Source of the DNA: an uncultured Cellvibrionaceae bacterium
Lineage (GTDB): Bacteria; Pseudomonadota; Gammaproteobacteria; Pseudomonadales; Cellvibrionaceae
Assembly (NCBI GenBank): GCA_964399955.1
Contig: CAYNST010000006.1
Location: forward strand, 7,103 to 59,557
Reading direction: 5' to 3'
Length of the DNA: 52,455 bases
Shown here: positions 1-52,455 of the stretch, piece after piece
Numbering within the stretch: the first letter of the stretch is position 1
Layout of the letters: every line of letters starts with the position of its first letter
Notes under the pieces: model-generated
Databases searched by the model: none
What the model saw: the letters and a program-made list of their open reading frames with translations, nothing else
Told to the model about the DNA's origin: nothing
Made by a program: the position numbers and the translations under genes

Positions 1-7
1 AAGCTTC

Positions 8-214
8 ATGAATCTGCTCTGGGGGCTGGGACCCATTCATATTTTGTCGGTGTGGATTCTGGTGTGCGTGGTTATGGCCGTCTACGCTGCCAAGGCAGGA
101 AAAATGCGCACGCACAAGGCGTTCACCATCGGCGCTTATTGTGGTGTGGTTGGTGCGGGGTTGGGGGCTTTGGCGCCGGGTCGGCTGTTGAACCAGGCTT
201 TGTTTGGAGGCTGA
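8..214 (+). CDS. small membrane protein with two predicted TM helices; possibly the 3' part of a longer gene, since the frame is open to the window start
   Basis: Listed ORF of 68 aa with two hydrophobic segments and a Gly/Ala-rich GxxxG-type helix (GAYCGVVGAGLGALAPG). No stop codon between position 2 and the ATG at 8 in this frame, so the 5' end is not defined. Confidence 0.3.
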   Translation: MNLLWGLGPIHILSVWILVCVVMAVYAAKAGKMRTHKAFTIGAYCGVVGAGLGALAPGRLLNQALFGG

Positions 215-408
215 AGGCGGCCTATAGAAGAACGCACATCGGTTTGATACAACGAGCTGCCGCCCGGCTGAGATAAGTGTGACGGCAACTGATGACGAAG
301 CAGTGACGGGGGCTTTTTGCCGTCCAGCCAATGCCCGTCACCAGGCCCTTGGGCCGTACCTGCAAACCGGTTGGGCGATGCCTGTGGCTTGTAAGGGTAC
401 GCCGGCAG

Positions 409-792
409 TTACATTTCCGAGCTCAATTCCAGCCCTGGGTAATCCTCATTAAACTGCTGCAGAGCACCCTGGGTCAGCCTGTTCCCTTCTTCTATCTGCT
501 GGCGTCCGCGGGCCATCTGTTCATTGCCCTCTCTCAGTTCTTTTTCTGCGGCTTCAACCTTGGCCTGGCCTTTTTCCAGCTCCTCGCGGCCCGACTCTAC
601 CAGTTGTTGGCCGTCGTCCCATTGTTTGGCAATGGCATTTTTCCTTTCCACCTCCTCTTGCTGGTCGGCGGCATAGCCCCGCATCTTATCTGCAGTAGTT
701 GGGGTGGCAGTGGTCTGCGTTGAGCTGCAAGCGGCAAGCGCTCCTGCGGCGGTCAGGATGGTGAGAAAGCGGACTGCGGCTAGCTTGTGCAT
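409..792 (-). CDS. coiled-coil lipoprotein (hypothetical)
   Basis: Internal Met gives MHKLAAVRFLTILTAAGALAAC-SSTQ, a signal peptide with a lipobox (LAAC). GGAG sits 7 nt upstream of this ATG on the minus strand. The mature part is a Glu/Gln/Lys-rich coiled coil. The longer listed ORF (to 900) has no ribosome-binding site. Confidence 0.6.
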   Translation of the reverse strand: MHKLAAVRFLTILTAAGALAACSSTQTTATPTTADKMRGYAADQQEEVERKNAIAKQWDDGQQLVESGREELEKGQAKVEAAEKELREGNEQMARGRQQIEEGNRLTQGALQQFNEDYPGLELSSEM

Positions 793-1230
793 ATTGGAGC
801 TCCGTTTTTGTATTTTGTGGAGTGATATAAGCTGTTGCGGACTGCGAACATCACCGCGCTCTGTAGGAACGCCGTATCTACCGCTGGATGCAAACCTCAC
901 GGGTTGCCGGTTTCACAACAATGTGCGCGTCTTGTGAGCCAAAAACTCACCCGGATTGCCGCACATTGGCGGCTCCGAAACCAGTTAAAAGTTTTGTTAC
1001 CGGTATATACGGCTGAGGCTGAGATTCGGCCCAGTGGTGGGCTTGCAGACAAGGAACAGCGCCAGTCGGCTGGCGGCAGATTGTGGCAGGCTATTGCGGC
1101 CGAAGGGCTACCAACAGCTGGTTTTATGGCAGAAACAGGTCAACGGGGCTGGTGGGTCAAGATAAATTGCTTTGCCGCTTGGCAAACGCCTTGGCGGCAA
1201 AGCTACGGACATGGGGGACTGCGTCCGGCC

Positions 1231-2007
1231 TCAGCCCATGACTTCGGCGCTGTCATCGTCCGCTTGCATAAAGGCCCGGTCGCTGCGTGCCGACAGGCTG
1301 TGCACAGAGAACATCACACCAAAAAACACCAACCACACCGCCACAGAGATCATGATGGCCTGCGACAGGCCCATGAAAGCCCAAATGCCCAGGAAGGTGG
1401 CAACCAGCCCCAGCACCGAGATAGTCCCGGACGCCTTCACTTTGCCGCTTTTCAACACATCCGGGTCCTGGTCCAGTCTGGCGTAGTCCTTTACTTCGTC
1501 TATCAATTTTGCGCTGCCTCTCTCCAATGCGTAAACGGTGCCCGAGCGGCCGTGGCTGTCGTCGGCCAGCAGCTCTTTGCTCGCGTACCTGACAAAGGTG
1601 CTGTTCATGAAGGGAATGAGGGTGTCATCTATCCAGGACTCATCCAAACGCCAGGCTCGTTCATACGACTTGCCTTTGAGTTCAAATGCAATGGACGCCT
1701 GCCGGGTTTGCAGATCAAAGGTGGAGCGAAACTTCTGCAACTTGATGTCCAGCCCCATGGCGCGTCCCAGGCGGCCAAATGCGCGCATGAAGTCATGATT
1801 GGTGCGTAAAGCCTCAAGATTGACCTCAACGGTTTTGTCCTGCAGGTTTTTTTCTATCTGCTGCAGTACATCTGCCGGCCGCATGCTGCTGTCCAACTCA
1901 AAGTGCTCCGGCAGCAGAGACCGTTGAATGAGGACGGGCGTGACATCCTCCAGTGCGTCTCTTTCACTGGCTGCTACGGTTCGTTCTATCCACATTTGAT
2001 AAAGCAT
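1231..2007 (-). CDS. hypothetical protein with a soluble N-domain and two C-terminal TM helices
   Basis: Protein-like composition, unlike the overlapping Arg-rich plus-strand ORF 835..1809. The internal ATG at 2007 (MLYQMWIERT...) is preceded by AGGAG with an 8-nt spacer. The GTG at 2139 is an alternative start. C-terminus ISVLGLVATFLGIWAFMGLSQAIMISVAVWLVFFGVMF is hydrophobic. Confidence 0.5.
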   Translation of the reverse strand: MLYQMWIERTVAASERDALEDVTPVLIQRSLLPEHFELDSSMRPADVLQQIEKNLQDKTVEVNLEALRTNHDFMRAFGRLGRAMGLDIKLQKFRSTFDLQTRQASIAFELKGKSYERAWRLDESWIDDTLIPFMNSTFVRYASKELLADDSHGRSGTVYALERGSAKLIDEVKDYARLDQDPDVLKSGKVKASGTISVLGLVATFLGIWAFMGLSQAIMISVAVWLVFFGVMFSVHSLSARSDRAFMQADDDSAEVMG

Positions 2008-2539
2008 GTTGTCTGCTCCTGTGCTGTCGCTCCCGATCTGTGGGAACCTCATCCGGTACTGGAAGTTAAAAATGGGTTTGGCAAACCTGCAACCAGGGCG
2101 TGCGGTGTTGGTGAATGCAGGTTTAGGTTGATCAAACACCCGCCTTTTTGCCCCTCTGCGGTCATTTTGTCAACAACTTACGGGCCGATCGTGACGCAGT
2201 CGGTCAACTGCCAGTGAGGATTGCGCTGCGTGACACACCGGACTTGAGGCACGGTTGGCATTAGCCCGAGTCGGAGAAATGGCGTTTTGGGGCGCTGGGC
2301 CAGTGTCTGCAGCCCCAGTGACAGATTCCCGGCAGCCGCTGAATTTTGCCCGCTCTTCGGCTGGGCAAGCCCCAATTTATGTGAGGTACGTCACGTTTGA
2401 TGGCTGGCAGATGTGCAGCGGCTCTGCAGGCTGCGCCAGGGCCGGTTCCAACCCTGTCAGACTGGTCTACGCTTGCTTAGGTGGGGCCCCTGGGGCTCAC
2501 TTGAATGCAATGGGTTTGGTGGCTCGGAGGAGGTTGACC

Positions 2540-2797
2540 ATGGTCTACGGTTGCCCAAATTGTGGCAAACAGGTTTCCAAACAGATTCTTTTAAAGCAGT
2601 CGGTACGCTGCTGGCCCTGTGGCAAGCAGATTCATCTCCCAGAGAACGTGGCCGCCGGTTTGGCACTGACCAGTCTCGCTACCTTTGCAGTCACCTACCA
2701 CAGTGGCAGCTACTGGCTGGCGGCCGCAGGGCTGCTGTTTCAGCTGGGCGCCTGTTACCGGGTTGCCGGGCGTTACCTGCAGGTAAAAAGCAGGTGA
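2540..2797 (+). CDS. zinc-ribbon (CPNCG...CWPCG) membrane protein, about 85 aa
   Basis: GGAGG lies 7 nt upstream of the ATG at 2540. Two CxxC pairs form a Zn ribbon, followed by two hydrophobic helices. The upstream part of the listed ORF 2255..2797 lacks a ribosome-binding site and is low-complexity. Confidence 0.5.
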   Translation: MVYGCPNCGKQVSKQILLKQSVRCWPCGKQIHLPENVAAGLALTSLATFAVTYHSGSYWLAAAGLLFQLGACYRVAGRYLQVKSR

Positions 2798-2973
2798 GTT
2801 GCTAGCCCGTGTCCGGCGCGCCGGTCATGTTCTAAAGGCAGTAGCCCAGGCTGGGCTGTCACCTGAAGCTCCTGCGTTTGACCCTGCGGCTGTCAAACAC
2901 GCCGCAGCCGTCGCCGGCCCCTTCTCCGCGTGATAAAGTGCCGCCTTTCCGCGCCGAAGCAGACGAGTCTCCC

Positions 2974-3699
2974 ATGACCTATTGCCTTGCCATAAGAATG
3001 AATTCCGGGTTGGTGTTTGCCGGTGACACGCGCACCAACGCCGGCGTGGACCGGGTGGCCACCTATCGCAAGCTGTACACCTTTGGCAACGGCACCAGCC
3101 ACGCTTTGGTTCTGATGAGCTCCGGCAACCTGGCCACCACCCAGGCGTTGGTGGAGACGGTCAGCCGCTCGGTTGCCGATAGCAGTGGGCTGTTCAGTGA
3201 GAAATCGCTGTACGACTGCGCCCAGCGCGTGGGGCAGTTCCTGGTGGATATCATCCGCCGCGGGTCGGAGCAGTCCATCAACAAGGGCATCGACTTTGGC
3301 TCCAACATTATTCTGGGCGGGCAGATCAAGGGCGAGGCGCCGCGCCTGTTCCACATTTATCCCCAGGGCAATTTCATTGAAGCCAGTGTTGAAACACCGT
3401 TTCTGCAGATAGGTGAGGAAAAATACGGCAAGCCGATTCTGGACCGCATCATCAAACCGGATACCGCGATAGACCAGGCCTTGACCTGCGCGCTGCTGTC
3501 CATTGATTCCACCATGAAGAGCAATTTAACGGTGGATATGCCGCTGGACATATTGCTGTACCAAAATGACACGTTCGACCTGTCCCAGGCGCGCCGCATA
3601 GAGCGCGACGACCAGGACTTTCTGGCGTTGCGCAAATACTGGGGCGAAGGCCTGCACCGACTGATTCACGAGTTTCCACCGCTCAAGGTGCCGCAATGA
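2974..3699 (+). CDS. proteasome-type Ntn-hydrolase, Anbu-like (ancestral beta-subunit homologue)
   Basis: Starts MTYCLAIRMNSGLVFAGDTR: Thr directly after Met, GxxxD motif and about 240 aa, as in the Anbu/HslV/proteasome beta family. The stop overlaps the tlyA start (ATGA at 3696). Confidence 0.7.
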   Translation: MTYCLAIRMNSGLVFAGDTRTNAGVDRVATYRKLYTFGNGTSHALVLMSSGNLATTQALVETVSRSVADSSGLFSEKSLYDCAQRVGQFLVDIIRRGSEQSINKGIDFGSNIILGGQIKGEAPRLFHIYPQGNFIEASVETPFLQIGEEKYGKPILDRIIKPDTAIDQALTCALLSIDSTMKSNLTVDMPLDILLYQNDTFDLSQARRIERDDQDFLALRKYWGEGLHRLIHEFPPLKVPQ

Positions 3700-4484
3700 G
3701 CGAACGCCTGGACAAACTGCTGGTGGAACGCGGGTTTGCCGCCTCACGTACCCAGGCACAGCGCATGATTGCTGCGGGCTCTGTGTCTGGCAAGCTCAAG
3801 GGCTTGTGGCAGACGCTGGATAAACCGTCTGTGAAGCTGGACCTGGCCACCGAGCTGCGCGCAGCGCCCATTGCCGAGCACCAATACGTCTCCCGTGCGG
3901 GCCTGAAGCTGGCGGCTGCGTTGCAGCAGCTGTGTGAGCGCAATCTGCTGGCGGCTCCGGTGCAGAACTGTGCGGCGGGGGTCACGGCGCTGGATATTGG
4001 CCAGTCCACCGGTGGCTTTACCGACTGCCTGCTGCAGCATGGTGCAACGCATGTGTTGGGGGTTGACGTTGGGCACGGCCAGTTGGACAAGCGCCTGCAG
4101 GATCACCCGCACATTACTGCCTGGGAAGGGATCAACGCCCGCAATCTGCCGGTGGCGGAGCTCCTTGAGCAGGCCGAAGGCGGGTTTGACTGGGTGGTGA
4201 TGGATGTGTCGTTCATATCCCAGACGTTGATTTTGCCCCACGTTGCTGCCGTACTTAAAGCCGGCGGGCGCCTGATCAGCCTGGTCAAACCGCAGTTTGA
4301 GGTGGGGCCGCAGGGTGTGGGCAAGGGCGGGCTGGTCAAAAACCAACAGCTGCTCGACTGGACTGGAGAGCATATTCAGGGGCACCTGCAACAGCACGGC
4401 CTGCGCACACTGGCGTATTTTGAAAGCGCTATCCAAGGCAGTGACGGCAACCGCGAATTTTTTGCTGTCGCTGAAAAGCCTTGA
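3696..4484 (+). CDS. tlyA: TlyA family rRNA 2'-O-methyltransferase (S4 domain plus FtsJ-like methyltransferase)
   Basis: N-terminal S4-like RLDKLLVERGFAASRTQAQRMI, then VSRAGLKL and the SAM-binding motif ALDIGQSTGGFTDCLLQHGA, then DVSFISQ. Confidence 0.88.
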   Translation: MSERLDKLLVERGFAASRTQAQRMIAAGSVSGKLKGLWQTLDKPSVKLDLATELRAAPIAEHQYVSRAGLKLAAALQQLCERNLLAAPVQNCAAGVTALDIGQSTGGFTDCLLQHGATHVLGVDVGHGQLDKRLQDHPHITAWEGINARNLPVAELLEQAEGGFDWVVMDVSFISQTLILPHVAAVLKAGGRLISLVKPQFEVGPQGVGKGGLVKNQQLLDWTGEHIQGHLQQHGLRTLAYFESAIQGSDGNREFFAVAEKP

Positions 4485-4550
4485 TCACCACTTTGTTTGT
4501 ATGCACTTACTTCCGCCGAATCACCAACAAGCAAAGACTTAGGAGTGTCA

Positions 4551-4928
4551 ATGTCAGTCGCCAAATGGTTTTTTGTGCTCTCCGCGTTCAACGGCTTGCT
4601 GGCCGTGGCTTTGGGGGCCTTTGGCGCCCACGCCCTTAAAGCCAAGCTCACCGCCGCTATGTTGGGCGTGTGGCAGACGGCGGTGCAATACCAGTTTTAC
4701 CATCTACTGGCCCTGTTGCTGGTGGCCTTGCTCCTGCATCAGGGCTGGCGCTCTGTCTGGTTGGTGGCCAGTGGCTGGGCTTTTGTGGCCGGTCTGGTGC
4801 TGTTTTGCGGCAGCCTGTATTTATTGGCGCTGGGAGGGCCGCGCTGGCTGGGCCCCATCACTCCTCTGGGCGGGCTCACCTTCATGATCGGCTGGCTATG
4901 CCTGCTGGTCGCCGCGCTCAAGCTCTAG
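4551..4928 (+). CDS. DUF423 family small inner-membrane protein
   Basis: AGGAG lies 6 nt upstream of the ATG at 4551. Four TM helices with GAFGAHAL and YHLLALL motifs typical of DUF423/YgdD-like proteins. Confidence 0.7.
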   Translation: MSVAKWFFVLSAFNGLLAVALGAFGAHALKAKLTAAMLGVWQTAVQYQFYHLLALLLVALLLHQGWRSVWLVASGWAFVAGLVLFCGSLYLLALGGPRWLGPITPLGGLTFMIGWLCLLVAALKL

Positions 4929-4938
4929 CAGGCCCGGC

Positions 4939-5121
4939 ATGCTGGAATCCCACCGATGCTACTGCCCCTACTGCGGTGAAGTCATCGAACTGTTACTGGA
5001 CCTTTCCGTGCAAGCACAGACCTACGTGGAGGACTGTTTTGTTTGCTGCCGGCCAATGGTGGTTACGGTGGAAGTGGAGGGCGGCATTGCAGAGGTCAGA
5101 GTAGTCAGCGAGGACGAATAA
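4939..5121 (+). CDS. CPXCG-motif cysteine-rich mini-protein
   Basis: 60 aa, CYCPYCGE near the N-terminus and a later CFVCC, characteristic of the CPXCG zinc-ribbon family. Confidence 0.65.
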   Translation: MLESHRCYCPYCGEVIELLLDLSVQAQTYVEDCFVCCRPMVVTVEVEGGIAEVRVVSEDE

Positions 5122-5439
5122 CACGCTAGCTGTTAACTCTGGCCGCCGTCCACGCCAGACGGTAGCAAAAGCCACCGCAAGTGCATTGCCCTGCGTCCAG
5201 GCGGCTGCCAGCCCAACACCAAGGCATAGGCCGCACCGTTGCGCAAGGCGTAGCCAGTGCGCCTGTTACAGACTACTATTGAGCACTTGGCGCGGTCGCG
5301 GTACAGTAGGGAGCTGTGTGACCGGGTGCCAAATCACAGTTTTGGGCAGGAGCCACCACCTCTGTAGGCGACCTTTCAAACTTCTTACTACACTGGTCCC
5401 AACGCCGCATCAAACCCAGATACCGAACAGGATGTCCGT

Positions 5440-6093
5440 ATGTTTGCCCTTCTTGCCAGCGACGCAATAACGCCTTTCTTCCAGACTGTACTGTCCTTCC
5501 CCACGGTCATTTACAGCGGCTTGTTGGTGATTGTGCTGGTCTATTGGCTGAGCATGGCAATGGGCCTTGTGGATATGGACATGCTGGATGTAGACACACC
5601 CGATGCCGACGCAGGTGTGCTTGGTGGCCTGCTGCTGAAGCTGGGCCTTAATCATGTACCGGTAACGCTGGTAATCACCTTCATTGCTCTGATCGGCTGG
5701 GTGTTAAGCTTTTTTGCCAGTTTTTACCTTTTTCCGCTACTGTCGGCCCAGTTTGCCAAACTGCTGGTGGCGCTGCTGATCATGCCGGCCAGCGCCCTTG
5801 CCGCTGCCTGGGCCACCGCGTTCCTGATCCGCCCACTTCGGCCACTATTTCAAACCATGAACCGCGAAGTGCGGGTGGACCTGATAGGCCAAACCGCCAC
5901 TGTGCGCACAGGTGACGTCACCCCTGAGTTTGGTGAAGCCTGTATTGACGACGGCGGCGCCGGGTTGATCGTGCGGGTGCGTTCTTTTGATGGCCAAGGC
6001 TTCAAACGCGGTGACAAGGTGGTAATTTTAGAAAAAATAGACGGGCAAAGTGGCTATCGGGTGATGGCCGAAGCGGAATTTACAAAAGAATAA
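5440..6093 (+). CDS. NfeD-like membrane protein (YqiJ/DUF1449 type) with a C-terminal OB-fold
   Basis: N-terminal multi-TM region, then the soluble C-terminus GLIVRVRSFDGQGFKRGDKVVILEKIDGQSGYRVMAEAEF (NfeD-type beta barrel). Sits immediately upstream of a flotillin gene, as in the E. coli yqiJK pair. Confidence 0.75.
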   Translation: MFALLASDAITPFFQTVLSFPTVIYSGLLVIVLVYWLSMAMGLVDMDMLDVDTPDADAGVLGGLLLKLGLNHVPVTLVITFIALIGWVLSFFASFYLFPLLSAQFAKLLVALLIMPASALAAAWATAFLIRPLRPLFQTMNREVRVDLIGQTATVRTGDVTPEFGEACIDDGGAGLIVRVRSFDGQGFKRGDKVVILEKIDGQSGYRVMAEAEFTKE

Positions 6094-6118
6094 TTCATAA
6101 TCACACAAAGGAGTTTGT

Positions 6119-8053
6119 ATGGGCGAGTTGATGCCACAGCTGACGGTATTTGCAGTAGTCGTCGGTATTATCTTATTGACGCTGCTGGGTATACTTGCCG
6201 CCTTCAAGGCGTTTTATTTCAAGGTTGATCAAGGCACTGCGCTGATCAAAAACGACTTCAGTACCAAGCCCAAAGTGTTTTTTACCGGTGCCATGGTCTT
6301 GCCGGTGATACACAAAAAGGAGCTGATGCGCATTTCGCTGATCACCCTGGAGGTGGACCGGCGCGGCAAGGACGGCTTGATCTGTGCAGACAACATGCGC
6401 GCAGACATCACCGTCGCCTTCTATCTGCGGGTCAATGAAACGCCAGAAGATGTGTTGAAAGTTGCCAAATCTCTGGGTGCGGCCCGCGCCTCAGACCGCG
6501 ACGCGGTGTACGAGCTGTTCAATGCCAAGTTTTCCGAGGCATTGAAAACCGTGGGCAAGCAAATAGACTTTGTGAAGCTGTTTGAAGACCGCCAACACTT
6601 TCGCGACAAAATCATCCAGGTTATTGGCAATGACCTGAACGGTTACGTGCTTGAAGACGTTGCCATTGACTATCTGGAGCAAACCGCCAAATCTTCGCTG
6701 GACCCGCACAATATCCTCGACGCCCAGGGCATTCGCAAAATCACCGAGCTTACCGCAGCGCAGAACATTCAAACCAACAATTGGGAGCGCGACGAAGAGC
6801 TGGCCATTCGCAAAAAAAATGTGCAAACCGTGGAAGCCATGCTGGAGCTTGAGCGCCAGCAAAAAGACGCAGAAGCCCGGCAGAAGCGGGAGATAGCCAC
6901 CATCCAAGCCCGTGAAGAAGCCGAAACCAAACGCGTTCAGGAGGAGGAGCGCAAGCGCGCCGAGTCCGCCACCATTCAGGTGGACCAGGAGCTTAATGTA
7001 CTGCTGGAAAACCAGCAGCGGGAAATAGAAGTGGCCGGTCAGAACCGCCAGCGCGCCGTGGTCATCGAAAAAGAAAAGGTCACCCGCGCCCGCGACCTGG
7101 AAGTGGTTGCCCGTGAACGGGATGTGGAGCTGCAGCGCATTGAAGCCGAAAAAGCCGTGGAGATGGAGAAACGCGAAATAGCCAACGTCATTCGCGAGCG
7201 CATCACCGTAGATAAAACCGTGGCCGTGGAGGAAGAAAAGATCAAGGAAGTGCGGGAAGTCTCCGAGGCGGACCGCCGCAAGCAGATTCAGGTCATGGAA
7301 GCCGAAGCCCGCGCCGAAGAGCAAAAAGTCAAACAGGTCAAGGCGGCAGAGGCCGAAGAACTGTCCGCTCGCCACAAGGCAGTGGAGATCACCACCCTGG
7401 CGCAGGCGCGCCTGGACGCCTCCGCCAAAGAAGCCGATGCCAAGAAAAAAATGGCCGAGGGCACCCAGGCCGAACGCGCCGCCCCCGGTCTTGCGGATGC
7501 TCGTGTGTTGGAGGCCCGCGCGCAAGCACAGGAGAAAGAAGGTCTGGCTGAAGCGCGAGTCATCTCGGCCAAAGGCGGCGCAGACGCTGAAGTCATTGCC
7601 GCACGAGGGGACGCCGAAGCCCGAGCAGCCCGTGACCTGGGGCTGGCGGAAGCAGAAGTCACGCGGGAGAAATTCCGGGCGGAGGCCGACGGCCTGGTGG
7701 AGAAATTCACCGCCATGGGCAGCATGAGCAAAGACGCCCGCGCCCACGAGGAATTCCGCATGACTTTGGAGACGGCTTTGAAAGAGGCTTTGGCTTCTAT
7801 TGATGCAGGCAAGGAGATTGCCAAAGAAAACGCTGAGGTTTTGGCCACCGCGCTGGGCAAGGCCCATATTGACATCGTTGGCGGGGAGGCGCAGTTCTTT
7901 GATAACTTTGCCAAGTCCCTGTCCATCGGCAAGGCGGTTGACGGGCTGGCAGGAAAAAGCAGCACCATTGCCAACATCTTGCAAAACGTGCTGGCAATGA
8001 CCGGTGGCAACAACAACGCGTCCGACAAGGTCATCACCCCTGCGGACAAATAA
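6119..8053 (+). CDS. flotillin / SPFH (band 7) family protein, YqiK-like
   Basis: AAGGAG ribosome-binding site. N-terminal TM, SPFH domain, then a ~350-aa Glu/Ala/Arg/Lys-rich coiled coil (AEAEA repeats) typical of flotillins. Confidence 0.85.
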   Translation: MGELMPQLTVFAVVVGIILLTLLGILAAFKAFYFKVDQGTALIKNDFSTKPKVFFTGAMVLPVIHKKELMRISLITLEVDRRGKDGLICADNMRADITVAFYLRVNETPEDVLKVAKSLGAARASDRDAVYELFNAKFSEALKTVGKQIDFVKLFEDRQHFRDKIIQVIGNDLNGYVLEDVAIDYLEQTAKSSLDPHNILDAQGIRKITELTAAQNIQTNNWERDEELAIRKKNVQTVEAMLELERQQKDAEARQKREIATIQAREEAETKRVQEEERKRAESATIQVDQELNVLLENQQREIEVAGQNRQRAVVIEKEKVTRARDLEVVARERDVELQRIEAEKAVEMEKREIANVIRERITVDKTVAVEEEKIKEVREVSEADRRKQIQVMEAEARAEEQKVKQVKAAEAEELSARHKAVEITTLAQARLDASAKEADAKKKMAEGTQAERAAPGLADARVLEARAQAQEKEGLAEARVISAKGGADAEVIAARGDAEARAARDLGLAEAEVTREKFRAEADGLVEKFTAMGSMSKDARAHEEFRMTLETALKEALASIDAGKEIAKENAEVLATALGKAHIDIVGGEAQFFDNFAKSLSIGKAVDGLAGKSSTIANILQNVLAMTGGNNNASDKVITPADK

Positions 8054-8120
8054 ATTTTGGTTTTACCCGTAATTATTCAGCTCAAACCGTGACCTGAATA
8101 GTCACTTATACCATTTTGTT

Positions 8121-8150
8121 TGGCACTGCATGCATCAAGCCGCAGTGCCA
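8121..8150 (+). terminator. GC-rich hairpin after the flotillin gene (9-bp perfect stem tggcactgc/gcagtgcca, 12-nt loop)
   Basis: Perfect inverted repeat 68 nt after the stop codon. No clear U-tract, so intrinsic termination is uncertain. Confidence 0.35.
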
Positions 8151-8193
8151 TTACAAGCGCCGGGGTCCCGGCAAGGCTACTGTCGCTGTTTTC

Positions 8194-8212
8194 GCTCAGG
8201 CGTCGCCTGAGC
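8194..8212. promoter_or_regulatory. 19-bp palindrome gctcaggcg-t-cgcctgagc upstream of the DUF2059 gene
   Basis: Perfect 9-bp arms around a central T, 40 nt upstream of the start codon. Candidate operator or small hairpin. Confidence 0.25.
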
Positions 8213-8252
8213 CGAGTTCACGCAGGAGCACCCTCACCTACAAGGAGTCATC

Positions 8253-8750
8253 ATGAAATATTTAATCATCGCAGTACTGTCCTCTTTCATCGCCTTTGCT
8301 CAGGCCGACGATCAAAGCAAACACAAAGCCATCGACAAGCTCATGCAGATCACCAACGTCGAGTCCACCATTGATGGGCTTTACGAGCAAATGGAGGCGA
8401 TGATGCAGAGCATGGGCGACCAGATGGGCGTGGGGCCTGCCGAGCAGCCCATCCTGGACGAATATCACTCCAGCATGCGCATGATCATGCAAACGGAGAT
8501 GAGCTGGGAACAAATGAAGCAGCCGATGACTGCGCTCTACGCCAAGCATTTCTCCGAAGAAGAAATCAACGATATGATCGCCTTTTACCAGAGCGAGACC
8601 GGACGCAAAACCATCGAGAAAATGCCGGTGGTGATGCAGGAGTCCATGGCCATTTCGCAGCAACTGGTGCAAAACGCCCTGCCCAAAATTCAGCAGGTTA
8701 CCGAACAGATGCAAAATGACCTGGCAAAAGTCCGCGGGGAAAAACAATAA
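8253..8750 (+). CDS. DUF2059 family periplasmic protein
   Basis: AAGGAG ribosome-binding site, signal peptide MKYLIIAVLSSFIAFAQA, and the hallmark HFSEEEINDMIAFYQSETGRKTIEKMP. Confidence 0.8.
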   Translation: MKYLIIAVLSSFIAFAQADDQSKHKAIDKLMQITNVESTIDGLYEQMEAMMQSMGDQMGVGPAEQPILDEYHSSMRMIMQTEMSWEQMKQPMTALYAKHFSEEEINDMIAFYQSETGRKTIEKMPVVMQESMAISQQLVQNALPKIQQVTEQMQNDLAKVRGEKQ

Positions 8751-8763
8751 CAGCGGGTAACTT

Positions 8764-8800
8764 GTCGGCCTGCGTCCAAGTTTGCCGACAGGGGTTTTTG
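8764..8800 (+). terminator. probable intrinsic terminator (stem tgtcggc/gccgaca followed by GGGGTTTTTGG)
   Basis: Stem-loop plus T5 tract 14 nt after the DUF2059 stop. Confidence 0.45.
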
Positions 8801-8924
8801 GCCCAGGCAAAACTGGACGCGCACCGAACAGCGGCGCAATGAGCGGAATGGTTCTAACGCCTGTGGCAGTGCCACCGCTGTTCACCCCACCCCTCATAGC
8901 CAACTAAAAACCAAGGGAAATCGC

Positions 8925-11900
8925 ATGGCGGTGATTGATCCAGACAGCACTCAGGTTGACCAGGCCGTTGCCGAGGGCGGTGCCTATGAGGTTATCACCA
9001 AGCGCTTGACCGAGCAGGGCACTGCGCTCAGAGCCTGCGCCGCCGCCCTGAACCAGGCGCGGCAGCAGGAGTTTGGCAGCTCGGAGATGGCCGTGATTGC
9101 CCGGGTGCGGGTGCGCACCGAGAACAACTGCTCGCCCCGGGATATAGTGCAGGTGGGCGAGCACCTGCTGTTTGGCTACAACGTATTCATCGGGCTTAAA
9201 TCCGAAACAGAAGTGGCGGATGTTCTGGCGCTGTTCAAGTTGCAGGTGCAGGGCGACGAAACGGACATTTTGCCCGTGCCGCAAGCGGATACCTTTTTAG
9301 ACGAGCCCCAGTTCGTCAAGGATTTTCAGGAACTTTACCGCTACTACAAACAAACCCGTCTGCTGCAGTTGAGAGTAAAAGACGGCAAATTGCTGGCGGC
9401 ATTCCAGATTGGCGAGCGGCTCACGGACACCCGCGTGTTTCGCTGGAGCATTTCCGCCGACGGCAAGGTCATTCGCTACATCGACAACCGAGGCGAGCGG
9501 GATATTCAACTGCCATCCGCCTTTGATTTTGAATGGCATAAAACCAGTCGCGATCAGGTCGTCAACGGCAAACATCCGCATGTCAATATCCTTGACGAGC
9601 TGTTTGTTGAAACGGTAGGCGGAGATCTGACTGTCAAGGTAGAAAACAATACCGCCTCCGGCCGCGGTATTTACCATGAGCCGGTGGACGACGCCACTCA
9701 GTCCATTGACGACGCCGAATTCCATTACGCTGAAGTAGGCAGTCTGATTCTGTTGAAGATACTGCCTTACCGCGAAACCGCCTGGCGCTATCTGGTGTTC
9801 AACAAACTTACTCAGGAAGTGCGGCGCATAGACGCCATTGGCTCTTCCTGTGTGCAGCTGCCCGAGGATCACGGCATTGTCTTCCCCGGTGGTTATTACC
9901 TGCAGACCGGCCAGTACAAAACCTTTGATGAGTCCAGCGCCGAGATGCTGTTCAAGCGGGTCATCCGCTCGCCTAACGGCGAGGACGTACTTTACGTATT
10001 TTATGAGCCAACCAGCGGCACGGTAGGTCTGTTTGCCTACAACCTGATCAAAAAAAACCTGCAAAACCCGCTGTATGGTGACGGCTACGCCCTGGCGGAC
10101 GATGGCACGCTGGTTATTTTTGTGGCCCAGGAAGAACCCACCCGGGTGCACCCGATGCAGGTTTGGCGCACACCGTTCTGCAGCGATGAATTTGCCAGTC
10201 TGGAGCCGCCCAGGCAAAACTTTTTTGGCCGTATCGGCAATGCCGAGCTGGTGCGGGGAATCTCTGACCTGTACGCGGTGGGCCGCATAATCGACAATCA
10301 GTCGGTGACCCTGCGCCTCTACGAAGAATTGCAGCGCGTGGCGCTGAAGGTGTTTGACGATCACTATTGGATAGAGGCAGAAGAAACCGCCGATGCTCCC
10401 GGTTTATTAAGAACCATCGCTCAAACCGCTGAGCTGGCCATCGACGAATTTGAAAAAGTACAAAGCATCCGCCAGCAGTCGCAGCGTGCGCTGGACGCGG
10501 CCAGCACCGAGCAGGGCCTGCTGCTTGACAGTGTCCGCGCTGCCGGCTGGGATACGGCCGAGGAGTATGTACTGGCTCTTGACCGCATCCGCAACCAGCG
10601 CGGTCACCTGGCAACCATCAGACAATACCGCTACATCAATACCAGCAAAATTGACGCACTGGATGCTGTATTGCTGGAGGCCCAGCATCACCTGAGTGCG
10701 CGTACGCTGGAGTTTCTGTCTGACGAGCAGGCGCTCTTGCCCTATCTGGAAAAAATCGAGTACTTCAATCAGGCCATCGCCGCCACGGAGACGGTTGCAG
10801 AGCTTTTGCCTTTGAAGGAGGAAATACAGTTAACCGCCGGCGGCCTTGATCTGCTGTCAGAACTGTTGTCCACCTTGAAAGCGGGGGATGCCACCGAGCG
10901 CACCCGAATCATCGATGCCATCTCCGAAGTTTACGCCCGGCTCAATCAAAGCAAGGCGCAGGCCCAGCACCGGCAGAACCAAATGGGCTCGCGCGAAGCC
11001 GTGGCCCAGTTCTCTGCCCAGTTCAAATTGTTTTCCCAAAGCATCACTAACGCTTTGGGCCAGGCCAATACGCCCGAGGCCTGCGATGAGCAAATGTCAC
11101 GTTTGCTGATTCAGCTTGAGGAGCTGGAAGGCCAGTTTGCCGACCACGAACAATTCCTAAGCGACATAGTTACCAAACGCGAAGAAGTGTTTGACGTGTT
11201 TGAGGCGCACAAGCAGCGGCTGCTGGACGAGCGCGGTCGGCGGGCGCAGGCCATTTTTGACGCCGGGCAGCGGGTACTGGGCAGCATTGAGCGCCGCTCG
11301 CAAAAATTCATCGAGCCGGACCCGCTCAACACTTTTTTTGCCGCCGACCCTCTGGTGCTGAAGATCCGCGAGTTTGTGGAGCAATTGCACCAGTTGGACA
11401 ACAGCGTCAAGGCCGACGACTTGGATGCGCGCCTGAAAGGGCTGCGCGACCAAGCCTCCCGCGCGCTGCGAGACAAGCGCGAGCTGTTTGAAGAGGGCGG
11501 TGCGGTGGCCCGCCTGGGGCCGCGCCACCGCTTCAACGTCAACACCCAGGAGCTGGATCTTACCTTGCTGGCCCGCAACGGCCAGTTGGTTTATCACCTC
11601 ACCGGCACCCAATATTATCAACCGGTTGACGAGCCGGAGCTGGAACGGCTGAAACCCTTCTGGAGTGTTGCCCTGGCGTCCGAAAGCGCGGAGGTTTACC
11701 GCGCCGAGTTTCTGGCCGATGAAATACTGCACGCCGCCCGGGCGCAGCGCGACGGCCTGAGCCTGGACGGCTTGCACCAGGCCCTGTTGCAGGGCGCGCA
11801 ACTGGACAAACTGGTCCGCGATTTTGCTGCGCCGCGATATCAGGAGGGGTATGAAAAAGGCATTCACGACCACGATGCCGCGCTTATTCTGAAGGCGCTT

Positions 11901-14180
11901 CTGCCCGCGTTGCAGCAAGTGGACCTGCTGCGCTTTGAGCCGGCTGCCCGCGCTTTGGCGCAGGTGTTCTGGTGCGCAATCAGCGGCCCCGCAGCAGCAC
12001 CGTCCGGCAGTTGGCTGGAGCGGGCACAATCCGCTTTGGAGTTAAAGGGCATGTTTGGCGATGCTGCGGCGGCGGACGGCCTGGCCCAGGAGATAGACAC
12101 GACGCTACAGGTTTTTTTGGATCAACACCCGCTACCGGTGCAAGCGGCGGAGATACAGCAGGCGGCGGCCTATCTGGTGGAGGAGTTGGGCCGTGAGCAG
12201 CTGGAGTTTGTGAGCAGTCACTATGCGCAGGAGCTTGCGGATACGCTGGTCTCGTCTGTAGGCGCAACCCGCTGGCGGCGTTTGCAGGCGACGCTTGAGT
12301 CACTGGAGTCCTCACCCGCGCTCGCCTGGCAGCTCTGCAGCAACTGGCTGCAGGGACTGGTGCAGAACAAAGGCCTGCAGCAGCTTGCGCGCTACCTTCC
12401 CGAGGCGTGTGCCTTACTCACTACCGGGCCGCGTCTATCCCGCCGCGCAACAGAGGTGGACCTGGATCTTACTATCAGTGGACTGATGGGGCAGCACGCC
12501 ACGCTTGCGGATCAACAGTTGCGCATCTCCGTTGACGGCTTCCTGGCCCGCCTGCAACGCCACAGGCAGGAGTTTGTGCCGGCTTACAAACACTACCTGC
12601 AATTGCGCCACGAACTGCTTGAGCGCCAGCGCAGGGCGTTGAGGCTGCACGAGTTCAAGGCTCGCCCTCTCAGCTCCTTTGTGCGCAACCGGCTGATCAA
12701 CGAGGCCTATTTGCCCATCATTGGCGACAACTTCGCCAAGCAGATGGGCACGGCCGGTGAGACCAAGCGCTCGGACCTGATGGGACTGCTGATGCTGATC
12801 TCGCCGCCCGGCTACGGCAAAACCACGCTGATGGAATACGTCGCGCACCGCTTGGGCCTGATTTTCATGAAAATCAACTGCCCCTCGCTGGGCCACGAGG
12901 TGACCTCCCTCGACCCGGCCAAAGCGCCCAACAGCACGGCGCAACAGGAGTTGATCAAGCTGAACCTGGCGCTGGAGATGGGCGACAACGTGATGCTTTA
13001 CCTGGACGACATTCAGCACACGGATCCAGAGTTCCTGCAGAAGTTTATCTCACTGTGTGACGGCACCCGGCGCATAGAAGGCGTGTGGCAGGGGCAGAGT
13101 AAAACCTACGACCTGCGTGGCAGAAAGTTCTGCGTGGTCATGGCGGGCAACCCCTATACCGAGTCTGGCGCTGTATTCAAGATTCCGGACATGCTGGCCA
13201 ACCGTGCCGATATCTACAACCTGGGCGATATCCTGGGCGGCATGGAAGAGCCCTTTGCCTTGAGCTACATCGAAAACGGTCTCACCTCCAACGCCGTGCT
13301 GGCACCGCTGGCAACGCGGGACATTGAAGACGTCTACCGGTTTGTGAAAATGGCGCAGGGTGAATCTGTCGCCACCACGGATATGAGCCACGCTTACTCC
13401 AGTGCGGAGGCGAGTGAAATTGTCGGCGTTCTGCAAAAGCTGTTTGCCATTCGCGATGTGGTGCTCAAGGTCAACCAGCAGTATATTCAGTCCGCAGCTC
13501 AGGCGGACCGCTACCGCGTAGAGCCGCCCTTCCGCCTGCAGGGCAGCTACCGCAACATGAACAAGATGGCAGAGAAGGTGCAGGCGGTGATGAACGCGGC
13601 AGAGCTTGAGCAGTTAATTGCCGACCACTATGTGGGCGAAGCGCAGCTTCTGACCACCGGTGCGGAAGAAAACCTGCTGAAGCTGGGTGAGCTGCGCGGC
13701 AGCCTAAGCCAGCAGCAACAGGCGCGCTGGCAGCAAATTAAAGCCGATTTTTTACGCAACAAAGCCATGGGTGGGGACGAGGGCGATGCCGGCCAAAAAA
13801 TAGCCGCGCAGCTGACAGATCTGGTCGCGGGCCTGCAGCACCTTGCAACAAGTGCGGCCAGTTGGACGCAATCCAAAGACCGTACAGAACAGAATCAGGC
13901 CAGTATGCTCACGCAGTTGAAGCAGATTGTTGACGCCGCCCGGCCAGAGGTCAAGGTCATCAACCAGCCGGTTCCCGGGCTGGACACCTTGCTGCAGAAG
14001 CTCACCGACTCCATTGAAAACAGTCTGTACCCCATTGTGCGCAGCATGGACAAAAAGCTGGAGATAGACCTGCGCACCCATTACAAAATGAAAGATATCT
14101 CCCAGCAGTTGGCGGATATCGAACAAAAAATTCAACAGGAACTGGCCGAGCAACGTAGGACTCCACCTGAGGCAAACTGA
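8925..14180 (+). CDS. giant (1751 aa) protein with a C-terminal AAA_5 (MoxR/dynein-related) ATPase domain; function unknown
   Basis: Single uninterrupted ORF with an AAGGGA ribosome-binding site. Walker A LISPPGYGKTTL (~nt 12800), Walker B VMLYLDDIQH (~12996) and VVMAGNPYTESG...ANRADIY (~13140) match the AAA_5 pattern (hhhDEIN / hhh-NP). The N-terminal ~450 aa is non-repetitive. The central ~800 aa is Leu/Gln/Ala/Arg-rich and predicted helical. Confidence 0.85.
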   Translation: MAVIDPDSTQVDQAVAEGGAYEVITKRLTEQGTALRACAAALNQARQQEFGSSEMAVIARVRVRTENNCSPRDIVQVGEHLLFGYNVFIGLKSETEVADVLALFKLQVQGDETDILPVPQADTFLDEPQFVKDFQELYRYYKQTRLLQLRVKDGKLLAAFQIGERLTDTRVFRWSISADGKVIRYIDNRGERDIQLPSAFDFEWHKTSRDQVVNGKHPHVNILDELFVETVGGDLTVKVENNTASGRGIYHEPVDDATQSIDDAEFHYAEVGSLILLKILPYRETAWRYLVFNKLTQEVRRIDAIGSSCVQLPEDHGIVFPGGYYLQTGQYKTFDESSAEMLFKRVIRSPNGEDVLYVFYEPTSGTVGLFAYNLIKKNLQNPLYGDGYALADDGTLVIFVAQEEPTRVHPMQVWRTPFCSDEFASLEPPRQNFFGRIGNAELVRGISDLYAVGRIIDNQSVTLRLYEELQRVALKVFDDHYWIEAEETADAPGLLRTIAQTAELAIDEFEKVQSIRQQSQRALDAASTEQGLLLDSVRAAGWDTAEEYVLALDRIRNQRGHLATIRQYRYINTSKIDALDAVLLEAQHHLSARTLEFLSDEQALLPYLEKIEYFNQAIAATETVAELLPLKEEIQLTAGGLDLLSELLSTLKAGDATERTRIIDAISEVYARLNQSKAQAQHRQNQMGSREAVAQFSAQFKLFSQSITNALGQANTPEACDEQMSRLLIQLEELEGQFADHEQFLSDIVTKREEVFDVFEAHKQRLLDERGRRAQAIFDAGQRVLGSIERRSQKFIEPDPLNTFFAADPLVLKIREFVEQLHQLDNSVKADDLDARLKGLRDQASRALRDKRELFEEGGAVARLGPRHRFNVNTQELDLTLLARNGQLVYHLTGTQYYQPVDEPELERLKPFWSVALASESAEVYRAEFLADEILHAARAQRDGLSLDGLHQALLQGAQLDKLVRDFAAPRYQEGYEKGIHDHDAALILKALLPALQQVDLLRFEPAARALAQVFWCAISGPAAAPSGSWLERAQSALELKGMFGDAAAADGLAQEIDTTLQVFLDQHPLPVQAAEIQQAAAYLVEELGREQLEFVSSHYAQELADTLVSSVGATRWRRLQATLESLESSPALAWQLCSNWLQGLVQNKGLQQLARYLPEACALLTTGPRLSRRATEVDLDLTISGLMGQHATLADQQLRISVDGFLARLQRHRQEFVPAYKHYLQLRHELLERQRRALRLHEFKARPLSSFVRNRLINEAYLPIIGDNFAKQMGTAGETKRSDLMGLLMLISPPGYGKTTLMEYVAHRLGLIFMKINCPSLGHEVTSLDPAKAPNSTAQQELIKLNLALEMGDNVMLYLDDIQHTDPEFLQKFISLCDGTRRIEGVWQGQSKTYDLRGRKFCVVMAGNPYTESGAVFKIPDMLANRADIYNLGDILGGMEEPFALSYIENGLTSNAVLAPLATRDIEDVYRFVKMAQGESVATTDMSHAYSSAEASEIVGVLQKLFAIRDVVLKVNQQYIQSAAQADRYRVEPPFRLQGSYRNMNKMAEKVQAVMNAAELEQLIADHYVGEAQLLTTGAEENLLKLGELRGSLSQQQQARWQQIKADFLRNKAMGGDEGDAGQKIAAQLTDLVAGLQHLATSAASWTQSKDRTEQNQASMLTQLKQIVDAARPEVKVINQPVPGLDTLLQKLTDSIENSLYPIVRSMDKKLEIDLRTHYKMKDISQQLADIEQKIQQELAEQRRTPPEAN

Positions 14181-14219
14181 ATAATCACACCGAAACCTGA
14201 CCGAGGACGGCCCCGAGTT

Positions 14220-14780
14220 ATGAAGCAAGTTCGCCGCAGTGGCATTAGGTTGATTTTGTATCTGCTCGGACTGATGGTGGTTGTGCACATTGTCAACATC
14301 CTGAGCGGCGGCACCCTGGTCCAACTGGGCATACTGCCGCGCGACCCCTCCAGCCTGGTGTTCATCTTCACCGCACCCTTCATCCACGCCAACTGGATGC
14401 ATCTGCTCAACAATTTGTTGGGGTTGGCGGTGTTCAGCGGCTTTTGTCTGCTGAAGGGGGTGCAGTTCTACCTGCGCTCCAGTTTGTTCATCATTGCAGC
14501 AAGTGGGCTGTTGCTGTGGCTGTTTGGCCGGGCGGGCCTGCACGTGGGCGCCAGCGGCTGGATCTTTGGCCTGTGGAGCCTGACCATTGCTCTGGCGGTA
14601 TTCGAGCGCAGTCTGCTGAACATTGTTGTGGCTTTGGTGGTGGTGATCTTCTACGGCGGCATGGCCTTCGGCATGATGCCGAGCAACCCACTGGTGTCTT
14701 TTGAAGGGCATATCTTTGGTGCGCTGGCCGGAGTGGTAGCAGCGGCTTATTACGGCAGGCGTCGCAGGCCCAGGCGCTGA
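14220..14780 (+). CDS. rhomboid family intramembrane serine protease
   Basis: Six TM segments; HANWMHLLNNL, the catalytic GASGWIFGL (GxSG) and the downstream FEGHIFGALAG His motif. Lies 39 nt after the giant ORF on the same strand. Confidence 0.8.
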   Translation: MKQVRRSGIRLILYLLGLMVVVHIVNILSGGTLVQLGILPRDPSSLVFIFTAPFIHANWMHLLNNLLGLAVFSGFCLLKGVQFYLRSSLFIIAASGLLLWLFGRAGLHVGASGWIFGLWSLTIALAVFERSLLNIVVALVVVIFYGGMAFGMMPSNPLVSFEGHIFGALAGVVAAAYYGRRRRPRR

Positions 14781-14804
14781 AACTGTCGTAACTGTCGGGG
14801 GGGG

Positions 14805-14830
14805 GGCAAGGCGGGGCGGCCCGCCTTGCC
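14805..14830. terminator. bidirectional hairpin terminator (11-bp perfect GC stem ggcaaggcggg/cccgccttgcc, 4-nt loop), preceded by a G10 tract at 14797-14806
   Basis: Lies between the convergent rhomboid gene (stop 14780) and a minus-strand small gene (stop 14837). Confidence 0.55.
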
Positions 14831-14836
14831 AGTGTA

Positions 14837-15040
14837 CTACTCGGCCTGTTCGGCTTCGCTGGTTTCTTCCACGGCTTCTGGCGCTGGCTTGGGTTCGGGC
14901 TGCTTCAGCAGTCCTTCTGCCTTCAGTACTTCAACTTTCTTCTCACCGTTGACCGGCTTCTTCTTGGCGTCTTTGACTGCGTAACGGCCATCTTCACGTT
15001 TGAAGATGCTGTACTCGGCAGTTTGTTTGATCTTCTTCAT
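14837..15040 (-). CDS. small Lys/Glu-rich basic protein (hypothetical, 67 aa)
   Basis: AAGGAAAGG ribosome-binding site upstream on the minus strand. MKKIKQTAEYSIFKREDGRYAVKDAKKKPVNGEKK... has protein-like composition. Divergent from hcp. Confidence 0.5.
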   Translation of the reverse strand: MKKIKQTAEYSIFKREDGRYAVKDAKKKPVNGEKKVEVLKAEGLLKQPEPKPAPEAVEETSEAEQAE

Positions 15041-15369
15041 GTGCCTTTCCTTGTGTGTGGGGATAATGGGTACGCCTCTTTGGGCGCCCGGCAGTTTACG
15101 AGTGACGCGGGCAAAAATCCAGAACTTAGCTTACTAATTGTACAATCCGGCAGATTTTTCTTGATCGGGCGTTTGGCTTACAAAACTTGAGGTGAATAGC
15201 TGCAGTTTCGATATTGCAAAACGGTCCGCTTTCACTTATCGTTGCCTGGCCGTTCGGGAACGCCGAAGGGTCTCGCTGAAAGGGCTTTTAGCGAGTATGT
15301 CCTGTCGATACCATCCAGATGGTCATACACCGGAAGCCCGTCAGAACACAAATACTAAGGAGCGATCAA

Positions 15370-15852
15370 ATGGCTATTTATATTGAATACGCAGGTATAC
15401 AAGGAAACGTAACTGCAACCGGTTTTGCGAATCACATCAAAGTCATGTCTGTTCATTTTGGTGTAGGCCGCGGCATCTCCATGGAAGCTGGCAACATGGC
15501 CAACCGTGAAGCCACCCGTCCCAGCCTCAGCGAAATCACCTTCAGCAAGCTTGCTGATATCTCCTCAACCTCTCTGTTCAAAGAATCTGTAACCGGCGCC
15601 GCAGGCAAGCTGGTCAAGATCAAGTTTGTTCAGACTGGTGCAGAGCAGGTTGTGCAGTTCATGGACTACGAACTGGAAGATTGCCTGGTCAGTGGTTACT
15701 CCATCTCTGCCGACGGCGATGGTGACCCGATCGAGACCATCACCTTGAGCTTCGCCAAAATCATGGTTAACTACCACGACTACGACAAAGCCAACGCTGG
15801 CAAAAGCCCACAGCGCGTCGGTTACGATCTTACTGCTGCCAAACCTCTGTAG
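15370..15852 (+). CDS. hcp: type VI secretion tube protein Hcp (TssD)
   Basis: TAAGGAG ribosome-binding site 7 nt upstream. The 160-aa product aligns along its full length with Hcp1 of P. aeruginosa (MAIYIEYAGIQG..., ITFSKLADISST..., ETITLSFAKIMVNY). Immediately upstream of vgrG. Confidence 0.9.
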   Translation: MAIYIEYAGIQGNVTATGFANHIKVMSVHFGVGRGISMEAGNMANREATRPSLSEITFSKLADISSTSLFKESVTGAAGKLVKIKFVQTGAEQVVQFMDYELEDCLVSGYSISADGDGDPIETITLSFAKIMVNYHDYDKANAGKSPQRVGYDLTAAKPL

Positions 15853-15889
15853 TAGAACTTTTAAAGTCTGGGCGTTACGCCATTGGTTC

Positions 15890-15945
15890 GGCCTCACGGT
15901 TCCGCCAGTGGCTGTGTGCTGGCGCCAGCACACAGCTGTGAGGCC
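15890..15945 (+). promoter_or_regulatory. nested GC-rich stem-loop between hcp and vgrG (inner 12-bp gctgtgtgctgg/ccagcacacagc, outer 8-bp ggcctcac/gtgaggcc)
   Basis: Perfect inverted repeats read directly, 38 nt after the hcp stop. Candidate partial terminator or attenuator that would set the hcp:vgrG ratio. Confidence 0.45.
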
Positions 15946-16017
15946 AATACCAGAATTTGTAGAACCTCATGGATGAGCTGGGTGCCCTGTGCGCGGCTCT
16001 AGCAGGTAAGTGGTTGT

Positions 16018-17901
16018 ATGGGTCAGCTCACACAGGAACATCGCCTGATATCAGTTACCGACTTTGGCCTGGGCAAAGACACGTTTGTCATTACCGGTCT
16101 GGACGGCAGCGAGCACATCTCCGAACTCTTCGAGTTTCAGCTGGACCTCCTTTCTCCAGCACTGGCCATATCGCCGGATAAAGTGATTGGCAAGGCGGCA
16201 ACGGTCGTACTGCACACCCAGCAAGAGCGCGTCTTCCACGGCCTGGTCAAGTCTTTCGGTATCGGCGAGATGGGGCCGCACAATCACCGGCAGTACCGCC
16301 TAACCCTGGTGCCCTGGCTCTGGTTCTTGTCCAAGACGCAAAACTGTCGGGTGTTTCAGAAAAAGAACGTCAAGGAAATTGTCAGTCAAATCTTTGCCGA
16401 CCACAATTTCACCGATTTTGAATTCAAAGCAACCGGTGGGCAAAAGCGCGCATACTGCGTGCAGTACAATGAAAGCGATCTGCATTTTGTCAGTCGTTTA
16501 CTGGAAGAAGAAGGCATAGCCTATTTTTTCCAACACAGTCGCGACAAACACAACCTGATTCTGACGGACAAGTCCGAAACCTTCGAAGAAGTCCCGGAAA
16601 CCAACCTGGAGTTTTCCAAGGGCTCGGCACCCCACGCACAGATCACCGAGTGGCAGCGCCTGCACGAGTTTCGCAAAGGGCAGTGGACGCTTAACGACTA
16701 CGCCTACGAAGAGCCCAACAAAAACCTGCTGGCGCTGGAAAAAACCACCAGCCGTTTCCAAAACAATCAGCGCTTCGAGCACTACGAGTATCCCGGCCAC
16801 TACAGCAGCGCCGGGCGTGAGCGCGCCACAACCCGCCTGCAGGCAGAAGAAACCTTGCGCAACCGCGTGCGCGGCACCAGCGCATGCAGCAGCTTCTGTG
16901 CCGCCGGCCAGTTCCGCCTGGCCAAGCACGACACCGCAGCCGAACAGGGCAAATACGCGTTGGTGAGCGTGCATCACACCGCCACCGACAGCAGTTTTTA
17001 CAGCGGTGAGGCCGGCCAGAGTGGCTACAGTAATCGGTTTGTGTGCATTCCGGCCGACGTCACCTATCGGCCGGAGCCGCGACATCTGAAGCCGCAAATG
17101 CCCGGCCCACAATCTGCTGTTGTAGTCGGGCCCGCAGGAGAAGAGATCTATCTGGATGAGCTGGGCCGCATTAAGCTGCAGTTTCATTGGGACAGGGAAG
17201 GGCAAAAGAACGAGCACAGCTCCTGTTTTGTGCGGGTCATGCAGAGTTGGGCCGGCAATGGTTGGGGCAGTCACTTCATCCCGCGCATTGGTCATGAAGT
17301 AATTGTCAGCTTTCTGGACGGGGACCCGGACCGCCCACTGGTAACCGGCTCGGTCTACAACGGTAAAAACCGGCCGGCGGATTTCTCCAAATCGCAAAGC
17401 GGCATCAAGTCCCGCTCTACCAAGGGTGGCAACGCGCAGAACTTCAACCAACTGCGCTTTGATGACAAAAAAGGCGACGAAGAAATCTACCTGCACGCCG
17501 AAAAAAACCTGGCGCTGCACGTTGAAAACGACGAGACACGCACAGTAGAAAACGACCGCTTCAAAACGGTGCAGGGCAATCAGAGCGAAGAAGTCGGCAA
17601 AAACAAAAGCATTCGCGTGCAGGGCGAGCACAGCGAAGCCATCAGCAAGAACATGACCATTGTCATCGACAAAGACCTGTCGGAGACGGTGGGTGGGTCC
17701 TATACCGAAACGGTCGTCAAGGACTCCATGCATACGGCCAAAACCATTACCTTCAAGGCCGAGAAAGAAATAGTTCTGCAAACCGGCTCTGCCAAAATAG
17801 TTTTGAAAAACAATGGTGATATAACCATCAGCGGGAAAAACATATCCGTAAAAGGATCCGGCAACGTGGTCTTGAAAGGCAGCAAGGTCACCGCCAACTA
17901 A
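16018..17901 (+). CDS. vgrG: type VI secretion spike protein VgrG (TssI), short form without a C-terminal effector extension
   Basis: 627 aa. gp27-like N-terminus (FEFQLDLLS..., YRLTLVPWLWFLSKTQNCRVFQ), a gp5 OB-fold region and a C-terminal beta-helix of repeats (ETVGGSYTETVVKDSMHTAKTITFKAEKEIVLQTGSAKIVLK). Confidence 0.92.
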   Translation: MGQLTQEHRLISVTDFGLGKDTFVITGLDGSEHISELFEFQLDLLSPALAISPDKVIGKAATVVLHTQQERVFHGLVKSFGIGEMGPHNHRQYRLTLVPWLWFLSKTQNCRVFQKKNVKEIVSQIFADHNFTDFEFKATGGQKRAYCVQYNESDLHFVSRLLEEEGIAYFFQHSRDKHNLILTDKSETFEEVPETNLEFSKGSAPHAQITEWQRLHEFRKGQWTLNDYAYEEPNKNLLALEKTTSRFQNNQRFEHYEYPGHYSSAGRERATTRLQAEETLRNRVRGTSACSSFCAAGQFRLAKHDTAAEQGKYALVSVHHTATDSSFYSGEAGQSGYSNRFVCIPADVTYRPEPRHLKPQMPGPQSAVVVGPAGEEIYLDELGRIKLQFHWDREGQKNEHSSCFVRVMQSWAGNGWGSHFIPRIGHEVIVSFLDGDPDRPLVTGSVYNGKNRPADFSKSQSGIKSRSTKGGNAQNFNQLRFDDKKGDEEIYLHAEKNLALHVENDETRTVENDRFKTVQGNQSEEVGKNKSIRVQGEHSEAISKNMTIVIDKDLSETVGGSYTETVVKDSMHTAKTITFKAEKEIVLQTGSAKIVLKNNGDITISGKNISVKGSGNVVLKGSKVTAN

Positions 17902-17919
17902 AATCCGCTGCCCACCCAG

Positions 17920-17962
17920 CAACAGGCGCGCCGCTCACAGCTTGAGAGCGGCGCGCCTGTTG
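17920..17962 (+). terminator. 17-bp perfect GC-rich hairpin (caacaggcgcgccgctc / gagcggcgcgcctgttg, 9-nt loop) directly after vgrG
   Basis: Begins 19 nt after the vgrG stop. No U-tract follows. Confidence 0.45.
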
Positions 17963-18287
17963 CTGTTGAGTCACCGGTAGACCCGTGCTTGCGGGTAAAG
18001 CATGCCCGCACTGGATACACCGCCTCCTGGGCATGGGTGCCAAAAAAGACATTTGCGCGCGTGTTGGGCTTGTACTTTGTATCAATCGCACGTTTAATGA
18101 GCGCCTCGCGCGCCCCACGGCAGGGCTTCAGAGTGCCAGTGAAGTACAGCGGGGTGTGGGGCGACGGCTCACAGGCGGTCTGGGCGGCGCATATTCGCAG
18201 CCAACATGGCTGTTTACCCCAACCCGCCCCGGCCTTGGGCCACAACTTGCCAACGCGAGTTGCCAATCCAGTGTCAACAGCAAGTAG

Positions 18288-19721
18288 ATGTTCAAACCTG
18301 CTATGGATAATCCAGTTAAATTCAATCCTTGCGTACTGCCCCGCTTACGGGCCCGCGTCTATCTGGCGGTGCTGTTGACAGGCCTGATGGCCCTCTTCAG
18401 CGCGGACTTGATGGCACAGGCGCCCAGGGTGACCCCCGCCGACCTGCAGCACATGGATGACGAGCTACAAAAGCGGCTGGACACCTTTTACCGCGAGTGG
18501 CTCAAGAAGGCATCGGCGGAACAGAGGGGCAATCTGCAGACGGTAACAGCCGGTTTGACTGTGCATGAACCGGAACAAGCCCTGCGCCTGGGGTTGCAGC
18601 TGCGCGCCAACCTGGAGGCTTTGCATCAGGCGGCAGACGATGATCTGTATCGCCAGGCCCTGGCGCTGCTCTATGCCATCAATGATACGGCAACGGTCAG
18701 GCGCATCACCGACTTCCTCAACCAGCAGGGTAGCCCTGCGGCGCGGTCCAACAACTATATGCTGCTGGCGGGTTATTATTACGCGCGGCAAAACTGGGCG
18801 GGTGTGCGAGCCGCACTGCAGCGGGTGGACAGCAAATTGCTGCCGGCCGAGCAACAGGGCTATGCCGCACTGCTGCACGGCTACGCACTGCAGGCGTTGA
18901 AGCAGCATCGCGAAGCCGTGAGCTATTATCGCCACCTTCCGGAGGACTCGCCCTTTTTCGCCTACGCCAAGTTGAACGAAGGTACAGCTTATTTGCGCCA
19001 GGGCTGGTGGTCAGAGGCTTTTCTGGAGTTTGAGCAAGCCATCAAGAGCGCGCCCAAAGACAGCGAACTCAAAGATCGTGTGCTCGTCACCCTGGGCTTT
19101 GCGCAGATTCATCACGAATTCTACCGCCTTGCCCGGGCCACCCTGCGCAAGGTAAGCCTGTCCAGCCGGCACGCGCCCAAGGCTCAACTGGGTCTGGGCC
19201 TGGCCGCAACTCACCAGCAGGACTTGCGTCCGGCGCTTAACCTTTTTTTGCACCTGCTGGAAAGCAACAAAGTGGACGCCAGCGTTGATGAGGCCTACTT
19301 GCTGGCGGCCCACGTTTACGAAGAGCTGCAGCAAATGCCCCTGGCGGCAGAGGCTTATCGTCAAGCTATCGCCTTTTATCAGCGCCGCCTGGACGAAACC
19401 GACCGCGCCCGCGCACGTTTACAAGGCACCGGCCAGCCACTGGAGCCATTGCTTGCCGAACTGGAAGCCCAGTCAGAAGAATTCTACGCCACTGCGCAAC
19501 CCATTCCCGAATACCTGCTGGACAATCACCGGCGTTTGCAGGCAATGCAGAACTTGGCGCGAGAGGCGCAATTGAAGGTCACGCTGGGTGACTTGCTGCA
19601 GGGCACCGAGCAGCTACTGCGGTCGCTTGCGCTGGAGTCCATCGAGGTTCGGCAAAGCCTGTTGCACAGCTACATGAGTCAAGCCAAATACCGTCTGGCA
19701 ACCCTTTATGACAATGATTAA
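18288..19721 (+). CDS. secreted TPR-like repeat protein (477 aa)
   Basis: N-terminal hydrophobic segment RVYLAVLLTGLMALFSADLMAQAP, then helical-repeat/TPR-like composition (Ala/Leu/Tyr/Gln periodicity). Its stop overlaps the next gene's start. Confidence 0.55.
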   Translation: MFKPAMDNPVKFNPCVLPRLRARVYLAVLLTGLMALFSADLMAQAPRVTPADLQHMDDELQKRLDTFYREWLKKASAEQRGNLQTVTAGLTVHEPEQALRLGLQLRANLEALHQAADDDLYRQALALLYAINDTATVRRITDFLNQQGSPAARSNNYMLLAGYYYARQNWAGVRAALQRVDSKLLPAEQQGYAALLHGYALQALKQHREAVSYYRHLPEDSPFFAYAKLNEGTAYLRQGWWSEAFLEFEQAIKSAPKDSELKDRVLVTLGFAQIHHEFYRLARATLRKVSLSSRHAPKAQLGLGLAATHQQDLRPALNLFLHLLESNKVDASVDEAYLLAAHVYEELQQMPLAAEAYRQAIAFYQRRLDETDRARARLQGTGQPLEPLLAELEAQSEEFYATAQPIPEYLLDNHRRLQAMQNLAREAQLKVTLGDLLQGTEQLLRSLALESIEVRQSLLHSYMSQAKYRLATLYDND

Positions 19722-22458
19722 ACGCTTTATCTGCAGCACTTTGGCCTTGCCGGTGCTGGTTGCCTGCAGCAGCCAACAGCGGGAGGGGCAAACGCTGGCG
19801 GATATCGATGTGCCCGCACGTATAGCGCGTACTGACCCGAGCGAGGCTGCCGCGCCGGATGAGCAGCGCATAAAATCTGCCTATTACGACTATCTGCGCA
19901 GTGCCGATGCCGCCGACCAGCAGCGCGCCCACGCGGCCTTGCGCATCGCGGAGCTGGAATTGGCCGGAGCCACGCCTGCCAATGAGGCCGAGTTTGAGGC
20001 CAATGTGCGGCGCGCCATCCATTTGCTGCAGACGTCCCTGCGGGATTTCCCCTCGGCGGAGGACAACGACCAACGCTGGTATCAATTGGCCAAGGCCCAC
20101 GACCAGTTGGGCGAGGCCGAGCAGGCCATTGAAGCCCTGCAGCAACTGGTGCGCCTGCACCCGCAAACCGAGCACTATGTAGAAGCCCAATTTCGCATGG
20201 CCGAGCACGCCTTTGTGCACGGTGACTATGACCGCGCCGAAGCCGGTTACAGCGATATACTTGCGGCCACCGACAACCGCGACTTTACTGAAAAAGCGCT
20301 GTTCAAGCGCGGTTGGGCCCAGTTCAAGCAAGAGCGCTTTGATGAAGCTCTGGAGGATTATTTTGCCGCGCTGAACGCCCACCGGTCTGCCGGCAATGGC
20401 CTTGCGGAAGGCGAGGACGCCCTGCTGGACGAATATTTGCGCGCCGTTGCCCTGTCGTTTTTGTACCTGGGCGGCGCACCCGCACTGGCTGAACATTTCG
20501 CCGATAAACCCAATGATCCGTTCGCCTACCGCACCTACATGTCGGTCAGCAACTTGCTGTTGCAACAGCAGCGCTTCAGCGACGCGGTGGCCACCCTGGA
20601 CGCCTACCGCACTGGTTATCCCTATGGCGAGGGCGTAGTGGCGGCCAGCCTGCAGGCATTGAATATCTGGAAAGACGCCAATTTCCGCAGCCGCTACGAG
20701 CAGGCCTTTGCCGACTTTTACACCCAATACCGTCCCGGAGCCAGCTTCTGGCAGCGTGCCGGCAGCAAAGAAGCTGTGCCGGTGGAGGCTCTGCGGGAGA
20801 ACCTGTTGCTCCTGGCCAGTCGTTACCACAACCGCTTTCTGAGTGATGGACAACAGGAGTCCTTCACTCAGGCGGAGCAATGGTACGACCGCTATCTGCA
20901 GAGTTTCACCAACTACGCGCGGCAGGACCAGATCTACCCGCAGTATGCGCAGTTGCTGGAGCGGCGCGGGCTGACCGAGCGGGCCTTCACCATGTACGAA
21001 CGCGCCGCCTTTGACGGCGAAATACTGCTGGATAAAACCTCGGCCTACGCCTGCATCTACCTGTCCGACCGTTTGTATCAAAGCTCGGCACCCCAGGCAA
21101 AAACGCTCTGGCTGGACAAGCACCTGCAATACGCGCAGGCCTACGCCGAGCTTTACCCCAAAGATGCCCAAGCCGTGGCCACGGTGCTCAAAGCCGTGCA
21201 AATGGCCTTCAGCCACGGGCGCCTGCAGCAGACGGTAGAGCTTGCCAACCTGCTGCCGGATGCCGCACCGGCTGAGCGGCGGCTGGAAGTGGGGCTGCTG
21301 AAGGCTCAGGCCCTGTTTGATCTGGCAGAGTATCAGGATGCGGAGCTGGTGTACCGCGATCTGCTGGCGGAGCAGGGCAGTAACAGTCGGGAAGGGCGTG
21401 ACCTGGCTGATAAACTGGCGTTGAGCATTTATCAGCAGGGCCACAGCCTGCGAGATTCAGACGCCGACCTGGCCACCGGTCATTTCCTCCGGGTTTATCA
21501 GACCGTGCCCCAGTCCGAATTGGCACCCACCGCGCTCTACGACGCCACGGCCCTGCTGCTGGCAGCAGCCCAATGGGATCAGGCCATTCATTATTTGAAA
21601 GTATTTTCCCAGGTGTTCCCCGAGCATGTCCTGCAAGTGGATGTGGGTAAAAAACTCTCCGCCGCCTATCTGCAGGCCGACCGGCAACTGGAAGCTGCGC
21701 AGGCCTTCGAGAGCCTTGCACGGGTGGTGGACAATCAGGAAGAACAAATGGCCGCCCTTTGGCAGGCGGCAGAGTTGTACAGCAACAAAGGCGACACCGC
21801 CTCCGCCATTCGCACCTACGAGAGTTACACCGGCCGTTACAAGCGACCCTACCCGCAATATCTGGAAGCCATGCACCGCTTGAGTGAGTTGTACGCGACG
21901 GATAACAGTGTGCAAAGTGACTACTGGTTGCAGCAGATTGTTACCGCCGACAGCACCGCCAACGCATCACTCAAAACCGAGCGCACCGACTTCTTGGCCG
22001 CCAGTGCAGCCTTCACCCTGGCCCGCAAGCGGCTGAACGACTACGACCAGATTGCACTGGTGCATCCATTGAACCAGTCTTTGCAACGCAAAAAAGCCGC
22101 CATGCAAAATGCGGTAAAACTGTTTGGTCTGGCCTCGTCCTACGGCCACCGGGAATTTGTCACCGAGTCCACTTACCATATTGGCAGCATCTACCTGGCG
22201 TTTGCTGCGGCCTTGATGAATTCGGAACGTCCGCGCGGCTTGAATGACGACGAGTTGGAGCAATACAACATCCTGCTGGAAGACCAAGCCTTTCCGTTCG
22301 AGGACCAGGCCATTGAGTTTTACGAGGCCAATCTTGCACGCATTGCCGACGGTCATTTTGACGAATGGCTGCAGCGCTCTCTGGCGCAACTGAGTCAACT
22401 CTTCCCGGCCCGCTACGCGCGCACGGGCAAGGCCGAAACCTTTGTCCAGCAACTGTGA
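19708..22458 (+). CDS. large TPR-repeat lipoprotein (916 aa)
   Basis: Signal peptide with a lipobox (MTMIKRFICSTLALPVLVAC-SSQQ). Long array of TPR-like helical repeats. Overlaps the previous gene by 14 nt, consistent with an operon. Confidence 0.65.
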   Translation: MTMIKRFICSTLALPVLVACSSQQREGQTLADIDVPARIARTDPSEAAAPDEQRIKSAYYDYLRSADAADQQRAHAALRIAELELAGATPANEAEFEANVRRAIHLLQTSLRDFPSAEDNDQRWYQLAKAHDQLGEAEQAIEALQQLVRLHPQTEHYVEAQFRMAEHAFVHGDYDRAEAGYSDILAATDNRDFTEKALFKRGWAQFKQERFDEALEDYFAALNAHRSAGNGLAEGEDALLDEYLRAVALSFLYLGGAPALAEHFADKPNDPFAYRTYMSVSNLLLQQQRFSDAVATLDAYRTGYPYGEGVVAASLQALNIWKDANFRSRYEQAFADFYTQYRPGASFWQRAGSKEAVPVEALRENLLLLASRYHNRFLSDGQQESFTQAEQWYDRYLQSFTNYARQDQIYPQYAQLLERRGLTERAFTMYERAAFDGEILLDKTSAYACIYLSDRLYQSSAPQAKTLWLDKHLQYAQAYAELYPKDAQAVATVLKAVQMAFSHGRLQQTVELANLLPDAAPAERRLEVGLLKAQALFDLAEYQDAELVYRDLLAEQGSNSREGRDLADKLALSIYQQGHSLRDSDADLATGHFLRVYQTVPQSELAPTALYDATALLLAAAQWDQAIHYLKVFSQVFPEHVLQVDVGKKLSAAYLQADRQLEAAQAFESLARVVDNQEEQMAALWQAAELYSNKGDTASAIRTYESYTGRYKRPYPQYLEAMHRLSELYATDNSVQSDYWLQQIVTADSTANASLKTERTDFLAASAAFTLARKRLNDYDQIALVHPLNQSLQRKKAAMQNAVKLFGLASSYGHREFVTESTYHIGSIYLAFAAALMNSERPRGLNDDELEQYNILLEDQAFPFEDQAIEFYEANLARIADGHFDEWLQRSLAQLSQLFPARYARTGKAETFVQQL

Positions 22459-22469
22459 GAACCCATCCT

Positions 22470-23051
22470 GTGACTAAGTTGTTGCGCTGCTCGATTGCCG
22501 TAATCCTGCTGCTGGTTCAATTGACCGGCTGCGGAACCAGCCCGCACAAATCCGGCCAATACGACAGCCTGAACCTGTTAAGCAATACCGAGCGACAAAA
22601 CTACGAGCGGGCACTGGCGCTGCTGGCCGAGGACAGCGCCAGCAGTGCTGAAGGCCTGTTGTTGAACCTGAGCCAGTCGCGCCCCAGCGTGGCGGAGGTT
22701 TGGTTGAATCTGGCCTTGGCGCATTACCACCAGGCTGAATGGGAGCAGGCCCAGCAGGCACTTACTCAATTATTGACGCTGCGCGAAGCCACCCACCAGG
22801 GGCACAACCTGGCCGGGCTGGTGGCGGTGCAGCAAGGGGAGTTTGAACGCGCGCGCCAGCACTACCAGCGCGCCCTTACCCTGCAGCCCAGCTACACCAA
22901 CGCGCTTTTCAATATGGCGTTGCTGCAGGATGTGTACCTGCAGGACATTGAGCAGGCCATGAATTTTTACCAGCGCTATATTGCCCTGGCGCCAGACGAT
23001 GAAGAAACAAAAAACTGGGCCGACAACCTGCAATACAGTTTGCCCGAGTGA
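22470..23051 (+). CDS. small TPR lipoprotein (about 193 aa from the GTG start)
   Basis: The in-frame GTG at 22470 gives MTKLLRCSIAVILLLVQLTGC-GTS (lipobox LTGC). The upstream ATG at 22365 would overlap the previous gene by 94 nt. TPR motifs follow (AEVWLNLALAHYHQAEWEQA, YQRALTLQPSYTNALFNMALL). Confidence 0.55.
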   Translation: MTKLLRCSIAVILLLVQLTGCGTSPHKSGQYDSLNLLSNTERQNYERALALLAEDSASSAEGLLLNLSQSRPSVAEVWLNLALAHYHQAEWEQAQQALTQLLTLREATHQGHNLAGLVAVQQGEFERARQHYQRALTLQPSYTNALFNMALLQDVYLQDIEQAMNFYQRYIALAPDDEETKNWADNLQYSLPE

Positions 23052-23060
23052 GGTAAAACC

Positions 23061-23333
23061 ATGCACGTAAGACATTTGTTTCTATTGCTGCTGCTCATAC
23101 CGCTGTTGCCCGCCCACGCCCAGGAGGTGATTGAGCTGGAAACCACCACCATCAAGGGCAACACCGAGCTGCCCAAATACCTGTATGTGGTGCCCTGGCA
23201 AAACAGTAAAAGCAAAGCCGGCGGAGACCGCAAACTCAAGCTGCCCAACCTGTACGGCGAATACTTCGACCCACTGATGCCGGCCCCTCTGGCTGCCGCG
23301 CACGAGATGGGCGCGCCGGCCATGCCGGACTAA
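23061..23333 (+). CDS. small secreted protein (90 aa, hypothetical)
   Basis: GAGGTAA ribosome-binding site and signal peptide MHVRHLFLLLLLIPLLPAHA-QEV. Last gene of the TPR operon. Confidence 0.5.
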   Translation: MHVRHLFLLLLLIPLLPAHAQEVIELETTTIKGNTELPKYLYVVPWQNSKSKAGGDRKLKLPNLYGEYFDPLMPAPLAAAHEMGAPAMPD

Positions 23334-23356
23334 TCTGCAACCAAAAAGGCGTCACT

Positions 23357-24103
23357 CTAGCGCCCACCCGATACATCCAGCAGCGCGCCGGTGACATAAC
23401 CGGCGCCGTCACCGGCCAGCCACATGATGGCCTCGGCCACTTCGTCTGCACTGCCAACCCGCTGCATGGGGATACTCTTGTGGAGCCTTTCTGCTCGGCC
23501 GCTGTCGCCGCCCTTGGCGTGAATGGGCGTGTCGATCAGCCCCGGTCGCACCGCGTTTACCCGAATACCCTGGTCCGCCACTTCTTTGGCCAGCCCCTGC
23601 GTGAAGGTGTCAATTGCGCCTTTGCTGGCGGCATAATCCAGATATTCGTGGGGCGAGCCGAGGCGCGCAGCGGCGGAAGATACATTGACAATGGCACCGC
23701 CGCGACCGCCGTGGCGAAACGCCATCTGCCTGACGGCTTCGCGTGAGCAAAGAAAACTGCCCAGCACGTTTACTTCAAAAACGTCGCGGATGCGTTGGGC
23801 GCTGTAGTCCTCGATCGGCATGGAAGGAGCGACGACGCCCGCGTTGTTGATGAGTACCGACACCTGGCCCAGGTGCTGCGCCACATCCGCAAACAAGCCT
23901 ACCACTGCGGTTTCTTCCCTGAGGTCGGCTTGGCGGGCGATCACCCGCGCGCCGCCATCGGCCAACTCATCGCGCAATGCCAGGGCTGCCGACTCGTTAC
24001 TGCCATAGTGCAGACAAAGACTGTAACCCTGCCGCGCCGCCAACCTGGCCACCGCCGCACCTATGCCGCCGGAAGCGCCCGTTATCAAGATGATGTTGTC
24101 CAT
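23357..24103 (-). CDS. SDR family NAD(P)-dependent oxidoreductase
   Basis: TGASGGIGAAVA Rossmann motif, NNAG, and a catalytic YxxxK within YAASKGAID. Lies 27 nt downstream of clpV on the same strand. Confidence 0.85.
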   Translation of the reverse strand: MDNIILITGASGGIGAAVARLAARQGYSLCLHYGSNESAALALRDELADGGARVIARQADLREETAVVGLFADVAQHLGQVSVLINNAGVVAPSMPIEDYSAQRIRDVFEVNVLGSFLCSREAVRQMAFRHGGRGGAIVNVSSAAARLGSPHEYLDYAASKGAIDTFTQGLAKEVADQGIRVNAVRPGLIDTPIHAKGGDSGRAERLHKSIPMQRVGSADEVAEAIMWLAGDGAGYVTGALLDVSGGR

Positions 24104-24130
24104 TGACGACTCTCGGTGCGGGGGACTGTG

Positions 24131-26767
24131 TTATTGCAGCTGGTAGGCAAATTCGCCCTCTTCGCTGCAATCAATATGGATGGACTGGATACCGCTGCCT
24201 TCCGCCATCTTGGCCAGGCAGGCTTCTGCCAGGGCCGGCAGCAAAGAGCGGTTCAGAATATTCTCGATATTGCGTGCGCCGGTGTCGGTCTCCTGGCTGC
24301 GGGCCAGAATGTGCAGCAGTACGTCTTCGGCGTAGGTCAATTGCGCGTTGTAAGTGCTGCGCACGCGGCGCTCCAGGCGCTGCATATTGATTTCACAGAT
24401 TTTCAACAAGTCTTCGTCGGCCAGCGGGTAATAGGGGATAACGGCGGTGCGACCCAGAAACGCCGGCTTGAAGTGGCGCAACAACTGCGGGCGGAAGTTA
24501 TCCAGCAGTACCTCCGGGTCTGGCCGTTCTTCGCTGGCGGCGCAAAGGGCGCGGATGTGTTCTTCACCGGCGTTGGAGGTCATGATGATCACGGTATTGC
24601 GGAAGTCGATATCGCGGCCTTCACCGTCTTTGATGGTGCCCTTGTCAAACAGGTTGTAAAACACATCCTGCACGCCCGGATGGGCTTTTTCCATTTCGTC
24701 GAACAGCACCACGCTGTAAGGTTTGCGTCGCACGGCCTCGGTCAGCACACCGCCTTCGCCGTAACCGACGTAGCCGGGAGGGGAGCCGAGCAGCATGGAA
24801 ATTTTATGTTCTTCCTTGAATTCCGACATGTTGATGACGGTGAGATTCTGCTCGCCGCCGTAGAGTACATCTGCCAGCGCCAGTGCGGTTTCGGTTTTGC
24901 CCACGCCGCTGGGGCCCACCATAAAAAATACGCCGATGGGTTTGCGCACATCGGTCAGTCCCGCCCGCGCGGTGCGAATACTTTGGCCTATGGCCTCCAG
25001 TGCGTGGCGCTGACCAATAACGCGTTCATTGAGTGCGTCGGGCAAGCGCAGTATCTGCTGGATCTCGTCGGCCAGCATTTTACCTACGGGAATACCGGTC
25101 CAGTTGGCCACCACTTCTGCCACCGCCTGACCGTCGACGTTGATCTTGATCATCGGCTCCTCGCGCTGAACGGCGGCAAGTTCGGCCATCAAACCGTGCA
25201 GGCGATGTTTGTCGGGCTGGTCGTCGTCGGATTCCAGGCCGTTGTCAAAGGCGTGTTCCAGCCGCTCTTGAACGGCGTGGATGTCCGCCACAATTTTTTT
25301 CTCCATGGACCACTGCTCTTCCTGCAGTACCAGTTTTTCTTCCAGCTGGGACTGTTCCACTCGCAGCGCTGCCAGGGCCTCTTCACTGCCACCAATGGCG
25401 GCGTTCTCCCGCGCCAGGGACTGGCGGTTGTTCTGGCACTGAGTGATGCGGCGGCGGGTGTCTTCGATGGCTGCAGGCGTGGCGCTTTGGCTTAGTGAAA
25501 CCCGGGCACAGGCGGTATCCAGCAGGCTAACGCATTTATCCGGCAGCTGGCGCGCGGTGATATAACGGCTGGACAGGCGCACGGAGTCCACAATCGCCTC
25601 GTCCAATACCCGCACCTTGTGGTGGCGCTGCAGCATGGGCGCCATTGCGCGCATCATGTCAATGGCGCGTGCCTCGCTGGGCTCCTCTACTTTGACTACT
25701 TGGAAGCGGCGGGTCAGCGCGGGGTCGCGCTCAAAGTATTTCTTGTACTCTGCCCAGGTGGTGGCGGCAATGGTGCGCAGCTCGCCGCGCGCCAAGGCAG
25801 GTTTGAGGAGATTGGCCGCATCGCCCTGGCCTTCTTTGCCACCGGCGCCAATCATGGTGTGCGCCTCGTCAATAAACAGTATGACCGGCTCGGCGGAGTT
25901 TTTGACTTCACTGATCACGGATTTCAGGCGGTTTTCAAACTCGCCTTTGACGCTGGCGCCGGCCTGCAGCAGGCCCAGATCCAGGCTGCGCAGGGCCACA
26001 CCCTTGAGTGGATCGGGCACGTCGCCCTGGGCAATTCGCAGCGCCAGCCCCTCGACCACTGCGGTTTTACCCACGCCCGCCTCACCGGTCAGTATTGGGT
26101 TGTTCTGCCGTCTGCGGATGAGGACATCAATGATCTGGCGAATTTCCTCGTCGCGGCCAAGTACCGGGTCGATGCGGCCGCTTTTGGCCTGAGCCGTGAG
26201 GTTGATGGTGTATTTGTCCAGGCTGGGGGTTTTGCTGGGTGCGCCTGTGGGCGCTTCGCTGCTGTCGCTGACCGACTCGGCAGAGCTGGACGATTTGCCT
26301 GTGCTTTTGCTGCGCATGTGGCGCACGGCCTCACGCAAGGCTTCGGCGGGCAGGCGCTGCAGGGCCTCGCTGGCTACACTGCGGCGCAGGCCGTCGTCGC
26401 TGATCAAGGCGGCCAGCAGGTGGCCGGGGTGAACGGCGGCGGCGCCAAATTCAATGGAGGCCAACAGCCAGGCGTTTTTGCACAGGTCCACAATGGTGGG
26501 GGATAGCGCCGGTGCACGGGTGTTGCCGGTCTGCAGGCGGTCCAGCTCCCGGTTCAGGTTTTGCAATACGCGCGCAGGCTCCAGGTCAAATGCCTGCAAC
26601 AGTCCGCGCAGGTCGCCGTTGTCCAGCTCCAGCAGTTTTACCAGCCAGTGCTCCAACTCCACATTGTAGTGGCTGCGAGACAGACAAAGGCCTGCGGCGC
26701 CTTCCAGAGATACGCGGCAGGCTTCGTCGAGTGAGCCAACCAGAGATTTCAGATCAATGTTCATCAT
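24131..26767 (-). CDS. clpV: T6SS AAA+ ATPase ClpV (TssH)
   Basis: 878 aa with a Clp N-domain and two AAA modules (GEAGVGKTA; GPSGVGKTETALALA). The start overlaps the tssG stop (ATGA). Confidence 0.93.
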   Translation of the reverse strand: MMNIDLKSLVGSLDEACRVSLEGAAGLCLSRSHYNVELEHWLVKLLELDNGDLRGLLQAFDLEPARVLQNLNRELDRLQTGNTRAPALSPTIVDLCKNAWLLASIEFGAAAVHPGHLLAALISDDGLRRSVASEALQRLPAEALREAVRHMRSKSTGKSSSSAESVSDSSEAPTGAPSKTPSLDKYTINLTAQAKSGRIDPVLGRDEEIRQIIDVLIRRRQNNPILTGEAGVGKTAVVEGLALRIAQGDVPDPLKGVALRSLDLGLLQAGASVKGEFENRLKSVISEVKNSAEPVILFIDEAHTMIGAGGKEGQGDAANLLKPALARGELRTIAATTWAEYKKYFERDPALTRRFQVVKVEEPSEARAIDMMRAMAPMLQRHHKVRVLDEAIVDSVRLSSRYITARQLPDKCVSLLDTACARVSLSQSATPAAIEDTRRRITQCQNNRQSLARENAAIGGSEEALAALRVEQSQLEEKLVLQEEQWSMEKKIVADIHAVQERLEHAFDNGLESDDDQPDKHRLHGLMAELAAVQREEPMIKINVDGQAVAEVVANWTGIPVGKMLADEIQQILRLPDALNERVIGQRHALEAIGQSIRTARAGLTDVRKPIGVFFMVGPSGVGKTETALALADVLYGGEQNLTVINMSEFKEEHKISMLLGSPPGYVGYGEGGVLTEAVRRKPYSVVLFDEMEKAHPGVQDVFYNLFDKGTIKDGEGRDIDFRNTVIIMTSNAGEEHIRALCAASEERPDPEVLLDNFRPQLLRHFKPAFLGRTAVIPYYPLADEDLLKICEINMQRLERRVRSTYNAQLTYAEDVLLHILARSQETDTGARNIENILNRSLLPALAEACLAKMAEGSGIQSIHIDCSEEGEFAYQLQ

Positions 26768-27951
26768 GGGCTATTCCTTTTGTGTTGTTGGCGCTGTCCC
26801 TGTTGCAGGCGGGCGCTGGAGACTTTGATTTCAACGGTATCAGCGGGCGAAGGCTGCTGGCGGGTGCGGCAACCAAACCAGGTGTCCCAACCCAAAACCG
26901 GTGGTTCTTTGCGGTTCAATTGCACACGCCCCGGCAGCTGATCGCGGGTGGTTTTCAGGCGGTATTCAATTTCGTTTTCCGCACCCACATACAGGCTTGA
27001 AAGCTCGTGCAGCTTGTTCAATGTTTGTGTTCCGGGTGCAAAATCCTTGAACTGCCGGGCGGTGAGCGGCCCGGCCACAATGCGCAGTTTGCCCTGGGCA
27101 AACCAGCCTTTTTGCCCGAGTATGGCCGAGCGCCCCAGGCGGGCATTCTGCCCGCTGGGGTTGTTTTTGCTGGGCAGTCGCAGGCGCACATCGTCTATCA
27201 GCGGCTGCCACTGGCCGACCAGCTCGTCCACCTGCACCGGCACGCCCAAAAAATGACTTAGCATGGGCTTCAGGTTGATGGCCGGGCGAGTCTTCTGCGC
27301 CAAAAAACCACTGAAGAACAACAAACCTTCGGCGGGAATGGGCAGGCCGGCATCAATTTGTGCCGTGCCCAAGCCAATCAAGGAAAGCAGCGCCTGGGTG
27401 TGGCTGTCGCGCCCGGGCAGCTTCTGTACCTTGTGGCGCTCGTAGGCAATGGGCAGTCTATTGCGCACGCCGGCCTGAAAAAACAGGGACAGACTGCGGT
27501 GCTGGAACATGTCCAGAAAATTTTTCAACGCCCTGTCTTTGAGCTTCAAGCGCTGAAAAATCAGCTCGCTGTAATGAAACGGTAAAACCCCGGTGGCGCC
27601 GGTGAAGCCAAAAAAATTGACCAGCATGCGGTAACGGTTTTCCTGCGCAGTGCGTTCGACCGATTCAATTGACGCGCCGGGAAAGCCGAGACTCAGTTGG
27701 TTGCCAAAACGTAAATATTCCCGCTCTGGCGGGGCAAACCGTGCCAGTGGCTGCGGCGTGGTGATCAAACCCAAAGAAGCAGGCGATCCTGCGGCAGGCG
27801 ATCCTGCGGCAGGCGTTCCTGCGGCAGGATCGCCCGCCATCAGGGCCGCGCGTTCAAGCAGGCGTACCGCTTGAAAAAATTCGAAGTCACTGGCGTCGGC
27901 GAGCAGGCGCTCGACTACAGTAGGACTTTTTCGCCGGTTCTTGGGGGGCAT
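26764..27951 (-). CDS. tssG: T6SS baseplate protein TssG
   Basis: Hallmark DFEFFQAVRLLE near the N-terminus; about 395 aa. Contains an (AAGSP)n repeat encoded by a 15-bp tandem repeat. The start may be slightly downstream, as the listed ORF overlaps tssF by 37 nt. Confidence 0.82.
   Translation of the reverse strand: MPPKNRRKSPTVVERLLADASDFEFFQAVRLLERAALMAGDPAAGTPAAGSPAAGSPASLGLITTPQPLARFAPPEREYLRFGNQLSLGFPGASIESVERTAQENRYRMLVNFFGFTGATGVLPFHYSELIFQRLKLKDRALKNFLDMFQHRSLSLFFQAGVRNRLPIAYERHKVQKLPGRDSHTQALLSLIGLGTAQIDAGLPIPAEGLLFFSGFLAQKTRPAINLKPMLSHFLGVPVQVDELVGQWQPLIDDVRLRLPSKNNPSGQNARLGRSAILGQKGWFAQGKLRIVAGPLTARQFKDFAPGTQTLNKLHELSSLYVGAENEIEYRLKTTRDQLPGRVQLNRKEPPVLGWDTWFGCRTRQQPSPADTVEIKVSSARLQQGQRQQHKRNSP
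27779..27823. repeat. 3 tandem copies of the 15-bp unit gcaggcgatcctgcg inside tssG
   Basis: Units at 27779-27793, 27794-27808 (identical) and 27809-27823 (1 mismatch), with a degenerate fourth copy after. Encodes PAAGS/PAAGT pentapeptide repeats on the minus strand. Confidence 0.8.
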
Positions 27952-29747
27952 TTTTTCAGGTAACCTTCTTTGCCTTTCAATGTGACCAAGGTGCGAGTGA
28001 ACGAGTTGAGCGGTGCATAAAGCGCAAAAAAGTGCTCCAGCACCGATGCATACAAATAACTGCTGCTGCCAGTCAGCAGGTTTTCATCCAACTCCACTTC
28101 CACTTCCAGGCCGCGGCAGACGGTGGCGTGACCGTCTATGTTCATGGGTGCACTGATGGAGCGAGCACTCACTTGTTTGATCGCTTCGATCAGCCCGCGG
28201 CTGGCCGACGAGCTTTTGAAATCGTAAAGCCGCAGAATTTCTTTGAAGGCTTCAGTACTTTCGCCGCGGCCGGTGATGGACAGCGCGTTCAGGTTCAAAT
28301 GCGACAGCAAGCGCCAGCGCGCGCCGTTTTTTAGCGGTGACCGCAGACAGGCTGTTGGCTGCTTCAGGGCTCGTATGGCGCGGGTTGGCGGAGAACCTTC
28401 GACGCACTGCAAGGGTGGCTCGGTCTGGCTGAACGGCAGCTTGTGCGGCAGGTCGCGATTGCTGCAGGTGGTGCCTATCTGCAGTATCTGTTCATACGGG
28501 CTGTTGGGGTCAAAGTTAATGTCTACCAGCGACAGGTAAAGGTCTGTGCCTTCATCCCGCTCATAATAACCCAGCTTACTGGGTCGCCTTTGAGCGTACC
28601 AGTAGGGCGGGCTGTCATCGTCCTGGTGGGTGTGATTCATGCCGTAAAAGGGCAGATACTCCATTTGCCTGCCGTCCTTGGTGGTGGCACTGACCGAATC
28701 CACGGAATAAACTTCGTACTCTTTTGGCCGCCGGCTGTCTGCGGTAATCAGATATTCCAGTTGGGTCTGGTCCACGCGCACCGGGTCAGCCTGGTGTTTG
28801 AACAAATTCACAACCGGGGTACAGCCGAGCGCAAAGGATTTTGCCGAGATATTATGCTCCAGCTCCAAATCCGAGGTGGTGAAATAAAAATAGAGGTCCA
28901 ATTGATCGCCGCAGTCGGCGGGCAGGCGGCCGTCAAGGGTGACATCCACGAACATGAATTTGTCCGGGAAGACAAAGAACTCCGTCAGCAAACGGTAGCC
29001 CAAAAACGAGTTGGCCGGATAGGGCAAGAGCCCTTCATCGGTGCCAAATCCCACTTGTTTAAGCGCTGCGGTGCCAAGCGCTACCGGTTCTTTGTCGTCG
29101 GCGGACCTGGCCAGTACCACTTGCACGCACTGGCCAAAAAACATGTGGTAGAGGGGGTGGCTGTGCTGGGGCTGATCGTGCAGGAACAGGCGGAGTTTTT
29201 TGGGCGCAAGCTCACCAAACAGAATTGATGAGTTAAAAGTCTTCAGGCTGATTCTGAGTACGCTGGCGGCACCGCGCACTGCGGCTGAGCCGGGCGTGGA
29301 AAACGGCCGGCCCAAAAGTTGGGCGGATTCTATGTGGACTGGCAACAAATCCACATCGTAAACGGTGTTGAAGCAGCAGCGCTCACCCTGAACCGGCGCG
29401 GTTTCCAGCAAGGTTTGTTTTGCGATGCTGTAGCGGCTATCCAGCTGCGACTCGTCGGCCTGGAATTGCACAATGGACATGGACGGGATGGGGCGCTGGT
29501 AATGCGGGTAAATCACACTCAGCAAGGCGTCGCTGAGTTCGCCAAATTCGTCGTCCAGCTTGTGATGAATGCGCGCATTCAGATAGGCGAAACTTTCAAT
29601 CAGACGCGACGCGTGCGGGTCTTCCACAGTGTCGCGCTGCAGCCCCAGCCGCCCGGCTATTTTCGGGTGTTCTTCCGCAAAAGCCGAACCCATCTGGCGC
29701 AGGTAGGCCAGCTCTTTTTCATAATAGGGAAGTAGCTCATCAGCCAT
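27915..29747 (-). CDS. tssF: T6SS baseplate protein TssF
   Basis: The internal start MADELLPYYEKELAYLRQ is the canonical TssF N-terminus. GGAGGA ribosome-binding site 8 nt upstream of the ATG at 29747. Overlaps the tssE stop by 8 nt. Confidence 0.88.
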   Translation of the reverse strand: MADELLPYYEKELAYLRQMGSAFAEEHPKIAGRLGLQRDTVEDPHASRLIESFAYLNARIHHKLDDEFGELSDALLSVIYPHYQRPIPSMSIVQFQADESQLDSRYSIAKQTLLETAPVQGERCCFNTVYDVDLLPVHIESAQLLGRPFSTPGSAAVRGAASVLRISLKTFNSSILFGELAPKKLRLFLHDQPQHSHPLYHMFFGQCVQVVLARSADDKEPVALGTAALKQVGFGTDEGLLPYPANSFLGYRLLTEFFVFPDKFMFVDVTLDGRLPADCGDQLDLYFYFTTSDLELEHNISAKSFALGCTPVVNLFKHQADPVRVDQTQLEYLITADSRRPKEYEVYSVDSVSATTKDGRQMEYLPFYGMNHTHQDDDSPPYWYAQRRPSKLGYYERDEGTDLYLSLVDINFDPNSPYEQILQIGTTCSNRDLPHKLPFSQTEPPLQCVEGSPPTRAIRALKQPTACLRSPLKNGARWRLLSHLNLNALSITGRGESTEAFKEILRLYDFKSSSASRGLIEAIKQVSARSISAPMNIDGHATVCRGLEVEVELDENLLTGSSSYLYASVLEHFFALYAPLNSFTRTLVTLKGKEGYLKKCPPRTGEKVLL

Positions 29748-30237
29748 TGGCGGATTCCTCCACGGTGACGGTACGCAGCACCGGTTCCAGCACAGAATCA
29801 AACACCACTTCCTGGGGCTCGGGGTCGGCAAAGAGCACGGCGTCTATGCGGAAGCGCAGGGTGCGGTCGTTGGTGTGGCGGCTTTCCGGGAAGTGCACAC
29901 GCACGGTCTTGAAGCGCGGTTCGAAGCGGCGGATGACCTGCTCTACGGCGCTGGCAAAGTCGCGCTTGCGATCGTGATCCAGCAAATTGACAGTGGCCAG
30001 ATCCGGCAGCCCGTAGTTCAGCCAACTGTTTTGCACCTCGGTGAAGTGGGCAGCGGGAGACACAACTCGGCAGCGGCTGTTCAGCAGGTTTTCCAGATCA
30101 CGCCGCACGCTGGCGCGCAATTGCTGCAGGCTGCGTGCGGGACTCAACGCGCGTTCGTCCTGCTGATCGGGGGCCTGGTCCAGCAGGTTATCCAGCAGTG
30201 AGGGCCGAATCCCGCCGGACGGGTATAGCTTGTTCAT
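29740..30237 (-). CDS. tssE: T6SS baseplate protein TssE (gp25-like)
   Basis: 165 aa; GGGAG ribosome-binding site. Contains the SLLDNLLDQAPDQQ and ...LENLLNSRCRVV motifs. Confidence 0.85.
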   Translation of the reverse strand: MNKLYPSGGIRPSLLDNLLDQAPDQQDERALSPARSLQQLRASVRRDLENLLNSRCRVVSPAAHFTEVQNSWLNYGLPDLATVNLLDHDRKRDFASAVEQVIRRFEPRFKTVRVHFPESRHTNDRTLRFRIDAVLFADPEPQEVVFDSVLEPVLRTVTVEESANG

Positions 30238-30238
30238 G

Positions 30239-31678
30239 TTACAAGACTCCCGTCTGCGTCAGTTCGGTAACCAGTTCCAGCTCAGTTACCGTTTGGTCTG
30301 TCTGGTAGTGGGGCACCAGGTGCACCACGCAGGCGTAGTGTCCGGGTTTGCCGGGGTGTTCGCGCACCTTGACTTGAGCCTCGCGCAAGGGGTAGCGCGC
30401 TTGAGCTTCCCAGTCCAAGTCGTCGCGCGCAGTAGTGTATTTAAACAGCCAGTCGCGCAGGTATTTTTCGCAGTCCAAAGCACTTAAAAACGAGCCGATT
30501 TTATCGCGAATCATCACTTTGATGTAGTGCGCAATGCGCGAAGCGCACAGGACATGCTGCATCATTGCCGCCAGCTTGGCGTCCAGGTTGGCGCGGGCGT
30601 TGGCCGAATGTTTGATCATGTGCACCGAGGAGTTGCTGTAGAAGGCCGCCCAGGGCGTGCCGTAGCACTGGCACAAAGGAATAAACCCCAGGTTGCTGAT
30701 GTCGCGCTCGATGGAGTCGGTAATCACCACATCGGTGGCCGGTTTATAGGCCGTCTCTGCCGGGTCGGTGGCAAATGCATCACTGGGCAGGTTGGTGACC
30801 AGCCCTCCGCCCACCTGATCACGCGGCACGCCGCGGATATGACCAAACCAGCCGACCGCAGCAAACTCCCGTATCAACAGCCCGCCAAAAGCGTAACAGG
30901 CGTTGCCCCAGAGGTAGCTGGAGCGGCGCGTTTTTTCGTAAAAAAATAAACCTTTGTAACTGCCGGGCTGTGTTCTGTAGGGCCTGCGCATCAGGGTGCG
31001 CGGCAGGGTCAGGCCCACAAAACGTGCGTCCGGTCGGGCGCGCAGGGCGCGCCAGCGCAGGTATTCGGTCTGCGCAAAGATGCTTTGCAGGTCGATGGGC
31101 AAACGCAGGTCGGCGAAGCGGTCCAAGCCGAACAATTCGCTCGACGCCCCGCTGATAAAAGGCGCAAAAGCGGCTGCGGCAATTTGCGACAGCCCTTCCA
31201 GTGCTGCCAGGTCGTCGTGGGGATGATTGGCCGAAATTTTATGGCTGATGGTGTAATCACCCAGCAGTGCGCCGTAGGGTTCTCCACCCGGTAAACCGTA
31301 TTCTTCGTTGTAGATTTTGTTGAACAGCTGACTTTGGTCAAATTCGAGTGAACGGCTCAAATCCTTGACCACTTCTGTCCAGGTTATGTCCAGCACCTTG
31401 AGCTTGATGTTCTTGCTGGCGTCGCTTTGCAGGGCCAAATACCAGAGCCCACGCCAGGAAGCTTCCAAAGCCTGGAACCGGGGGTGGTGAATAATGGCGT
31501 TCAACTGGTCGTTGATTTGATGATCGATGGCGCTGATCAGGTGCGCGACGGTGTTGCGCAGTTCATCCACACTTCTGCGAGACGCGTTGTCGGCCTGCTT
31601 GGATGGCAATGCAGTGGGTCCGGTGGCGGCGTGTTCTGCGTCAACGGGGGAGGAATTTTTGACGATGGCAACGTCCAT
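30239..31678 (-). CDS. tssC: T6SS sheath large-subunit paralogue (TssC-like, second copy)
   Basis: 479 aa. Shares blocks with the adjacent TssC (LEFDQSQLFNKIYNEEYGLPGGEPYGALLGDY; RFVGLTLPRTLMRRPY; C-terminal [14 protein letters not shown]) but is clearly divergent. Confidence 0.85.
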   Translation of the reverse strand: MDVAIVKNSSPVDAEHAATGPTALPSKQADNASRRSVDELRNTVAHLISAIDHQINDQLNAIIHHPRFQALEASWRGLWYLALQSDASKNIKLKVLDITWTEVVKDLSRSLEFDQSQLFNKIYNEEYGLPGGEPYGALLGDYTISHKISANHPHDDLAALEGLSQIAAAAFAPFISGASSELFGLDRFADLRLPIDLQSIFAQTEYLRWRALRARPDARFVGLTLPRTLMRRPYRTQPGSYKGLFFYEKTRRSSYLWGNACYAFGGLLIREFAAVGWFGHIRGVPRDQVGGGLVTNLPSDAFATDPAETAYKPATDVVITDSIERDISNLGFIPLCQCYGTPWAAFYSNSSVHMIKHSANARANLDAKLAAMMQHVLCASRIAHYIKVMIRDKIGSFLSALDCEKYLRDWLFKYTTARDDLDWEAQARYPLREAQVKVREHPGKPGHYACVVHLVPHYQTDQTVTELELVTELTQTGVL

Positions 31679-31745
31679 AGTTGGGCAAGGCTGAAGGTAG
31701 AATCCGTTCGAGAAATGCGCGCCCGCAGGGCGCGCATCCTGGCTT

Positions 31746-33239
31746 TTAACCCGCTTTGGGGATGTTGGCTACCAGGCGCAAGGAAGCTGTCAGCTCTTCC
31801 ATTTGCAACCAGGGGCGCATCCAGGCAACCGCGCTGTAAACGCCGGGTTGACCCGGTACTTCTTTGACTTCTACCCGGGCTTCGCGCAGCGGGTAACGGG
31901 CTTTCATCTCGGCGCTGGCGCCGGGGCTGCCGTTAACGTACTGGTTGATCCATCGGTTGAGCCAGGCTTCCGCTTCGTCGGCTTCCATGAAGGTGCCAAT
32001 TTTGTCGCGCGCCATCACTTTGAGGAAGTGCGCAATGCGAGCCGTGGCCATAACGTAGGGCAGGCGCGAAGAAATTGCCGCATTGGCGGTGGCGTCCGGG
32101 TCGCCAAATTTCTTCGGTTTCTGCGTGGTCTGTGAGCCAAAAAACACGGCGTAATCGGTGTTTTTGTAATGGCACAACGGCAGAAAGCCCAATTTGCTCA
32201 GCTCGGCTTCTCGGCGATCAGTGATGCCGATTTCCGTAGGGCACTTCTGGTGCAGGTCGCCGTCGTCACTGACAAAGGTATGGCTGGGAAGGCCTTTGAC
32301 CTTGCCGCCGCCTTCCGCACCGCGAATGCTGGTGCACCAGCCGTATTCGGCAAAGGACGCGGAAATCACGCTGCCCATGGCATAGGCGGCGTTCATCCAG
32401 CAGTAATCGTCATGCTCTGCAGAGGCAGGCGTGCCATCGGAATTGAGGTCAATTTCTTCAAAATCAAACTCTTCGATGGTTTTGGTCATTTTGCCGTAAG
32501 GCGCGCGAGCGAGGACGCGCGGCATGGTCAGGGCGACAAAGCGAGAATCTTCGGTCTCGCGGAAGGAGCGCCACTGAATGTACTCTGCCGAGTCGAAGAT
32601 CTTTTCCAGGTCACGCGGTTTGGACAGTTCTGTAAAACTGTCGAACCCAAACATTTGCGGAGCGGAAGCCGAAATGAAAGGGCAGAAGCCGGCGGCAGCC
32701 ACGTTGGAGATTTTGCCCAACAAAGAGATATCTTCCGGGTGGGAGGAAAATTCATAGTCGCCGATCAAAGCTGCGTAGGGCTCGCCACCGGCGGTGCCAA
32801 ACTCGCTTTCGTAGATTTTTTTGAATATCTGGCTCTGGTCAAATTCCACGGCCTTTTCCAGGTCCCGCGACAATTCTTTTTTGCTGATATTCATCATGCG
32901 AATCTTCAGGCCGGAGCCGGATTCGCTGTTGCTGACCAGATGGTGCAGGCCGCGCCAGGAGCCTTCCAGTTTTTTGAAGCTGTCCTGATGCATAATGGCC
33001 GCCAACTGTTTGGACATCTTGCTGTCGATGGCGGCAATGGCGCGGTTGATGGTGATGGACAAATTTTTGTCCCAGGTCACGGTGCCTTCCAGTGCCTGCT
33101 CAACCACGGTTTTCAAGAGAGCTTGCGCTTCATCGCGCGGGGTCTGGCGGGTGGCGCCTATGGCCTGTTCCAGCAGGCTGGCTTCTTCTACAACAGCGCC
33201 TGCTTCTGCGCCTTCAAGTAAGGTTTCTTCCTTAGCCAT
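31746..33239 (-). CDS. tssC: T6SS contractile sheath large subunit TssC (VipB)
   Basis: 497 aa with canonical blocks [49 protein letters not shown] and [14 protein letters not shown]. Confidence 0.9.
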
Positions 33240-33242
33240 GGC

Positions 33243-33758
33243 TTATTCTCCTTTGGGGGCGGTTTCTACGCCCAGTTCGCTCGACAGGGAGCCGAGGGCT
33301 TCGGTGTTGCTCAGCACATCTTCAAGCACCTTTTCCAGGTCTTCGGAGCGGTCGGCCTTGGTGAGGAGGTCGCGCAATTTGTTGCGGGTCTCCAGCAGTT
33401 GGCGCAGTGGCTCAACCTGTTCTACCAGACGGTGCGGCTCAAAGTCTTCCATGGTGTTGAACTGAAGGTTAAGTCCCATTTGCGAGCCGTCGTCGGCTAA
33501 GGTGTTGTCTACCTTCATGCGCAACTGAGGATTGATTTTGGCCATCAAATCGTTGAAGTTGTCGCTGTCGATCTGTGCAAACTTGCGCTCTTTCAGCGCT
33601 TTCTTGCCCTCGGCATTGTCACCGGAATAATCGCCCATAACGCCCATCACAAACGGAATTTCCTTCTCCTCTGTGGTGCCGTTGGTTTCCAGGTCATAGG
33701 TGATGTGTACCCGGGGCTTTCTTACGCGTTTCAGTTTGTCGTGAATGCTGTCGGCCAT
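33243..33758 (-). CDS. tssB: T6SS contractile sheath small subunit TssB (VipA)
   Basis: The internal start [24 protein letters not shown] is the canonical TssB N-terminus. GAGGAAAGG ribosome-binding site upstream of the ATG at 33758. Confidence 0.88.
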
Positions 33759-33908
33759 AGTCCTTTCCTCTGTTAACAAGCAAGTATCAACCCGTGGCAT
33801 GGCGCCGGGTCAAATCTGGTTGGTGCCACCGTTGCAATTACTGCGGTGGCAGTGAGCCCGGCCATAAATGCCCGGCGCGCCGCAGGTTGCCTTCCTGCGG
33901 CAATGAGT

Positions 33909-35051
33909 CTAGCTATCGGATGCCTCTGCTGTTTCCGGTGTCACCCCGGTCAGCATATTGAAATGCGCCTGCGCAGAGCTGTCAGGGATCAACTCCTGAA
34001 TCAATTCGTGCAGTGGCATCCTGCCCCATTTTTCAGCTTTTTCCAGCAGGTAGGAAAGCGGGGAGTGGGGTTCTGCTTTGCGAAAATAAGCGGCAATCTT
34101 TATCAGTTGCTCAAGTGCTTCTTCGCGGGTTGCGATGGGGCCTGCCGCTCGAGCTGCGGGTTGGTTTTCCATGCTGGGGCTGTCCGTGTCTTCCGCATCC
34201 GGATGCAGGAGTTCGTCAGCCACGGCTTCAACCTCTTCCGGTTCCGGCACCTTGTCCCGGCTCAGGTGCATCACAGCCCCCAGGCATTCTTCCAGAATAT
34301 TGGTGATGTTGCGAGTGGACGGTGCATCATGCAGGCCGCACAGTTCGTCCAGATTCTGTCCAAGCCGCCGATAGGTTGCAAGGCTCGCGGTCAAATCCGC
34401 CCGCAACCGAACAAAAAATTCAACGCTGGACTCGCTGACGGCTTTTTCTATGTCGTCCAAGGAGAAGCCCAGCTTTTGCGAGCGGTCTTCGCGAATACGT
34501 TCGTCGGTTTGACGTTGAATGTCCACCGCCTGCTGGTATTGCCAATAGGTGTAGGGGCCGCTGGATTGGCCCTGGGTAATCTGGCAGTTGCGAATAGGTG
34601 CAATAAGAACGCCCTCGGCGCCCTCGCCATTCAGGCCGGAAAGGGGCGCAACACGGGTTTCTATGCCGTCTTCATCGGGCATGGGGTAGAGCGCCGGCCA
34701 ATACTGCTCCACCAGGCCGTCCAGTAGCGCAAACGCTTGGCTCAACCCGGCAAAACCGTGGCGACGCAACAGCGCCTCGGCGTACCAGGAAGCCACTTCC
34801 AGGTCTTTACTCTGGGTTGCAATGATCTTGGGCGCAAGCTCCAGCACGGTGCGCCAGTGGTCGTCGGCGGCGTCATTGGAGAGGCTGAAGGGGTTGCTGC
34901 GCTCGGCGGTACGCGCCAGGTTGCGGGCGCTTTTTATCTGTTGATAAGAGGATGTTGCGGATACGTCACTGCGCGGGTCGCTGCCGGTGGGGGCAGCCTC
35001 CGTAATGGGGGCGAGCAGGGCGTGTAATTCAAAATGGGCAGGGGTTGACAT
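33909..35051 (-). CDS. tssA: T6SS protein TssA (ImpA N-terminal domain family)
   Basis: 380 aa. ImpA_N-like N-terminus (APTGSDPRSDVSATSSYQQIKSARN... SKDLEVASWYAEALLRRHGFAGL). First gene of the minus-strand tss operon. Confidence 0.78.
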   Translation of the reverse strand: MSTPAHFELHALLAPITEAAPTGSDPRSDVSATSSYQQIKSARNLARTAERSNPFSLSNDAADDHWRTVLELAPKIIATQSKDLEVASWYAEALLRRHGFAGLSQAFALLDGLVEQYWPALYPMPDEDGIETRVAPLSGLNGEGAEGVLIAPIRNCQITQGQSSGPYTYWQYQQAVDIQRQTDERIREDRSQKLGFSLDDIEKAVSESSVEFFVRLRADLTASLATYRRLGQNLDELCGLHDAPSTRNITNILEECLGAVMHLSRDKVPEPEEVEAVADELLHPDAEDTDSPSMENQPAARAAGPIATREEALEQLIKIAAYFRKAEPHSPLSYLLEKAEKWGRMPLHELIQELIPDSSAQAHFNMLTGVTPETAEASDS

Positions 35052-35371
35052 TGTTTTGTCCGTAAATCTTGTCTCGGCGGAATACAGTCCGTGTTCCTCG
35101 CTTATGCAGGGAGGATTTACGCGCAGTTTTGCTCAAATTGCAAGCAATTTTTTAGTCGATTCGCGTCGTTGCCAACCGCGACACCCTGCGCGCATTCACG
35201 GCCGGCATTTGTACCATAAATTCGTCATTCTTTCACGGCAGGTTCTTTAAATTGGGGTTGGTTTATTACTATACTAGCGCCGGAACTCTGCTGTTGAGGG
35301 TTTCGACTCTGCAACGGACGCCGGGAGCCGGGCTCAGCATTGGAGCATTACTTTCAGGAAGAAATTCGTAA

Positions 35372-36775
35372 ATGGCAGTCAAGTTACACCTCGTTAAATA
35401 CCCGCCGGATGTGGCACCCGCGCAGCTCAGCACCCAGTTTGGCGCCGAGGGCGGTGTCATCGGCCGTGGCATGGACACCGACTGGGTGTTGGCCGATCCG
35501 CGCCGCTTTCTGTCGTCCAATCATTGCAGAATTGCCCGGGAAGCCGACCGCTACCTGTTGACGGATCTGAGCACCAATGGCACCTATCTGAACGGCGCGT
35601 CCAGCCCTCTCGGCCGTGGCGCACAGGCGGCTCTTGCCGACGGCGATGTCATTGACATGGGTGACTATCAGATCAAGGTCTCCATCGTTGCGCAGGATTG
35701 CGGCTATCCGCAACTGCCGTTTGAAGACGCCAAACCCGCGCCGCAACCGTCCGCCGCCTTTGATTCCTTTTCGGCCGACGATCCATTCTCCACGCCCTTT
35801 GCCGATGTCATGCCCGGCTCGCTGTCCACCGCAGATCCGCTCCTGGCACTGGGGCAGCCGTTTGATGGCAACAGGACCGATGCGCGGGAGGAGACGCCCG
35901 CTCAGTTCGCAACCGACTCCCTGCTCGACGCAGATCCTTTGAGTGAATCTTTTGATTGGCCGGTTGCGCGTGCTCCCGCGTCCGGACTGCCCGACGACTG
36001 GGGGGACGATATCAGCATTCTTGGGCAGAAACCCGGCCCGGCGGCGCCCTACGCTTTGGATGAAGACGACGCCCTGATTGCAAGGCAACCGGCAGTTGTC
36101 GCGCCAGAGCCCGAGCTTATTCCGCCACCCTCGCCCCGAACCCACGCCGGTGCCGCGTCGGTCAATCCCGATCTGCTGCTACAGGCGCTGGGCCTGGATG
36201 AGGCAGCATTCAATGCCCGTGAGGTTGCCGACCTGCAACTTGCAGTGGGTGAAATGGTAAGAGAGAGCCTGGCAGGCATGATGCAGGTGTTGCGCTCGCG
36301 CGCCAGCATCAAAAACGAATTTCGCATGAGCATCACCACCATTCAGCCCATCGAAAACAACCCTATCAAGTTCTCCGCCAGTGTCGACGACGCTTTGCAA
36401 ACCATGTTTGTGCGCAAGAGTCCCGCCTACAAACCGCCGGTAGATGCTGTAAAAGACAGCTTTGATGCAATTGCCGACCATCAGATTGCGGTCATTGCTG
36501 GAATCCGCTCCGCCTTTCGGGCGCTGCTGACCCGCTTTGACCCGGCGCTGCTGGAGGAAAATTTCAAGCAGGCCGGCAAGGACAGTGTTCTGCGCGGTAT
36601 TGGCAAGGGTAAATATTGGAGTGCCTACGAGGACCATTATCAGAGCGTGGTGGACAACATGGAGCGGTCTTTCCAGGAGTTGTTTGGCGATGACTTTGTG
36701 CAGGCCTACGAAGACCAACTGGGTAAGCTGGCTCGTGCGCGGCGGCAAAACAAAAACGGTCAGGGTAAAGTTTGA
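35372..36775 (+). CDS. tagH: FHA-domain protein TagH (Fha), T6SS post-translational regulator
   Basis: N-terminal FHA domain (GRGMDTDWVLADPRRFLSSNHCRIAREADRYLLTDLSTNGTYLNG), a Pro/Ala-rich linker, and a TagH-type C-terminal domain. Confidence 0.85.
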   Translation: MAVKLHLVKYPPDVAPAQLSTQFGAEGGVIGRGMDTDWVLADPRRFLSSNHCRIAREADRYLLTDLSTNGTYLNGASSPLGRGAQAALADGDVIDMGDYQIKVSIVAQDCGYPQLPFEDAKPAPQPSAAFDSFSADDPFSTPFADVMPGSLSTADPLLALGQPFDGNRTDAREETPAQFATDSLLDADPLSESFDWPVARAPASGLPDDWGDDISILGQKPGPAAPYALDEDDALIARQPAVVAPEPELIPPPSPRTHAGAASVNPDLLLQALGLDEAAFNAREVADLQLAVGEMVRESLAGMMQVLRSRASIKNEFRMSITTIQPIENNPIKFSASVDDALQTMFVRKSPAYKPPVDAVKDSFDAIADHQIAVIAGIRSAFRALLTRFDPALLEENFKQAGKDSVLRGIGKGKYWSAYEDHYQSVVDNMERSFQELFGDDFVQAYEDQLGKLARARRQNKNGQGKV

Positions 36776-37272
36776 TGCGCACTCATTTTTTTAAATTGGC
36801 CATTGCATTGTGCCTGACGCTGGCGGTGGGCGGTTGTGCCCGTCTCAACAGTGGCGTGTTTGGTACCTTTAATCTGGACACGGATCTGCGCCTGGAGTTT
36901 GAGGTGGCCAGCAATATCAACCCGGACGAACGCCAGTCGCCCAGCCCGGTATTTGTGCGCCTGTACGAGTTGCGCTCCGACAAACGCTTTGCGCAGGGCG
37001 ACTTTTTTGATTTGTACCATGATGCTAAGGCCGTGCTGGGTGACGACCTGATCAGCTCCAAGGAGCTGCACCGGCTGGTCCCGGGCGAGACCCGCAGCGA
37101 GCGTCTGGTACTCAACCCGGAGACCCGCTATGTCGCGCTGTTTGCGGAGTTTTACCAGTATAAGGACGCCCGCAATAAAGTGGTGTTTGCCGTCACTCCC
37201 CAAAATGTGGTGCAAAACACCGCGCGCATTCAGATTGAGCGCAACATCATGACACTGCGCACCGCTCACTGA
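36772..37272 (+). CDS. tssJ: T6SS outer-membrane lipoprotein TssJ
   Basis: Lipobox LAVGGC and the VFVRLYELRSD...FAQGDFFDL motif characteristic of TssJ/SciN. Start overlaps the tagH stop. Confidence 0.8.
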   Translation: MMRTHFFKLAIALCLTLAVGGCARLNSGVFGTFNLDTDLRLEFEVASNINPDERQSPSPVFVRLYELRSDKRFAQGDFFDLYHDAKAVLGDDLISSKELHRLVPGETRSERLVLNPETRYVALFAEFYQYKDARNKVVFAVTPQNVVQNTARIQIERNIMTLRTAH

Positions 37273-37317
37273 CGGGCGGCTTCGGGTAGGCGGCTCAATT
37301 GATTACACGGATGATTT

Positions 37318-38652
37318 ATGTCTCTAGAAAGTAAAGTTGTCTGGTCCGAGGGCATGTTCCTCAACCCCCAGCATTTCCAACAACAGCAGCGCTACTTCGA
37401 ACGCTTCATCGATAACCGTTGCAGTGCACTGCATGCTTACGGCTGGGGTTTTCGCAGTTTTGAGCTGGACCGCCAACTGCAGGCTTTGGGCAAACTGTCC
37501 CTGAAAAGCGCAGAAGGCGTTTTCCCCGACGGCACGCCTTTTAGCTTCCCCAGTTGCGACGAATCACCGCCGGTGTTGAGCGTGCCTGCGGATACCAAAG
37601 GTGCAGTGGTGTACCTTGCCGTGCCCGTGCGCCGCTCGGGTGGCATAGATGTGTTGCCGGAAGACAGCAGGCAGAGCCTGGCCCGGCACTACATTGCCGA
37701 GCAAACCGTGCGCGACGACACCCTGGAAGGCGGCGAGACTCAGGCGGTGCAGGTGGGCAAACTGCGCCTGCGGCTGTTGTTGGACAGCGACGACCTGAGT
37801 GGTTACGCCTGCCTGCCGCTGTGCCGGGTGGATGAAATGCGCCAGGAAACCGAAGTGGTGCTGGACGAGCGGTTTATTCCCGCTGTGGTGGACTGCCGGG
37901 CCGCCGCTCCCATTGCCGGTTTTCTCTCCGAGTTGCACGGCATGCTGCGCCACCGTGCCACCGCCATTGCCGGGCGCCTGGGCGACGCCCGCCGTGGCGG
38001 AACCGCAGAAATTGCCGACTATCTGCTGCTGCAACTGCTCAACCGTGCAGAGCCGCTGGTGGAGCACTTCAGTCAAAGTGCGCGCCTGCACCCTTTGCCG
38101 CTTTACGAATATTTCCTGCAGCTTACCGGCGATCTGGCCACCTTCATGACCTCCTCGCGCCGGCCGCCGTCTTTGCCGCGTTACACCCATGGCGAGCTGC
38201 AGCAAACCTTCCTGCCCCTGATGCAAACCCTGCGCAGCTATCTGGCTAAGGTGTACGAGCAGACGGCTGTGGCTCTGCCGCTGCTGGAGAAAAAATACGG
38301 CATTTATGTGGCCGAGCTTGCGGACCGCTCACTGCTCTCCAGCGCGGTATTTGTGCTGGCCGTGCATGCCGATGTATCCGATGAGGTGGTGCGCACACGA
38401 CTGCCGGCACAAATGAAAATTGGCCCGGTGGAGCGTATCCGCCAACTGGTCAACGCCGCCTTGCCCGGCATTGCCCTTAAAGCTCTGCCGGTCGCACCCC
38501 GGCAGATTCCCTACCGCTCGGGCTACAGTTATTTTGAACTGGAAAAAAGCGGCCAGTACTGGCAGGAAATGAGCCGTTCGGGCGGGTTTGCCATGCACGC
38601 AGGCGGCGACTTCCCCGGGCTGGAAATGGAATTCTGGGCCATCCGCCAGTGA
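37318..38652 (+). CDS. tssK: T6SS baseplate protein TssK
   Basis: Hallmark N-terminus KVVWSEGMFLNPQHFQQQQRYFE; 444 aa. Confidence 0.9.
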   Translation: MSLESKVVWSEGMFLNPQHFQQQQRYFERFIDNRCSALHAYGWGFRSFELDRQLQALGKLSLKSAEGVFPDGTPFSFPSCDESPPVLSVPADTKGAVVYLAVPVRRSGGIDVLPEDSRQSLARHYIAEQTVRDDTLEGGETQAVQVGKLRLRLLLDSDDLSGYACLPLCRVDEMRQETEVVLDERFIPAVVDCRAAAPIAGFLSELHGMLRHRATAIAGRLGDARRGGTAEIADYLLLQLLNRAEPLVEHFSQSARLHPLPLYEYFLQLTGDLATFMTSSRRPPSLPRYTHGELQQTFLPLMQTLRSYLAKVYEQTAVALPLLEKKYGIYVAELADRSLLSSAVFVLAVHADVSDEVVRTRLPAQMKIGPVERIRQLVNAALPGIALKALPVAPRQIPYRSGYSYFELEKSGQYWQEMSRSGGFAMHAGGDFPGLEMEFWAIRQ

Positions 38653-38671
38653 ACCGTCAGGCTGAAGTCTT

Positions 38672-39670
38672 ATGAACCCAACGGACAAAACCCAGCTGCC
38701 GGGCGGCGGTGTAGACCACACCGTGCTGCGCCCCACACCCGGCCGGCGCGGTGCTCCCGCCGACAGCCAGCCCCTGCCGCGCCGCCCGCCCGCCCCGGCG
38801 GCGCTGGATGCAGGCCCCGCGCTTTCGCGGCCGGCCACGCCGCAACCCGGCCGCAGCCCCACTCTGGAGCATGCGCCGCAGCCGGCCTATGCTGCGCCGC
38901 CTGGTTACAGCCAGTCGCAGGAGCCGCTGGCCAGCCGACTGGACCCCAACCCGCTGACGCGCTCGGCGGCCACCCTGCTGGCCGTGTATCGTCAGACCCG
39001 GCACGCACCGCACCACGCCGATGTGGCCGGTCTGCACCGCCGTCTGCAAAATGAGATTCGTCTGTTTGAGGAGAAGGCTCGAGCAGCGGCCGTCAGGCCG
39101 GAGATTATTTTGGCGGCCCGCTACCTGTTGTGCTCGGTACTGGATGAGGCCGTGATGCACACCCCCTGGGGCGAAGAGAGCGCCTGGGGCCAGCACACAC
39201 TGCTAAGCATATTTCACAACGAAACCTTTGGCGGAGAAAAGTGTTTTTTGGTTCTGAACCGCCTGATGCAGACTCCCACAGAAAACATTGATGTGCTGGA
39301 GTTGTTTTCCATTTGCCTGGCCCTGGGCTTTGAGGGTAAATATCGCCACGCCGACCGCGGCCGCGACGCGCTGGAGAACATCCGCACCGAGCTCTACCGC
39401 TTGACCGCCGTGCACCGCGCCGACGCCCAGCGCGACTTGTCCGGCCATTGGCGGGGCTTGCGCGCCCAAGGCAAACCGCTCATTCACCGCCTGCCCTTAT
39501 GGGTAGTGGCCAGCGTCTTCGCACTGCTGGTCTGCGCCAGTTTTGCCGCACTCAAGGTGGTGGTGCGCTGGCAGTCGGAGCCGGTACTGGAGCAATTGCA
39601 GGTACTGGGGCAATTGCAGGTGTTGGGCCCGGACGCCCCACTGCAGGATTTACCGCACGCGGCGCGCTAG
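38672..39670 (+). CDS. tssL: T6SS membrane protein TssL (DotU family) with a ~110-aa Pro/Ala-rich N-terminal extension
   Basis: DotU core (RPEIILAARYLLCSVLDEAV..., ELFSICLALGFEGKY) and a single TM (LPLWVVASVFALLVCASFAAL). No OmpA-like extension. Confidence 0.8.
   Translation: MNPTDKTQLPGGGVDHTVLRPTPGRRGAPADSQPLPRRPPAPAALDAGPALSRPATPQPGRSPTLEHAPQPAYAAPPGYSQSQEPLASRLDPNPLTRSAATLLAVYRQTRHAPHHADVAGLHRRLQNEIRLFEEKARAAAVRPEIILAARYLLCSVLDEAVMHTPWGEESAWGQHTLLSIFHNETFGGEKCFLVLNRLMQTPTENIDVLELFSICLALGFEGKYRHADRGRDALENIRTELYRLTAVHRADAQRDLSGHWRGLRAQGKPLIHRLPLWVVASVFALLVCASFAALKVVVRWQSEPVLEQLQVLGQLQVLGPDAPLQDLPHAAR
39593..39628. repeat. 18-bp tandem duplication (caattgcaggtactgggg / caattgcaggtgttgggc) in the 3' end of tssL
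   Basis: Encodes QLQVLG twice in the short periplasmic tail. Confidence 0.65.
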
Positions 39671-39703
39671 TCGCAGCAAACAGGGATACCCCGCAAGGAC
39701 ATC

Positions 39704-42700
39704 ATGAAACGATTTTTTGCCTTTATCACCCACCCGCTGATGCTCTCCGCCATCGGTCTGCTGGCGCTTGGCCTGCTGATCTGGTTCGTGGGGCCGCAGA
39801 TCAAGTTTGGCGAGCACAATCGCGCCCCGCTGGGCAGTGAACGGGCGCGCCTGCTGAGCATCATTGTGCTGCTGGCAATCTGGGGGCTGCACAACTTCTG
39901 GATGCACTACCGAGGAGTGCGCGCCAACCGCGCCCTGGTGGCGGGTTTGCACGACGATGCGGAGCCCTCCGCTGCGCAGGACCCGAACATGAGCGAAAGC
40001 GAGCGCGCGCAAATCAGCGCCCAGTTCGAGCGCGCCATCAACACCCTCAAACGCTATAAATTCAAGGGCGCCCGCGGCAGCAAGGCGCTTTACCAGTTGC
40101 CCTGGTATGTGATCATCGGCCCGCCCGGCTCGGGCAAAACCACCGCTCTGATCAACTCCGGTTTGGAATTTCCCCTGGCCAAGGAAACCGGCGGCCACGC
40201 CGTGCAGGGCATAGGCGGCACACGCAACTGTGACTGGTGGTTCACCAATGAAGCGGTATTGATAGATACCGCCGGCCGTTACACCACCCAGGACAGCCAC
40301 CGGGTGCAGGACGGCGGCGCCTGGCAGGGGTTTCTCGATTTGCTCAAGCGCCACCGCCGCCGCCGGCCCATCAATGGCGCCATCGTTGCCATCAGCCTGC
40401 AGGACCTGCTCACCCAAACAGAGCATGAGCGCAAACAACATGCACGCGCCGTGCGTGAGCGTCTTGACGAGCTGATGAGCAAACTCAACATCCGCTTTCC
40501 GGTTTATGTGGTCTTGACCAAGACCGACCTGGTCAGTGGCTTTACCGAGTTTTTTGCCGAATTCTCCCGCGATGAGCGCGAGCAGGTCTGGGGGGTGTCT
40601 CTGCCTGCATCCACCAAGGACGACTGCGTGCAAGCCGTGCAACTGGTAGCAGGCGAACTGGAGCAGTTGACCCAGCGGCTCTACACGCGTCTGTTTGCAC
40701 GCCTGCATCAGGAGCGCGACGGCCGCCGACGCACCGCCATTGCTGCCTTCCCGCAGCAATTTGAAAACGCCCAGGCCCAGGCGGTGAGTTTTGTGCAGCA
40801 GGTTTTTGCCCTGGACCACTACAAGCAACAACCGCTGCTGCGCGGCGTGTATTTTACCTCCGGGGTGCAGGACGGTACGGCCGTTGACCGGCTGATGAGC
40901 GCGGTGTCCGGCAACTTCGGTTTTGGTCGCCAACTGAACCATTCGGCGGAATCCAGCGGCAAGAGCTTCTTCTTGACTCAACTGTTCCGCGAGGTCATCT
41001 TTCCCGAGGCCGACCTGGTGGGCAGCAATCCCGTCTATGAGCGCACCGCCGTGTGGCTGCGTCGCGCCAGTTATGCCGCCATGGCCCTGCTCACGGTGGG
41101 ATTGGGCGTGTTCTGGTCCGGCGAGCTGGTGCGCCATCAAAGCTACCTGAGTGCGGTCAGCGCCGAGGTGCAAAACTATCGCAGCCAGCCTGCAGGCGCC
41201 GAACAGCCCGCCGAGGCCACACTGCTTGCCCTGCCGGCACTGGATGCTTTGGCGCAGGCCGCACAGATAGGCGAGCATTTGAAACCGACTGCCGCCTGGC
41301 GCTTTGGTCTGAGCGACCCACGGGTGGACGATTCGGCCATCGCGGCCTATCGGCAACAGCTAAGGGAGCGCCTTCTGCCACAGCTGGTCTCCACCCTGGG
41401 GCAGGCGGTCGAGCGCAGCCAGGACAGCCTGTTGTACGATAACTTCCGCGTTTACATGATGTTAGGCAAACCGGAGTATCTCAGCCCCGAGCGGGTTAGC
41501 GACTGGTTTGACGAGCACTGGCAGAGCGCCTGGGCCTTGGAGGCGGATACCCGCAGCCGTCTGGCGTTTCATCTGGACAACCTCCTCAAGCTGCCGCTGC
41601 AGCCGCAGGTGTTGGATACTGACCTGGTGCAGGACACCCGCGACCGCCTGTTGGCCGAACCCACCGCACAGCGCGTTTATTCTCGTTTGCGCGCACATCC
41701 CATGTACAGCCGGCGGGTGGATATGCTCAGCCAGTTTGGCAACAACGCCCGCAGAGCCTTCCGCCTGGATGCCGAGGCCCGCGCCCGTTTGCAGGTGCCC
41801 CTGCTGTTTACCAAGGAAGGGTATGACCATGTTGACCTGTCCGCCCGCTCGCCCCTGCTGGCGGACCTTTTGAGCGAGACCTGGGTATTGGTGGACGCCG
41901 GCACGCCGGAGGAAACCCTGGTGGACATGTCCGAGGTGCCGGCGCAGGTAGAGGCGCTGTACATGGCGGACTACATCCGCGTCTGGAGCGACCTTTACCG
42001 GCAGTTGGGGGTGGTGGAGTTCACCAGCCTGCAGCACGGCAAAGACATTCTGGCCGCGCTGGCCGACCCCGCCTACTCCCCGCTGGTGGCGGTATTGCGC
42101 GTGGGCCGCAACAACACTCAGCTGCGCCCGCCAAAAGACCAGCTTGAAGCCCTGGCGGCCAAGGCACCGCCGCGCGGCGGCCGGGCCGCCAAACTTGCGG
42201 TGGGGGCGGCCTTGAACCAGTACGAAGGCACGCCGGTGGACAACCGCTTCGCCGACCTCAACGGCCTGTTTGGCGACAGTGGCGGGGTGGGCACGGTGCT
42301 GGATCAAATTGGTCAACTGCACGCCTATCTGGCGGATATCACCTTCGCCCCGGAACCGCCGCAGCAGGCGTTCGAGGAAGCGCGCAAGCGCTTCTCCGGC
42401 GGCGGTGGCAATGCCATTACCGCACTGCAGTCCTTCGCCAGTACCGCGCCGGAACCCTTGCGCGGCTGGCTGGACGATCTGGCGCGCCAGAGCTGGAAGG
42501 TGGTGCTGGGGGCCGCTCGCCGCCACGCCGCCGACGAATGGCGCGAGTCGGTCTACCTGCCTTACAGTCGCACACTGCAGGGCCGCTACCCCTTGAACCG
42601 CAATGCCACTGACGAGGCCACGCTCTACGCCTTCTCCGAGTTTTTCAAGCCCGGCGGCACCCTGGACCAGTACTATCAGGACTACATGGCGCCCTTTGTG

Positions 42701-43240
42701 CAGGCCCGCGGCGGCTGGCGCAACCGGGTAGTGGACCACTACAGCCTGGGCTTCTCCGGCGAATTTCTGGAGCAGATGCGCCGCGCGCAGAGCATCAAGG
42801 ACAGCCTTTATCTAGAAAGCCCGGACACTATCAGCCTGACCATGCAGCTGCGGCCCAAGACCATGGATGCGCGGGATGCACGCTTTCATCTGGACATTGG
42901 CGGCGAGCGCCTGTCCTACAACCACGGCCCCAAATTCTGGCAGACGCTGAAGTGGCGGGCCGATCAGGAGAACATGCGGGTGCGCATCGCCTTTGAAGAT
43001 GTGGGCGGCACCCAGTACGACCGCAGTTTTTTTGGCCCCTGGGCCTGGTTCCGCATGCTGGACGCTTCCTACGTGGAAAAAACCGCGCAGTCAGCCACCT
43101 ATTTATTGACCTTCCTGGCCTCCGCCAGCGGTGGCGAGAGTGACCCGCACAAGATCATTTATGAAGTGAAGGCCAACAGCATTGACAACCCCCTGCGACG
43201 GGACCTGTTGAGCGGCTATCACTGCCCCGAGTCAATCTGA
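39704..43240 (+). CDS. tssM: T6SS membrane complex protein TssM (IcmF)
   Basis: 1178 aa; N-terminal TM helices, Walker A GPPGSGKTTAL, and the large IcmF-related periplasmic domain. Confidence 0.93.
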   Translation: MKRFFAFITHPLMLSAIGLLALGLLIWFVGPQIKFGEHNRAPLGSERARLLSIIVLLAIWGLHNFWMHYRGVRANRALVAGLHDDAEPSAAQDPNMSESERAQISAQFERAINTLKRYKFKGARGSKALYQLPWYVIIGPPGSGKTTALINSGLEFPLAKETGGHAVQGIGGTRNCDWWFTNEAVLIDTAGRYTTQDSHRVQDGGAWQGFLDLLKRHRRRRPINGAIVAISLQDLLTQTEHERKQHARAVRERLDELMSKLNIRFPVYVVLTKTDLVSGFTEFFAEFSRDEREQVWGVSLPASTKDDCVQAVQLVAGELEQLTQRLYTRLFARLHQERDGRRRTAIAAFPQQFENAQAQAVSFVQQVFALDHYKQQPLLRGVYFTSGVQDGTAVDRLMSAVSGNFGFGRQLNHSAESSGKSFFLTQLFREVIFPEADLVGSNPVYERTAVWLRRASYAAMALLTVGLGVFWSGELVRHQSYLSAVSAEVQNYRSQPAGAEQPAEATLLALPALDALAQAAQIGEHLKPTAAWRFGLSDPRVDDSAIAAYRQQLRERLLPQLVSTLGQAVERSQDSLLYDNFRVYMMLGKPEYLSPERVSDWFDEHWQSAWALEADTRSRLAFHLDNLLKLPLQPQVLDTDLVQDTRDRLLAEPTAQRVYSRLRAHPMYSRRVDMLSQFGNNARRAFRLDAEARARLQVPLLFTKEGYDHVDLSARSPLLADLLSETWVLVDAGTPEETLVDMSEVPAQVEALYMADYIRVWSDLYRQLGVVEFTSLQHGKDILAALADPAYSPLVAVLRVGRNNTQLRPPKDQLEALAAKAPPRGGRAAKLAVGAALNQYEGTPVDNRFADLNGLFGDSGGVGTVLDQIGQLHAYLADITFAPEPPQQAFEEARKRFSGGGGNAITALQSFASTAPEPLRGWLDDLARQSWKVVLGAARRHAADEWRESVYLPYSRTLQGRYPLNRNATDEATLYAFSEFFKPGGTLDQYYQDYMAPFVQARGGWRNRVVDHYSLGFSGEFLEQMRRAQSIKDSLYLESPDTISLTMQLRPKTMDARDARFHLDIGGERLSYNHGPKFWQTLKWRADQENMRVRIAFEDVGGTQYDRSFFGPWAWFRMLDASYVEKTAQSATYLLTFLASASGGESDPHKIIYEVKANSIDNPLRRDLLSGYHCPESI

Positions 43241-43977
43241 TGGACAACTCTGTAGGAATTCTTGGCAAATTGCCAATGCACGGCGATTTCGTACAGCGCA
43301 ACCTGCCGGGGCCGGTGATCAACCTCTGGCACGAGTGGCTGCAGGACTTTGTTGGCAGCACGCAGGAGCAACTGGCGGATGCCTGGCTGGACATCTACCT
43401 GACCTCGCCCATCTGGCGGTTTTACCTGTCCCCGGGCGTCATCGACAGTCGTCCCTGGGCCGGCATTTTGCTACCCAGTGTGGACCGCGTCGGCCGCTAC
43501 TTTCCGCTGCTGCTGACCCGCCCCCTGCCGGCAGACACCCTGGCCACCGTTTTCATTGAGCAGCAGCACGACTGGTTCCGTGCCCTGGAAGACGCCGCAC
43601 TGGCGGCGTTGGACGGGCAGATGAACGTTGACGGCTTGTTGAGCCGGGTAGCCGAGCTGCCAATGCCGGCCCCTGAACTTGCGGCCTGGCAACTTAAGGT
43701 GCCGCTGCGCCAGGGCTTGGTGGTGGAGCAGCACGAAGAGGCAAAAGGCGTGTCTGGCTCGCCCCAGCCACGGCTGTTGCAGGCTTTGATCAATCAATCG
43801 TTCCCCAGTTACAGCCTCTGGAGCACCGAGGGTTCGGTGCGGGTGGAGCCCTGTTGCGTCATCAGCGGCGGGCTGCCGCCGCTGGGACAGGCCCCGGCCC
43901 TGTTGGACGGCCTGTGGGAACATTGGCAATGGAGCGCACCCTTTGCGGTGTCGGAAAGGAATCTGAAGGCAGAATAA
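43240..43977 (+). CDS. tagF: T6SS-associated protein TagF
   Basis: N-terminus GILGKLPMHGDFVQRNLP...W..W, as in the TagF/DUF2094 family. Start overlaps the tssM stop. Confidence 0.85.
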   Translation: MDNSVGILGKLPMHGDFVQRNLPGPVINLWHEWLQDFVGSTQEQLADAWLDIYLTSPIWRFYLSPGVIDSRPWAGILLPSVDRVGRYFPLLLTRPLPADTLATVFIEQQHDWFRALEDAALAALDGQMNVDGLLSRVAELPMPAPELAAWQLKVPLRQGLVVEQHEEAKGVSGSPQPRLLQALINQSFPSYSLWSTEGSVRVEPCCVISGGLPPLGQAPALLDGLWEHWQWSAPFAVSERNLKAE

Positions 43978-43980
43978 TTC

Positions 43981-44769
43981 ATGGAAAGTGTAACAAAGGA
44001 CGACACCTGCAGGCGCCCAAGAGTGTGGACCTGCAGCGCCAAGAGTGATCGTGGTAAGGTAAGACAAATCAACGAAGATGCCTTCCTGGCCCGGGACGAC
44101 ATTGGCCTGTGGGCGGTGGCGGACGGCATGGGCGGGCACAGTATTGGCGATGTGGCCAGCCGCATGATCATTGACGCCCTCGCCCCGGCCACCGCAGAGC
44201 CGCGCCTGAGTGCGCTGGTGGAGAGTGTCGAAGAGCGGCTGTTGCAGGCCAACAACGACATCATTCAGTATTCACGTACGCTGTTTGAAAAAGACGCCAG
44301 CATGGGCAGCACCTTGGTCAGCCTGGTGCTGAAGGGGCAGGTGGGTGCGTGTCTGTGGGTGGGGGATTCCCGGCTATACCGCTGGCGCAAGCAGCATCTC
44401 ACCCAGCTCACCCGCGACCACAGCCAGGTGCAGGAGCTTATAGATCGCGGCCTGCTGGACCCGACAAAGGCCCGGCAGCACCCGCAGGCCAACGTCATCA
44501 CCCGGGCAATTGGTGCGGATACCGGCTGCTTAATTGACCTGAACGTCTTCAATGCGCAGCCCGGCGATGTGTTTCTGTTGTGCAGCGACGGTCTTTCCAA
44601 TACTGTTCCGCCCGACGAGCTGGGGCGGCTGCTGCCGTTGGGCAGCGCGGAAGAGGCGGCCTGTGCTTTGCTGGACTCAGCCTTGGCACGCGGCGCGCCG
44701 GATAACGTCACCTTGATTGTCGTCAAAACCGCCTTCGGGCCCGCCCCTGTGGCGGTGCAGGCTCCCTGA
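43981..44769 (+). CDS. pppA: PP2C-type Ser/Thr phosphatase PppA
   Basis: FLARDDIGLWAVADGMGGHSIGDVAS plus C-terminal GAPDNVTLIVV; the usual T6SS threonine-phosphorylation-pathway partner of PpkA. Confidence 0.88.
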   Translation: MESVTKDDTCRRPRVWTCSAKSDRGKVRQINEDAFLARDDIGLWAVADGMGGHSIGDVASRMIIDALAPATAEPRLSALVESVEERLLQANNDIIQYSRTLFEKDASMGSTLVSLVLKGQVGACLWVGDSRLYRWRKQHLTQLTRDHSQVQELIDRGLLDPTKARQHPQANVITRAIGADTGCLIDLNVFNAQPGDVFLLCSDGLSNTVPPDELGRLLPLGSAEEAACALLDSALARGAPDNVTLIVVKTAFGPAPVAVQAP

Positions 44770-44819
44770 ATTTTATCCTGCCCTCCAGTGTGCGCGGGCA
44801 ATAACGGCTGTAACCACTG

Positions 44820-47390
44820 ATGATCGACCCGGATCACAACAAAACCCGCCTGGTGAAACCCAAGGGTAACACCGTGCATGCCGATGAGCAGGCACCTACC
44901 CAGGTTGAGCGCGGTGCAGACAGCAAAAAAACCGGGCCCGGCCGCCGCAACGACGCCACCGTGCTGGATGGCCGCGTCAGTCCCACGCAAATGGCCGAAG
45001 GTGCGCCCACTCAGGCGTTCGGCTCTGCAGCCGCAGGTGCGGGCGCTGGCGGTGCCATGCCGGAGATTCTCAAAAACCGCTTCATTCTGGAGCGGGTACT
45101 GGGCGCCGGTGGCATGGGGGTGGTCTACAAAGCCAAGGATCTTTTAAAGGTAGAGGCGCAGGACCGCGAGCCCTACGTGGCCATCAAGGTGCTGGGGGAG
45201 GAGTTCCGCTCCCACCCGGAGGCGTTCATTGCCCTGCAGCGGGAATCCCGCAAAACCCAGCGCATTGCCCACCCCAACATTGTGACCGTCTACGATTTTG
45301 ACAAAGACGGCGACACGGTCTTCATGACCATGGAATACCTGGAAGGCGCGCCGCTTGACCGGCTGATCAAGCAGTATCGCGCCACCGGGCTGCCCCACCG
45401 GGATGTGTGGCAGATCCTCAACGGTATCTGCGCGGCCCTGGCCTACGCCCACCAGCAGAACATCGTGCACGCCGACCTGAAGCCCGGCAATATTTTTGTG
45501 ACCGGGCACAACCTGGCCAAGGTGTTTGATTTTGGCATTGCCCGCGCCGTTGCCCAGGCCGATGTGCTGGAGCCCACTGACGCGCAAAAAACCGGTTTTG
45601 TGCTGGCGGGCGCCCGCAAGGGCGCCGACCACACGGTATTTGATGCAGCCACTCTGGGCGCCTACACCCCAGCCTACGCCAGCCTGGAGATGCTGCAGGG
45701 CGCGCCGCCGGATGTGCGTGACGACATCTACGCGCTGGGTTGCATTGCCTATGAAATGCTCACCGGGCGTCACCCCTATCAGCGCAAGAACGCAGCCGAG
45801 GTTTACAGCGAAGGCCTGCGGCCGGCGCGCATTTCCGGCATTAGCAGCAATCAGTGGCGGGCCATTGAGAGTGCATTGGCCGTCAAGCGCGGGGCTCGGT
45901 TGCCGTCCGTGCCTGCCTTTCAGGCGCTGATCAGTCAGCCGGTCAGTCGGTCCTACCGGGGCTGGTTGCTGGCCGCACTGCTGGCCGCCGGTGCGGGTGG
46001 GGCGGGGTGGTTCCAGTGGCAGCAACGCGAACTGCCCCCGCCGGTGCCGCCGGTGTCCGAAAATGACGTGCGGGTGGAGATAGAACAGCGCATTCGGGTA
46101 GAGCTGGTGCAAAACACCATTAACGCACTGCTGGCGGAGCCCAGCTTTGACGAGCGTTGGCAGGATCTGCTGTGGAACGAAATGCAGAACCTGCACGCGC
46201 TGGTAGGGGAAACCGGCGAGCCGGTACCGGAGCTCAACCGGCAGATTCTGCAGCTTTACGTGCAGCAGGCCGAAGCTATGCTTGAGGAGCAGGCCTTTGA
46301 GCGCGTGGCGCAATTGCTGCAGCGCGCCGAGGTTTACCAGGCAGAGCCGGACGAGCTGCAAGCTTTAAACGATCGGCTGCAGGCGGCCATTGCACAACAG
46401 ACCGCCGAGGAAGCCGAAGCGCGCGCTGCCCGCCAGCAGCAGGAGGCGCGCCGGCAGGAAGCGCGCCAGCGGCAGCAGAACGAACAGGCCTACGCCGCCG
46501 CACTGGACAACGTCAATGAACAATTGAGCTGTAAAACACCGGTCGCCATGGAAGACCTGGCCATCGCGGTCAAGCGCCTGCAGGCGGTCAACGCCCAGGC
46601 TTACAGTGTTGCGGAGAACAGCATTGTCCAGCGGCTGGCGGGTTGTATTCGCACCCTGGCCACCGCGCAGCCGGAGCGCGCCCGCGTGCTGCAGCAGGAA
46701 GCGCTGGCACTGTTCGGCAACCACCGAGAGCTGCAGGGCATCACCATCGCCGAAAAAGACCCCTGCAGCCCCAAACTTGCAGGGCTTGGCGCACGCAACA
46801 AGGGCGCCAGGTGTCAGGACAGCTGGGCCGGCGGCGGCCGTGGACCGCAGCTGGTGGTGATCCCCAAGTCGCCGCAGTTGGCAAGCTTTGCCATTGGCCG
46901 CTACGAAGTCAGCGTGGAGGACTTTAACGAATACTGCAGCGCCGCCGCCAACTGCCGGCCGCTGGCAGGCGACCCCACTCTGCCGGCCACCGGGTTGTCG
47001 GTTCAGCAAATTCAGGCTTACCTGCAGTGGCTGAGCGAGCGCAGCGGCCACACTTATCGCTTGCCCAGTCGCGAGGAATGGCAATACGCGGCGCGCGCCA
47101 ACAGCCAGAACCTGCCGTCCAATCGCATTTGCCAGCTGAACACCCGCGGGCTGCAAATTGGCGGCGCACTGGTGGCGGTCAATCTGGGCCAGCAAAACCC
47201 CTGGGGGCTGATCAACTCCGTCGGCAATGCGCGCGAGTGGGTGCAGGCAGGCGCAAGCCACCGCGCCATGGGCGGCTCCTTCGCCACACCCATGGACGAG
47301 TGCTCGGTTGCCACAGAACATCAGCCGAACGCGCAGGGCGACGGCGAAACCGGCTTCCGTGTGGCGCGTGAGCTTGCTGGCGTGCAGTAA
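44820..47390 (+). CDS. ppkA: Ser/Thr protein kinase PpkA with a TM segment and a C-terminal FGE-sulfatase-like domain
   Basis: Hanks kinase motifs (GAGGMGVVYKA, HADLKPGNIFV, DIYALGCIAYEMLTG). TM segment GWLLAALLAAGAGGAGWF. The C-terminal ~170 aa (46870-47390) carry FGE/SUMF1-type motifs RLPSREEWQYAAR and NPWGLINSVGNAREWV. Confidence 0.88.
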   Translation: MIDPDHNKTRLVKPKGNTVHADEQAPTQVERGADSKKTGPGRRNDATVLDGRVSPTQMAEGAPTQAFGSAAAGAGAGGAMPEILKNRFILERVLGAGGMGVVYKAKDLLKVEAQDREPYVAIKVLGEEFRSHPEAFIALQRESRKTQRIAHPNIVTVYDFDKDGDTVFMTMEYLEGAPLDRLIKQYRATGLPHRDVWQILNGICAALAYAHQQNIVHADLKPGNIFVTGHNLAKVFDFGIARAVAQADVLEPTDAQKTGFVLAGARKGADHTVFDAATLGAYTPAYASLEMLQGAPPDVRDDIYALGCIAYEMLTGRHPYQRKNAAEVYSEGLRPARISGISSNQWRAIESALAVKRGARLPSVPAFQALISQPVSRSYRGWLLAALLAAGAGGAGWFQWQQRELPPPVPPVSENDVRVEIEQRIRVELVQNTINALLAEPSFDERWQDLLWNEMQNLHALVGETGEPVPELNRQILQLYVQQAEAMLEEQAFERVAQLLQRAEVYQAEPDELQALNDRLQAAIAQQTAEEAEARAARQQQEARRQEARQRQQNEQAYAAALDNVNEQLSCKTPVAMEDLAIAVKRLQAVNAQAYSVAENSIVQRLAGCIRTLATAQPERARVLQQEALALFGNHRELQGITIAEKDPCSPKLAGLGARNKGARCQDSWAGGGRGPQLVVIPKSPQLASFAIGRYEVSVEDFNEYCSAAANCRPLAGDPTLPATGLSVQQIQAYLQWLSERSGHTYRLPSREEWQYAARANSQNLPSNRICQLNTRGLQIGGALVAVNLGQQNPWGLINSVGNAREWVQAGASHRAMGGSFATPMDECSVATEHQPNAQGDGETGFRVARELAGVQ

Positions 47391-47446
47391 ATGCAACGCT
47401 TCAGCTCACGCCCAGATTTGCGCATAACCGCGCTAAAAAATGGTCC

Positions 47447-47469
47447 CCATCCTGTCAGGAACAGGATGG
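47447..47469 (+). terminator. hairpin after ppkA (9-bp stem ccatcctgt/acaggatgg, 5-nt loop)
   Basis: Perfect inverted repeat 57 nt after the ppkA stop. No U-tract. Confidence 0.35.
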
Positions 47470-47626
47470 AACGCCCGAGAGAGGCGGCCCCGTAGGGTGC
47501 AGCACAGGAAGTGCGCAATATTTACAGTTGTAAACTCACATTTTTCGCCTTGCTCTACACAAATCTGGACGCGATCTGAACAGTCACGGAATGAGCGGAC
47601 TAGGTAAATAACAATAAGGATGTGGT

Positions 47627-47887
47627 ATGAACGACATTAATTTTTCCGCGCTTTTGCGCAATCTGGTGGACGCCTATGCGGACCAGCGCATCAGCCGTGT
47701 ACAATACCTTACTCAACGCCGCAGCCTGCTGGACCGCATTGACCGGGAATTCAACGGCGCGGCACCCGAACCCGAACCCTGCTCCGAGCAAGATGATGCC
47801 GACGTTACCTGCCCTGTTGCAGGTTTCCGCCGCGAGTCAGCCGACGCGTCTGTCCAGGTTCACCAATCCAGTAATAACCAACAGTAA
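47627..47887 (+). CDS. small hypothetical protein (86 aa) heading the exbB operon
   Basis: AAGGATG-like ribosome-binding site and protein-like composition (MNDINFSALLRNLVDAYADQRISRVQYLTQRR...). No recognisable family. Confidence 0.4.
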   Translation: MNDINFSALLRNLVDAYADQRISRVQYLTQRRSLLDRIDREFNGAAPEPEPCSEQDDADVTCPVAGFRRESADASVQVHQSSNNQQ

Positions 47888-47946
47888 ACGCTCAAAGCAG
47901 CGATCTGCATTTATCACCACAACCGCAGTGATCAAGGGAACCATGT

Positions 47947-48567
47947 ATGTTTGTTGTTGAATTTTTTCAGTCCGGCGGGCCATTCATGTACGCCATTCTG
48001 GCGGTGTTTGCCCTGGGCTTTGCCATTGCCGTAGAGCGCTACGTGGTGATCTCGGCAACCCAGGTAAAAACCCGCAGCGTCTGGCGCAAGCTCACCCCCA
48101 TGCTGCGCGCCAAGGATGTCATGCGAGCAGAAATGTTGCTGCAAAGCCAGACCACGCCTTTGGCCCGGGTGCTGCATTACGGCTTTGCCAAACTGCAAAA
48201 AAATGCTAAACGCGAGGCGGTGGAATCCGCCATGGAAGAGGGCATCATGGAGGTGCTGCCCGAGCTGGAAGTGCGCACCCACTACCTGGCAACGCTTGCC
48301 AACATTGCCACCCTGCTGGGGCTGCTGGGCACCATCATCGGCCTGATTCAGGCATTTACCGCCGTCGCCAGTGCCGACCCGGCAGAAAAGGCCGACCTGC
48401 TCTCGGCCAGTATTTCCGTGGCCATGAACACCACCGCCTTCGGCTTGATCGCCGCTATCCCGCTTATTTTGATTCACTCGGTACTGGCCACCAAAACCAC
48501 CCGTCTGGTGGACCAAATAGAAATGGCCACGGTGAAATGCCTGAATTTGGTGACTGACGATCAGTAG
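47947..48567 (+). CDS. exbB: MotA/TolQ/ExbB family proton-channel protein
   Basis: 206 aa, 3 TM helices; C-terminal MNTTAFGLIAAIPLILIHSVLATK typical of ExbB/TolQ. Confidence 0.82.
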   Translation: MFVVEFFQSGGPFMYAILAVFALGFAIAVERYVVISATQVKTRSVWRKLTPMLRAKDVMRAEMLLQSQTTPLARVLHYGFAKLQKNAKREAVESAMEEGIMEVLPELEVRTHYLATLANIATLLGLLGTIIGLIQAFTAVASADPAEKADLLSASISVAMNTTAFGLIAAIPLILIHSVLATKTTRLVDQIEMATVKCLNLVTDDQ

Positions 48568-48579
48568 GCTGAATAACTC

Positions 48580-49164
48580 ATGAAACTGCGTCGCAGAAAA
48601 ATGCTGCAAGAGACTGCGGAGCTGAACATCACCGCGTTTTTGAACCTGATGGTGATCCTGGTTCCCTTCCTGCTGATCACTGCGGTTTTCTCGCGCATGA
48701 CCGTGCTGGAGCTGAATCTACCGGGCCTGGGTGAATCCGCCGCCGGTGATGAAGCGCCGGTCAAGCTGGAGCTGCAACTCTTGCTCTACCCGGACAACCT
48801 GCAACTTCGCGATGCCAATATGGGCCGCATTCGCGAATTTGCCATCGAGGACGAAACCATCAACTGGCGCCCAATCGTGGAGGTGTTGCTGGAGATAAAA
48901 CGTCGCTTTCCCGAGGAGCAGGAAATAGCCCTGCTGCTGGACCGCGCCGTGCCCTACAGATTATTGATCGAGGTCATGGACCATGTGCGCAGTGCACAAA
49001 TAGTGAATTTTGCCGCGCTGGAAGAAGTGGAGCTGTTTCCGTCGGTGTCGGTGGGGGATGCGCCGCCGGCGGGTGAGCAGCCGGACGAAGATGTGAGCCT
49101 GGACGCCCTGCCCGGCGCGCAAATTCCTGCCGAAGACGGCGAGGAGACAACGGATGCAAACTAA
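48580..49164 (+). CDS. exbD: ExbD/TolR family biopolymer transport protein
   Basis: N-terminal EL.NITAFLNLMVILVPFLLI TM of ExbD type plus a periplasmic domain. Confidence 0.82.
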   Translation: MKLRRRKMLQETAELNITAFLNLMVILVPFLLITAVFSRMTVLELNLPGLGESAAGDEAPVKLELQLLLYPDNLQLRDANMGRIREFAIEDETINWRPIVEVLLEIKRRFPEEQEIALLLDRAVPYRLLIEVMDHVRSAQIVNFAALEEVELFPSVSVGDAPPAGEQPDEDVSLDALPGAQIPAEDGEETTDAN

Positions 49165-49660
49165 ATCCCGCCGCGCACGGCGCATGGAGCGGCACCATCT
49201 GATGCGCAAGGGTTCGTCACTGAATCTGGTGTCGCTGATGGATATTTTCACCATCCTGGTATTTTTCCTGTTGGTGAATTCCTCCAACGCGCCGCAGTTG
49301 CCGGATCAAAAAGATCTGCAACTGCCCACCTCCATTGCCCAGGCCACGCCCAGGGAAACCCTGCTGCTGGCGGTGACCCCGGAAAGCCTGTTGTTGCAGG
49401 GCCGGCTGATTGCGCCGGTGGCTGAATTGCTGGAAGACGAAGAAGACATTATTGGCCCGCTGCTGCAGGCGCTGGAAAACCGCCAGGCGCCCGCCCAGGA
49501 CGATACCGGCGAAGAGCGCGGCCGGGCCATCACCATCATGGCGGATGAAAACCTGCCCTACGATCTGGTGCGCAAAATATTGGCCACCTGCCAGCAGGCG
49601 GGTTTCACTGAGATAGCCTTCGCTGCGCACCAGAAGGCCAGGCCCACAACAGCGGAATAA
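49154..49660 (+). CDS. exbD: second ExbD/TolR family protein
   Basis: SLNLVSLMDIFTILVFFLLV TM plus a periplasmic domain. Overlaps the previous gene by 11 nt. Confidence 0.82.
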   Translation: MQTKSRRARRMERHHLMRKGSSLNLVSLMDIFTILVFFLLVNSSNAPQLPDQKDLQLPTSIAQATPRETLLLAVTPESLLLQGRLIAPVAELLEDEEDIIGPLLQALENRQAPAQDDTGEERGRAITIMADENLPYDLVRKILATCQQAGFTEIAFAAHQKARPTTAE

Positions 49661-49757
49661 GGCGAGTGTGCACATTGTTTGACAAGCTTCTATTGCAGCA
49701 GAGTATCGGCCACCGCCGGCGGCAGGCTCCGCGTTTGCTCATCGGTATGCCACCGCG

Positions 49758-50735
49758 ATGACTGAGGGGACTAAACGCGCAATGCAGCCGGCAAGCTACG
49801 CCCAATTGGCCACCCACTGGCAGCCCGGGCAAAACAACAGCCGCGTGTTCTATATTCTGGCCACCCTGCTGGTGTTGCTGGCGCTGGCGGCGGGCATGGT
49901 ATTGTCGCGCATGCCTCTGCCCGAGCAGCCCGACGCCGGCCCCACCAAGGTGCCGGAGCGGGTTGCGCGTTTCATCGCGCAAAAAGAACAGCCGCCACCG
50001 CCGCCACCTCCACCGCCCCCGCGCGCGCAACCCAAGCCCGCCGAGCCCACACCCCGGCCGGAAGCGCCCCGCGTGGTGCGCCCGCGCGAGGAACCCAAGC
50101 GGGAGCCGCTCACCGACAGCCAGGCTCGCGCCCGGGAAAAAGCCGCCACCACCGGCCTGCTGGCACTGTCCAACGAGCTCAGCGAGCTGCGCGACACCAG
50201 CGCCGTGAGCGCCCAGGTCAACCGCAACCTGCGCAGCCGCGACGGCGACCGCCAGGCCGCCAGCCACAACGCCGAGCGCCTGACGCAAAACATTGAGCGC
50301 GGCAGCGACGGCGTGGACGCCAGCCAATATGCAACCGTGGCCGGCAGCAGCGAACTGGCGGCCCACGACAGCGCCGAGGTGGACGCCGCCCTGGCCGCAC
50401 GGGCAGGCGCGGATGGCCCCGCCGGAGACGCAGGCGCGCGCAATGACCGCGCCCGCTCCCAGGAAGAAATCACCCTGGTCATCGACCGCCACAAAAGCCA
50501 GCTGCAGTCCCTTTACAACCGCGCCCGCCGCAGCAACGCCAGCCTGCGCGGCAAACTGGTGCTCGCCATCACCATCGCCCCCGACGGCCGGGTCACCCAA
50601 GTGGAGGTGGTCAGCAGTGAGCTGAACGACAAGGCCCTGGAGGCAAGCCTGGCCGCCCGCGTGCGCAGCTTCCAGTTTGGCGCCAAGGATGTGCAGACGG
50701 TGACGGTCAATTACCCCATTGAATTTCTGCCCTAG
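49758..50735 (+). CDS. tonB: TonB family energy-transducer (Pro-rich spacer plus C-terminal TonB domain)
   Basis: N-terminal TM (VFYILATLLVLLALAAG), a P10 run and Pro/Glu/Lys-rich spacer, and a C-terminal TonB-C-like domain (LRGKLVLAITIAPDGRVTQVEVVSS...VTVNYPIEF). Confidence 0.78.
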   Translation: MTEGTKRAMQPASYAQLATHWQPGQNNSRVFYILATLLVLLALAAGMVLSRMPLPEQPDAGPTKVPERVARFIAQKEQPPPPPPPPPPRAQPKPAEPTPRPEAPRVVRPREEPKREPLTDSQARAREKAATTGLLALSNELSELRDTSAVSAQVNRNLRSRDGDRQAASHNAERLTQNIERGSDGVDASQYATVAGSSELAAHDSAEVDAALAARAGADGPAGDAGARNDRARSQEEITLVIDRHKSQLQSLYNRARRSNASLRGKLVLAITIAPDGRVTQVEVVSSELNDKALEASLAARVRSFQFGAKDVQTVTVNYPIEFLP

Positions 50736-51484
50736 GAGGCACTCTGGATATGCCCTCGACTCCGCAAGAGCGGTATAGGGGGCGGGGTAGCTCCTGCCAA
50801 ATCCGCGTGCGTACAAAAAATTACAATTTTGCAAGCGCGCGGAACAAGCGGTTGCCTGGTCGGCCCAACTCCGTTCAAAGTCAAAGCATTGGCTTTCTCC
50901 ACGGTTTGCGTCAAGTTAAAGCTGACAGCGAACCAGGTCGCTTACTGCAAAATGTCGCCGTCACAGCCGTTTGAATTTACCCTTGCCTGTGGCATAATCG
51001 CTGCGCAGAAGCGCCATCAAGGCCACGCTTTAGCAACACGCTTGACCGCCGCCAGGTTGTCAGACAAGGAGTGAAACGGATATGAATGTCCATGTGTGCA
51101 TGTCGCGCCCGGTGCGCGTTCTGAATTGTTCTACAGGCTTAGCCGGTGTTGCTGACGAGCTAAACAGTCACCCTTCCCGAAGCATTTTTCCAAGCAGGTC
51201 TCTGACCCTCTTGCTGTCGTCTGCGTGGGCAACAAGCGGCGTTTGCCGGCAAATTGCTCGTGTCTGCGCAAATTGGCGTCGCAGTTCGCGCAAAAGGTCA
51301 CTTTTTGCACCTTTGGCAATGGGATAAGCCTGGTTAATTGTTGTACGATGCGCGACCTCTGCACTGGCTGAACACCAGCCCCTGTTGCGTCAATCGGCAG
51401 CGCCCCGCGCAGACAACCACTGGTTTCAAAGCCGCTTGTTCTCCGGAATTTCATTTACAGCGATGTTTGGCAGGATCTACCCCT

Positions 51485-52455
51485 ATGAAAGCAACTCGAT
51501 CTGTTTCATCCAAAACCCTTCTTTCTCCGCGCAAAGCCCTGTGCGTTGCCATCGCCACCCATGTGCTCATGAGCGCACAGGTGCAGGCCGCGCCCAACAA
51601 CGGCGTGGTGGTAGGCGGGGAGGGCAGCATCGAGCAGCTGGGTAAGGAGACTACCATCAACCAGTTGAGTGACCGGCTGGCCATTGACTGGGACAGCTTC
51701 AACATCGCCGCCGATGAGCGGGTGCAGTTCATTCAACCCAGCCACTCGTCCCTGGCGCTCAACCGCGTCATCGGCAACGACGCCAGCCAAATCCTCGGCC
51801 GCCTGGACGCCAACGGCCAAGTGCTGTTGGTCAACCCCCACGGCGTCATATTTGGGCAGGATTCAGTAGTCAACGTCGGCGGTCTGGTTGCCAGTGGCCT
51901 GGATGTCAATCCACAAGACTTCATCAACGGCGACTTTGTCTTTTCCGCCGTGGACGGCACCGACGGCATCGTCATCAACAGCGGCCTGATTCAGGCGGCC
52001 TCCGGCGGGCAGGTGTCTCTGCTGGGCCAGCGGGTGGAAAACAGCGGCCTGATCAACGCTCATCTTGGCAGCGTCACCCTGGCGGCCGGCAAAGAAGCCG
52101 TGGTCACCTTTGACCCCCGCGGGCTGATCGGCGTGCGCGTCAGCAAAGAAATTCTGCAGGAAGAAATTGGCCTGGACGCCGCAGTCAGCAACAGCGGCCA
52201 GATCAACGCCGAAGGCGGCCGCGTACTGCTGACAGCCAGCGTCAGCGAAGACATCTTCACCCGCGCGGTCAACGCAGGCGACCTGCGCGCAGATACCAGC
52301 GTGGTGGTGCACGACGACGGCAGCTTTACCCTGGGCGGCGGCGCCGATGTAGTCAACACCGGCGAGCTGAACGTCGCCGCCGACAGCGGCGCAGGCCAGG
52401 TGGCACTGCTGGGTGAAAACGTCGAACACAGCGGCAGCATTGCAGCGGCCGGCAA
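51485..52455 (+). CDS. 5' part of a TpsA-type exoprotein gene (filamentous haemagglutinin/haemolysin N-terminal TPS domain); the ORF runs off the window end
   Basis: Not in the supplied ORF track because there is no stop in the window. Translation from the ATG at 51485 gives a signal peptide (LCVAIATHVLMSAQVQA), then DWDSFNIAADERVQFIQPSHSSLALNRVIGNDASQILGRLDANGQVLLVNPHGVIFG. This is the canonical two-partner-secretion TPS domain and is followed by Gly/Val/Asn-rich beta-helix repeats. Confidence 0.85.
   Translation, partial: MKATRSVSSKTLLSPRKALCVAIATHVLMSAQVQAAPNNGVVVGGEGSIEQLGKETTINQLSDRLAIDWDSFNIAADERVQFIQPSHSSLALNRVIGNDASQILGRLDANGQVLLVNPHGVIFGQDSVVNVGGLVASGLDVNPQDFINGDFVFSAVDGTDGIVINSGLIQAASGGQVSLLGQRVENSGLINAHLGSVTLAAGKEAVVTFDPRGLIGVRVSKEILQEEIGLDAAVSNSGQINAEGGRVLLTASVSEDIFTRAVNAGDLRADTSVVVHDDGSFTLGGGADVVNTGELNVAADSGAGQVALLGENVEHSGSIAAAG

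Follow-up and report, generated by a model that had tools for sequence, protein, structure and literature searches.

Gene organization of the locus

The window, that is, the whole 52,455-nucleotide stretch of DNA that was analysed, carries on its plus strand a gene for an Anbu-1 type proteasome-like Ntn-hydrolase (anbu, 2974–3699), followed immediately by a gene for a TlyA-family rRNA (cytidine-2′-O)-methyltransferase (tlyA, 3696–4484, plus strand). The anbu reading frame runs from the ATG at 2974 through MTYCLAIRMNSGLVFAGDTRTNAG... to the TGA at 3697–3699 and, as read from the sequence, encodes 241 residues beginning MTYCLAIR, with a Met-Thr start and no propeptide; coordinates and sequence agree with the preliminary description of the locus, which had pointed to the Thr directly after the initiator Met. 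In a mechanical list of open reading frames this frame begins further upstream, at TTG 2878. ATG 2974 is the true start, since homologues share the MTYC start and an independent gene call on an identical contig also begins at ATG 2974. The MTYC N-terminus is found in 29 of the 30 Anbu homologues retrieved, the sole exception (P0038) starting two residues earlier (MTMTYC...).

Upstream of anbu lies an intergenic region (2798–2973, plus strand), the presumed location of the promoter. No plus-strand promoter was found by a sigma-70 consensus scan of positions 2000–5300, a promoter and terminator scan of the same interval gave nothing beyond the expectation from shuffling, and an Rfam scan of the whole window, including 2798–2973, returned zero matches. 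A search for a mobile-element footprint around anbu–tlyA yielded only short chance repeats and no anomaly in GC content or composition.

The two genes share the tetranucleotide ATGA (3696–3699, plus strand), in which the ATG of tlyA overlaps the TGA of anbu, as had been reported previously and as the sequence confirms. A Shine–Dalgarno-like AAGGTG (3685–3690, plus strand), presumably functional as such, lies in the 3′-terminal part of anbu, separated from the tlyA ATG by 5 nt. Where co-directional genes overlap in bacteria, they most often do so by a 4-nt ATGA, and for this reason the anbu–tlyA overlap alone is unremarkable; it is the recurrence of the pair in relatives, and not the overlap itself, that is above chance. 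A gene for a DUF423 membrane protein (4551–4928, plus strand; Pfam DUF423, 1e-29; also present in the independent gene call) lies 66 nt 3′ of tlyA, with TAGGAG before its start, and possibly belongs to the same transcription unit. It is followed by a gene for a 60-residue CPXCG Cys-rich zinc-ribbon protein (4939–5121, plus strand; Pfam PF14255, 2.9e-17). The order tlyA–DUF423–CPXCG also occurs in a relative (L090) that is without anbu.

Identity and active site of the Anbu protein

The product of the 2974–3699 frame is a bona fide Anbu-1 protein, its predicted fold scoring TM 0.91–0.95 to Anbu as against ~0.65 to 20S β subunits. Pfam assigns it no further than to the generic Proteasome family (PF00227, 1.2e-9), and it has weak NCBIfam matches to archaeal α and β subunits, far below cutoff, which could be taken to indicate HslV, BPH or a true 20S β subunit. 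Against such an assignment, a phmmer search of the PDB retrieved exclusively Anbu chains (5NYW, 1e-77; 5LOY, 9e-75; 5LOX, 2e-68; 5NYJ, 2e-64; 5NYF, 7e-64), with no chain of HslV, BPH or any other non-Anbu protein at E ≤ 0.01. An AlphaFold2 model (pLDDT 90.4) displays the complete elongated C-terminal helix of Anbu (residues 214–233), and in Foldseek the model retrieved Anbu structures as matches 1–31 (TM 0.75–0.95); the best non-Anbu match, a 20S β subunit (TM ~0.65), was weaker in E-value by at least eight orders of magnitude, and there were no BPH chains among the top 50 fold matches. HslV is usually encoded next to an hslU AAA+ gene; here, no gene for an HslU-like or other AAA+ unfoldase adjoins anbu, the neighbours of which are a Zn-ribbon ORF and tlyA. 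The phmmer and Foldseek results rule out these other families with near certainty, and profile, PDB and fold searches all favour the earlier proposal of an Anbu type over HslV or BPH.

The catalytic residues of Anbu have been defined as Thr1, Asp17 and Lys32 (PMC6376114). Their counterparts here, the alignment of which had been singled out as a point to be checked, align with the Yersinia bercovieri Anbu residues in the phmmer PDB alignment and are invariant, together with T20, G50 and L52, among 21 clade and 11 outgroup Anbu sequences. The S1 pocket, which in the Pseudomonas aeruginosa Anbu-1 protein comprises T20, F30, T48, L52 and S55 and in Anbu-2 is basic (PMC5666114), is here formed by T20, Y30, S48, L52 and T55, all identical or conservatively changed and hence Anbu-1-like. 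Only three clade-diagnostic residues (G71, E148 and P161) were found, all away from the active site, and in the same alignment of 21 clade and 11 outgroup sequences there is no clade-specific change at catalytic or S1-pocket positions. The protein is probably catalytically competent. The preliminary description had presented the Met-Thr start as a requirement for autocatalysis; the start stands, while the requirement does not, as Anbu has no propeptide and it is methionine aminopeptidase, not autocatalytic processing, that uncovers its Thr1 (PMC5666114, PMC6376114).

The TlyA protein

The 262-residue tlyA product, which resembles type I enzymes in length, combines an N-terminal S4 domain (Pfam, 7.7e-7) with an FtsJ/RrmJ fold (Pfam FtsJ, 2.5e-34). 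By far its top-scoring NCBIfam families are TIGR00478 (155.0 bits, below the cutoff of 185.8) and NF049952 (146.8 bits, below the cutoff of 250), and its orthologues in related genera carry the RefSeq name 'TlyA family RNA methyltransferase'. Matches in the PDB include 3HP7 (1.5e-38) and M. tuberculosis TlyA (7S0S, 1.9e-34), with the motifs of which its GLKL, MDVSFIS, LVKPQFE and GNREF segments align; we take GLKL, DVSFIS, LVKPQFE and GNxEF to be the catalytic K-D-K-E positions of RrmJ/TlyA enzymes. The N-terminus reads MSER, with R4 aligned to R6 of M. tuberculosis TlyA, and the chain stops five residues past the last aligned position, from which the M. tuberculosis protein runs 27 more. Type II TlyAs, which have dual 16S and 23S specificity, possess an N-terminal Arg3/Arg4 and an extra C-terminal helix (PMC9168844); since both features are missing here, the protein is considered type-I-like, with C1920 of 23S rRNA as its predicted methylation target. 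A clade-specific insertion of about ten residues was considered as a correlate of the linkage to anbu and rejected: as judged by eye, the TlyAs of group B are linked but have no insertion, and those of the unlinked loci L089 and L090 have it.

Partner genes of Anbu

Anbu has been described as 'often' accompanied by its partner genes, unlinked Anbus having been noted in the same study, which proposed that the separated proteins act with their partners in trans as one regulon (Valas & Bourne, 2008; PMC3235984). Neither Pfam scans of the large ORFs in the 52-kb window nor a tblastn search of the window with verified Yersinia ATP-grasp, Alpha-E and transglutaminase proteins (E ≤ 1e-5) revealed any of the three partners, which bears out the earlier statement that none is nearby. 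Three ORFs at 37–43 kb that are partner-like in size (444, 332 and 1178 residues) are TssK, TssL and TssM of a type VI secretion system. No partner gene occurs within ±10 kb of anbu in 11 relatives of the tlyA-linked clade either. The gene had been called an orphan, a term that these searches justify only on the scale of the 52 kb of the window and of ±10 kb around anbu in the relatives. For the four-gene operon, previously presented as the normal setting and typical of Anbu without defining the protein, 'normally' is an overstatement: the full partner set is adjacent in 46 of the 80 species-level Anbu loci sampled, and 30 of the 80 species have no adjacent partner, so that unlinked Anbu is common. 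A search for conserved neighbours of the unlinked Anbus of Burkholderiales showed only ordinary vertical synteny with opposite-strand genes.

Conservation and origin of the anbu–tlyA pair

Across Cellvibrionaceae, 12 independent loci carry the pair; the junction ranges from −4 to +16 nt, and the flanking contexts, of which there are at least four, have only anbu and tlyA in common. Among nine Cellvibrionaceae species representatives, tlyA lies 0–16 nt from anbu in eight; three more metagenomic loci (L091, L092 and L093) also carry the pair, and in seven further pairs of Anbu and TlyA matches the two members of each pair are on contigs of equal size. With its junction of at most 16 nt, the pair has outlived at least three rearrangements at genus-level divergence, over which identity ranges from 66 to 82% for Anbu and from 47 to 66% for TlyA. 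The conservation of the linkage in relatives, which the preliminary description had proposed to check, thus holds within one clade of marine Cellvibrionaceae.

In a neighbour-joining (NJ) tree of Anbu, calculated without support values, the tlyA-linked Anbus are monophyletic, with Sessilibacter/Halioxenophilus as the sister clade. In these sister genera, genes for ATP-grasp, Alpha-E and a transglutaminase–DUF2126 protein are directly 3′ of anbu, and Microbulbifer also has the canonical Anbu operon order. Agarilytica, Gilvimarinus and Marinimicrobium have no anbu beside the tlyA that they carry in the glmS...uvrD neighbourhood or close to it, which indicates that tlyA was in place before anbu; in the group A relatives the gene order is glmU–glmS–RR–anbu–tlyA. 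Taken together, the sequence comparisons show a single origin of the pair and its subsequent conservation.

The linkage is broken in three lineages. In L007, Anbu has no tlyA within 196 nt, and the TlyAs of L089 and L090, which belong to the same TlyA clade, have no Anbu upstream, where not even a remnant of anbu was detected at E ≤ 10. Secondary loss of anbu in these two lineages is a tentative reading, as the NJ trees carry no support values. At about 70 other Anbu loci, no tlyA was found within ±10 kb. In Marinimicrobium, an unrelated YdjM gene and the tlyA that follows it share 4 nt (GTGA), and in Gilvimarinus tlyA begins 13 nt behind an unrelated gene of 430 codons.

Discussion

In our view, anbu–tlyA is likely to represent an ordinary Anbu in an undescribed and probably incidental operon context, with co-expression maintained by descent. 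The two genes would form a single transcription unit, possibly running on into the DUF423 and CPXCG genes. Removal of the initiator Met by methionine aminopeptidase would leave Thr1, which with Asp17 and Lys32 would make up a proteasome-type active site, and by homology to the solved Anbu structures the protein may assemble into an open-ring or helical dodecamer; binding of epoxomicin or MG132 at Thr1 would be another trait expected of an Anbu. The tlyA product would be the ordinary TlyA of this lineage, 2′-O-methylating rRNA. After termination at the anbu TGA, ribosomes could reinitiate at the overlapping tlyA ATG, assisted by the AAGGTG site, and TlyA synthesis would as a consequence be tied to that of Anbu. 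During evolution, anbu would have been split from its ATP-grasp, Alpha-E and transglutaminase neighbours in one Cellvibrionaceae ancestor and put directly 5′ of a pre-existing tlyA in the glmS–tlyA neighbourhood, the two genes having since been passed down as a unit through several rearrangements. It appears that tlyA habitually occupies the position of promoter-less last gene of any upstream operon. The coupling is thus most likely to reflect gene-order history, and a mechanistic partnership between protease and methyltransferase is probably not involved: the pair has one origin only, three lineages have lost the linkage, about 70 other Anbu loci are without it, and in neighbouring genera tlyA is just as closely coupled to unrelated upstream genes, all of which argues against a specific functional link.

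A reading for which we see a substantial, if somewhat less than even, chance is that Anbu is orphaned in position only, with partners encoded elsewhere in the genome acting in trans as one regulon and the adjacency of tlyA being irrelevant. The presence of adjacent partner genes in the sister clade and the unchanged active site and Anbu-1 S1 pocket are in line with this; the lack of any partner over 52 kb of this contig, and over ±10 kb at the loci of 11 relatives, speaks against it. So does, weakly, a search with the Sessilibacter ATP-grasp, in which none of the best 120 matches (at least 73% identity) was named as Saccharophagus sp. K07, Marinagarivorans or Thalassocella, most of these matches being without a name.

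It is unlikely that Anbu and TlyA constitute a functional module kept by selection, in which the protease, freed from the tagging enzymes, would have a substrate connected with the ribosome, be it TlyA, a ribosomal protein, or a nascent or stalled product, or would be synthesized in stoichiometric balance with rRNA methylation. The constancy of these two genes alone across 12 loci in at least four contexts, and a junction that stays between −4 and +16 nt, are what such a module would predict, and selection for co-expression would equally have left the pair intact, with a junction of at most 16 nt, through at least three rearrangements; the fully conserved active site implies purifying selection on Anbu, and every clade member lacks a partner within ±10 kb. 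However, the linkage arose only once and is broken in L007, L089 and L090, no tlyA accompanies Anbu in about 70 other species, and the tlyA of sister genera is joined no less tightly to unrelated genes. Moreover, the three diagnostic residues of the clade lie outside the catalytic and S1-pocket positions, which are without clade-specific change, and our literature search found no paper linking Anbu with TlyA. That Anbu left the ATP-grasp/Alpha-E/transglutaminase system and was enlisted, along with TlyA, for a ribosome-related role, for example the turnover of TlyA, a ribosomal protein or stalled translation products, seems to us slightly more improbable still. It is very unlikely that anbu is a decaying, functionless relic of a lost Anbu operon: the nearby absence of the usual partners and the apparent loss of anbu from the L089 and L090 lineages would fit, but the clade has over 20 sequences with intact ORFs of full length that are 66–82% identical, and among their 60 invariant columns are T1, D17 and K32.

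Anbu is structurally well characterized; to our knowledge, neither a substrate nor an activity or interactor has been described. Functional hypotheses on Anbu all rest on its operon partners, and a clade with an intact, active-site-conserved Anbu away from these partners, as well as the separate Burkholderiales clade, is therefore useful material. Should the partners be truly absent genome-wide, Anbu would be able to function in the absence of the putative tagging system, and its substrate could be sought most cleanly in these organisms; a ribosome-related role, if true, would give a first physiological entry point into a family of proteases for which no substrate is known to have been identified. 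The occurrence of Anbu without adjacent partners was already known, and it is the operon context with tlyA that is undescribed; the evidence suggests that this pairing is a matter of gene-order history.

Comparison with known systems

The tlyA product resembles type I TlyA (Cj0588 of Campylobacter jejuni) in having an S4 N-terminal domain and a class I FtsJ-like domain with K-D-K-E kept, and it differs from known TlyAs in scoring below the NCBIfam trusted cutoffs and in the insertion of about ten residues, which follows the GLKL motif. In contrast to the type II enzyme of M. tuberculosis (7S0S), it has neither the C-terminal helix nor the N-terminal Arg3/Arg4.

The Anbus of the Roseateles/Pelomonas clade likewise have no partner within 10 kb and keep the active site, but their loci differ in having no tlyA and in being flanked by opposite-strand nadC-like and FAH-family genes. 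The closest outgroup in the tree, the Anbus of Sessilibacter corallicola and Halioxenophilus sp. from the same order (Cellvibrionales), are 53–56% identical to the present protein and are encoded, as here, at the 5′ edge of a gene cluster; unlike here, CP_ATPgrasp, Alpha-E and large transglutaminase–DUF2126 genes follow ~330 nt after anbu, with no tlyA nearby. Compared with the solved Anbu-1 proteins of Y. bercovieri, P. aeruginosa and Hyphomicrobium sp. MC1 (5NYW, 5LOX and 5NYJ/5NYF), identity is ~45–52% over the full length and the fold is closely similar (TM 0.86–0.95), with the same lack of a propeptide, the same Thr1/Asp17/Lys32 and the same long C-terminal helix. What sets the present Anbu apart from these is that its gene has no adjacent ATP-grasp, Alpha-E or transglutaminase gene and instead heads a putative operon with tlyA, and that the protein carries the clade-diagnostic substitutions G71, E148 and P161.

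Results

The anbu open reading frame (window 2974–3699, + strand, 241 residues) starts with ATG at 2974, its translation beginning MTYCLAIRMNSGLVFAGDTRTNAGVDRVATYRK..., and ends with a TGA stop at 3697–3699. A TTG at 2878, to which a mechanical list of open reading frames extended the gene, was rejected as the start. All retrieved Anbu homologues begin with MTYC, except one (P0038, MTMTYC, starting two residues earlier), and ATG 2974 was also the start chosen when genes were called independently on a contig of 100% identity. The tlyA open reading frame (+ strand, 262 residues) runs from ATG at 3696 to 4484, with AAGGTG at 3685–3690, 5 nt upstream of its ATG. The stop/start overlap reported in the preliminary description is present in the window sequence as the ATGA at 3696–3699 common to both genes. 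Since 4-nt ATGA overlaps are the commonest type in bacterial operons, the overlap alone is not unusual.

Against Pfam, the 241-residue protein matched the generic Proteasome family only (1.2e-9). A phmmer search of all PDB sequences returned exclusively Anbu chains at E ≤ 0.01, the best being that of Y. bercovieri (5NYW, 1e-77) and the others a designed Anbu (5LOY) and those of P. aeruginosa (5LOX) and Hyphomicrobium (5NYJ/5NYF). An AlphaFold2 model built from a 30-sequence alignment (pLDDT 90.4) was compared with the PDB using Foldseek; the top 31 matches were all Anbu (TM 0.75–0.95), followed by 20S beta subunits with a TM of ~0.65 and E-values at least eight orders of magnitude weaker, which excludes HslV and BPH. 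The catalytic residues Thr1, Asp17 and Lys32, as defined for Anbu (PMC6376114), could be aligned as the preliminary description required, and are invariant across 21 members of the clade of tlyA-linked Cellvibrionaceae Anbus and 11 outgroup sequences. The S1 pocket (T20, Y30, S48, L52, T55) is of the Anbu-1 type, with conservative changes relative to P. aeruginosa Anbu-1 (T20, F30, T48, L52, S55; PMC5666114). Sequence and predicted structure together make the Anbu identity virtually certain and point to a bona fide Anbu-1. The threonine following the initiator methionine had been ascribed to a requirement for autocatalysis; this needs correction, as Anbu has no propeptide and methionine aminopeptidase, rather than autocatalysis, uncovers Thr1 (PMC5666114, PMC6376114).

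The 262-residue protein contains S4 and FtsJ domains (Pfam), and its best NCBIfam match by far is TIGR00478, at a score (155) below the cutoff of 185.8. It matches 3HP7 (1.5e-38) and M. tuberculosis TlyA (7S0S, 1.9e-34) in the PDB, with which its GLKL, DVSFIS, LVKPQFE and GNxEF motifs align, and is, judged by sequence, a TlyA-family methyltransferase. Neither of the type II features, N-terminal Arg3/Arg4 and a C-terminal helix (PMC9168844), is present; the enzyme thus appears to be type-I-like, with 23S C1920 as its only predicted target. Many TlyAs of the clade carry a ~10-residue insertion after GLKL, with the S4 linker on one side and the SAM-binding GxSTGG on the other; this insertion is missing from context B (described below) and the outgroup genera, and its distribution does not follow that of Anbu linkage.

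When a single genome was scanned for each species, 80 Anbu loci emerged, which were sorted by tblastn over ±10 kb. The full adjacent set of ATP-grasp, Alpha-E and transglutaminase genes was found at 46 loci and partial or rearranged sets at four, while 21 had no partner in the available DNA (full flanks in 13). The remaining nine, 66–73% identical to the query, form a Cellvibrionaceae group comprising Saccharophagus sp. K07, Marinagarivorans, Thalassocella and MAGs. In a Burkholderiales clade (Roseateles/Pelomonas and relatives; loci L035, L046, L048–L050, L052, L053, L060, L065, L069, L071, L074 and L078–L080) the three partners are missing from the available flanks, while other Roseateles species (L033, L044, L045) keep the canonical operon; the unlinked Anbus may represent a second, paralogous unlinked lineage. 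An Oleiphilaceae MAG (L051, ~4967–6544) has a partial operon: a transglutaminase gene directly precedes Anbu, and the 5 kb of upstream sequence available contain neither ATP-grasp nor Alpha-E.

As to whether the linkage is conserved in relatives, tlyA follows anbu by 0–16 nt in eight of the nine Cellvibrionaceae loci; in the ninth (L007), anbu is followed by 196 nt of non-tlyA sequence and the contig end. The pair recurs in three metagenomic loci (L091, L092 and L093; gaps of 15, 5 and 3 nt), and seven further Anbu/TlyA match pairs, each on equal-sized contigs, are candidate linkages. At least four flanking contexts were found, with the pair alone common to all: glmU-glmS-response regulator-anbu-tlyA-chorismate-lyase-like-JetABC (A), glmS-4HBT-RR-HisK(−)-anbu-tlyA-Zip(−)-JetABC (A′), 7TMR-DISM/GGDEF-anbu-tlyA (B) and that of the window. 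A conserved, clade-specific anbu–tlyA operon, headed by anbu, is very probably real.

Contexts A and A′ include a Wadjet (JetA-JetB-JetC) anti-plasmid defence system, 1–3 kb downstream of the pair in L003, L006, L091, L092 and L093 and missing from the window. The glmS-RR-anbu-tlyA contig L004 (JBQGED010000240.1, 5.1 kb) bears the label of a Sphingobacterium griseoflavum MAG but was probably mis-binned and comes from Cellvibrionaceae; its response-regulator gene is 88% identical to that of Saccharophagus sp. K07. In L005 (Marinagarivorans sp. UBA5868, 9186–11446) three genes, namely glmS, that of the response regulator and tlyA, are broken into two frames apiece, more likely through assembly frameshifts than as pseudogenes.

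The absence of the usual partners noted in the preliminary description extends to the whole 52-kb window, in which tblastn with Pfam-verified Yersinia partner proteins found no ATP-grasp, Alpha-E or transglutaminase gene. Upstream of anbu lie open reading frames without a family match and one of 85 residues (Zn-ribbon/TM). Downstream of tlyA are DUF423 and CPXCG zinc-ribbon genes, then a co-directional run (5440–14180, +) with a 217-residue membrane protein, a 644-residue protein with TM and long coiled-coil regions (by eye it resembles SPFH/flotillin, though Pfam gave no match), DUF2059 and a 1751-residue DUF3686/DUF7902/AAA protein; a rhomboid, a complete T6SS cluster (15.3–47.4 kb) and ExbB-ExbD-ExbD-TonB follow. 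The T6SS has two tandem TssC/VipB sheath paralogues (30239–33239, −; 479 and 497 residues, both with VipB and VipB_2 domains) adjoining a single TssB, and is otherwise standard (Hcp, VgrG, ClpV, TssA, TssE–G, TssJ–M, TagF, Fha, PP2C, Ser/Thr kinase). The PpkA-like kinase (44820–47390, +) carries a C-terminal FGE-sulfatase (formylglycine-generating-enzyme-like) domain, and three consecutive TPR-repeat proteins directly after VgrG (18288–23051, +; 477, 916 and 228 residues) may serve the T6SS as adaptors or be related to effectors. Rfam had no match in the window; promoter and terminator signals, scanned over 2000–5300, did not exceed background, and around the pair there was neither a GC anomaly nor any mobile-element repeat.

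Discussion

In a neighbour-joining tree without support values, the tlyA-linked Anbus form one clade, sister to those of Sessilibacter/Halioxenophilus, where CP_ATPgrasp, Alpha-E and a transglutaminase-DUF2126 protein come after Anbu; Microbulbifer also has the canonical order. With the Sessilibacter ATP-grasp as query, no named match from the clade's genera appeared among the best 120, few of which were named; this is at most weak evidence against partner genes elsewhere in the clade's genomes. TlyA occurs widely across Cellvibrionales and Oceanospirillales (~50–55% identity). Since Agarilytica, Gilvimarinus and Marinimicrobium have tlyA in or near a glmS...uvrD neighbourhood without Anbu, and the linked Anbus form a single clade, tlyA is likely to predate anbu at the locus, anbu having been inserted upstream once.

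That the pair persisted through several rearrangements, its junction remaining tight, would be expected of a functional link. In sister genera, however, tlyA is equally tightly coupled to unrelated upstream genes, overlapping a YdjM gene by GTGA in Marinimicrobium and lying 13 nt behind a 430-residue gene in Gilvimarinus, so that it would habitually be the promoter-less last gene of whatever precedes it, a habit that would by itself make any such pair hard to separate. A functional link also sits poorly with the single origin of the linkage in the tree, with the absence of tlyA within ±10 kb of any of ~70 other Anbus (tblastn) and with the finding that neither the catalytic nor the pocket residues of Anbu have changed in a clade-specific way. 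Moreover, the link is broken in L007 and in the TlyA lineages L089 and L090, both inside the Anbu-linked TlyA clade. L090 keeps the window's tlyA-DUF423-CPXCG order with no Anbu remnant found; secondary loss of anbu in these two lineages is proposed tentatively, since the trees have no support values. The operon is most likely to reflect a single relocation of anbu in front of tlyA, after which operon inertia would have kept the genes together, and the link is probably incidental rather than mechanistic.

Positional separation of Anbu is already known, since the family is described as 'often' in the operon, the three genes otherwise being predicted in the same regulon (Valas & Bourne, 2008; PMC3235984), as one that 'frequently co-occurs' with them (Fuchs et al., 2017; PMC5666114) or as accompanied by them 'predominantly' (Piasecka et al., 2018; PMC6376114). 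None of these three groups detected peptidase activity or an interaction with operon proteins (PMC3235984, PMC5666114, PMC6376114). The literature search found no paper naming both Anbu and TlyA, and their pairing appears to be previously undescribed. The chief interest of this case is that it offers a natural setting for asking if Anbu functions when separated from its putative tagging partners. Compared with the systems described so far, the window Anbu is a member of a known family in what appears to be a previously undescribed gene context.

Follow-up and report, generated by a model that had tools for sequence, protein, structure and literature searches.

A probable abbreviated variant of the bac-type flotillin-AAA+ operon with a rhomboid protease gene as an optional extra

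A locus that is probably an abbreviated variant of the bac operon, i.e., of the PSP-associated flotillin-AAA+ operon, was found in the window, by which the whole analyzed stretch of 52,455 nucleotides is meant. The order of the genes is BacC-like NfeD/YqiJ, BacD-like flotillin, DUF2059, BacE-like giant ATPase, and rhomboid. Sequence comparison indicates that the bac-type operon is widespread and that the fixed partners of the giant ATPase are the flotillin and the NfeD-like protein. The rhomboid is an optional extra of the operon, and this link is apparently unreported. The locus is best read as a PSP-type membrane-stress module, and the mechanism that we infer for it is described below. The features of the locus are:

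5440..6093, + strand: NfeD-like/YqiJ-YuaF-type membrane protein, 217 aa (hhalign against YqiJ; ~3 TM segments, soluble domain at the C-terminus)
6119..8053, + strand: YqiK-type flotillin, 644 aa (hhalign against YqiK; SPFH domain)
8253..8750, + strand: DUF2059 protein, 165 aa (Pfam DUF2059, E=2.9e-22; signal-peptide-like N-terminus)
8925..14180, + strand: giant cytoplasmic AAA+ ATPase, 1751 aa (Pfam DUF3686, DUF7902 and AAA/AAA_5)
9027..10367, + strand: DUF3686 domain of the giant ATPase, aa 35-481 (Pfam PF12458, E=3.2e-204, full-length match)
10368..12776, + strand: ~800-aa helical region, aa 482-1284 (predicted helical, rich in L, A, Q, R and E)
10728-10979, + strand: DUF7902 within the helical region, aa 602-685 (Pfam)
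12777..13724, + strand: single AAA+ module, aa ~1285-1600 (Walker A and B, sensor-1, R1427, GSYR with R1543)
14220..14780, + strand: minimal rhomboid intramembrane serine protease, 186 aa, about 6 TM segments (Pfam Rhomboid, E=1.5e-18)
14805..14830, no strand: GC-rich hairpin with an 11-bp perfect stem and a GCGG loop (inverted repeat, 100% complementary)

Results

Relation of the locus to known operons

In Pseudomonas aeruginosa PA14 the co-transcription of bacABCDEF was revealed by RT-PCR, the giant ATPase was named BacE, and BacB-F were co-regulated, i.e., 6-13-fold elevated in a bacA mutant (PMC10948618). Osmotic shock induces one gene of the operon, PA3731, and a mutant of this gene shows defects in biofilm formation, swarming and virulence (PMC2587700). 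Membrane-active staphylococcal PSMs also induce PA3731 (10.1101/2023.01.29.526047), and PA3728-PA3732 were up-regulated in every phage-infected sample (PMC12041424).

Judged from its sequence, the giant ATPase of the window is orthologous to BacE of P. aeruginosa (PA3728/PA14_16190). With the protein of a P. paraeruginosa locus, in which the gene order is that of PA3732-PA3725, it shares 59% identity over the full length (residues 6-1732). The comparison with bacABCDEF (PA3732-PA3727; PMC2587700, PMC10948618) was extended to the neighboring genes. The NfeD-like protein is the orthologue of BacC (PA3730) and the flotillin-like protein is the orthologue of BacD (PA3729), and both genes have the identical order and strand. 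In contrast, bacA (DUF2170), bacB (PspA) and bacF (PLD) are missing, a DUF2059 gene is situated between the bacD-like and the bacE-like gene, and the rhomboid gene occupies the position of bacF.

Neither a CesT/Tir (DUF2170) gene nor a pspA gene was found in the whole 52-kb window by tblastn with P. paraeruginosa queries. There was also no match to PLD (BacF) in the window, a gene that was found in 34 of the 80 related loci. The CesT/Tir-PspA dyad is directly upstream of the core in 58-59 of these 80 loci, and its absence is the reason why the window corresponds to a published "abbreviated" operon form. Ravi et al. (2024) described "Betapropeller+Coiled-coil+AAA-ATPase" proteins adjoining genes for Band-7/flotillin and YqiJ/YuaF proteins, and they assigned this operon type, including "abbreviated" forms without PspA, to membrane dynamics (PMC11237479). 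All three core domain architectures are shared with the window. The variable extra in that study is PLD, whereas a rhomboid is present in the window and common in its relatives; the main text and one supplementary file of PMC11237479 do not mention a rhomboid. As the window is devoid of PspA, a PSP-type role would need a PspA that is encoded elsewhere, or it may not apply.

The giant ATPase has at least 4,980 close homologues, and the family comprises 914 clusters at 50% identity. The distribution of BacE-type ATPases includes Pseudomonas, Lysobacter, Providencia and many marine gammaproteobacteria, but also far more distant lineages. The core is very highly conserved and syntenic across orders, with 52-68% identity over the full length.

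Domain architecture of the giant ATPase

An initial annotation of the DNA had described a 1751-aa ORF with an AAA module only near the C-terminus, and this was confirmed, with the motifs starting at aa 1293. No TM or hydrophobic segment was found in the protein. The proposed N-domain of about 450 aa is also present, but it is not simply a non-repetitive domain, because it is a full-length DUF3686 that is modelled as a beta-propeller. An N-terminal helix is predicted in front of the propeller. The AF2 model of the domain had a pLDDT of 79.6 and was all-beta from aa 56 to 415, and the Foldseek search with this model retrieved WD40-type propellers, among them DCAF1 (E=1.3e-6), Sec12 and the clathrin terminal domain. 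The following region had been described as helical and Leu/Gln/Ala/Arg-rich, in agreement with the prediction and composition given above, and its central helical domain (~aa 880-1250) was modelled well. In the models, the giant protein consists of a propeller with helical arms and only one AAA+ module.

The architecture had at first not been recognized as a named family. This view had to be revised: the combination of DUF3686, DUF7902 and AAA is annotated in Pfam, the protein has a large number of homologues, and the architecture has been described before (PMC11237479, PMC10948618). However, homology of the whole protein to a characterized family of known function was not found, because the family has a name but no known function, and in this respect the initial annotation still stands.

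The AAA+ module

The Walker A motif SPPGYGKTT (aa 1293-1301; GYGKT, K1299), the Walker B motif LYLDDIQ (aa 1358-1364; D1361-D1362) and the sequence VVMAGNP (aa 1404-1410), which contains the sensor-1 residue N1409, were all located as initially described. K1299, T1300, D1361, D1362, N1409, R1427 and R1543 are conserved in 68/68 sequences, i.e., in the window protein and 67 full-length representatives with 32-54% identity. The Walker B motif contains DD instead of the usual DE, and thus the kinetics of hydrolysis may be atypical.

The Pfam model AAA_5 matched with 25.3 bits in the whole protein and with 29.0 bits in the isolated region, compared to a cut-off of 22. The match spans profile positions 2-125 of 139, and no other AAA model covers the core completely. 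The initial assignment to the dynein/MoxR-class AAA_5 ATPases agrees with this profile match, but ClpB-NBD2, Hsp101 and Skd3 match equally well: the top Foldseek neighbor of the module was Skd3, and the scores of these three proteins were equal to those of MoxR-type proteins. Based on the models, the module may be Hsp100-D2-like or MoxR-like, and it would be a threading unfoldase or a non-threading remodeller, respectively. The AAA_5 profile match is shared with the MoxR/AAA_5 ATPases CbbQ, NorQ and RavA, but the giant protein is 5-6 times larger, carries a propeller and helical arms, and has the DD variant of Walker B. A VWA-domain partner of the MoxR type was found neither among the neighbors in the window nor in the six distant loci with Pfam annotation.

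The NfeD-like and the flotillin-like protein

The presence of a flotillin upstream of the giant gene was borne out by an hhalign comparison with E. coli YqiK (99.9% probability, E=2.6e-31), and an NfeD-like protein is indicated by the hhalign match to E. coli YqiJ (86.8%, E=4.3e-6). The identity of both proteins is based on this profile-profile comparison, and they passed none of the sequence thresholds of Pfam, NCBIfam and PDB. For the NfeD-like protein, which has three hydrophobic segments, the Pfam NfeD match (E=0.18) was below the threshold, and a PDB profile search retrieved nothing. The alignment of the flotillin with YqiK comprises 405 columns (within columns 13-470) and includes the SPFH domain. 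From the N- to the C-terminus, the protein comprises a membrane anchor, the SPFH domain, an extended E/A-rich coiled coil, and a flotillin-like part, and it has one TM-like segment (aa 1-36). There was no Pfam Band_7 or Flot match in the window flotillin, whereas distant orthologues do carry Band_7. The gene pair and its order are shared with YqiJ-YqiK of E. coli and YuaF-FloT of B. subtilis, but the divergence of the window proteins is so large that they are missed by the Pfam models Band_7, Flot and NfeD. In addition, yqiJK of E. coli has no adjoining giant ATPase gene.

In 68 of the 70 informative loci, the giant gene is directly preceded on the same strand by the NfeD-like and then the flotillin-like gene. 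The same arrangement was present in all six distant members that were examined (27-34% identity), and TelA, which like the CesT/Tir-PspA dyad points to a stress context, was near the operon in three of these six.

The DUF2059 gene and the transcription of the locus

A DUF2059 periplasmic protein had been noticed upstream of the giant gene, and the Pfam match together with the signal-peptide-like N-terminus agrees with this assignment. However, the gene is not a member of the unit. It was present in 0/80 related loci, and it is an insertion specific to the window that separates the flotillin-like gene from the giant gene and lies outside of the conserved module. Its GC content is 0.512, compared to 0.546-0.584 in the neighboring genes. 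The spacers on its two sides measure 199 and 174 nt, and behind the gene there is a hairpin with T5 at ~8761-8799.

Along the operon, the genes are separated by 25, 199, 174 and 39 nt, and the two longest gaps contain weak hairpins. It is uncertain whether the flotillin and the giant gene are co-transcribed in the window, because the DUF2059 gene and the two hairpin-bearing spacers of ~175-200 nt intervene. The search for a promoter in front of the NfeD-like gene was negative. A counterpart of the sigma-54 site that has been proposed for bacA was also not found.

The rhomboid gene

The rhomboid gene begins 39 nt after the giant ORF, and no terminator-like site is present in this gap. The Pfam Rhomboid match had 67.8 bits, compared to a cut-off of 22.6. 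The motif G110-A-S112-G113 and the catalytic residues S112 and H164 are intact. Among 117 relatives, the conservation of H56, H61 and N65, which make up the HxxxxHxxxN motif, and of G110, S112, G113 and H164 is at least 95%. Thus, both the distance to the giant ORF and the intact GxSG and His motifs were as initially reported. The rhombosortase model TIGR03902 was rejected, as its match had 31.7 bits and the NCBIfam equivalog cut-off is 84.

Downstream of the rhomboid stop codon and in front of a convergent small ORF is the hairpin at 14805-14830, which is preceded by a G10 run and likely is the end of the transcription unit. The strong hairpin that had been proposed to close the unit was thus verified with respect to its stem, but it has no T-tract and therefore was not called by the terminator scan. 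In addition, the fold of the 70-nt hairpin context is unexceptional (MFE -33.4 kcal/mol, z=-1.4).

The synteny of the giant gene and the rhomboid gene in related genomes, which had been suggested as a check, was found in part. The rhomboid gene is directly downstream of the giant gene and on the same strand in 33/71 loci, and the gap measures 17-135 nt in each of these except one. In the reciprocal test the giant gene was directly upstream in 26/66 loci that were found with the rhomboid. The operon of the model species P. aeruginosa contains no rhomboid gene, and a link between a rhomboid and the operon is mentioned nowhere in the searchable literature. The initial annotation had combined a soluble mega-ATPase with membrane scaffolds and a rhomboid in an unexplored membrane-associated machine. 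The connection of the ATPase with the scaffolds and the unexplored mechanism were retained, but the emphasis on the rhomboid has to be inverted, because the flotillin and NfeD-like genes are nearly invariant neighbors and the rhomboid gene is not.

Discussion

Alternative explanations

An alternative that is unlikely is that the giant AAA+ protein is a dedicated partner of the rhomboid and extracts or unfolds membrane proteins for cleavage in a flotillin-delimited microdomain. The linkage in both directions of the synteny test and the conserved catalytic dyad are consistent with this, and a seven-gene form with the rhomboid gene between the giant and the PLD gene was the commonest form in the sample (20/61 loci). 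Other positions of the rhomboid gene were also observed, either upstream of the NfeD-like gene (L064, L072) or divergent (L015, L023), and one distant lineage has a different rhomboid with 31% identity over 104 aa. The varied positions and this different rhomboid argue for a repeated recruitment of rhomboids. YqgP-FtsH (PMC7231995) and SLP2-PARL-YME1L (PMC10818064) are precedents for such a cooperation, and Derlin-p97 is a further parallel. However, about half of the loci are rhomboid-free, including that of P. aeruginosa, in which the operon is expressed and has phenotypes, and also the closest relative of the window for which downstream sequence is available. Conversely, 39 of the 66 close rhomboid relatives have no giant ATPase gene within reach and are found in unrelated contexts, and linked and unlinked rhomboids are interleaved in the tree. 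Taking the rhomboid-free loci, the unlinked relatives and the interleaved tree together, the rhomboid cannot be the core partner.

It is still less probable that the locus is an anti-phage or abortive-infection system, in which an NTPase with a propeller as sensor would trigger membrane or nucleic-acid damage via PLD or rhomboid effectors. The up-regulation of PA3728-PA3732 in phage-infected samples (PMC12041424) would fit, as would the single-HKD PLD-family gene in 34/80 loci, the variability of the accessory genes, and the T6SS conflict locus that abuts the window locus. However, induction by phages is a classical trait of PspA-type operons and part of a general response to membrane stress, and the P. 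aeruginosa mutant is affected in biofilm formation, swarming and virulence. The core is highly conserved and syntenic across orders and lies beside recJ in Pseudomonas, unlike patchy defence islands, and none of the five proteins had a significant PADLOC match (0/5; the best ones, IetA with E=0.0061 over 29 residues and HamB with E=0.016, were not credible). The vicinity of recJ, the source name "DNA repair ATPase", the Pfam description of DUF3686, and faint RuvB-like P-loop matches could point to a DNA repair ATPase, but this is highly improbable. The adjacency to recJ is confined to Pseudomonas-type loci (18/80), the likeness to RuvB is limited to ~40 residues around the P-loop (E>0.005), and neither Pfam nor NCBIfam revealed a DNA-binding, nuclease or helicase domain in the 1751 aa. 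Moreover, the invariant neighbors are membrane proteins, and no paper in the literature search used the label or supported it. A role as an accessory of the neighboring type VI secretion system has hardly any probability at all. Hcp and VgrG begin ~540 nt 3' of the rhomboid gene and are followed by the full T6SS cluster, and in P. aeruginosa PA3729 and PA3731 vary together with T6SS genes in some datasets. However, Hcp and VgrG were found in 0/80 related loci, and the convergent small ORF and the hairpin divide the two units in the window.

Proposed mechanism

The family to which the giant protein belongs, its domains, its conserved motifs and the synteny of the genes were observed directly, and co-transcription, co-regulation and induction have been shown for the P. 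aeruginosa orthologues. For the preferred reading, a PSP-type membrane-stress module, the following mechanism is proposed. The flotillin, with its N-terminal anchor and the NfeD-like protein as a helper, would build an oligomeric scaffold of the SPFH type at the inner membrane, on its cytoplasmic face, and this scaffold would sit at stressed or specialized membrane patches. The giant protein would dock onto the flotillin scaffold or onto clients via its beta-propeller and its long helical arms. The single intact AAA+ module, presumably as a ring oligomer, would then remodel, disassemble or extract proteins at these sites in an ATP-dependent fashion. Where present, the rhomboid may add the intramembrane cleavage of clients in the same microdomain. 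The contact between ATPase and flotillin, the oligomeric state, the substrate, the direction of remodelling and the role of the rhomboid are what we infer. The literature search retrieved no experiment on a BacE-type ATPase itself, be it on interaction, localization or ATPase activity.

Implications

The BacE-type ATPases are a very large and highly conserved family that is biochemically uncharacterized and is mislabelled as "DNA repair ATPase" in databases. They are the sole ATP-consuming component that is tied to the bacterial flotillin/NfeD scaffold and mostly also to PspA, which is ESCRT-III-like, and thus they are the obvious candidate for the energy source of flotillin/PspA remodelling. 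In PMC11237479, the regulation of PspA assemblies that have no AAA+ ATPase associated with them is named as an open question. The practical worth of the window itself is modest, i.e., a corrected annotation and one further variant of a known operon.

The mitochondrial SPY complex (SLP2/STOML2-PARL-YME1L) together with the disaggregase CLPB/Skd3 (PMC10818064) and YqgP-FtsH of B. subtilis (PMC7231995) resemble the locus in the triad of SPFH scaffold, rhomboid and AAA+ protein, and Skd3 also combines a repeat domain with a single AAA+ module. In contrast to these systems, the AAA+ protein of the window has no protease domain and no TM segment, and the rhomboid is optional. The likeness is an analogy and does not imply orthology. 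By this analogy it is conceivable, albeit doubtful, that flotillin, NfeD-like protein, giant AAA+ protein and rhomboid form a bacterial counterpart of the mitochondrial SPFH-rhomboid-AAA hub for quality control. A flotillin cage would then confine membrane proteins that are damaged or regulatory, the rhomboid would cleave the transmembrane segments of these proteins, and the AAA+ machine with its propeller would pull out the fragments or recycle the flotillin cage. If this were true, the repeated and independent recruitment of different rhomboids would reflect a real functional coupling that is as yet undescribed in bacteria. To our knowledge, almost no physiological context of bacterial rhomboids has been established. 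The recurrent linkage to the giant gene offers such a context, which can be tested and has a suggestive parallel in mitochondria.

Map of the locus

The ORF map of the window contains the 1751-aa ORF of the giant AAA+ protein, the 186-aa rhomboid ORF and three upstream genes on the same strand, all as described in the initial annotation.

Genes and features of the locus (window coordinates; ORFs from 5440 to 14780 from the ORF map, DUF2059 and rhomboid also from Pfam)
3696-4484: TlyA/FtsJ-like methyltransferase gene, 5' of the DUF423 gene
4497-4928: DUF423 gene, 5' of the candidate Cys-rich ORF
4939-5121, plus strand: candidate small Cys-rich ORF with a CPYCG motif, read directly from the sequence
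5440..6093, plus strand: NfeD-like gene, 217 aa
6119..8053, plus strand: flotillin-like gene, 644 aa
8253..8750, plus strand: DUF2059 gene, 165 aa
8925..14180, plus strand: giant ATPase gene, 1751 aa
14220..14780, plus strand: rhomboid gene, 186 aa
14805-14830: GC-rich hairpin, perfect 11-bp stem
14837..15040, minus strand: small convergent ORF, 67 aa, lysine-rich

The intergenic gaps from the NfeD-like gene through the flotillin-like, DUF2059 and giant genes to the rhomboid gene are 25, 199, 174 and 39 nt, respectively. No terminator-like site was found in the 39 nt that separate the rhomboid gene from the giant gene, and, thus, these two genes are probably co-transcribed. The DUF2059 gene has long spacers on both sides, a hairpin plus T5 at its 3' side and a GC content of 0.512, compared with 0.546-0.584 in its neighbors; because of the spacers and the hairpin, a transcript shared by the flotillin-like and giant genes is uncertain in the window. 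A strong hairpin had been proposed to close the unit. Its GC-rich stem was indeed found, and its location between the rhomboid stop codon and the convergent ORF makes it a plausible end of the unit, but it lacks a T-tract, the terminator scan did not pick it up, and its fold is not unusual (z = -1.4); the other hairpin fold that was scored did not stand out either (z = -0.77). Hence, there is no canonical terminator 3' of the rhomboid gene. A G10 homopolymer run (14797-14806) lies immediately 5' of this hairpin, and the convergent ORF, which begins MKKIKQTAEYSIFKREDGRY..., ends just past it.

The NfeD-like gene is separated from the candidate Cys-rich ORF by a 318-nt leader. In this leader (5122-5439) no sigma-54 -24/-12 element was matched on the plus strand with up to two mismatches, and the matches in the whole window were fewer than expected by chance. 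A sigma-70 scan revealed no promoter-like site upstream of the NfeD-like or the giant gene, and Rfam yielded nothing in the region 4400-15400 at E values up to 0.1.

The giant protein belongs to a large ATPase family

The architecture of the giant protein had been described as unrecognized. This did not hold, because the protein belongs to a family that combines DUF3686, DUF7902 and an AAA region and has numerous homologues. Pfam DUF3686 covers the N-terminal approximately 450 aa with a full-length match (E = 3.2e-204), DUF7902 matches residues 602-685 (E = 3.7e-26), and the AAA region has weak AAA_5 and AAA matches. At least 4,980 homologues are present in a large protein database; the best have 60-68% identity over the full length, 1750-1830 aa and the same Pfam architecture, and are named "DNA repair ATPase" or "AAA family ATPase". 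An exhaustive search with residues 1-700 resulted in 914 clusters at 50% identity, the complete members of which have 1600-2036 aa.

AlphaFold models of usable quality (pLDDT 79.6 and 77.1) were obtained. The N-terminal model consists of a helix, an all-beta region (aa 56-415) and helical bundles, and the beta region matches WD40-type propellers (DCAF1, Sec12, clathrin terminal domain). The C-terminal model has a confident central helical domain (about aa 880-1250), a single AAA+ module (about aa 1285-1600) and a helical tail. For the central helical domain, the matches were confined to generic helical bundles of the spectrin, syntaxin and designed types. The protein has no hydrophobic segment of membrane-spanning length, and, lacking such segments and a signal peptide, it is predicted to be cytoplasmic.

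The motifs SPPGYGKTT, LYLDDIQ and VVMAGNP are present as quoted initially. Conservation was analyzed with 67 full-length representatives (32-54% identity) plus the window protein. The AAA module was the most conserved part, and seven positions were invariant in the representatives, i.e., K1299/T1300, D1361-D1362, N1409, R1427 and R1543. The giant protein is almost certainly an active ATPase. Its Walker B motif has an Asp-Asp pair (D1361-D1362, nt 13005-13010) in 68 of the 68 sequences, instead of the usual Asp-Glu. An Asp-Asp Walker B motif is known in some SF3 helicases.

The neighboring proteins

Neither the 644-aa flotillin-like protein nor the NfeD-like protein was matched in Pfam, NCBIfam, single-sequence PDB or profile-versus-PDB searches, and the sole approach that identified them was hhalign against E. 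coli YqiK and YqiJ. The flotillin-like profile aligned to YqiK with 99.9% probability (E = 2.6e-31), the SPFH domain included, and the protein has one N-terminal membrane segment. The NfeD-like profile aligned to YqiJ with 86.8% probability (E = 4.3e-6), and the 217 aa of this protein include three hydrophobic segments. The DUF2059 protein has a clear Pfam match and a signal-peptide-like N-terminus. In agreement with the initial annotation, the upstream neighbors comprise a probable NfeD-like, a flotillin-like and a DUF2059 protein, and the rhomboid protease with intact GxSG and His motifs was also found. The Pfam Rhomboid match has E = 1.5e-18. The HxxxxHxxxN motif, the catalytic serine within GASG and the catalytic histidine are all present, and in a comparison of 117 relatives the conservation of these residues was 95% or more. 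The N-terminus of the rhomboid would be cytosolic, and its C-terminal tail is Arg-rich.

Synteny of the module

For the analysis of gene order, 80 genome loci encoding relatives of the giant protein were sampled, 70 of which had enough upstream DNA. In 68 of these 70 the flotillin-like and NfeD-like genes are directly upstream on the same strand; the two others are from Methyloprofundus MAGs (L014, L016). The cluster head contains DUF2170 (CesT/Tir) in 58 and PspA/IM30 in 59 of the 80 loci, and 34 of the 80 have a PLD-family gene at the tail. DUF2170, PspA/IM30 and PLD genes are absent anywhere in the window. DUF2059, Hcp and VgrG genes were found at none of the 80 loci.

Architectures of the 61 loci with complete flanks
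CesT-PspA-NfeD-Flot-Giant-Rhomboid-PLD: 20/61 (e.g., strains of Stutzerimonas stutzeri and Aquipseudomonas alcaligenes; L034, L059)
CesT-PspA-NfeD-Flot-Giant: 13/61
CesT-PspA-NfeD-Flot-Giant-Rhomboid: 9/61
CesT-PspA-NfeD-Flot-Giant-PLD: 9/61
NfeD-Flot-Giant: 4/61
NfeD-Flot-Giant-PLD: 2/61
NfeD-Flot-Giant-Rhomboid-PLD: 2/61
PspA-NfeD-Flot-Giant: 1/61
NfeD-Flot-Giant-Rhomboid (core arrangement of the window): 1/61 (Providencia heimbachae, L074)

In comparison with its closest relatives (L002 and L003, 67-68% identity), the window lacks CesT/Tir-PspA and has gained DUF2059; L003 has no rhomboid gene, while the window has one. Six distant members (27-34% identity) were also inspected. The core, i.e., a protein of about 205 aa, a Band_7 protein of about 650-710 aa and the giant ATPase, is present in all six, while the accessories differ: TelA in three, and CesT/Tir-PspA, a beta-lactamase-fold insert and a rhomboid gene in one each. 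Genes of the toxic-anion-resistance family TelA adjoin or are near the core in L163, L165/L166, L167 and L080, which suggests that TelA is a further recurring envelope-stress accessory. The beta-lactamase-fold gene (6662-7981 in the distant locus L168) is inserted exactly at the site of the periplasmic DUF2059 gene, and this spacer, which separates the flotillin-like gene from the giant gene, seems to be a hot-spot of insertion.

The rhomboid linkage is recurrent and facultative

Of 71 loci, 33 have the rhomboid gene directly 3' of the giant gene, five have it at another position, and 33 lack it. L064 and L072 have a rhomboid gene 5' of the NfeD-like gene, and L015 and L023 have a divergent one; in the one distant member with a rhomboid gene, the gene is upstream of the core and its product just 31% identical over 104 aa to the window rhomboid. 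The reciprocal test used the rhomboid as query and 80 metagenomic loci, 66 of which had enough upstream DNA. The C-terminus of a giant ATPase is directly upstream in 26 of the 66, elsewhere in the locus in one, and missing in 39. Linked and unlinked rhomboids are intermixed in a neighbor-joining tree. The unlinked rhomboids have heterogeneous contexts without a conserved partner, e.g., groEL upstream and a pseudouridine-synthase-like gene downstream at nine loci. Thus, the pairing that had been noted initially is real and recurrent, but it is facultative in both directions, and it probably arose more than once. In the metagenomic loci L105 and L106 (and L100 and L146) a rhomboid gene is directly followed by a PLD-family gene without a giant ATPase upstream, which hints that these two may travel as a pair.

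Comparison with the Pseudomonas aeruginosa bac operon

The gene order in P. paraeruginosa (L047) is DUF2170, PspA, NfeD-like, flotillin-like, giant, PLD, a 225-aa ORF and recJ, which corresponds to P. aeruginosa PA3732-PA3725. The name "biofilm-associated cluster" was given to PA3729-PA3732 by Macé et al. (2008), who reported defects of a PA3731 mutant in biofilm formation, swarming, virulence and the production of rhamnolipids, as well as induction of PA3731 by osmotic shock (PMC2587700). RT-PCR showed that the six genes bacA-F, including PA14_16190 (BacE, the giant ATPase) and PA14_16200 (BacF), form one operon, and BacB-F were up 6-13-fold in a bacA mutant (PMC10948618). PA3728-PA3732 were up-regulated in all phage-infected samples (PMC12041424), membrane-active staphylococcal peptides induced PA3731 (10.1101/2023.01.29.526047), and PA3728 is a repeated entry in lists of genes that carry mutations in isolates from cystic fibrosis. 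Ravi et al. (2024) described the operon type and found abbreviated operons without PspA to be widespread (PMC11237479). The window locus is this known operon type in abbreviated form, with a rhomboid gene and a DUF2059 insertion.

The literature searched contained no paper on DUF3686 and no biochemistry of the giant ATPase; PA3728 appeared only in list entries and the phage-induction statement, and BacE/PA14_16190 in the 2024 paper alone (PMC10948618). The word "rhomboid" is absent from the text and one supplementary file of PMC11237479, flotillin, SPFH, NfeD and PspA all go unmentioned in a review of rhomboids from 2025, and no paper in the searchable literature joins flotillin, rhomboid, NfeD and AAA. 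The recurrent rhomboid association is the one element not found in the literature searched.

A probable membrane-stress module

The giant gene is linked near-obligately to the flotillin-like and NfeD-like genes and frequently to PspA, PLD, rhomboid and TelA genes. Together with the family membership, domain anatomy, intact ATPase site and cytoplasmic location of the protein, and with the co-transcription and stress induction of the orthologues, these linkages make a membrane-stress module the reasonably probable general reading. The flotillin and NfeD-like pair would assemble into an SPFH scaffold at the inner membrane face, where the giant protein might dock via its propeller and helical arms and spend ATP to remodel or disassemble the scaffold, its PspA partner or clients trapped there. 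In loci with a rhomboid, this protease would add intramembrane cleavage. The membrane machine of ATPase, rhomboid and microdomain scaffolds proposed initially was supported in part: the operon type was already known (PMC11237479, PMC10948618), and the rhomboid is facultative.

A machine centred on the rhomboid is rather unlikely, because the rhomboid gene is missing from about half of the loci, among them the model operon of P. aeruginosa. An anti-phage defence function is less likely still, as there was no credible PADLOC match and the conservation is core-like. A role in DNA repair is very improbable, since it comes from a database label that neither a domain nor a paper supports. A function as a type VI secretion (T6SS) accessory has the least credence, because the T6SS adjacency is unique to the window among the related loci; as Hcp and VgrG are near none of the 80 loci, the link was rejected.

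The downstream type VI secretion cluster

A complete T6SS cluster is directly downstream of this locus (15319-47390).

Genes of the T6SS cluster
15319-15852: Hcp
16018-17901: VgrG
18288-23051: three TPR proteins
24131-26767, minus strand: ClpV
after ClpV: TssG and TssF
30239-31678 and 31746-33239, minus strand: tandem pair of TssC/VipB sheath paralogues
39704-43240: TssM/IcmF
44820-47390: Ser/Thr kinase fused to an FGE-sulfatase-like domain, end of cluster

The tandem duplication of the TssC genes is unusual. Several P. aeruginosa datasets show bac and T6SS genes changing in concert, and in the window the locus adjoins a T6SS cluster, as no other locus does. PA3729 was down together with hsiA2, hsiC2 and vgrG4 at elevated temperature, and PA3731 was up when staphylococcal peptides triggered T6SS firing.

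Follow-up and report, generated by a model that had tools for sequence, protein, structure and literature searches.

A dual-TssC type VI secretion island in a Cellvibrionaceae genome and the putative Agl/Glt-type core complex split across it

The window, a stretch of 52,455 nucleotides from an uncultured Cellvibrionaceae bacterium, harbours a complete and intact type VI secretion system (T6SS) island with two genes for the large sheath subunit. Judged by their sequences, the genes at 18288-23333 and 47947-50735 appear to form an Agl/Glt-type core complex split in two, and the island extends beyond the interval of the original prediction (15370-47390). The best explanation, to which we assign a probability of roughly 0.55, is a dual-TssC T6SS island carrying the Agl/Glt-type core complex as a dedicated accessory of its clade.

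All 13 T6SS core genes as well as fha, tagF, pppA and ppkA were recovered where they had been predicted, with Pfam or NCBIfam matches above the curated cut-offs, and the gammaproteobacterial nature of the host was supported by best matches in the Cellvibrionaceae. The T6SS genes and the genes between them are:

15370-15852, plus strand: hcp (tssD), tube protein, 160 aa (Pfam T6SS_HCP, 109 bits, cut-off 23.5)
16018-17901, plus strand: vgrG (tssI), spike, 627 aa (Pfam Phage_GPD, Phage_base_V, Gp5_trimer_C; NCBIfam TIGR03361, 600 bits)
23357-24103, minus strand: SDR gene between the gene for a 90-aa protein and clpV, absent from the original prediction
24131-26767, minus strand: clpV (tssH; NCBIfam TIGR03345, 1261 bits, cut-off 885)
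26764-27951, minus strand: tssG (Pfam T6SS_TssG, 279 bits)
27915-29831, minus strand: tssF (Pfam T6SS_TssF, 725 bits)
29740-30237, minus strand: tssE (Pfam GPW_gp25)
30239-31678, minus strand: tssC2, second sheath-large-subunit paralogue (TssC40-type), 479 aa (Pfam VipB, VipB_2)
31746-33239, minus strand: tssC1, canonical sheath large subunit (TssC41-type), 497 aa (TIGR03355, 695 bits, full length)
33243-33800, minus strand: tssB (Pfam T6SS_VipA, 200 bits)
33909-35051, minus strand: tssA (Pfam ImpA_N; TIGR03363, 296 bits)
35052-35371, no strand: divergent intergenic region between the tssA and fha operons (from gene coordinates)
35372-36775, plus strand: fha (tagH; Pfam FHA, T6SS_FHA_C; TIGR03354)
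36772-37272, plus strand: tssJ, lipoprotein (Pfam T6SS-SciN; TIGR03352)
37318-38652, plus strand: tssK (Pfam T6SS_VasE, 522 bits)
38672-39670, plus strand: tssL, short form (Pfam DotU only)
39704-43240, plus strand: tssM (Pfam IcmF-related_N, IcmF-related, IcmF_helical, IcmF_C)
43240-43977, plus strand: tagF, stand-alone (Pfam TagF_N; TIGR03373)
43981-44769, plus strand: pppA, PP2C phosphatase (Pfam PP2C_2)
44820-47390, plus strand: ppkA (Pfam Pkinase 90-338, FGE-sulfatase 684-810)

The hcp reading frame opens at 15319, yet the family match, like the opening residues MAIYIEY, favours 15370. The start of tssF is uncertain, as its reading frame shares 92 nt with that of tssE and the family model aligns only from residue 29 onwards. 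According to the Pfam and NCBIfam matches the 627-aa VgrG lacks a C-terminal effector extension. PpkA consists of a Ser/Thr kinase, a weakly hydrophobic segment at about residues 395-413 and a C-terminal FGE-sulfatase domain, an architecture identical in related loci of four other genera (L090-L093).

The imp-type layout that had been proposed is not borne out: the locus has two divergent operons, encodes TssJ and a short TssL but no TagJ, and keeps tagF and pppA as distinct genes. The separation of hcp-vgrG from the tss operon was correctly described, the intervening region comprising TPR genes (18288-23051), the gene for the 90-aa protein and the SDR gene. However, neither these TPR genes as mere spacers nor the ExbB/TonB genes as unrelated neighbours can be maintained, as both sets are conserved with the T6SS lineage of the window.

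As predicted, the two TssC proteins are divergent paralogues and no recent duplicates (39% identity over 448 aa); TssC2 matches TIGR03355 with 457 bits and only from model position 35. In a tree of 53 TssC sequences the copies separate by gene position into a first-gene and a second-gene clade, each mixing alpha- and gammaproteobacteria (bootstrap 100), and TssC2 of the window groups with the second-gene copies of R. etli, Azospirillum and Tistrella (bootstrap 100). TssC1 shares 63-68% identity with the first tssC of alphaproteobacterial tandem pairs. The duplication is ancient and common to the Rhizobium/Azospirillum/Tistrella (Agrobacterium-type) systems. The suggested kinship with the alphaproteobacterial TssC41/TssC40 pair is thus right as regards the duplication itself, but not as an alphaproteobacterial peculiarity, since the tandem pair is kept in about 60 of the 74 species-level genome loci retrieved, most of them gammaproteobacterial. 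Therefore, the T6SS of the window is a member of an already known kind.

TssC2 evolves faster than TssC1, as judged by tree branch lengths and conservation. Its body is 58-72% conserved (pairwise identity over the structural domains), whereas its first 60 aa appear unconstrained (29% conserved versus 63% in TssC1) and the conserved N-terminal segment is lost. Both the faster evolution and this loss might suggest a redundant or decaying duplicate without a role of its own. That reading is largely refuted and hardly credible, given the conserved structural domains, an intact reading frame (435-540 aa) in all loci examined, a duplication older than the alpha/gamma spread and the abolished Hcp secretion of an A. 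tumefaciens tssC40 deletion mutant (PMC3702570). In A. tumefaciens both copies are needed for Hcp secretion, and TssB is co-stabilised by TssC41 alone (PMC3702570). [quoted passage not shown] Two non-redundant sheath large-subunit paralogues of the same lineage as in the Agrobacterium/Rhizobium system are the best explanation, and TssC2 may be a specialised, ClpV-blind sheath subunit, for example of a baseplate-proximal or terminal layer.

The predicted core complex would combine a proton-driven TolQ/TolR-like stator, a TonB-like transducer spanning the periplasm and TPR lipoproteins of the periplasm or outer membrane. Its putative genes are:

18288-19721, plus strand: GltC-like exported TPR protein, TPR477 (weak TPR Pfam matches, N-terminal signal-like segment)
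19708-22458, plus strand: GltD-like TPR lipoprotein, TPR916, lipobox LVAC (TPR Pfam matches)
22470-23051, plus strand: GltE-like TPR lipoprotein (Pfam TPR_1, TPR_2; NCBIfam GltE with E=3e-8, below cut-off)
23061-23333, plus strand: sm90, small secreted protein of 90 aa with signal peptide, extra gene of the gammaproteobacterial core complex
47947-48567, plus strand: AglR/ExbB/TolQ-like proton channel, 206 aa (Pfam MotA_ExbB)
48580-49164, plus strand: first TolR/ExbD-like protein (Pfam ExbD)
49154-49660, plus strand: second TolR/ExbD-like protein (Pfam ExbD)
49782-50735, plus strand: GltG-like TonB-family transducer (NCBIfam AgmX/PglI C-terminal domain, 78 bits, cut-off 40)

The GltE-like reading frame opens at 22365 with a likely GTG start at 22470, giving MTKLLRCSIAVILLLVQLTGC; that of the GltG-like protein opens at 49758, and an identical database protein (P0050) has 317 aa. 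Among the NCBIfam Glt models, GltE was matched weakly and GltC and GltD not at all by the TPR proteins, so that the GltC/D/E-like assignments are based on size, gene order and a chain of 25-30% similarities. TPR477 shares 29% identity with the first TPR gene product of the unsplit Glt-like clusters L095 and L089, and its homologue adjoins clpV in 37 related loci. Wherever TPR916 homologues were found (25-53% identity, 97-100% length coverage), the gene order is TPR-TPR-TPR-small gene. No Pfam or NCBIfam family was matched by sm90, whose motif GNxELPxxLYVVPW is kept in T6SS-linked and free-standing clusters. In the motor half, the ExbB-like protein misses the NCBIfam equivalog cut-offs for TolQ and ExbB and is 64-74% identical to the product of the gene following ppkA in four other genera. 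The second ExbD-like protein retains the transmembrane Asp (SLMDIF, by alignment); in the first, Asn seems to replace the usual Asp (FLNLMV, compared by eye with TolR/ExbD sequences). The GltG-like protein has one N-terminal transmembrane segment, and its next best NCBIfam matches after the AgmX/PglI domain are GltJ and GltG.

The Glt-like module, an envelope module resembling a gliding motor, is attached to the T6SS in dozens of marine and soil gammaproteobacteria. Of the genome loci, 50 extend for at least 1.5 kb past clpV, and in 42 of these clpV is followed by TPR or small genes; in L012 tonB and exbD take that place, and in L006 the TPR block lies on the opposite side. The linkage is kept in 44 of the 45 loci whose TssC2 is at least 57.7% identical to that of the window and in none of the five more distant ones, and it persists through at least four gene orders. 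The core complex is split in the window, and in most relatives the two divergent T6SS operons each carry one half at their 3' end. In 37 loci clpV and the first TPR gene run in the same direction (median extrapolated gap about 80 bp), and in L088 the called clpV and first TPR genes overlap; in the window, 387 bp lie between vgrG and the first TPR gene and 557 bp between ppkA and exbB. The context of the motor half comes from a small sample of eight linked loci. In the four other genera tssM-tagF-pppA-ppkA is followed by exbB-exbD-exbD-tonB-like, with a small ORF in between in three; synteny stops directly after the tonB-like gene, the downstream genes differing per genome, which places the island boundary there. 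Single contigs with both halves flanking one T6SS were found in Colwellia echini (L090 and L053) and CABFPG010000008 (L091 and L007). Unsplit clusters occur beside hcp-vgrG-PAAR (L094) and without any T6SS (L096), the identity to the window falling from the former to the latter. We found no paper describing a Glt-like module linked to a T6SS.

Conserved linkage can arise by co-transfer without functional coupling, and the Glt/Agl-like genes may be an independent envelope system that was co-transferred with the T6SS, or beside or into whose pre-existing cluster a T6SS was once inserted. This is a possible, if less probable, alternative. It agrees with free-standing unsplit clusters of the same composition lacking a T6SS (L096; Luciano Table S3), with the unsplit cluster of L089, which lies 7 kb from fha behind housekeeping genes and looks like a loose neighbourhood, and with the absence of the module from the alphaproteobacterial and more distant gammaproteobacterial dual-TssC loci examined. 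However, it has to account for a linkage surviving rearrangement in nearly the whole clade, across several families, for the co-directional halves with short gaps or overlap at the operon ends and for the loss of synteny immediately outside the Glt-like genes; a complex of seven or eight genes split across the ends of a T6SS locus would be hard to maintain without joint selection. That the ExbB/ExbD/TonB-like proteins are an ordinary TonB system energising the import of a substrate provided by the T6SS, e.g. metal-binding effectors entering via a TonB-dependent receptor, seems very improbable. Its Pfam matches (MotA_ExbB, ExbD and TonB_C, the last with 28.7 bits against a cut-off of 24.6) are compatible with this, but the ExbB/ExbD matches are far under the NCBIfam equivalog cut-offs, the C-terminal domain belongs to the AgmX/PglI type and, as in Glt clusters, the partner genes encode three TPR lipoproteins. 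Moreover, the islands of the window, L090, L091 and L093 contain no TonB-dependent receptor gene; L092 has one at a distance of 5 kb, within a FecIR unit of its own.

The predicted lack of PAAR, adaptor and effector genes in the window was confirmed: PAAR, DUF2169, DUF6484 and TagJ were not found when candidate ORFs were searched with Pfam or when examples from related loci served as tblastn queries, and the Pfam matches of the scanned ORFs, obtained without a dedicated DUF4123 query, included no DUF4123. In the sister locus L087, DUF6484, DUF2169, a PAAR-like toxin and additional genes lie between vgrG and the TPR block, whereas this interval is reduced to 387 bp in the window. Together with the lack of effector-immunity genes in the window, both observations would fit a silent or crippled T6SS. 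We regard this as improbable, since every structural gene is intact with full-length family matches, and the search covered the window, outside which lie roughly 7 kb of its contig and the remaining genome. T6SS cargo islands are often encoded elsewhere in the genome, which also counts against a silent system. As the window holds no PAAR or effector gene, T6SS activity would depend on loci elsewhere.

TssL comprises a DotU domain and one transmembrane helix (276-294); a peptidoglycan-binding domain was found by Pfam neither in TssL nor in any other island protein. Its N-terminus (DHT17VLRPTPG) contains the motif D[RKH]T[VI]x[RK]PxPG common to the window, its relatives and Tistrella, in which the threonine is residue 14. 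Phosphorylation of TssL Thr14 is documented in A. tumefaciens (PMC3953482). We infer the following working model. PpkA would span the inner membrane with its FGE-sulfatase-type sensor domain in the periplasm and, upon a periplasmic cue, would phosphorylate a threonine, most likely Thr17 of TssL by comparison with Thr14 in A. tumefaciens. Fha would bind the phosphothreonine and thereby license the baseplate (TssEFGK-VgrG) to dock on TssJLM. TssA would prime growth of the Hcp tube and the TssB/TssC1 sheath, the contracted sheath would be recycled by ClpV via the N-terminal helix of TssC1, and PppA and TagF would turn the system off. Under the preferred reading of a dedicated accessory, every functional step of a coupling being inferred, the Glt-like module would use the proton-motive force to position or anchor the T6SS membrane complex in the envelope; alternatively, PpkA may receive an envelope or contact signal through it. 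The anchoring idea is weakened by the short TssL of relatives without the module (L056, L058, L062).

The alphaproteobacterial relatives possess a long-form TssL, in contrast to the short form of the window. The dual-TssC T6SS of Agrobacterium works without a Glt-like module; its absence there and from the other alphaproteobacterial and the distant gammaproteobacterial loci shows that the module cannot be essential to the T6SS machine as such. The sm90 gene is unlisted in Table S3 of Luciano (2011), which gives for the gammaproteobacterial core complex three TPR genes of roughly 550-690, 950 and 160-260 aa, one gene of the TolQ type, two of the TolR type and a TonB-like gene of about 325 aa. 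The TPR proteins of the window have 477, 916 and about 193 aa, TPR916 resembling the GltD homologues of about 950 aa in size and the GltE-like gene agreeing in size and position. Overall, the TPR and small genes together with exbB-exbD-exbD-tonB-like match the Agl/Glt core complex (Luciano 2011) gene for gene.

All type VI secretion system (T6SS) genes named in the original prediction were recovered in the ORF list and by Pfam and NCBIfam family scans, each at its predicted position:

15370-15852, + strand: hcp, Pfam T6SS_HCP above the gathering score
16018-17901, + strand: vgrG, Pfam Phage_GPD with gp5 domains above the gathering scores
35051 down to 24131, - strand: operon tssA-tssB-tssC-tssC-tssE-tssF-tssG-clpV, assigned by family scans
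35372-47390, + strand: divergent operon fha-tssJ-tssK-tssL-tssM-tagF-pppA-ppkA, assigned by family scans

The curated cut-offs were exceeded by all T6SS family matches with the exception of Hcp, which passed the Pfam model and not the narrower NCBIfam model. The set of sheath and tube/spike proteins is complete (Pfam VipA, VipB and VipB_2 twice, T6SS_HCP, and Phage_GPD with gp5, all above gathering), as is the set of baseplate proteins and TssA (Pfam GPW_gp25, T6SS_TssF, T6SS_TssG, T6SS_VasE and ImpA_N; TIGR03363). The membrane complex is represented by TssJ, TssL and TssM (Pfam T6SS-SciN, DotU and four IcmF domains) with transmembrane helices and a lipobox, and ClpV reached 1261 bits against the TIGR03345 cut-off of 885. 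Judged by its sheath, tube/spike, baseplate, membrane complex and ClpV, the system in the window is a T6SS-i. Promoter and terminator scans of the window gave chance-level results and were uninformative on the operon structure.

The cluster also encodes the threonine phosphorylation set consisting of PpkA (Pfam Pkinase), PppA (PP2C_2), Fha (FHA and T6SS_FHA_C) and TagF (TagF_N). In PpkA the kinase domain is followed by a weakly hydrophobic stretch around residue 400 and, at the C-terminus, by an FGE-sulfatase domain; this architecture is kept in four other genera. TssL has a length of 332 aa (303-323 aa in six close relatives, 512-524 aa in alphaproteobacterial loci) and according to Pfam contains DotU only, without a peptidoglycan-binding domain. 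Neither a peptidoglycan-binding nor a lytic domain was detected by Pfam in any protein of the island. The TssL N-terminus reads DHT(17)VLRPTPG, and the motif D[RKH]T[VI]x[RK]PxPG recurs at this place in the relatives and in Tistrella, the threonine being Thr17 in the window and Thr14 in Tistrella. In A. tumefaciens, in which residues 367-470 of TssL form the peptidoglycan-binding region, PpkA phosphorylates Thr14 of TssL and Fha then binds (PMC3953482). By analogy, the phospho-acceptor in the window is likely to be TssL rather than Fha.

The two tssC genes, tssC1 (31746-33239) and tssC2 (30239-31678), are divergent and not near-identical, as had been predicted by eye; their products share 39% identity. 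A scan of genomes, one per species, with TssC2 as query yielded 74 loci. The closest of them, with TssC2 proteins 72-74% identical to that of the window, belong to Saccharophagus sp. K07, Marinagarivorans and Cellvibrionaceae MAGs, followed by loci of Cellvibrio, Teredinibacter, Kangiellaceae, Aliikangiella, Colwellia, Agaribacterium, Parendozoicomonas and several MAGs of sulfur oxidisers. Two tandem tssC genes also occur in Rhizobium etli NXC12, whose gene order is that of Agrobacterium, and on plasmids of Tistrella and Azospirillum. Neighbour-joining analysis of 53 TssC proteins (476 columns, 100 bootstraps) places all products of the second gene, alpha- and gammaproteobacterial, in one clade and all products of the first gene in another (bootstrap 100 each), the sister group of the latter being the single-copy TssC of roseobacters and Rhizobium. 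The two TssC copies of the window each join their counterparts from R. etli NXC12, Azospirillum and Tistrella (bootstrap 100). Since both clades mix alpha- and gammaproteobacterial proteins, the duplication is old, shared and widespread. The predicted correspondence to TssC41 and TssC40 of Agrobacterium is thus borne out by the clades into which the window copies fall. The view of the tandem pair as an alphaproteobacterial trait has to be given up, since the pair is kept in about 60 of the 74 retrieved loci, which are mostly gammaproteobacterial; most of the others are cut just upstream of tssC2. In the searched literature two tssC genes have been noted for Agrobacterium (PMC3702570), where genetic studies on the duplication already exist, and for roseobacters (PMC9515649). 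Taken alone, the T6SS and its duplicated TssC are therefore ordinary and represent a new member of a known lineage.

An N-terminal segment conserved in TssC1 and in the TssC of single-copy systems is missing from TssC2. Across eleven genomes the mean pairwise identity over residues 1-60 amounts to 0.63 in TssC1 and 0.29 in TssC2. Outside this stretch TssC2 is conserved at 0.58-0.72, and the tssC2 reading frame is intact in every copy examined. In A. tumefaciens both TssC copies are required for Hcp secretion and TssB is co-stabilised by TssC41 only (PMC3702570). With low confidence we propose that TssC2 may be a specialised sheath subunit which would not be addressed by ClpV.

The noteworthy part of the locus is a conserved, split module resembling the Glt/Agl proteins. 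In the original prediction its genes appear as TPR genes separating hcp-vgrG from the tss operon and as ExbB/TonB neighbours; they are no bystanders and are conserved together with this T6SS lineage. The module consists of two halves:

18288-23333: TPR half, three TPR proteins of 477, 916 and about 193 aa and a 90-aa protein
47947-50735: motor half, an ExbB-like protein of 206 aa, ExbD-like proteins of 194 and 168 aa and a TonB-like protein of 317 aa

All four genes between vgrG and the short-chain dehydrogenase (SDR) gene that follows the TPR half encode signal peptides or lipoboxes, and the small 90-aa secreted protein carries the motif GNxELPxxLYVVPW. In sizes, order, signal peptides and lipoboxes the TPR proteins fit GltC, GltD and GltE; the NCBIfam GltE model gave a weak match (3e-8), and the GltC and GltD models did not match the TPR proteins of the window at E values up to 0.01. 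The TonB-like protein contains the AgmX/PglI C-terminal domain (NCBIfam NF033768, 78 bits against a cut-off of 40), its next best matches being the Myxococcus gliding proteins GltJ (3e-14) and GltG (9e-12), both below the equivalog cut-offs. The other motor genes match Pfam MotA_ExbB once and ExbD twice. Compared by eye, the first TolR/ExbD-like protein (48580-49164) has Asn at what we take to be the position of the proton-binding transmembrane Asp of TolR and ExbD, and the second one keeps this Asp. The same difference holds in T6SS-linked and in free clusters (L089-L096 among the related loci), which suggests an obligate asymmetric stator pair.

The core complex that Luciano et al. (2011) reported from gammaproteobacteria comprises aglR, aglQ, aglS, gltC, gltD, gltE, gltG and one extra gene, always arranged as a single contiguous cluster of unknown function and without mention of a T6SS. 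According to their Table S3 the TPR proteins have about 550-690 aa (GltC-like), 950 aa (GltD-like) and 160-260 aa (GltE-like), and a locus tag is skipped where the extra small gene corresponds. The motor proteins listed there, a TolQ-like protein of about 220 aa, two TolR-like proteins of about 170-185 aa and a TonB-like protein of about 325 aa, agree in size with those of the window. The same table contains an orphan motor in T. turnerae (TERTU_1670-1672; 205, 173 and 165 aa), with the gene sizes of the T6SS-linked type, as well as two TPR sets in Hahella chejuensis (HCH_02601-03 and HCH_02626-34) about 22 genes apart; both cases may be T6SS-linked instances that went unnoticed by Luciano et al.

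The linkage of the TPR half was counted in the 50 genome loci that extend 1.5 kb or more past clpV. TPR or small genes follow clpV in 42 of them; one further locus (L012) has tonB and exbD beyond clpV and another (L006) the TPR block on the opposite side. The 44 linked loci fall among the 45 in which TssC2 shares 57.7% or more identity with that of the window, and linkage was found in none of the five more distant loci. In 37 loci clpV and the first TPR gene point in the same direction, separated by an extrapolated median of about 80 bp, and in L088 the called clpV and first TPR genes overlap. The motor half was examined in four genomes reached through TonB-like homologues with no more than 39-41% identity, those of Colwellia echini, Teredinibacter sp. 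ISS155, an Agarilytica MAG and a further MAG. In all four, tssM-tagF-pppA-ppkA is followed by exbB-exbD-exbD-tonB-like, and the genes 3' of the tonB-like gene differ in each genome. A small ORF (74-132 aa) without detectable homologue in the window precedes exbB in three of the four. Both halves flank one and the same T6SS, because the retrieved stretches L090 and L053 as well as L091 and L007 are adjacent parts of single contigs.

Several gene orders were observed. In the most common one the TPR half lies beyond clpV and the motor half after ppkA. The order of the window, hcp-vgrG-TPR block with clpV opposite, is also present in L002-L004, L068, L070 and L087, a third order (ppkA-exbB-exbD-exbD-tonB-tssA...clpV-TPR) in L049 and L072, and a fourth in L012. 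Unsplit clusters occur next to hcp-vgrG-PAAR (L094), 7 kb from fha (L089) and with no T6SS in sight (L096), their GltD-like proteins being 35%, 34% and 25% identical, respectively. No Glt-like genes were found in the alphaproteobacterial loci with two tssC genes. In L006 (CAYSTJ010000010.1, approximately 1-11300) the TPR block and small gene lead directly into tssC2-tssE-tssF-tssG-clpV, and tssA, tssB and tssC1 are missing upstream, which points to another rearrangement or else to a mis-join in the MAG. Within the window, an inverted repeat with a 12-bp stem (47445-47471) is located 55 bp after the ppkA stop codon in the unusually long ppkA-exbB spacer of 557 bp.

The SDR gene (23357-24103, - strand), which the original prediction did not mention, lies between the small gene of the TPR half and clpV and has no counterpart at this place in any of the related loci. 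Because the sister locus L087 has different genes there (a Cu/Zn superoxide dismutase and an exosortase-like gene), this position is a variable spot inside the island.

The T6SS and the split Glt-like module form one evolutionary unit across several gammaproteobacterial families, which as such does not imply a function. We favour the reading, at a rough probability of 0.55 with the T6SS model included, that the module is a dedicated accessory of the T6SS. It might help to place or anchor the membrane complex by means of the proton motive force, or it might signal to the periplasmic domain of PpkA; the idea of anchoring is weakened by the short TssL that relatives devoid of the module likewise have. 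The main rival explanation is a co-transfer of T6SS and Glt-like genes without any coupling; we regard it as possible but less likely. The ExbB- and ExbD-type families of the motor genes could also point to an ordinary TonB uptake system. This is unlikely since the island contains no receptor gene (neither Plug nor TonB_dep_Rec by Pfam), the NCBIfam scores lie far below the equivalog cut-offs (ExbB 51 bits against 206, ExbD 21 against 153) and the C-terminal domain is of the AgmX type.

Returning to the module as a T6SS accessory, we tentatively suggest that a T6SS clade comprising Cellvibrionaceae, Kangiellaceae, Colwellia and MAGs of sulfur oxidisers captured an Agl/Glt-type motor and TPR scaffold as a built-in accessory. 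If so, the proton motive force would be coupled to how the T6SS fires, is positioned or senses contact. The gammaproteobacterial Glt core complex, to which no function has been assigned since 2011, would receive its first one, and the system would be the first T6SS wired to a motor of the TolQR/TonB class. For research on gliding motors, the embedding in a T6SS island offers a testable role for the core Agl/Glt complex of gammaproteobacteria that do not glide. The T6SS field would gain a proton-motive-force motor among the accessory modules and a suggestion of how systems with a short TssL and without a peptidoglycan-binding partner handle the envelope or sense contact. Experiments are feasible as several carriers are cultured, namely Colwellia echini A3, C. 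psychrerythraea GAB14E, Aliikangiella marina, A. coralliicola, Agaribacterium haliotis and Saccharophagus sp. K07. No literature linking T6SS to Glt, Agl, AgmX, ExbBD-TonB or TolQR was found in a search that covered few subscription journals and therefore lends weak support to novelty. The accessories listed in the available sections of a 2023 review on T6SS structure (PMC10433429) are peptidoglycan-related and include no such motor.

The predicted absence of PAAR, adaptor and effector genes was confirmed for the window by Pfam analysis of candidate ORFs and by tblastn, for which PAAR, DUF2169, DUF6484 and PAAR-like toxin proteins of related loci served as queries against the window only. The cargo must be encoded elsewhere. 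In the sister locus L087 the interval between vgrG and the first TPR gene (1664-8089) harbours DUF6484, DUF2169 and a PAAR-like toxin as well as a HEAT-repeat protein, three unknown proteins and an SseB-like gene. Its counterpart in the window (17902-18287) is merely a 387-bp spacer, so the cargo block was either lost or never gained.

About 0.7 kb after the tonB-like gene, an open reading frame with a TPS secretion domain (51338-52455, + strand; Pfam 108 bits) runs off the end of the window and represents the start of a two-partner-secretion exoprotein. A giant TPS protein likewise adjoins hcp in L094, and two contact-dependent systems may be co-located. On the other side, the region 5440-14180 (+ strand) encodes a 1751-aa DUF3686/DUF7902/AAA ATPase preceded by DUF2059 and two membrane proteins, hyp217 (217 aa, three transmembrane helices) and hyp644 (644 aa, N-terminal transmembrane segment), neither assigned to a Pfam family. 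PADLOC gave no meaningful match for the DUF3686 gene and its neighbours. The idea that the genes of hyp217 and hyp644 (5440-8053) form part of a second Glt cluster, corresponding to its ~205-aa and GltC-like genes, was rejected for lack of similarity. Further upstream, a 273-aa protein (2878-3699, + strand) with a weak Pfam match to Proteasome subunit (38 bits) is unrelated to the T6SS and is followed 3' by an FtsJ/S4 methyltransferase and DUF423.

The T6SS of A. tumefaciens C58 and R. etli, of the imp type to which the window had been ascribed, shares with it the tandem tssC paralogues of the same ancient duplication, PpkA, PppA, TagF and Fha, and the N-terminal threonine motif of TssL; the core proteins of R. 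etli NXC12 are 29-65% identical to those of the window. However, the layout is not of the imp type. The imp order tssA-B-C-C-tagJ-E-F-G-fha-K-L-M-tagF/pppA-ppkA, a single long operon running in one direction, is replaced in the window by two divergent operons with TssJ present, tagF and pppA separate, and TssL short and without a peptidoglycan-binding domain. The window yielded no TagJ homologue; TPR228, the GltE-like lipoprotein of the TPR half, was rejected as a TagJ analogue owing to its lipoprotein signal and its lack of similarity to R. etli TagJ. Furthermore, PpkA of the window bears the C-terminal FGE-sulfatase domain, vgrG has no adjoining effector genes and the Glt-like module is attached.

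The H1-T6SS of P. aeruginosa (TagQRST-PpkA-Fha1-PppA and TagF) resembles the window in having kinase, phosphatase, FHA protein and TagF within the cluster and an envelope-located accessory set adjoining the kinase. In P. aeruginosa the FGE-sulfatase fold sits in the separate TagR protein and PpkA has a vWA domain, whereas in the window the FGE-sulfatase domain makes up the periplasmic part of PpkA and the genes for TagQ, TagS and TagT are absent. The phospho-acceptor would also differ, being probably TssL in the window and Fha in the H1-T6SS. A literature search on TagR with formylglycine, covering few subscription journals, retrieved nothing relevant.

Like the envelope-anchoring accessories (evolved TssL, TagL, TagN/TagP, TagV, TagX and MltE), which are proposed in the above review (PMC10433429) to help the membrane complex to deal with the cell wall, the Glt-like module is periplasmic or located at the outer membrane and encoded with the T6SS; unlike any of them, it would be a proton-driven motor of the TolQR/TonB type with TPR lipoproteins. 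With the core complex of Luciano et al. the module shares the set of eight gene types, those of GltC, GltD and GltE being putative assignments, along with their sizes and internal order, the AgmX/PglI domain in the TonB-like protein, two different TolR-like proteins and the small secreted protein. Free clusters open with a ~205-aa gene which is absent from the module of the window, and whereas the clusters of Luciano et al. are contiguous, that of the window is, as in related genomes, split into halves at the two ends of the T6SS.

Follow-up and report, generated by a model that had tools for sequence, protein, structure and literature searches.

A Glt/Agl-like gene set divided between the two ends of a type VI secretion cluster in an uncultured Cellvibrionaceae bacterium

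The stretch of DNA analysed here (the window; 52,455 nucleotides of contig CAYNST010000006.1, assembly GCA_964399955.1) carries a type VI secretion system (T6SS) cluster that is flanked on one side by four genes for exported proteins, T1-T4, and on the other by genes for a putative proton-driven motor. The relevant features are as follows:

17917..17965, + strand: hairpin with a perfect 20-bp stem and a 9-nt loop, 16 nt past the vgrG stop codon (read from the sequence)
18288..19721, + strand: T1, 477-aa secreted TPR protein with an SPI-type leader, GltC-like subunit (ORF with generic TPR matches)
19708..22458, + strand: T2, 916-aa TPR lipoprotein with an LVAC lipobox and Ser at position +2, GltD-like central scaffold
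22470..23051, + strand: T3, TPR lipoprotein of ~193 aa with an LTGC lipobox, GltE-like subunit (ORF open from 22365)
23061..23333, + strand: T4, 90-aa secreted protein, "additional" small subunit of the core complex
23357..47390, - strand genes: SDR, clpV, tssG, tssF, tssE, tssC2, tssC, tssB and tssA (Pfam)
23357..47390, + strand genes: fha, tssJ, tssK, tssL, tssM, tagF, pppA and ppkA (Pfam)
44820..47390, + strand: ppkA, PpkA-type Ser/Thr kinase with a C-terminal (periplasmic) FGE-sulfatase-like domain (Pkinase and PF03781)
47627..47887, + strand: small ORF of 86 aa without a signal peptide, between ppkA and exbB
47947..48567, + strand: ExbB/TolQ/AglR-like proton channel subunit, 206 aa (matches TolQ and ExbB models)
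48580..49164, + strand: ExbD/TolR/AglQ-S-like subunit 1, 194 aa (matches TolR and ExbD models)
49154..49660, + strand: ExbD/TolR/AglQ-S-like subunit 2, 168 aa (matches TolR model)
49758..50735, + strand: GltG/GltJ-like TonB-family transducer, 325 aa, with one transmembrane helix, a Pro-rich linker and a TonB-type C-terminal domain

T1-T4 had been singled out in a first-pass annotation as four linked genes, an observation that is confirmed, whereas its interpretation is supported in part. All four ORFs were verified (18288-19721, 19708-22458, 22365-23051 as a 228-aa frame, and 23061-23333), and full-length homologues with 25-53% identity in hundreds of genomes show that the genes are real. The proposed linkage by overlapping starts and stops holds for T1/T2, whose 14-nt overlap is the only true one, but not for T2/T3 (gap of ~12 nt) or T3/T4 (gap of 9 nt, with a GAGG 8 nt 5′ of the T4 ATG). 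In T3, a signal peptide appears only when translation starts at the GTG at 22470 or the TTGs at 22479 and 22482, giving the length of ~193 aa. Signal peptides had been predicted for all four proteins, and this stands: T1 and T4 have SPI-type leaders with cleavage, as read from the sequence, after ...RLRARVYLAVLLTGLMALFSADLMA (before QA) and after MHVRHLFLLLLLIPLLPAHA (before QE), respectively, and the lipoboxes of T2 and T3 would be cut between LVA and C-SSQ and between LTG and C-GTS. Leaders and lipobox cysteines are kept across ~20 homologous loci. The T2 lipobox is present in 19 of the 20 class A loci examined, the remaining ORF ending at a contig end, and the T3 lipobox Cys is visible at the T3 N-termini of class A loci. 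The mature N-terminus of T4 is the family motif IELETTTIKGNTELPKYLYVVPW; 17 T6SS-linked and >36 ExbBD-linked loci share its consensus, [ED]LPKxLYxVPW with LxLxTTxIxGN ahead of it.

Domain searches say little about what these proteins do. T1-T3 gave only generic, sub-threshold TPR matches in Pfam and NCBIfam, to be read with the caveat that TPR proteins cross-match many families, and T4 matched neither database. With these models no catalytic domain was found in T1-T4, as had been noted before, and no toxin or adaptor domain either. In the AlphaFold2 model of T2, a disordered tether of 48 residues is followed by a confidently predicted all-alpha solenoid (mean pLDDT 87.4), and the YbgF/CpoB TPR model (TIGR02795) is matched, below its cut-off, by 31 of 31 T2-family members. 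Upstream of the block, a 386-nt spacer separates T1 from the vgrG stop codon and contains the hairpin, reported earlier at 17920-17962 and found close by, with arms at 17917-17936 and 17946-17965. No T-run follows it, and a terminator scan of the + strand did not call it. Given this long spacer behind a strong hairpin, T1-T4 need not share a transcript with the T6SS genes.

The four motor genes (47947-50735), ExbB, two ExbDs and a GltG-like TonB protein, went unmentioned in the first-pass annotation. They lie 24 kb from T1-T4 at the opposite end of the same T6SS cluster and directly 3′ of ppkA, so that the T6SS genes at 23357-47390 sit between two halves. The GltG-like protein scores 78.2 bits against NF033768 (AgmX/PglI C-terminal domain; curated NCBIfam cut-off 40) and 35 bits against TIGR01352 (TonB C-terminal; cut-off 27.1), with partial matches to the GltJ and GltG models as well.

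For each of T1-T4 there is one homologous gene in a widespread gammaproteobacterial operon of eight genes. It encodes three TPR proteins (GltC-, GltD- and GltE-like), a small secreted protein, ExbB/AglR, two ExbD/AglQS subunits and a GltG-like TonB protein. This same operon (gltC, gltD, gltE, one extra gene, aglR/Q/S and gltG) has been described as the "core complex", e.g. CJA_3312-3319, Sde_2954-2961 and TERTU_1849-1856 (Luciano et al. 2011, PLoS Genet 7:e1002268). T1 matches the 632-aa first TPR protein of the ExbBD-linked operon (30% over 229 aa, E = 9e-15), in the position assigned to GltC (MXAN_2541) in Table S3 of that study, and T2 matches the 1140-aa protein (35% over 870 aa, E = 1e-122) in the position of GltD (MXAN_4870). 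T3 matches the C-terminal TPR region of this same protein, to which it is fused there (32% over 149 aa, E = 2e-13); in Table S3 its counterpart is a separate gene of 160-260 aa, GltE (MXAN_4869). The GltC/D/E labels thus follow the assignment of a paralogous operon by Luciano et al. (2011) rather than direct comparison with Myxococcus xanthus, and T3 scores 32.9 bits against the GltE model, whose threshold is 225 bits. T4, homologous to its ExbBD-linked counterpart by the shared motif, sits where locus tags are skipped between the GltE-like and AglR-like genes of Table S3 and is the counterpart of the "additional gene" of the core complex. This gene has no homologue in Myxococcales (Luciano et al. 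2011), and all gammaproteobacterial core complexes include such a small secreted subunit.

The motor half shows the same relationship. The window ExbB is 60% identical to that of the ExbBD-linked operon, and the two ExbD subunits and the GltG-like protein are 45%, 42% and 35% identical to ExbD1, ExbD2 and a 336-aa protein (E = 3e-41) of one such operon (L004). Gene set and relative sizes agree throughout (~950-aa GltD-like, ~200-aa GltE-like and ~325-aa GltG-like TonB proteins), but what is a single operon elsewhere is parted in the window by the 24-kb T6SS cluster. Moreover, the T6SS-linked copies form a clade of their own, are consistently without the 206-aa gene that opens the free operon, and have acquired constant neighbours in ppkA and a small cytoplasmic ORF.

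This split architecture recurs. The gene order tagF-pppA-ppkA(FGE)-small ORF-ExbB-ExbD-ExbD-GltG-like is shared by the window and five further loci (L087-L091), placing the motor 3′ of ppkA in six of six T6SS clusters examined, including that of the cultured Teredinibacter turnerae (L089). In this species, TERTU_1670-1672 were identified as AglR/Q/S homologues, TERTU_1670 being the AglR homologue (Luciano et al. 2011), and these genes adjoin its T6SS; the window ExbB is 78% identical to a T. turnerae ExbB (P0094, 205 aa), taken to be TERTU_1670 (205 aa) by size and flanking genes. A sixth relative, L026, likewise has a ppkA-type kinase immediately 5′ of the motor, with no T6SS structural gene within 10 kb, and L003 has a second kinase 3′ of T4. 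T1-T4 directly follow clpV on the same strand at 12 loci (L003, L009, L012, L015-L021, L024 and L043) and vgrG plus cargo at three (L001, L002 and L007). Both halves share a single contig in the window, in Ga0606641_0000004 (L002 and L088) and in JBFPEB010000910.1 (L003 and L091), and in most genomes the T6SS genes form two divergent strings, each with one of the halves at its 3′ end.

In neighbour-joining trees of loci taken with 10-kb flanks, many of them MAG contigs, the T6SS-linked GltD-like proteins and the T6SS-linked motors each form a single clade with bootstrap 100/100, outside which all T6SS-free operons fall. In the orthologous clade, T6SS genes flank 19 loci, namely L043 and 18 of the 22 tree members; L026 and three contigs too short to tell are the exceptions. 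The T6SS-free operon is far commoner, with 60 of the 82 tree sequences (among the best 80 loci), and the block is widespread without a T6SS only in the paralogous clade. One MAG, JAADIL01, carries both kinds: L017 is linked to a T6SS, and L044 is a complete operon free of one.

On the best reading of these sequences, T1-T4 would form the outer-membrane-anchored periplasmic half, and ExbB, the two ExbDs and the GltG-like protein the inner-membrane half, of one machine. Judging from the genes, this is probably a T6SS-dedicated, proton-motive-force-driven trans-envelope accessory complex of the Tol/Ton/Agl type, with the coupling to the T6SS, for which the evidence is genomic, as the most speculative step. 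We found no publication linking an Agl/Glt-like core complex to a T6SS in the literature searchable here, where such an association appears undescribed.

By analogy with the AlphaFold-based model of the Myxococcus Agl-Glt machinery, a plausible assembly plan, the proton-driven ExbB/ExbD unit would act on the GltG-like protein, whose Pro-rich linker would span the peptidoglycan and dock on the T2 solenoid. T3 may cap the T2 C-terminus, T1 and the lipid anchors would hold the assembly beneath the outer membrane, and T4 may pair, through its N-terminal strand motif, with the TonB-like domain. As in M. xanthus Agl-Glt (GltC/D/E/F/G/J plus AglRQS), a TolQR-like motor is combined with a TonB-like transducer that has a domain of the AgmX/PglI type at its C-terminus. 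Both machineries also have a small secreted subunit, one secreted TPR protein (GltC) and TPR proteins whose numbering starts at a mature N-terminal Cys (GltD, GltE). GltF is regarded as a later, deltaproteobacterial acquisition (Luciano et al. 2011). By contrast, the window lacks the GltA/B/H/K barrels, the CglB adhesin, GltI and the cytoplasmic FHA/GYF domains, and gliding is not expected. Tol-Pal with CpoB/YbgF and ExbBD-TonB likewise share the ExbB/ExbD-type channel and a TolA/TonB-like transducer, the YbgF-like TPR units of T2 recall Tol-Pal, and JGI annotates homologues as "TolA-binding protein". Yet all matches to these systems are far below equivalog cut-offs, TolB, Pal and a TonB-dependent receptor are lacking, the two ExbD paralogues differ, and the TPR proteins exceed CpoB 4-8-fold in size.

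What the complex would do for the T6SS is harder to say. In the version that we tentatively prefer, it may sense the state of the envelope or of contacts, or relay it to the FGE-like domain that PpkA has in the periplasm, thereby gating the PpkA/PppA/Fha/TagF checkpoint. In the Pseudomonas aeruginosa H1-T6SS, this checkpoint is gated by TagQRST, of which TagR is an FGE/SUMF1-like periplasmic protein. Both clusters have Fha, PpkA, PppA and TagF as well as an exported accessory set with an outer-membrane lipoprotein at the cluster edge by ppkA, whereas Pfam assignments revealed no TagQ/R/S/T-like gene in the T6SS cluster of the window. The window proteins are unrelated in sequence to TagQ/S/T and comprise a proton-channel motor and TPR scaffolds instead of an ABC transporter; their regulatory role is hypothesised.

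Alternatively, the coupling could be mechanical, with the motor and a TPR shaft helping TssJLM to assemble through the peptidoglycan, opening the outer membrane or positioning firing sites. This is possible, though we rate it below the sensing version. T1-T4 extend the structural gene string tssBC...clpV in most genomes, Agl-Glt (which acts at focal adhesions), Tol-Pal and Ton are all force transducers, and TssL in the window consists of a DotU domain alone, without a peptidoglycan-binding extension. Against it, no gene keeps as close and as constant a link to the motor as the kinase gene ppkA, which stays beside it even where structural genes are absent (L026). To our knowledge, P. aeruginosa H1 and related T6SSs function without any such motor.

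It is less likely still that the window holds an ordinary, T6SS-independent Glt/Agl-like core complex into which a T6SS island was inserted once, between T4 and exbB, the linkage then being inherited and passed on horizontally as one unit without functional coupling. As the T6SS-free operon is so much commoner, the family has a T6SS-independent function that the linked copy may simply retain; L026 keeps module and ppkA without nearby T6SS structural genes, and the TPR half in the window has its own upstream spacer and hairpin. However, the linkage has outlasted rearrangements (T1-T4 follow clpV, come behind vgrG and its cargo or converge with vgrG; the L090 motor lies 5′ of hcp-vgrG) and spans Cellvibrionaceae, Aliikangiella and Colwellia. 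Both halves end T6SS gene strings with short spacers and stay intact at 36-53% identity, JAADIL01 keeps a complete separate copy besides, and members of the linked clade have consistently lost the gene that heads the free operon. The earlier suggestion of an unrelated envelope system within the T6SS locus is half right: T1-T4 are kin to an independent envelope system, but the T6SS genes lie between its own two halves.

That T1-T4 are VgrG cargo (adaptor, effector or immunity proteins) is refuted by gene context and highly improbable. They do come first after vgrG in the window, a position to which significance had been attached, yet it proves incidental: 5-7 kb of genuine cargo (DUF6484, DUF2169, PAAR-like) intervenes in the closest relatives, and in most relatives the block follows clpV, with vgrG elsewhere, on the other strand or absent. 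In line with the first-pass view of an exported TPR scaffold set with nothing that suggests a toxin, an immunity protein or an adaptor, the proteins take the Sec/Lol export route, T2 and T3 as lipoproteins, and have orthologues in T6SS-free operons adjoining ExbBD. Equally improbable is the proposed PrsT-like (PEP-CTERM/exosortase) or polysaccharide-export TPR system, since the match of T3 to TIGR02917 (E = 1.9e-12) amounts to 45.9 bits against a cut-off of 312 and covers 130 of 899 positions of plain TPR, other TPR models match at similar E-values (PilW slightly better), Pfam assigned no exosortase, PEP-CTERM or polysaccharide gene in the window cluster, and the one exosortase/Rce1-like gene 3′ of T4 (L002, beside SodC) occupies a variable slot that holds SDR in the window and LigT in L001, not a conserved neighbour.

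Finally, the small ORF between ppkA and exbB has no Pfam match, but an ORF of 62-91 aa is called at this position in all of L087-L091, and its N-terminal 44 residues are conserved in the four aligned sequences (window, L087, L088 and L089).

The four reading frames that the first-pass annotation had marked out downstream of vgrG lie where it placed them, at 18288-23333 on the + strand, and it read their products rightly as TPR-like proteins with signal peptides and no enzymatic motif, the domain matches being to TPRs only.

Genes at the hcp-vgrG end of the window
15319-15852, + strand: hcp (Pfam)
16018-17901, + strand: vgrG (Pfam)
18288-19721, + strand: T1, 477 aa, SPI-type leader; GltC-like
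19708-22458, + strand: T2, 916 aa, lipobox LVA↓C; GltD-like
ORF from 22365, most plausible start GTG at 22470, + strand: T3, ~193 aa, lipobox LTG↓C; GltE-like
23061-23333, + strand: T4, 90 aa, SPI-type leader; extra core-complex gene

The overlapping starts and stops that had been described hold for T1 and T2 (14 nt) but not for the two other junctions, which are gaps of ~12 and 9 nt. All four proteins are exported or lipid-anchored: each carries a Sec or lipoprotein signal, and the leaders of T1 and T4 and the lipoboxes of T2 and T3 are kept in ~20 related loci. Upstream, vgrG ends at 17901 and is separated from T1 by a 386-nt spacer, within which the hairpin previously noted at 17920-17962 proved to be a perfect 20-bp hairpin at 17917-17965. 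A sigma-70 promoter scan of 17700-24200 gave no match, and a terminator scan did not rise above chance level.

Against Pfam and NCBIfam, T1-T3 yielded only sub-threshold matches to generic TPR families (YbgF, PilW, PrsT, BamD, PorW, GltE), T4 yielded none, and no toxin or adaptor domain was found in any of the four. NCBIfam holds no model for GltD or GltC (all 31 members of the GltD-like family were scanned), and against the GltE model NF033758 (cut-off 225 bits) T3 scored 32.9 bits. The AlphaFold2 model of T2, which is confident, is an all-alpha solenoid (pLDDT 87.4) preceded by a disordered 48-residue tether; Foldseek against the PDB retrieved only generic long TPR scaffolds at TM 0.1-0.3 (Ctr9, Ski3, IFT-A and one Campylobacter flagellar periplasmic scaffold chain), which suggest a scaffold and are uninformative beyond that. 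In T4 and its counterparts in related operons, the mature N-terminus LxLxTTxIxGNxELPKxLYxVPW is strongly conserved and is followed by a second motif specific to each class of locus.

Full-length homologues of T2 (25-53% identity) are widespread, with at least 574 relatives in a scan of one genome per species. Gene context was scored by tblastn with the T6SS proteins of the window and the genes of a distant reference operon (L004) at the best 80 of these at least 574 loci and at additional look-up loci, over flanks of at most 10 kb per locus, many loci being MAG contigs. Class B, comprising 60 of the 82 sequences placed in a tree (30-36% identity to T2), is a canonical, T6SS-free operon of eight genes, which encode a 206-aa secreted protein, T1-like (~630 aa), T2-like and T4-like proteins, ExbB, ExbD, ExbD and a ~330-aa TonB-like protein, T3 being either fused to the T2-like protein or separate. 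By NCBIfam, the TonB-like protein scores above cut-off as an AgmX/PglI C-terminal domain, with partial matches to GltG/GltJ. In one class B sub-lineage (L004/L005, at 1-947; L027 and L083, within the first ~1.8 kb), a T6SS-type Fha gene lies ~6.5 kb upstream of the canonical operon; FHA and T6SS_FHA_C domains were found in L004/L005, where purL and other housekeeping genes intervene, and L027 and L083 gave tblastn matches only. The proximity may be fortuitous, or the gene may mark the border of a further T6SS cluster.

Class A accounts for the remaining 22 of the 82 sequences (36-53% identity to T2). T6SS genes flank 19 class A loci, namely L043, which was left out of the tree for its shortened T2, and 18 of the 22 loci in the tree; the other four in the tree are three short contigs giving no answer and L026, which is treated below. 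The commonest class A order, on one strand and with short spacers, is tssC-tssC2-tssE-tssF-tssG-clpV-T1-T2-T3-T4 (L003, L009, L012, L015-L021, L024, L043), and where T1-T4 follow clpV, vgrG and hcp are several kb off or on the other strand. Among the scored loci, the block comes after vgrG only in the window and its three closest relatives, and in those three a 5-7 kb stretch of true cargo genes (DUF6484, DUF2169, PAAR-like) separates the two. Because the commonest position follows clpV, and cargo intervenes in the relatives whose block comes after vgrG, the block travels with the T6SS structural genes and not with vgrG, the gene to whose position it had initially been tied.

Two other identities were rejected, and a third found no support. 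VgrG cargo does not agree with the lack of conserved adjacency to vgrG, PAAR or DUF4123/DUF1795/DUF2169 adaptor genes, the block mostly following clpV, nor with proteins that bear Sec or lipoprotein signals and no toxin or adaptor domain. The resemblance to XrtA/PEP-CTERM PrsT that had been raised earlier did not survive, as T3 reached 45.9 bits against TIGR02917 (cut-off 312.2), T2 gave no match and the window contains no exosortase. T2 scored 48.4 bits (cut-off 90.1) against Tol-Pal CpoB/YbgF (TIGR02795, NF008068) through repeated partial TPR matches, with no tolB or pal nearby.

Instead, T1-T4 each have a homologue in the TPR part of the canonical operons, in unchanged order, and a counterpart in the core complex. 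This complex was defined as aglR/Q/S, gltC, gltD, gltE, gltG and a further gene that has no homologue in myxobacteria, and it forms a single operon of unknown function in Gammaproteobacteria (Luciano et al. 2011). Class B operons have the same sizes and order as those in Table S3 of that study (e.g. CJA_3312-3319, TERTU_1849-1856), and since sizes and order match, T1 is GltC-like, T2 GltD-like, T3 GltE-like and T4 the extra gene. Judged by sequence, the window appears to encode the full set, i.e. counterparts of AglR and AglQ/AglS, a GltG-like protein, GltC/D/E-like proteins and the extra small gene, not in one operon or region but in two halves 24 kb apart. For Hahella chejuensis, the same table lists a motor-less TPR trio (HCH_02601-02603; 640, 963 and 203 aa) that precedes a complete core complex (HCH_02626-02634) by 22 locus tags; this could be another split or T6SS-linked arrangement.

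The motor half was located by tblastn of the L004 operon genes against the window.

Genes at the ppkA end of the window
44820-47390, + strand: PpkA kinase with C-terminal FGE-sulfatase-like domain (PF03781; Pfam)
47627-47887, + strand: small ORF of 86 aa between ppkA and exbB; no signal peptide, no Pfam match
47947-48567, + strand: ExbB/AglR-like, 60% identity to the class B protein; TolQ/ExbB model matches
48580-49164, + strand: ExbD-like 1, 45% identity to the canonical operon; TolR/ExbD model matches
49154-49660, + strand: ExbD-like 2, 42% identity to the canonical operon; TolR model match
49758-50735, + strand: GltG-like TonB-family protein; NF033768 78.2 bits (cut-off 40), TIGR01352 35 bits (cut-off 27.1)

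The GltG-like protein is single-pass and combines a Pro-rich linker with a C-terminal domain of the TonB/AgmX-PglI type; it falls short of the equivalog cut-offs for full-length GltG and GltJ and lacks the cytoplasmic FHA/GYF parts. A metagenome scan with this protein returned a single locus, of canonical type. By Pfam, the window reads rhomboid, hcp, vgrG and T1-T4 on the + strand, then SDR, clpV, tssG, tssF, tssE, a second tssC paralogue, tssC, tssB and tssA on the - strand, and finally fha, tssJ, tssK, tssL, tssM, tagF, pppA and ppkA on the + strand. The motor half lies directly 3′ of ppkA, at the opposite end of the T6SS cluster from T1-T4; the T6SS genes (23357-47390) are therefore located exactly between T4 and exbB, which are neighbours in the canonical operon.

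A search for close homologues of ExbB and PpkA revealed five more loci with the order tssM-tagF-pppA-ppkA(FGE)-small ORF-ExbB-ExbD-ExbD-GltG-like (L087-L091). L088 and L091 share contigs with L002 and L003, respectively, and in both pairs T6SS genes split the complex as they do in the window; on contig JBFPEB010000910.1 (L003/L091), each of the two divergent T6SS gene strings has one half of it at its end. In L090, hcp, vgrG and cargo come after the motor. L089 is the motor locus of Teredinibacter turnerae, and we take its genes, by size and flanking genes, to correspond to TERTU_1670-1672, which are listed as AglR/Q/S homologues and lie beside the T6SS (Luciano et al. 2011, Table S3). The T6SS itself was assigned to TERTU_1639-1668 (Yang et al. 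2009), and neither study tied the three genes to it.

L026 (OZ246012.1, complete chromosome, 2498-13612) carries GltG-like, ExbD, ExbD, ExbB and ppkA-FGE genes on the - strand, divergent from T1-T4 and with ligA, zipA and smc downstream; no T6SS structural gene occurs within 10 kb, and the locus nests inside the T6SS-linked clade. Across the loci, linkage to T6SS strings recurs and survives rearrangement, and the neighbourhood of ppkA is fixed.

Several smaller observations concern this neighbourhood. An ExbB motor lies downstream of PpkA-FGE in every context examined, and the PpkA-FGE fusion (PF03781) is present in 120 of 120 listed homologues, the best 120 of 2969 with E<=1e-30. The small ORF between ppkA and exbB is conserved (62-91 aa across loci), always at that position, with invariant residues that include Y17, Y27, R31, L35-D36, D39 and N43-G44. 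In L003, a second Ser/Thr kinase (13933-15678; 581 aa, weak TPR matches) directly follows T4, besides the ppkA-FGE before the motor at L091 on the same contig.

The two halves also share their phylogeny. Neighbour-joining, distance-based trees were built from the GltD-like proteins (82 sequences) and from concatenated ExbB+ExbD+ExbD+GltG. The first separates class A, L026 included, from class B (bootstrap 100/100), and in the second the T6SS-linked motors and L026 form one clade nested among class B (bootstrap 100/100). Both splits being fully supported, the TPR and motor halves have a common history, that of a paralogue of the free operon. In the MAG JAADIL01, a class A copy (L017) occurs alongside a complete class B operon (L044), and the 206-aa first gene is consistently lost from class A.

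Genomic evidence throughout leads us to the hypothesis that both halves are coupled to the T6SS. Our tentative reading is that an H1-like T6SS lineage of marine Gammaproteobacteria (Cellvibrionaceae including Teredinibacter, Aliikangiella, Colwellia and many MAGs) recruited, as an integral accessory, a complete PMF-driven Tol/Ton/Agl-type motor together with a Glt-like TPR shaft in the periplasm. In an AlphaFold-based model of the Myxococcus Agl-Glt machine, GltD forms a central pillar that holds the long periplasmic segment of GltG in a crevice and carries GltE at its C-terminus; GltC provides the connection to the outer membrane, and a beta-strand of GltF is paired with the TonB-like domain of GltG. 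By analogy, T2 would be the pillar, its crevice holding the periplasmic segment of the GltG-like protein, with T3 on its C-terminus and T1 as the outer-membrane link; T4 may take the role of GltF by beta-strand pairing with the TonB-like domain of the GltG-like protein.

For the T6SS, we favour the hypothesis that the complex would pass a signal to the periplasmic FGE-like domain of PpkA, functionally replacing TagQRST, because, of all neighbours, only the kinase is retained in each arrangement. In the H1-T6SS, TagQ is a lipoprotein, TagR an FGE-like periplasmic protein and TagS/TagT an ABC-type pair, encoded next to ppkA, whereas the only FGE-like domain in the window cluster is fused to PpkA. 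No TagQRST module was found in the cluster: the ORFs of at least 150 aa taken as genes from hcp to the GltG-like gene were all assigned, and none is ABC-type. The periplasmic domain of P. aeruginosa PpkA is of the vWA type, not FGE-like; that of the window's PpkA gave only weak matches to PDB sequences, ToxD and PvdO, both FGE-like.

The main alternative to signalling is a mechanical or positioning role for the T6SS. It is unlikely that an independent envelope system merely hitch-hikes beside the T6SS without coupling. The first-pass annotation, which considered an unrelated envelope system inserted into the locus, was right as to the kind of system, but on comparative genomics its link to the T6SS looks like the reverse of an accidental insertion.

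If this recruitment is borne out, the system would be the first example of a T6SS in which an ExbBD-type motor gates firing or gives it mechanical help; such a motor might link the sensing of the envelope or of contact to the PpkA-Fha checkpoint, or direct where the apparatus is assembled. It would also give a first function to the orphan core complex, which occurs in hundreds of non-gliding proteobacteria and is ancestral to the gliding and Nfs sporulation (spore-coat) machines of Myxococcus; we found no paper after Luciano et al. (2011) assigning it one outside Myxococcus. The gene family is known, as the Agl/Glt core complex, and its split, T6SS-embedded, kinase-linked paralogue is undescribed in the literature searched, where no paper joined a T6SS to the core-complex module or reported a T6SS with an ExbBD/TolQR-type proton motor; matches to GltD concerned glutamate synthase. 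A paralogue firmly tied to both a T6SS and a Ser/Thr kinase suggests a concrete, testable phenotype to seek for the core complex, and it bears on envelope sensing in T6SSs with a PpkA/Fha checkpoint but without TagQRST. Genetics should be feasible, since the arrangement occurs in cultured organisms, at least in Teredinibacter species (the motor half being seen in T. turnerae). For annotation, "TPR proteins after vgrG" in such clusters should not be read as cargo, nor "ExbB/ExbD/TonB after ppkA" as iron-uptake genes.

The T6SS cluster itself has further peculiarities. Two adjacent TssC/VipB sheath paralogues (30239-31678 and 31746-33239, both - strand) share 39% identity over 448 aa, and the tssC-tssC2 pair is present in all 11 class A loci with a flank long enough to show it; we know of no function reported for a second large subunit of the sheath. 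The vgrG region of the window (16018-18287) has no PAAR, adaptor or effector gene downstream. L001, L002, L007 and L090 carry DUF6484-DUF2169-PAAR-like sets at this place, and as these are its closest relatives, the window's cargo appears to have been deleted or to be located elsewhere. The slot between T4 and clpV/tssC2 is variable, with an SDR in the window (23357-24103, - strand), a LigT-like 2′-5′ RNA ligase in L001 (13765-14313), and a Cu/Zn SOD and an exosortase/Rce1-like protein in L002 (13710-16109).

Upstream of hcp, a rhomboid-family gene (14220-14780, + strand) keeps its position in L001 and L007. It is preceded by genes for a 1751-aa DUF3686/DUF7902/AAA protein of the "ATPase involved in DNA repair" family (8925-14180, + strand), a 644-aa protein without a Pfam match (6119-8053, + strand) and, further upstream (2878-3699, + strand), a proteasome-subunit-like protein adjoining an FtsJ/TlyA-type methyltransferase, all of which appear unrelated to the T6SS.
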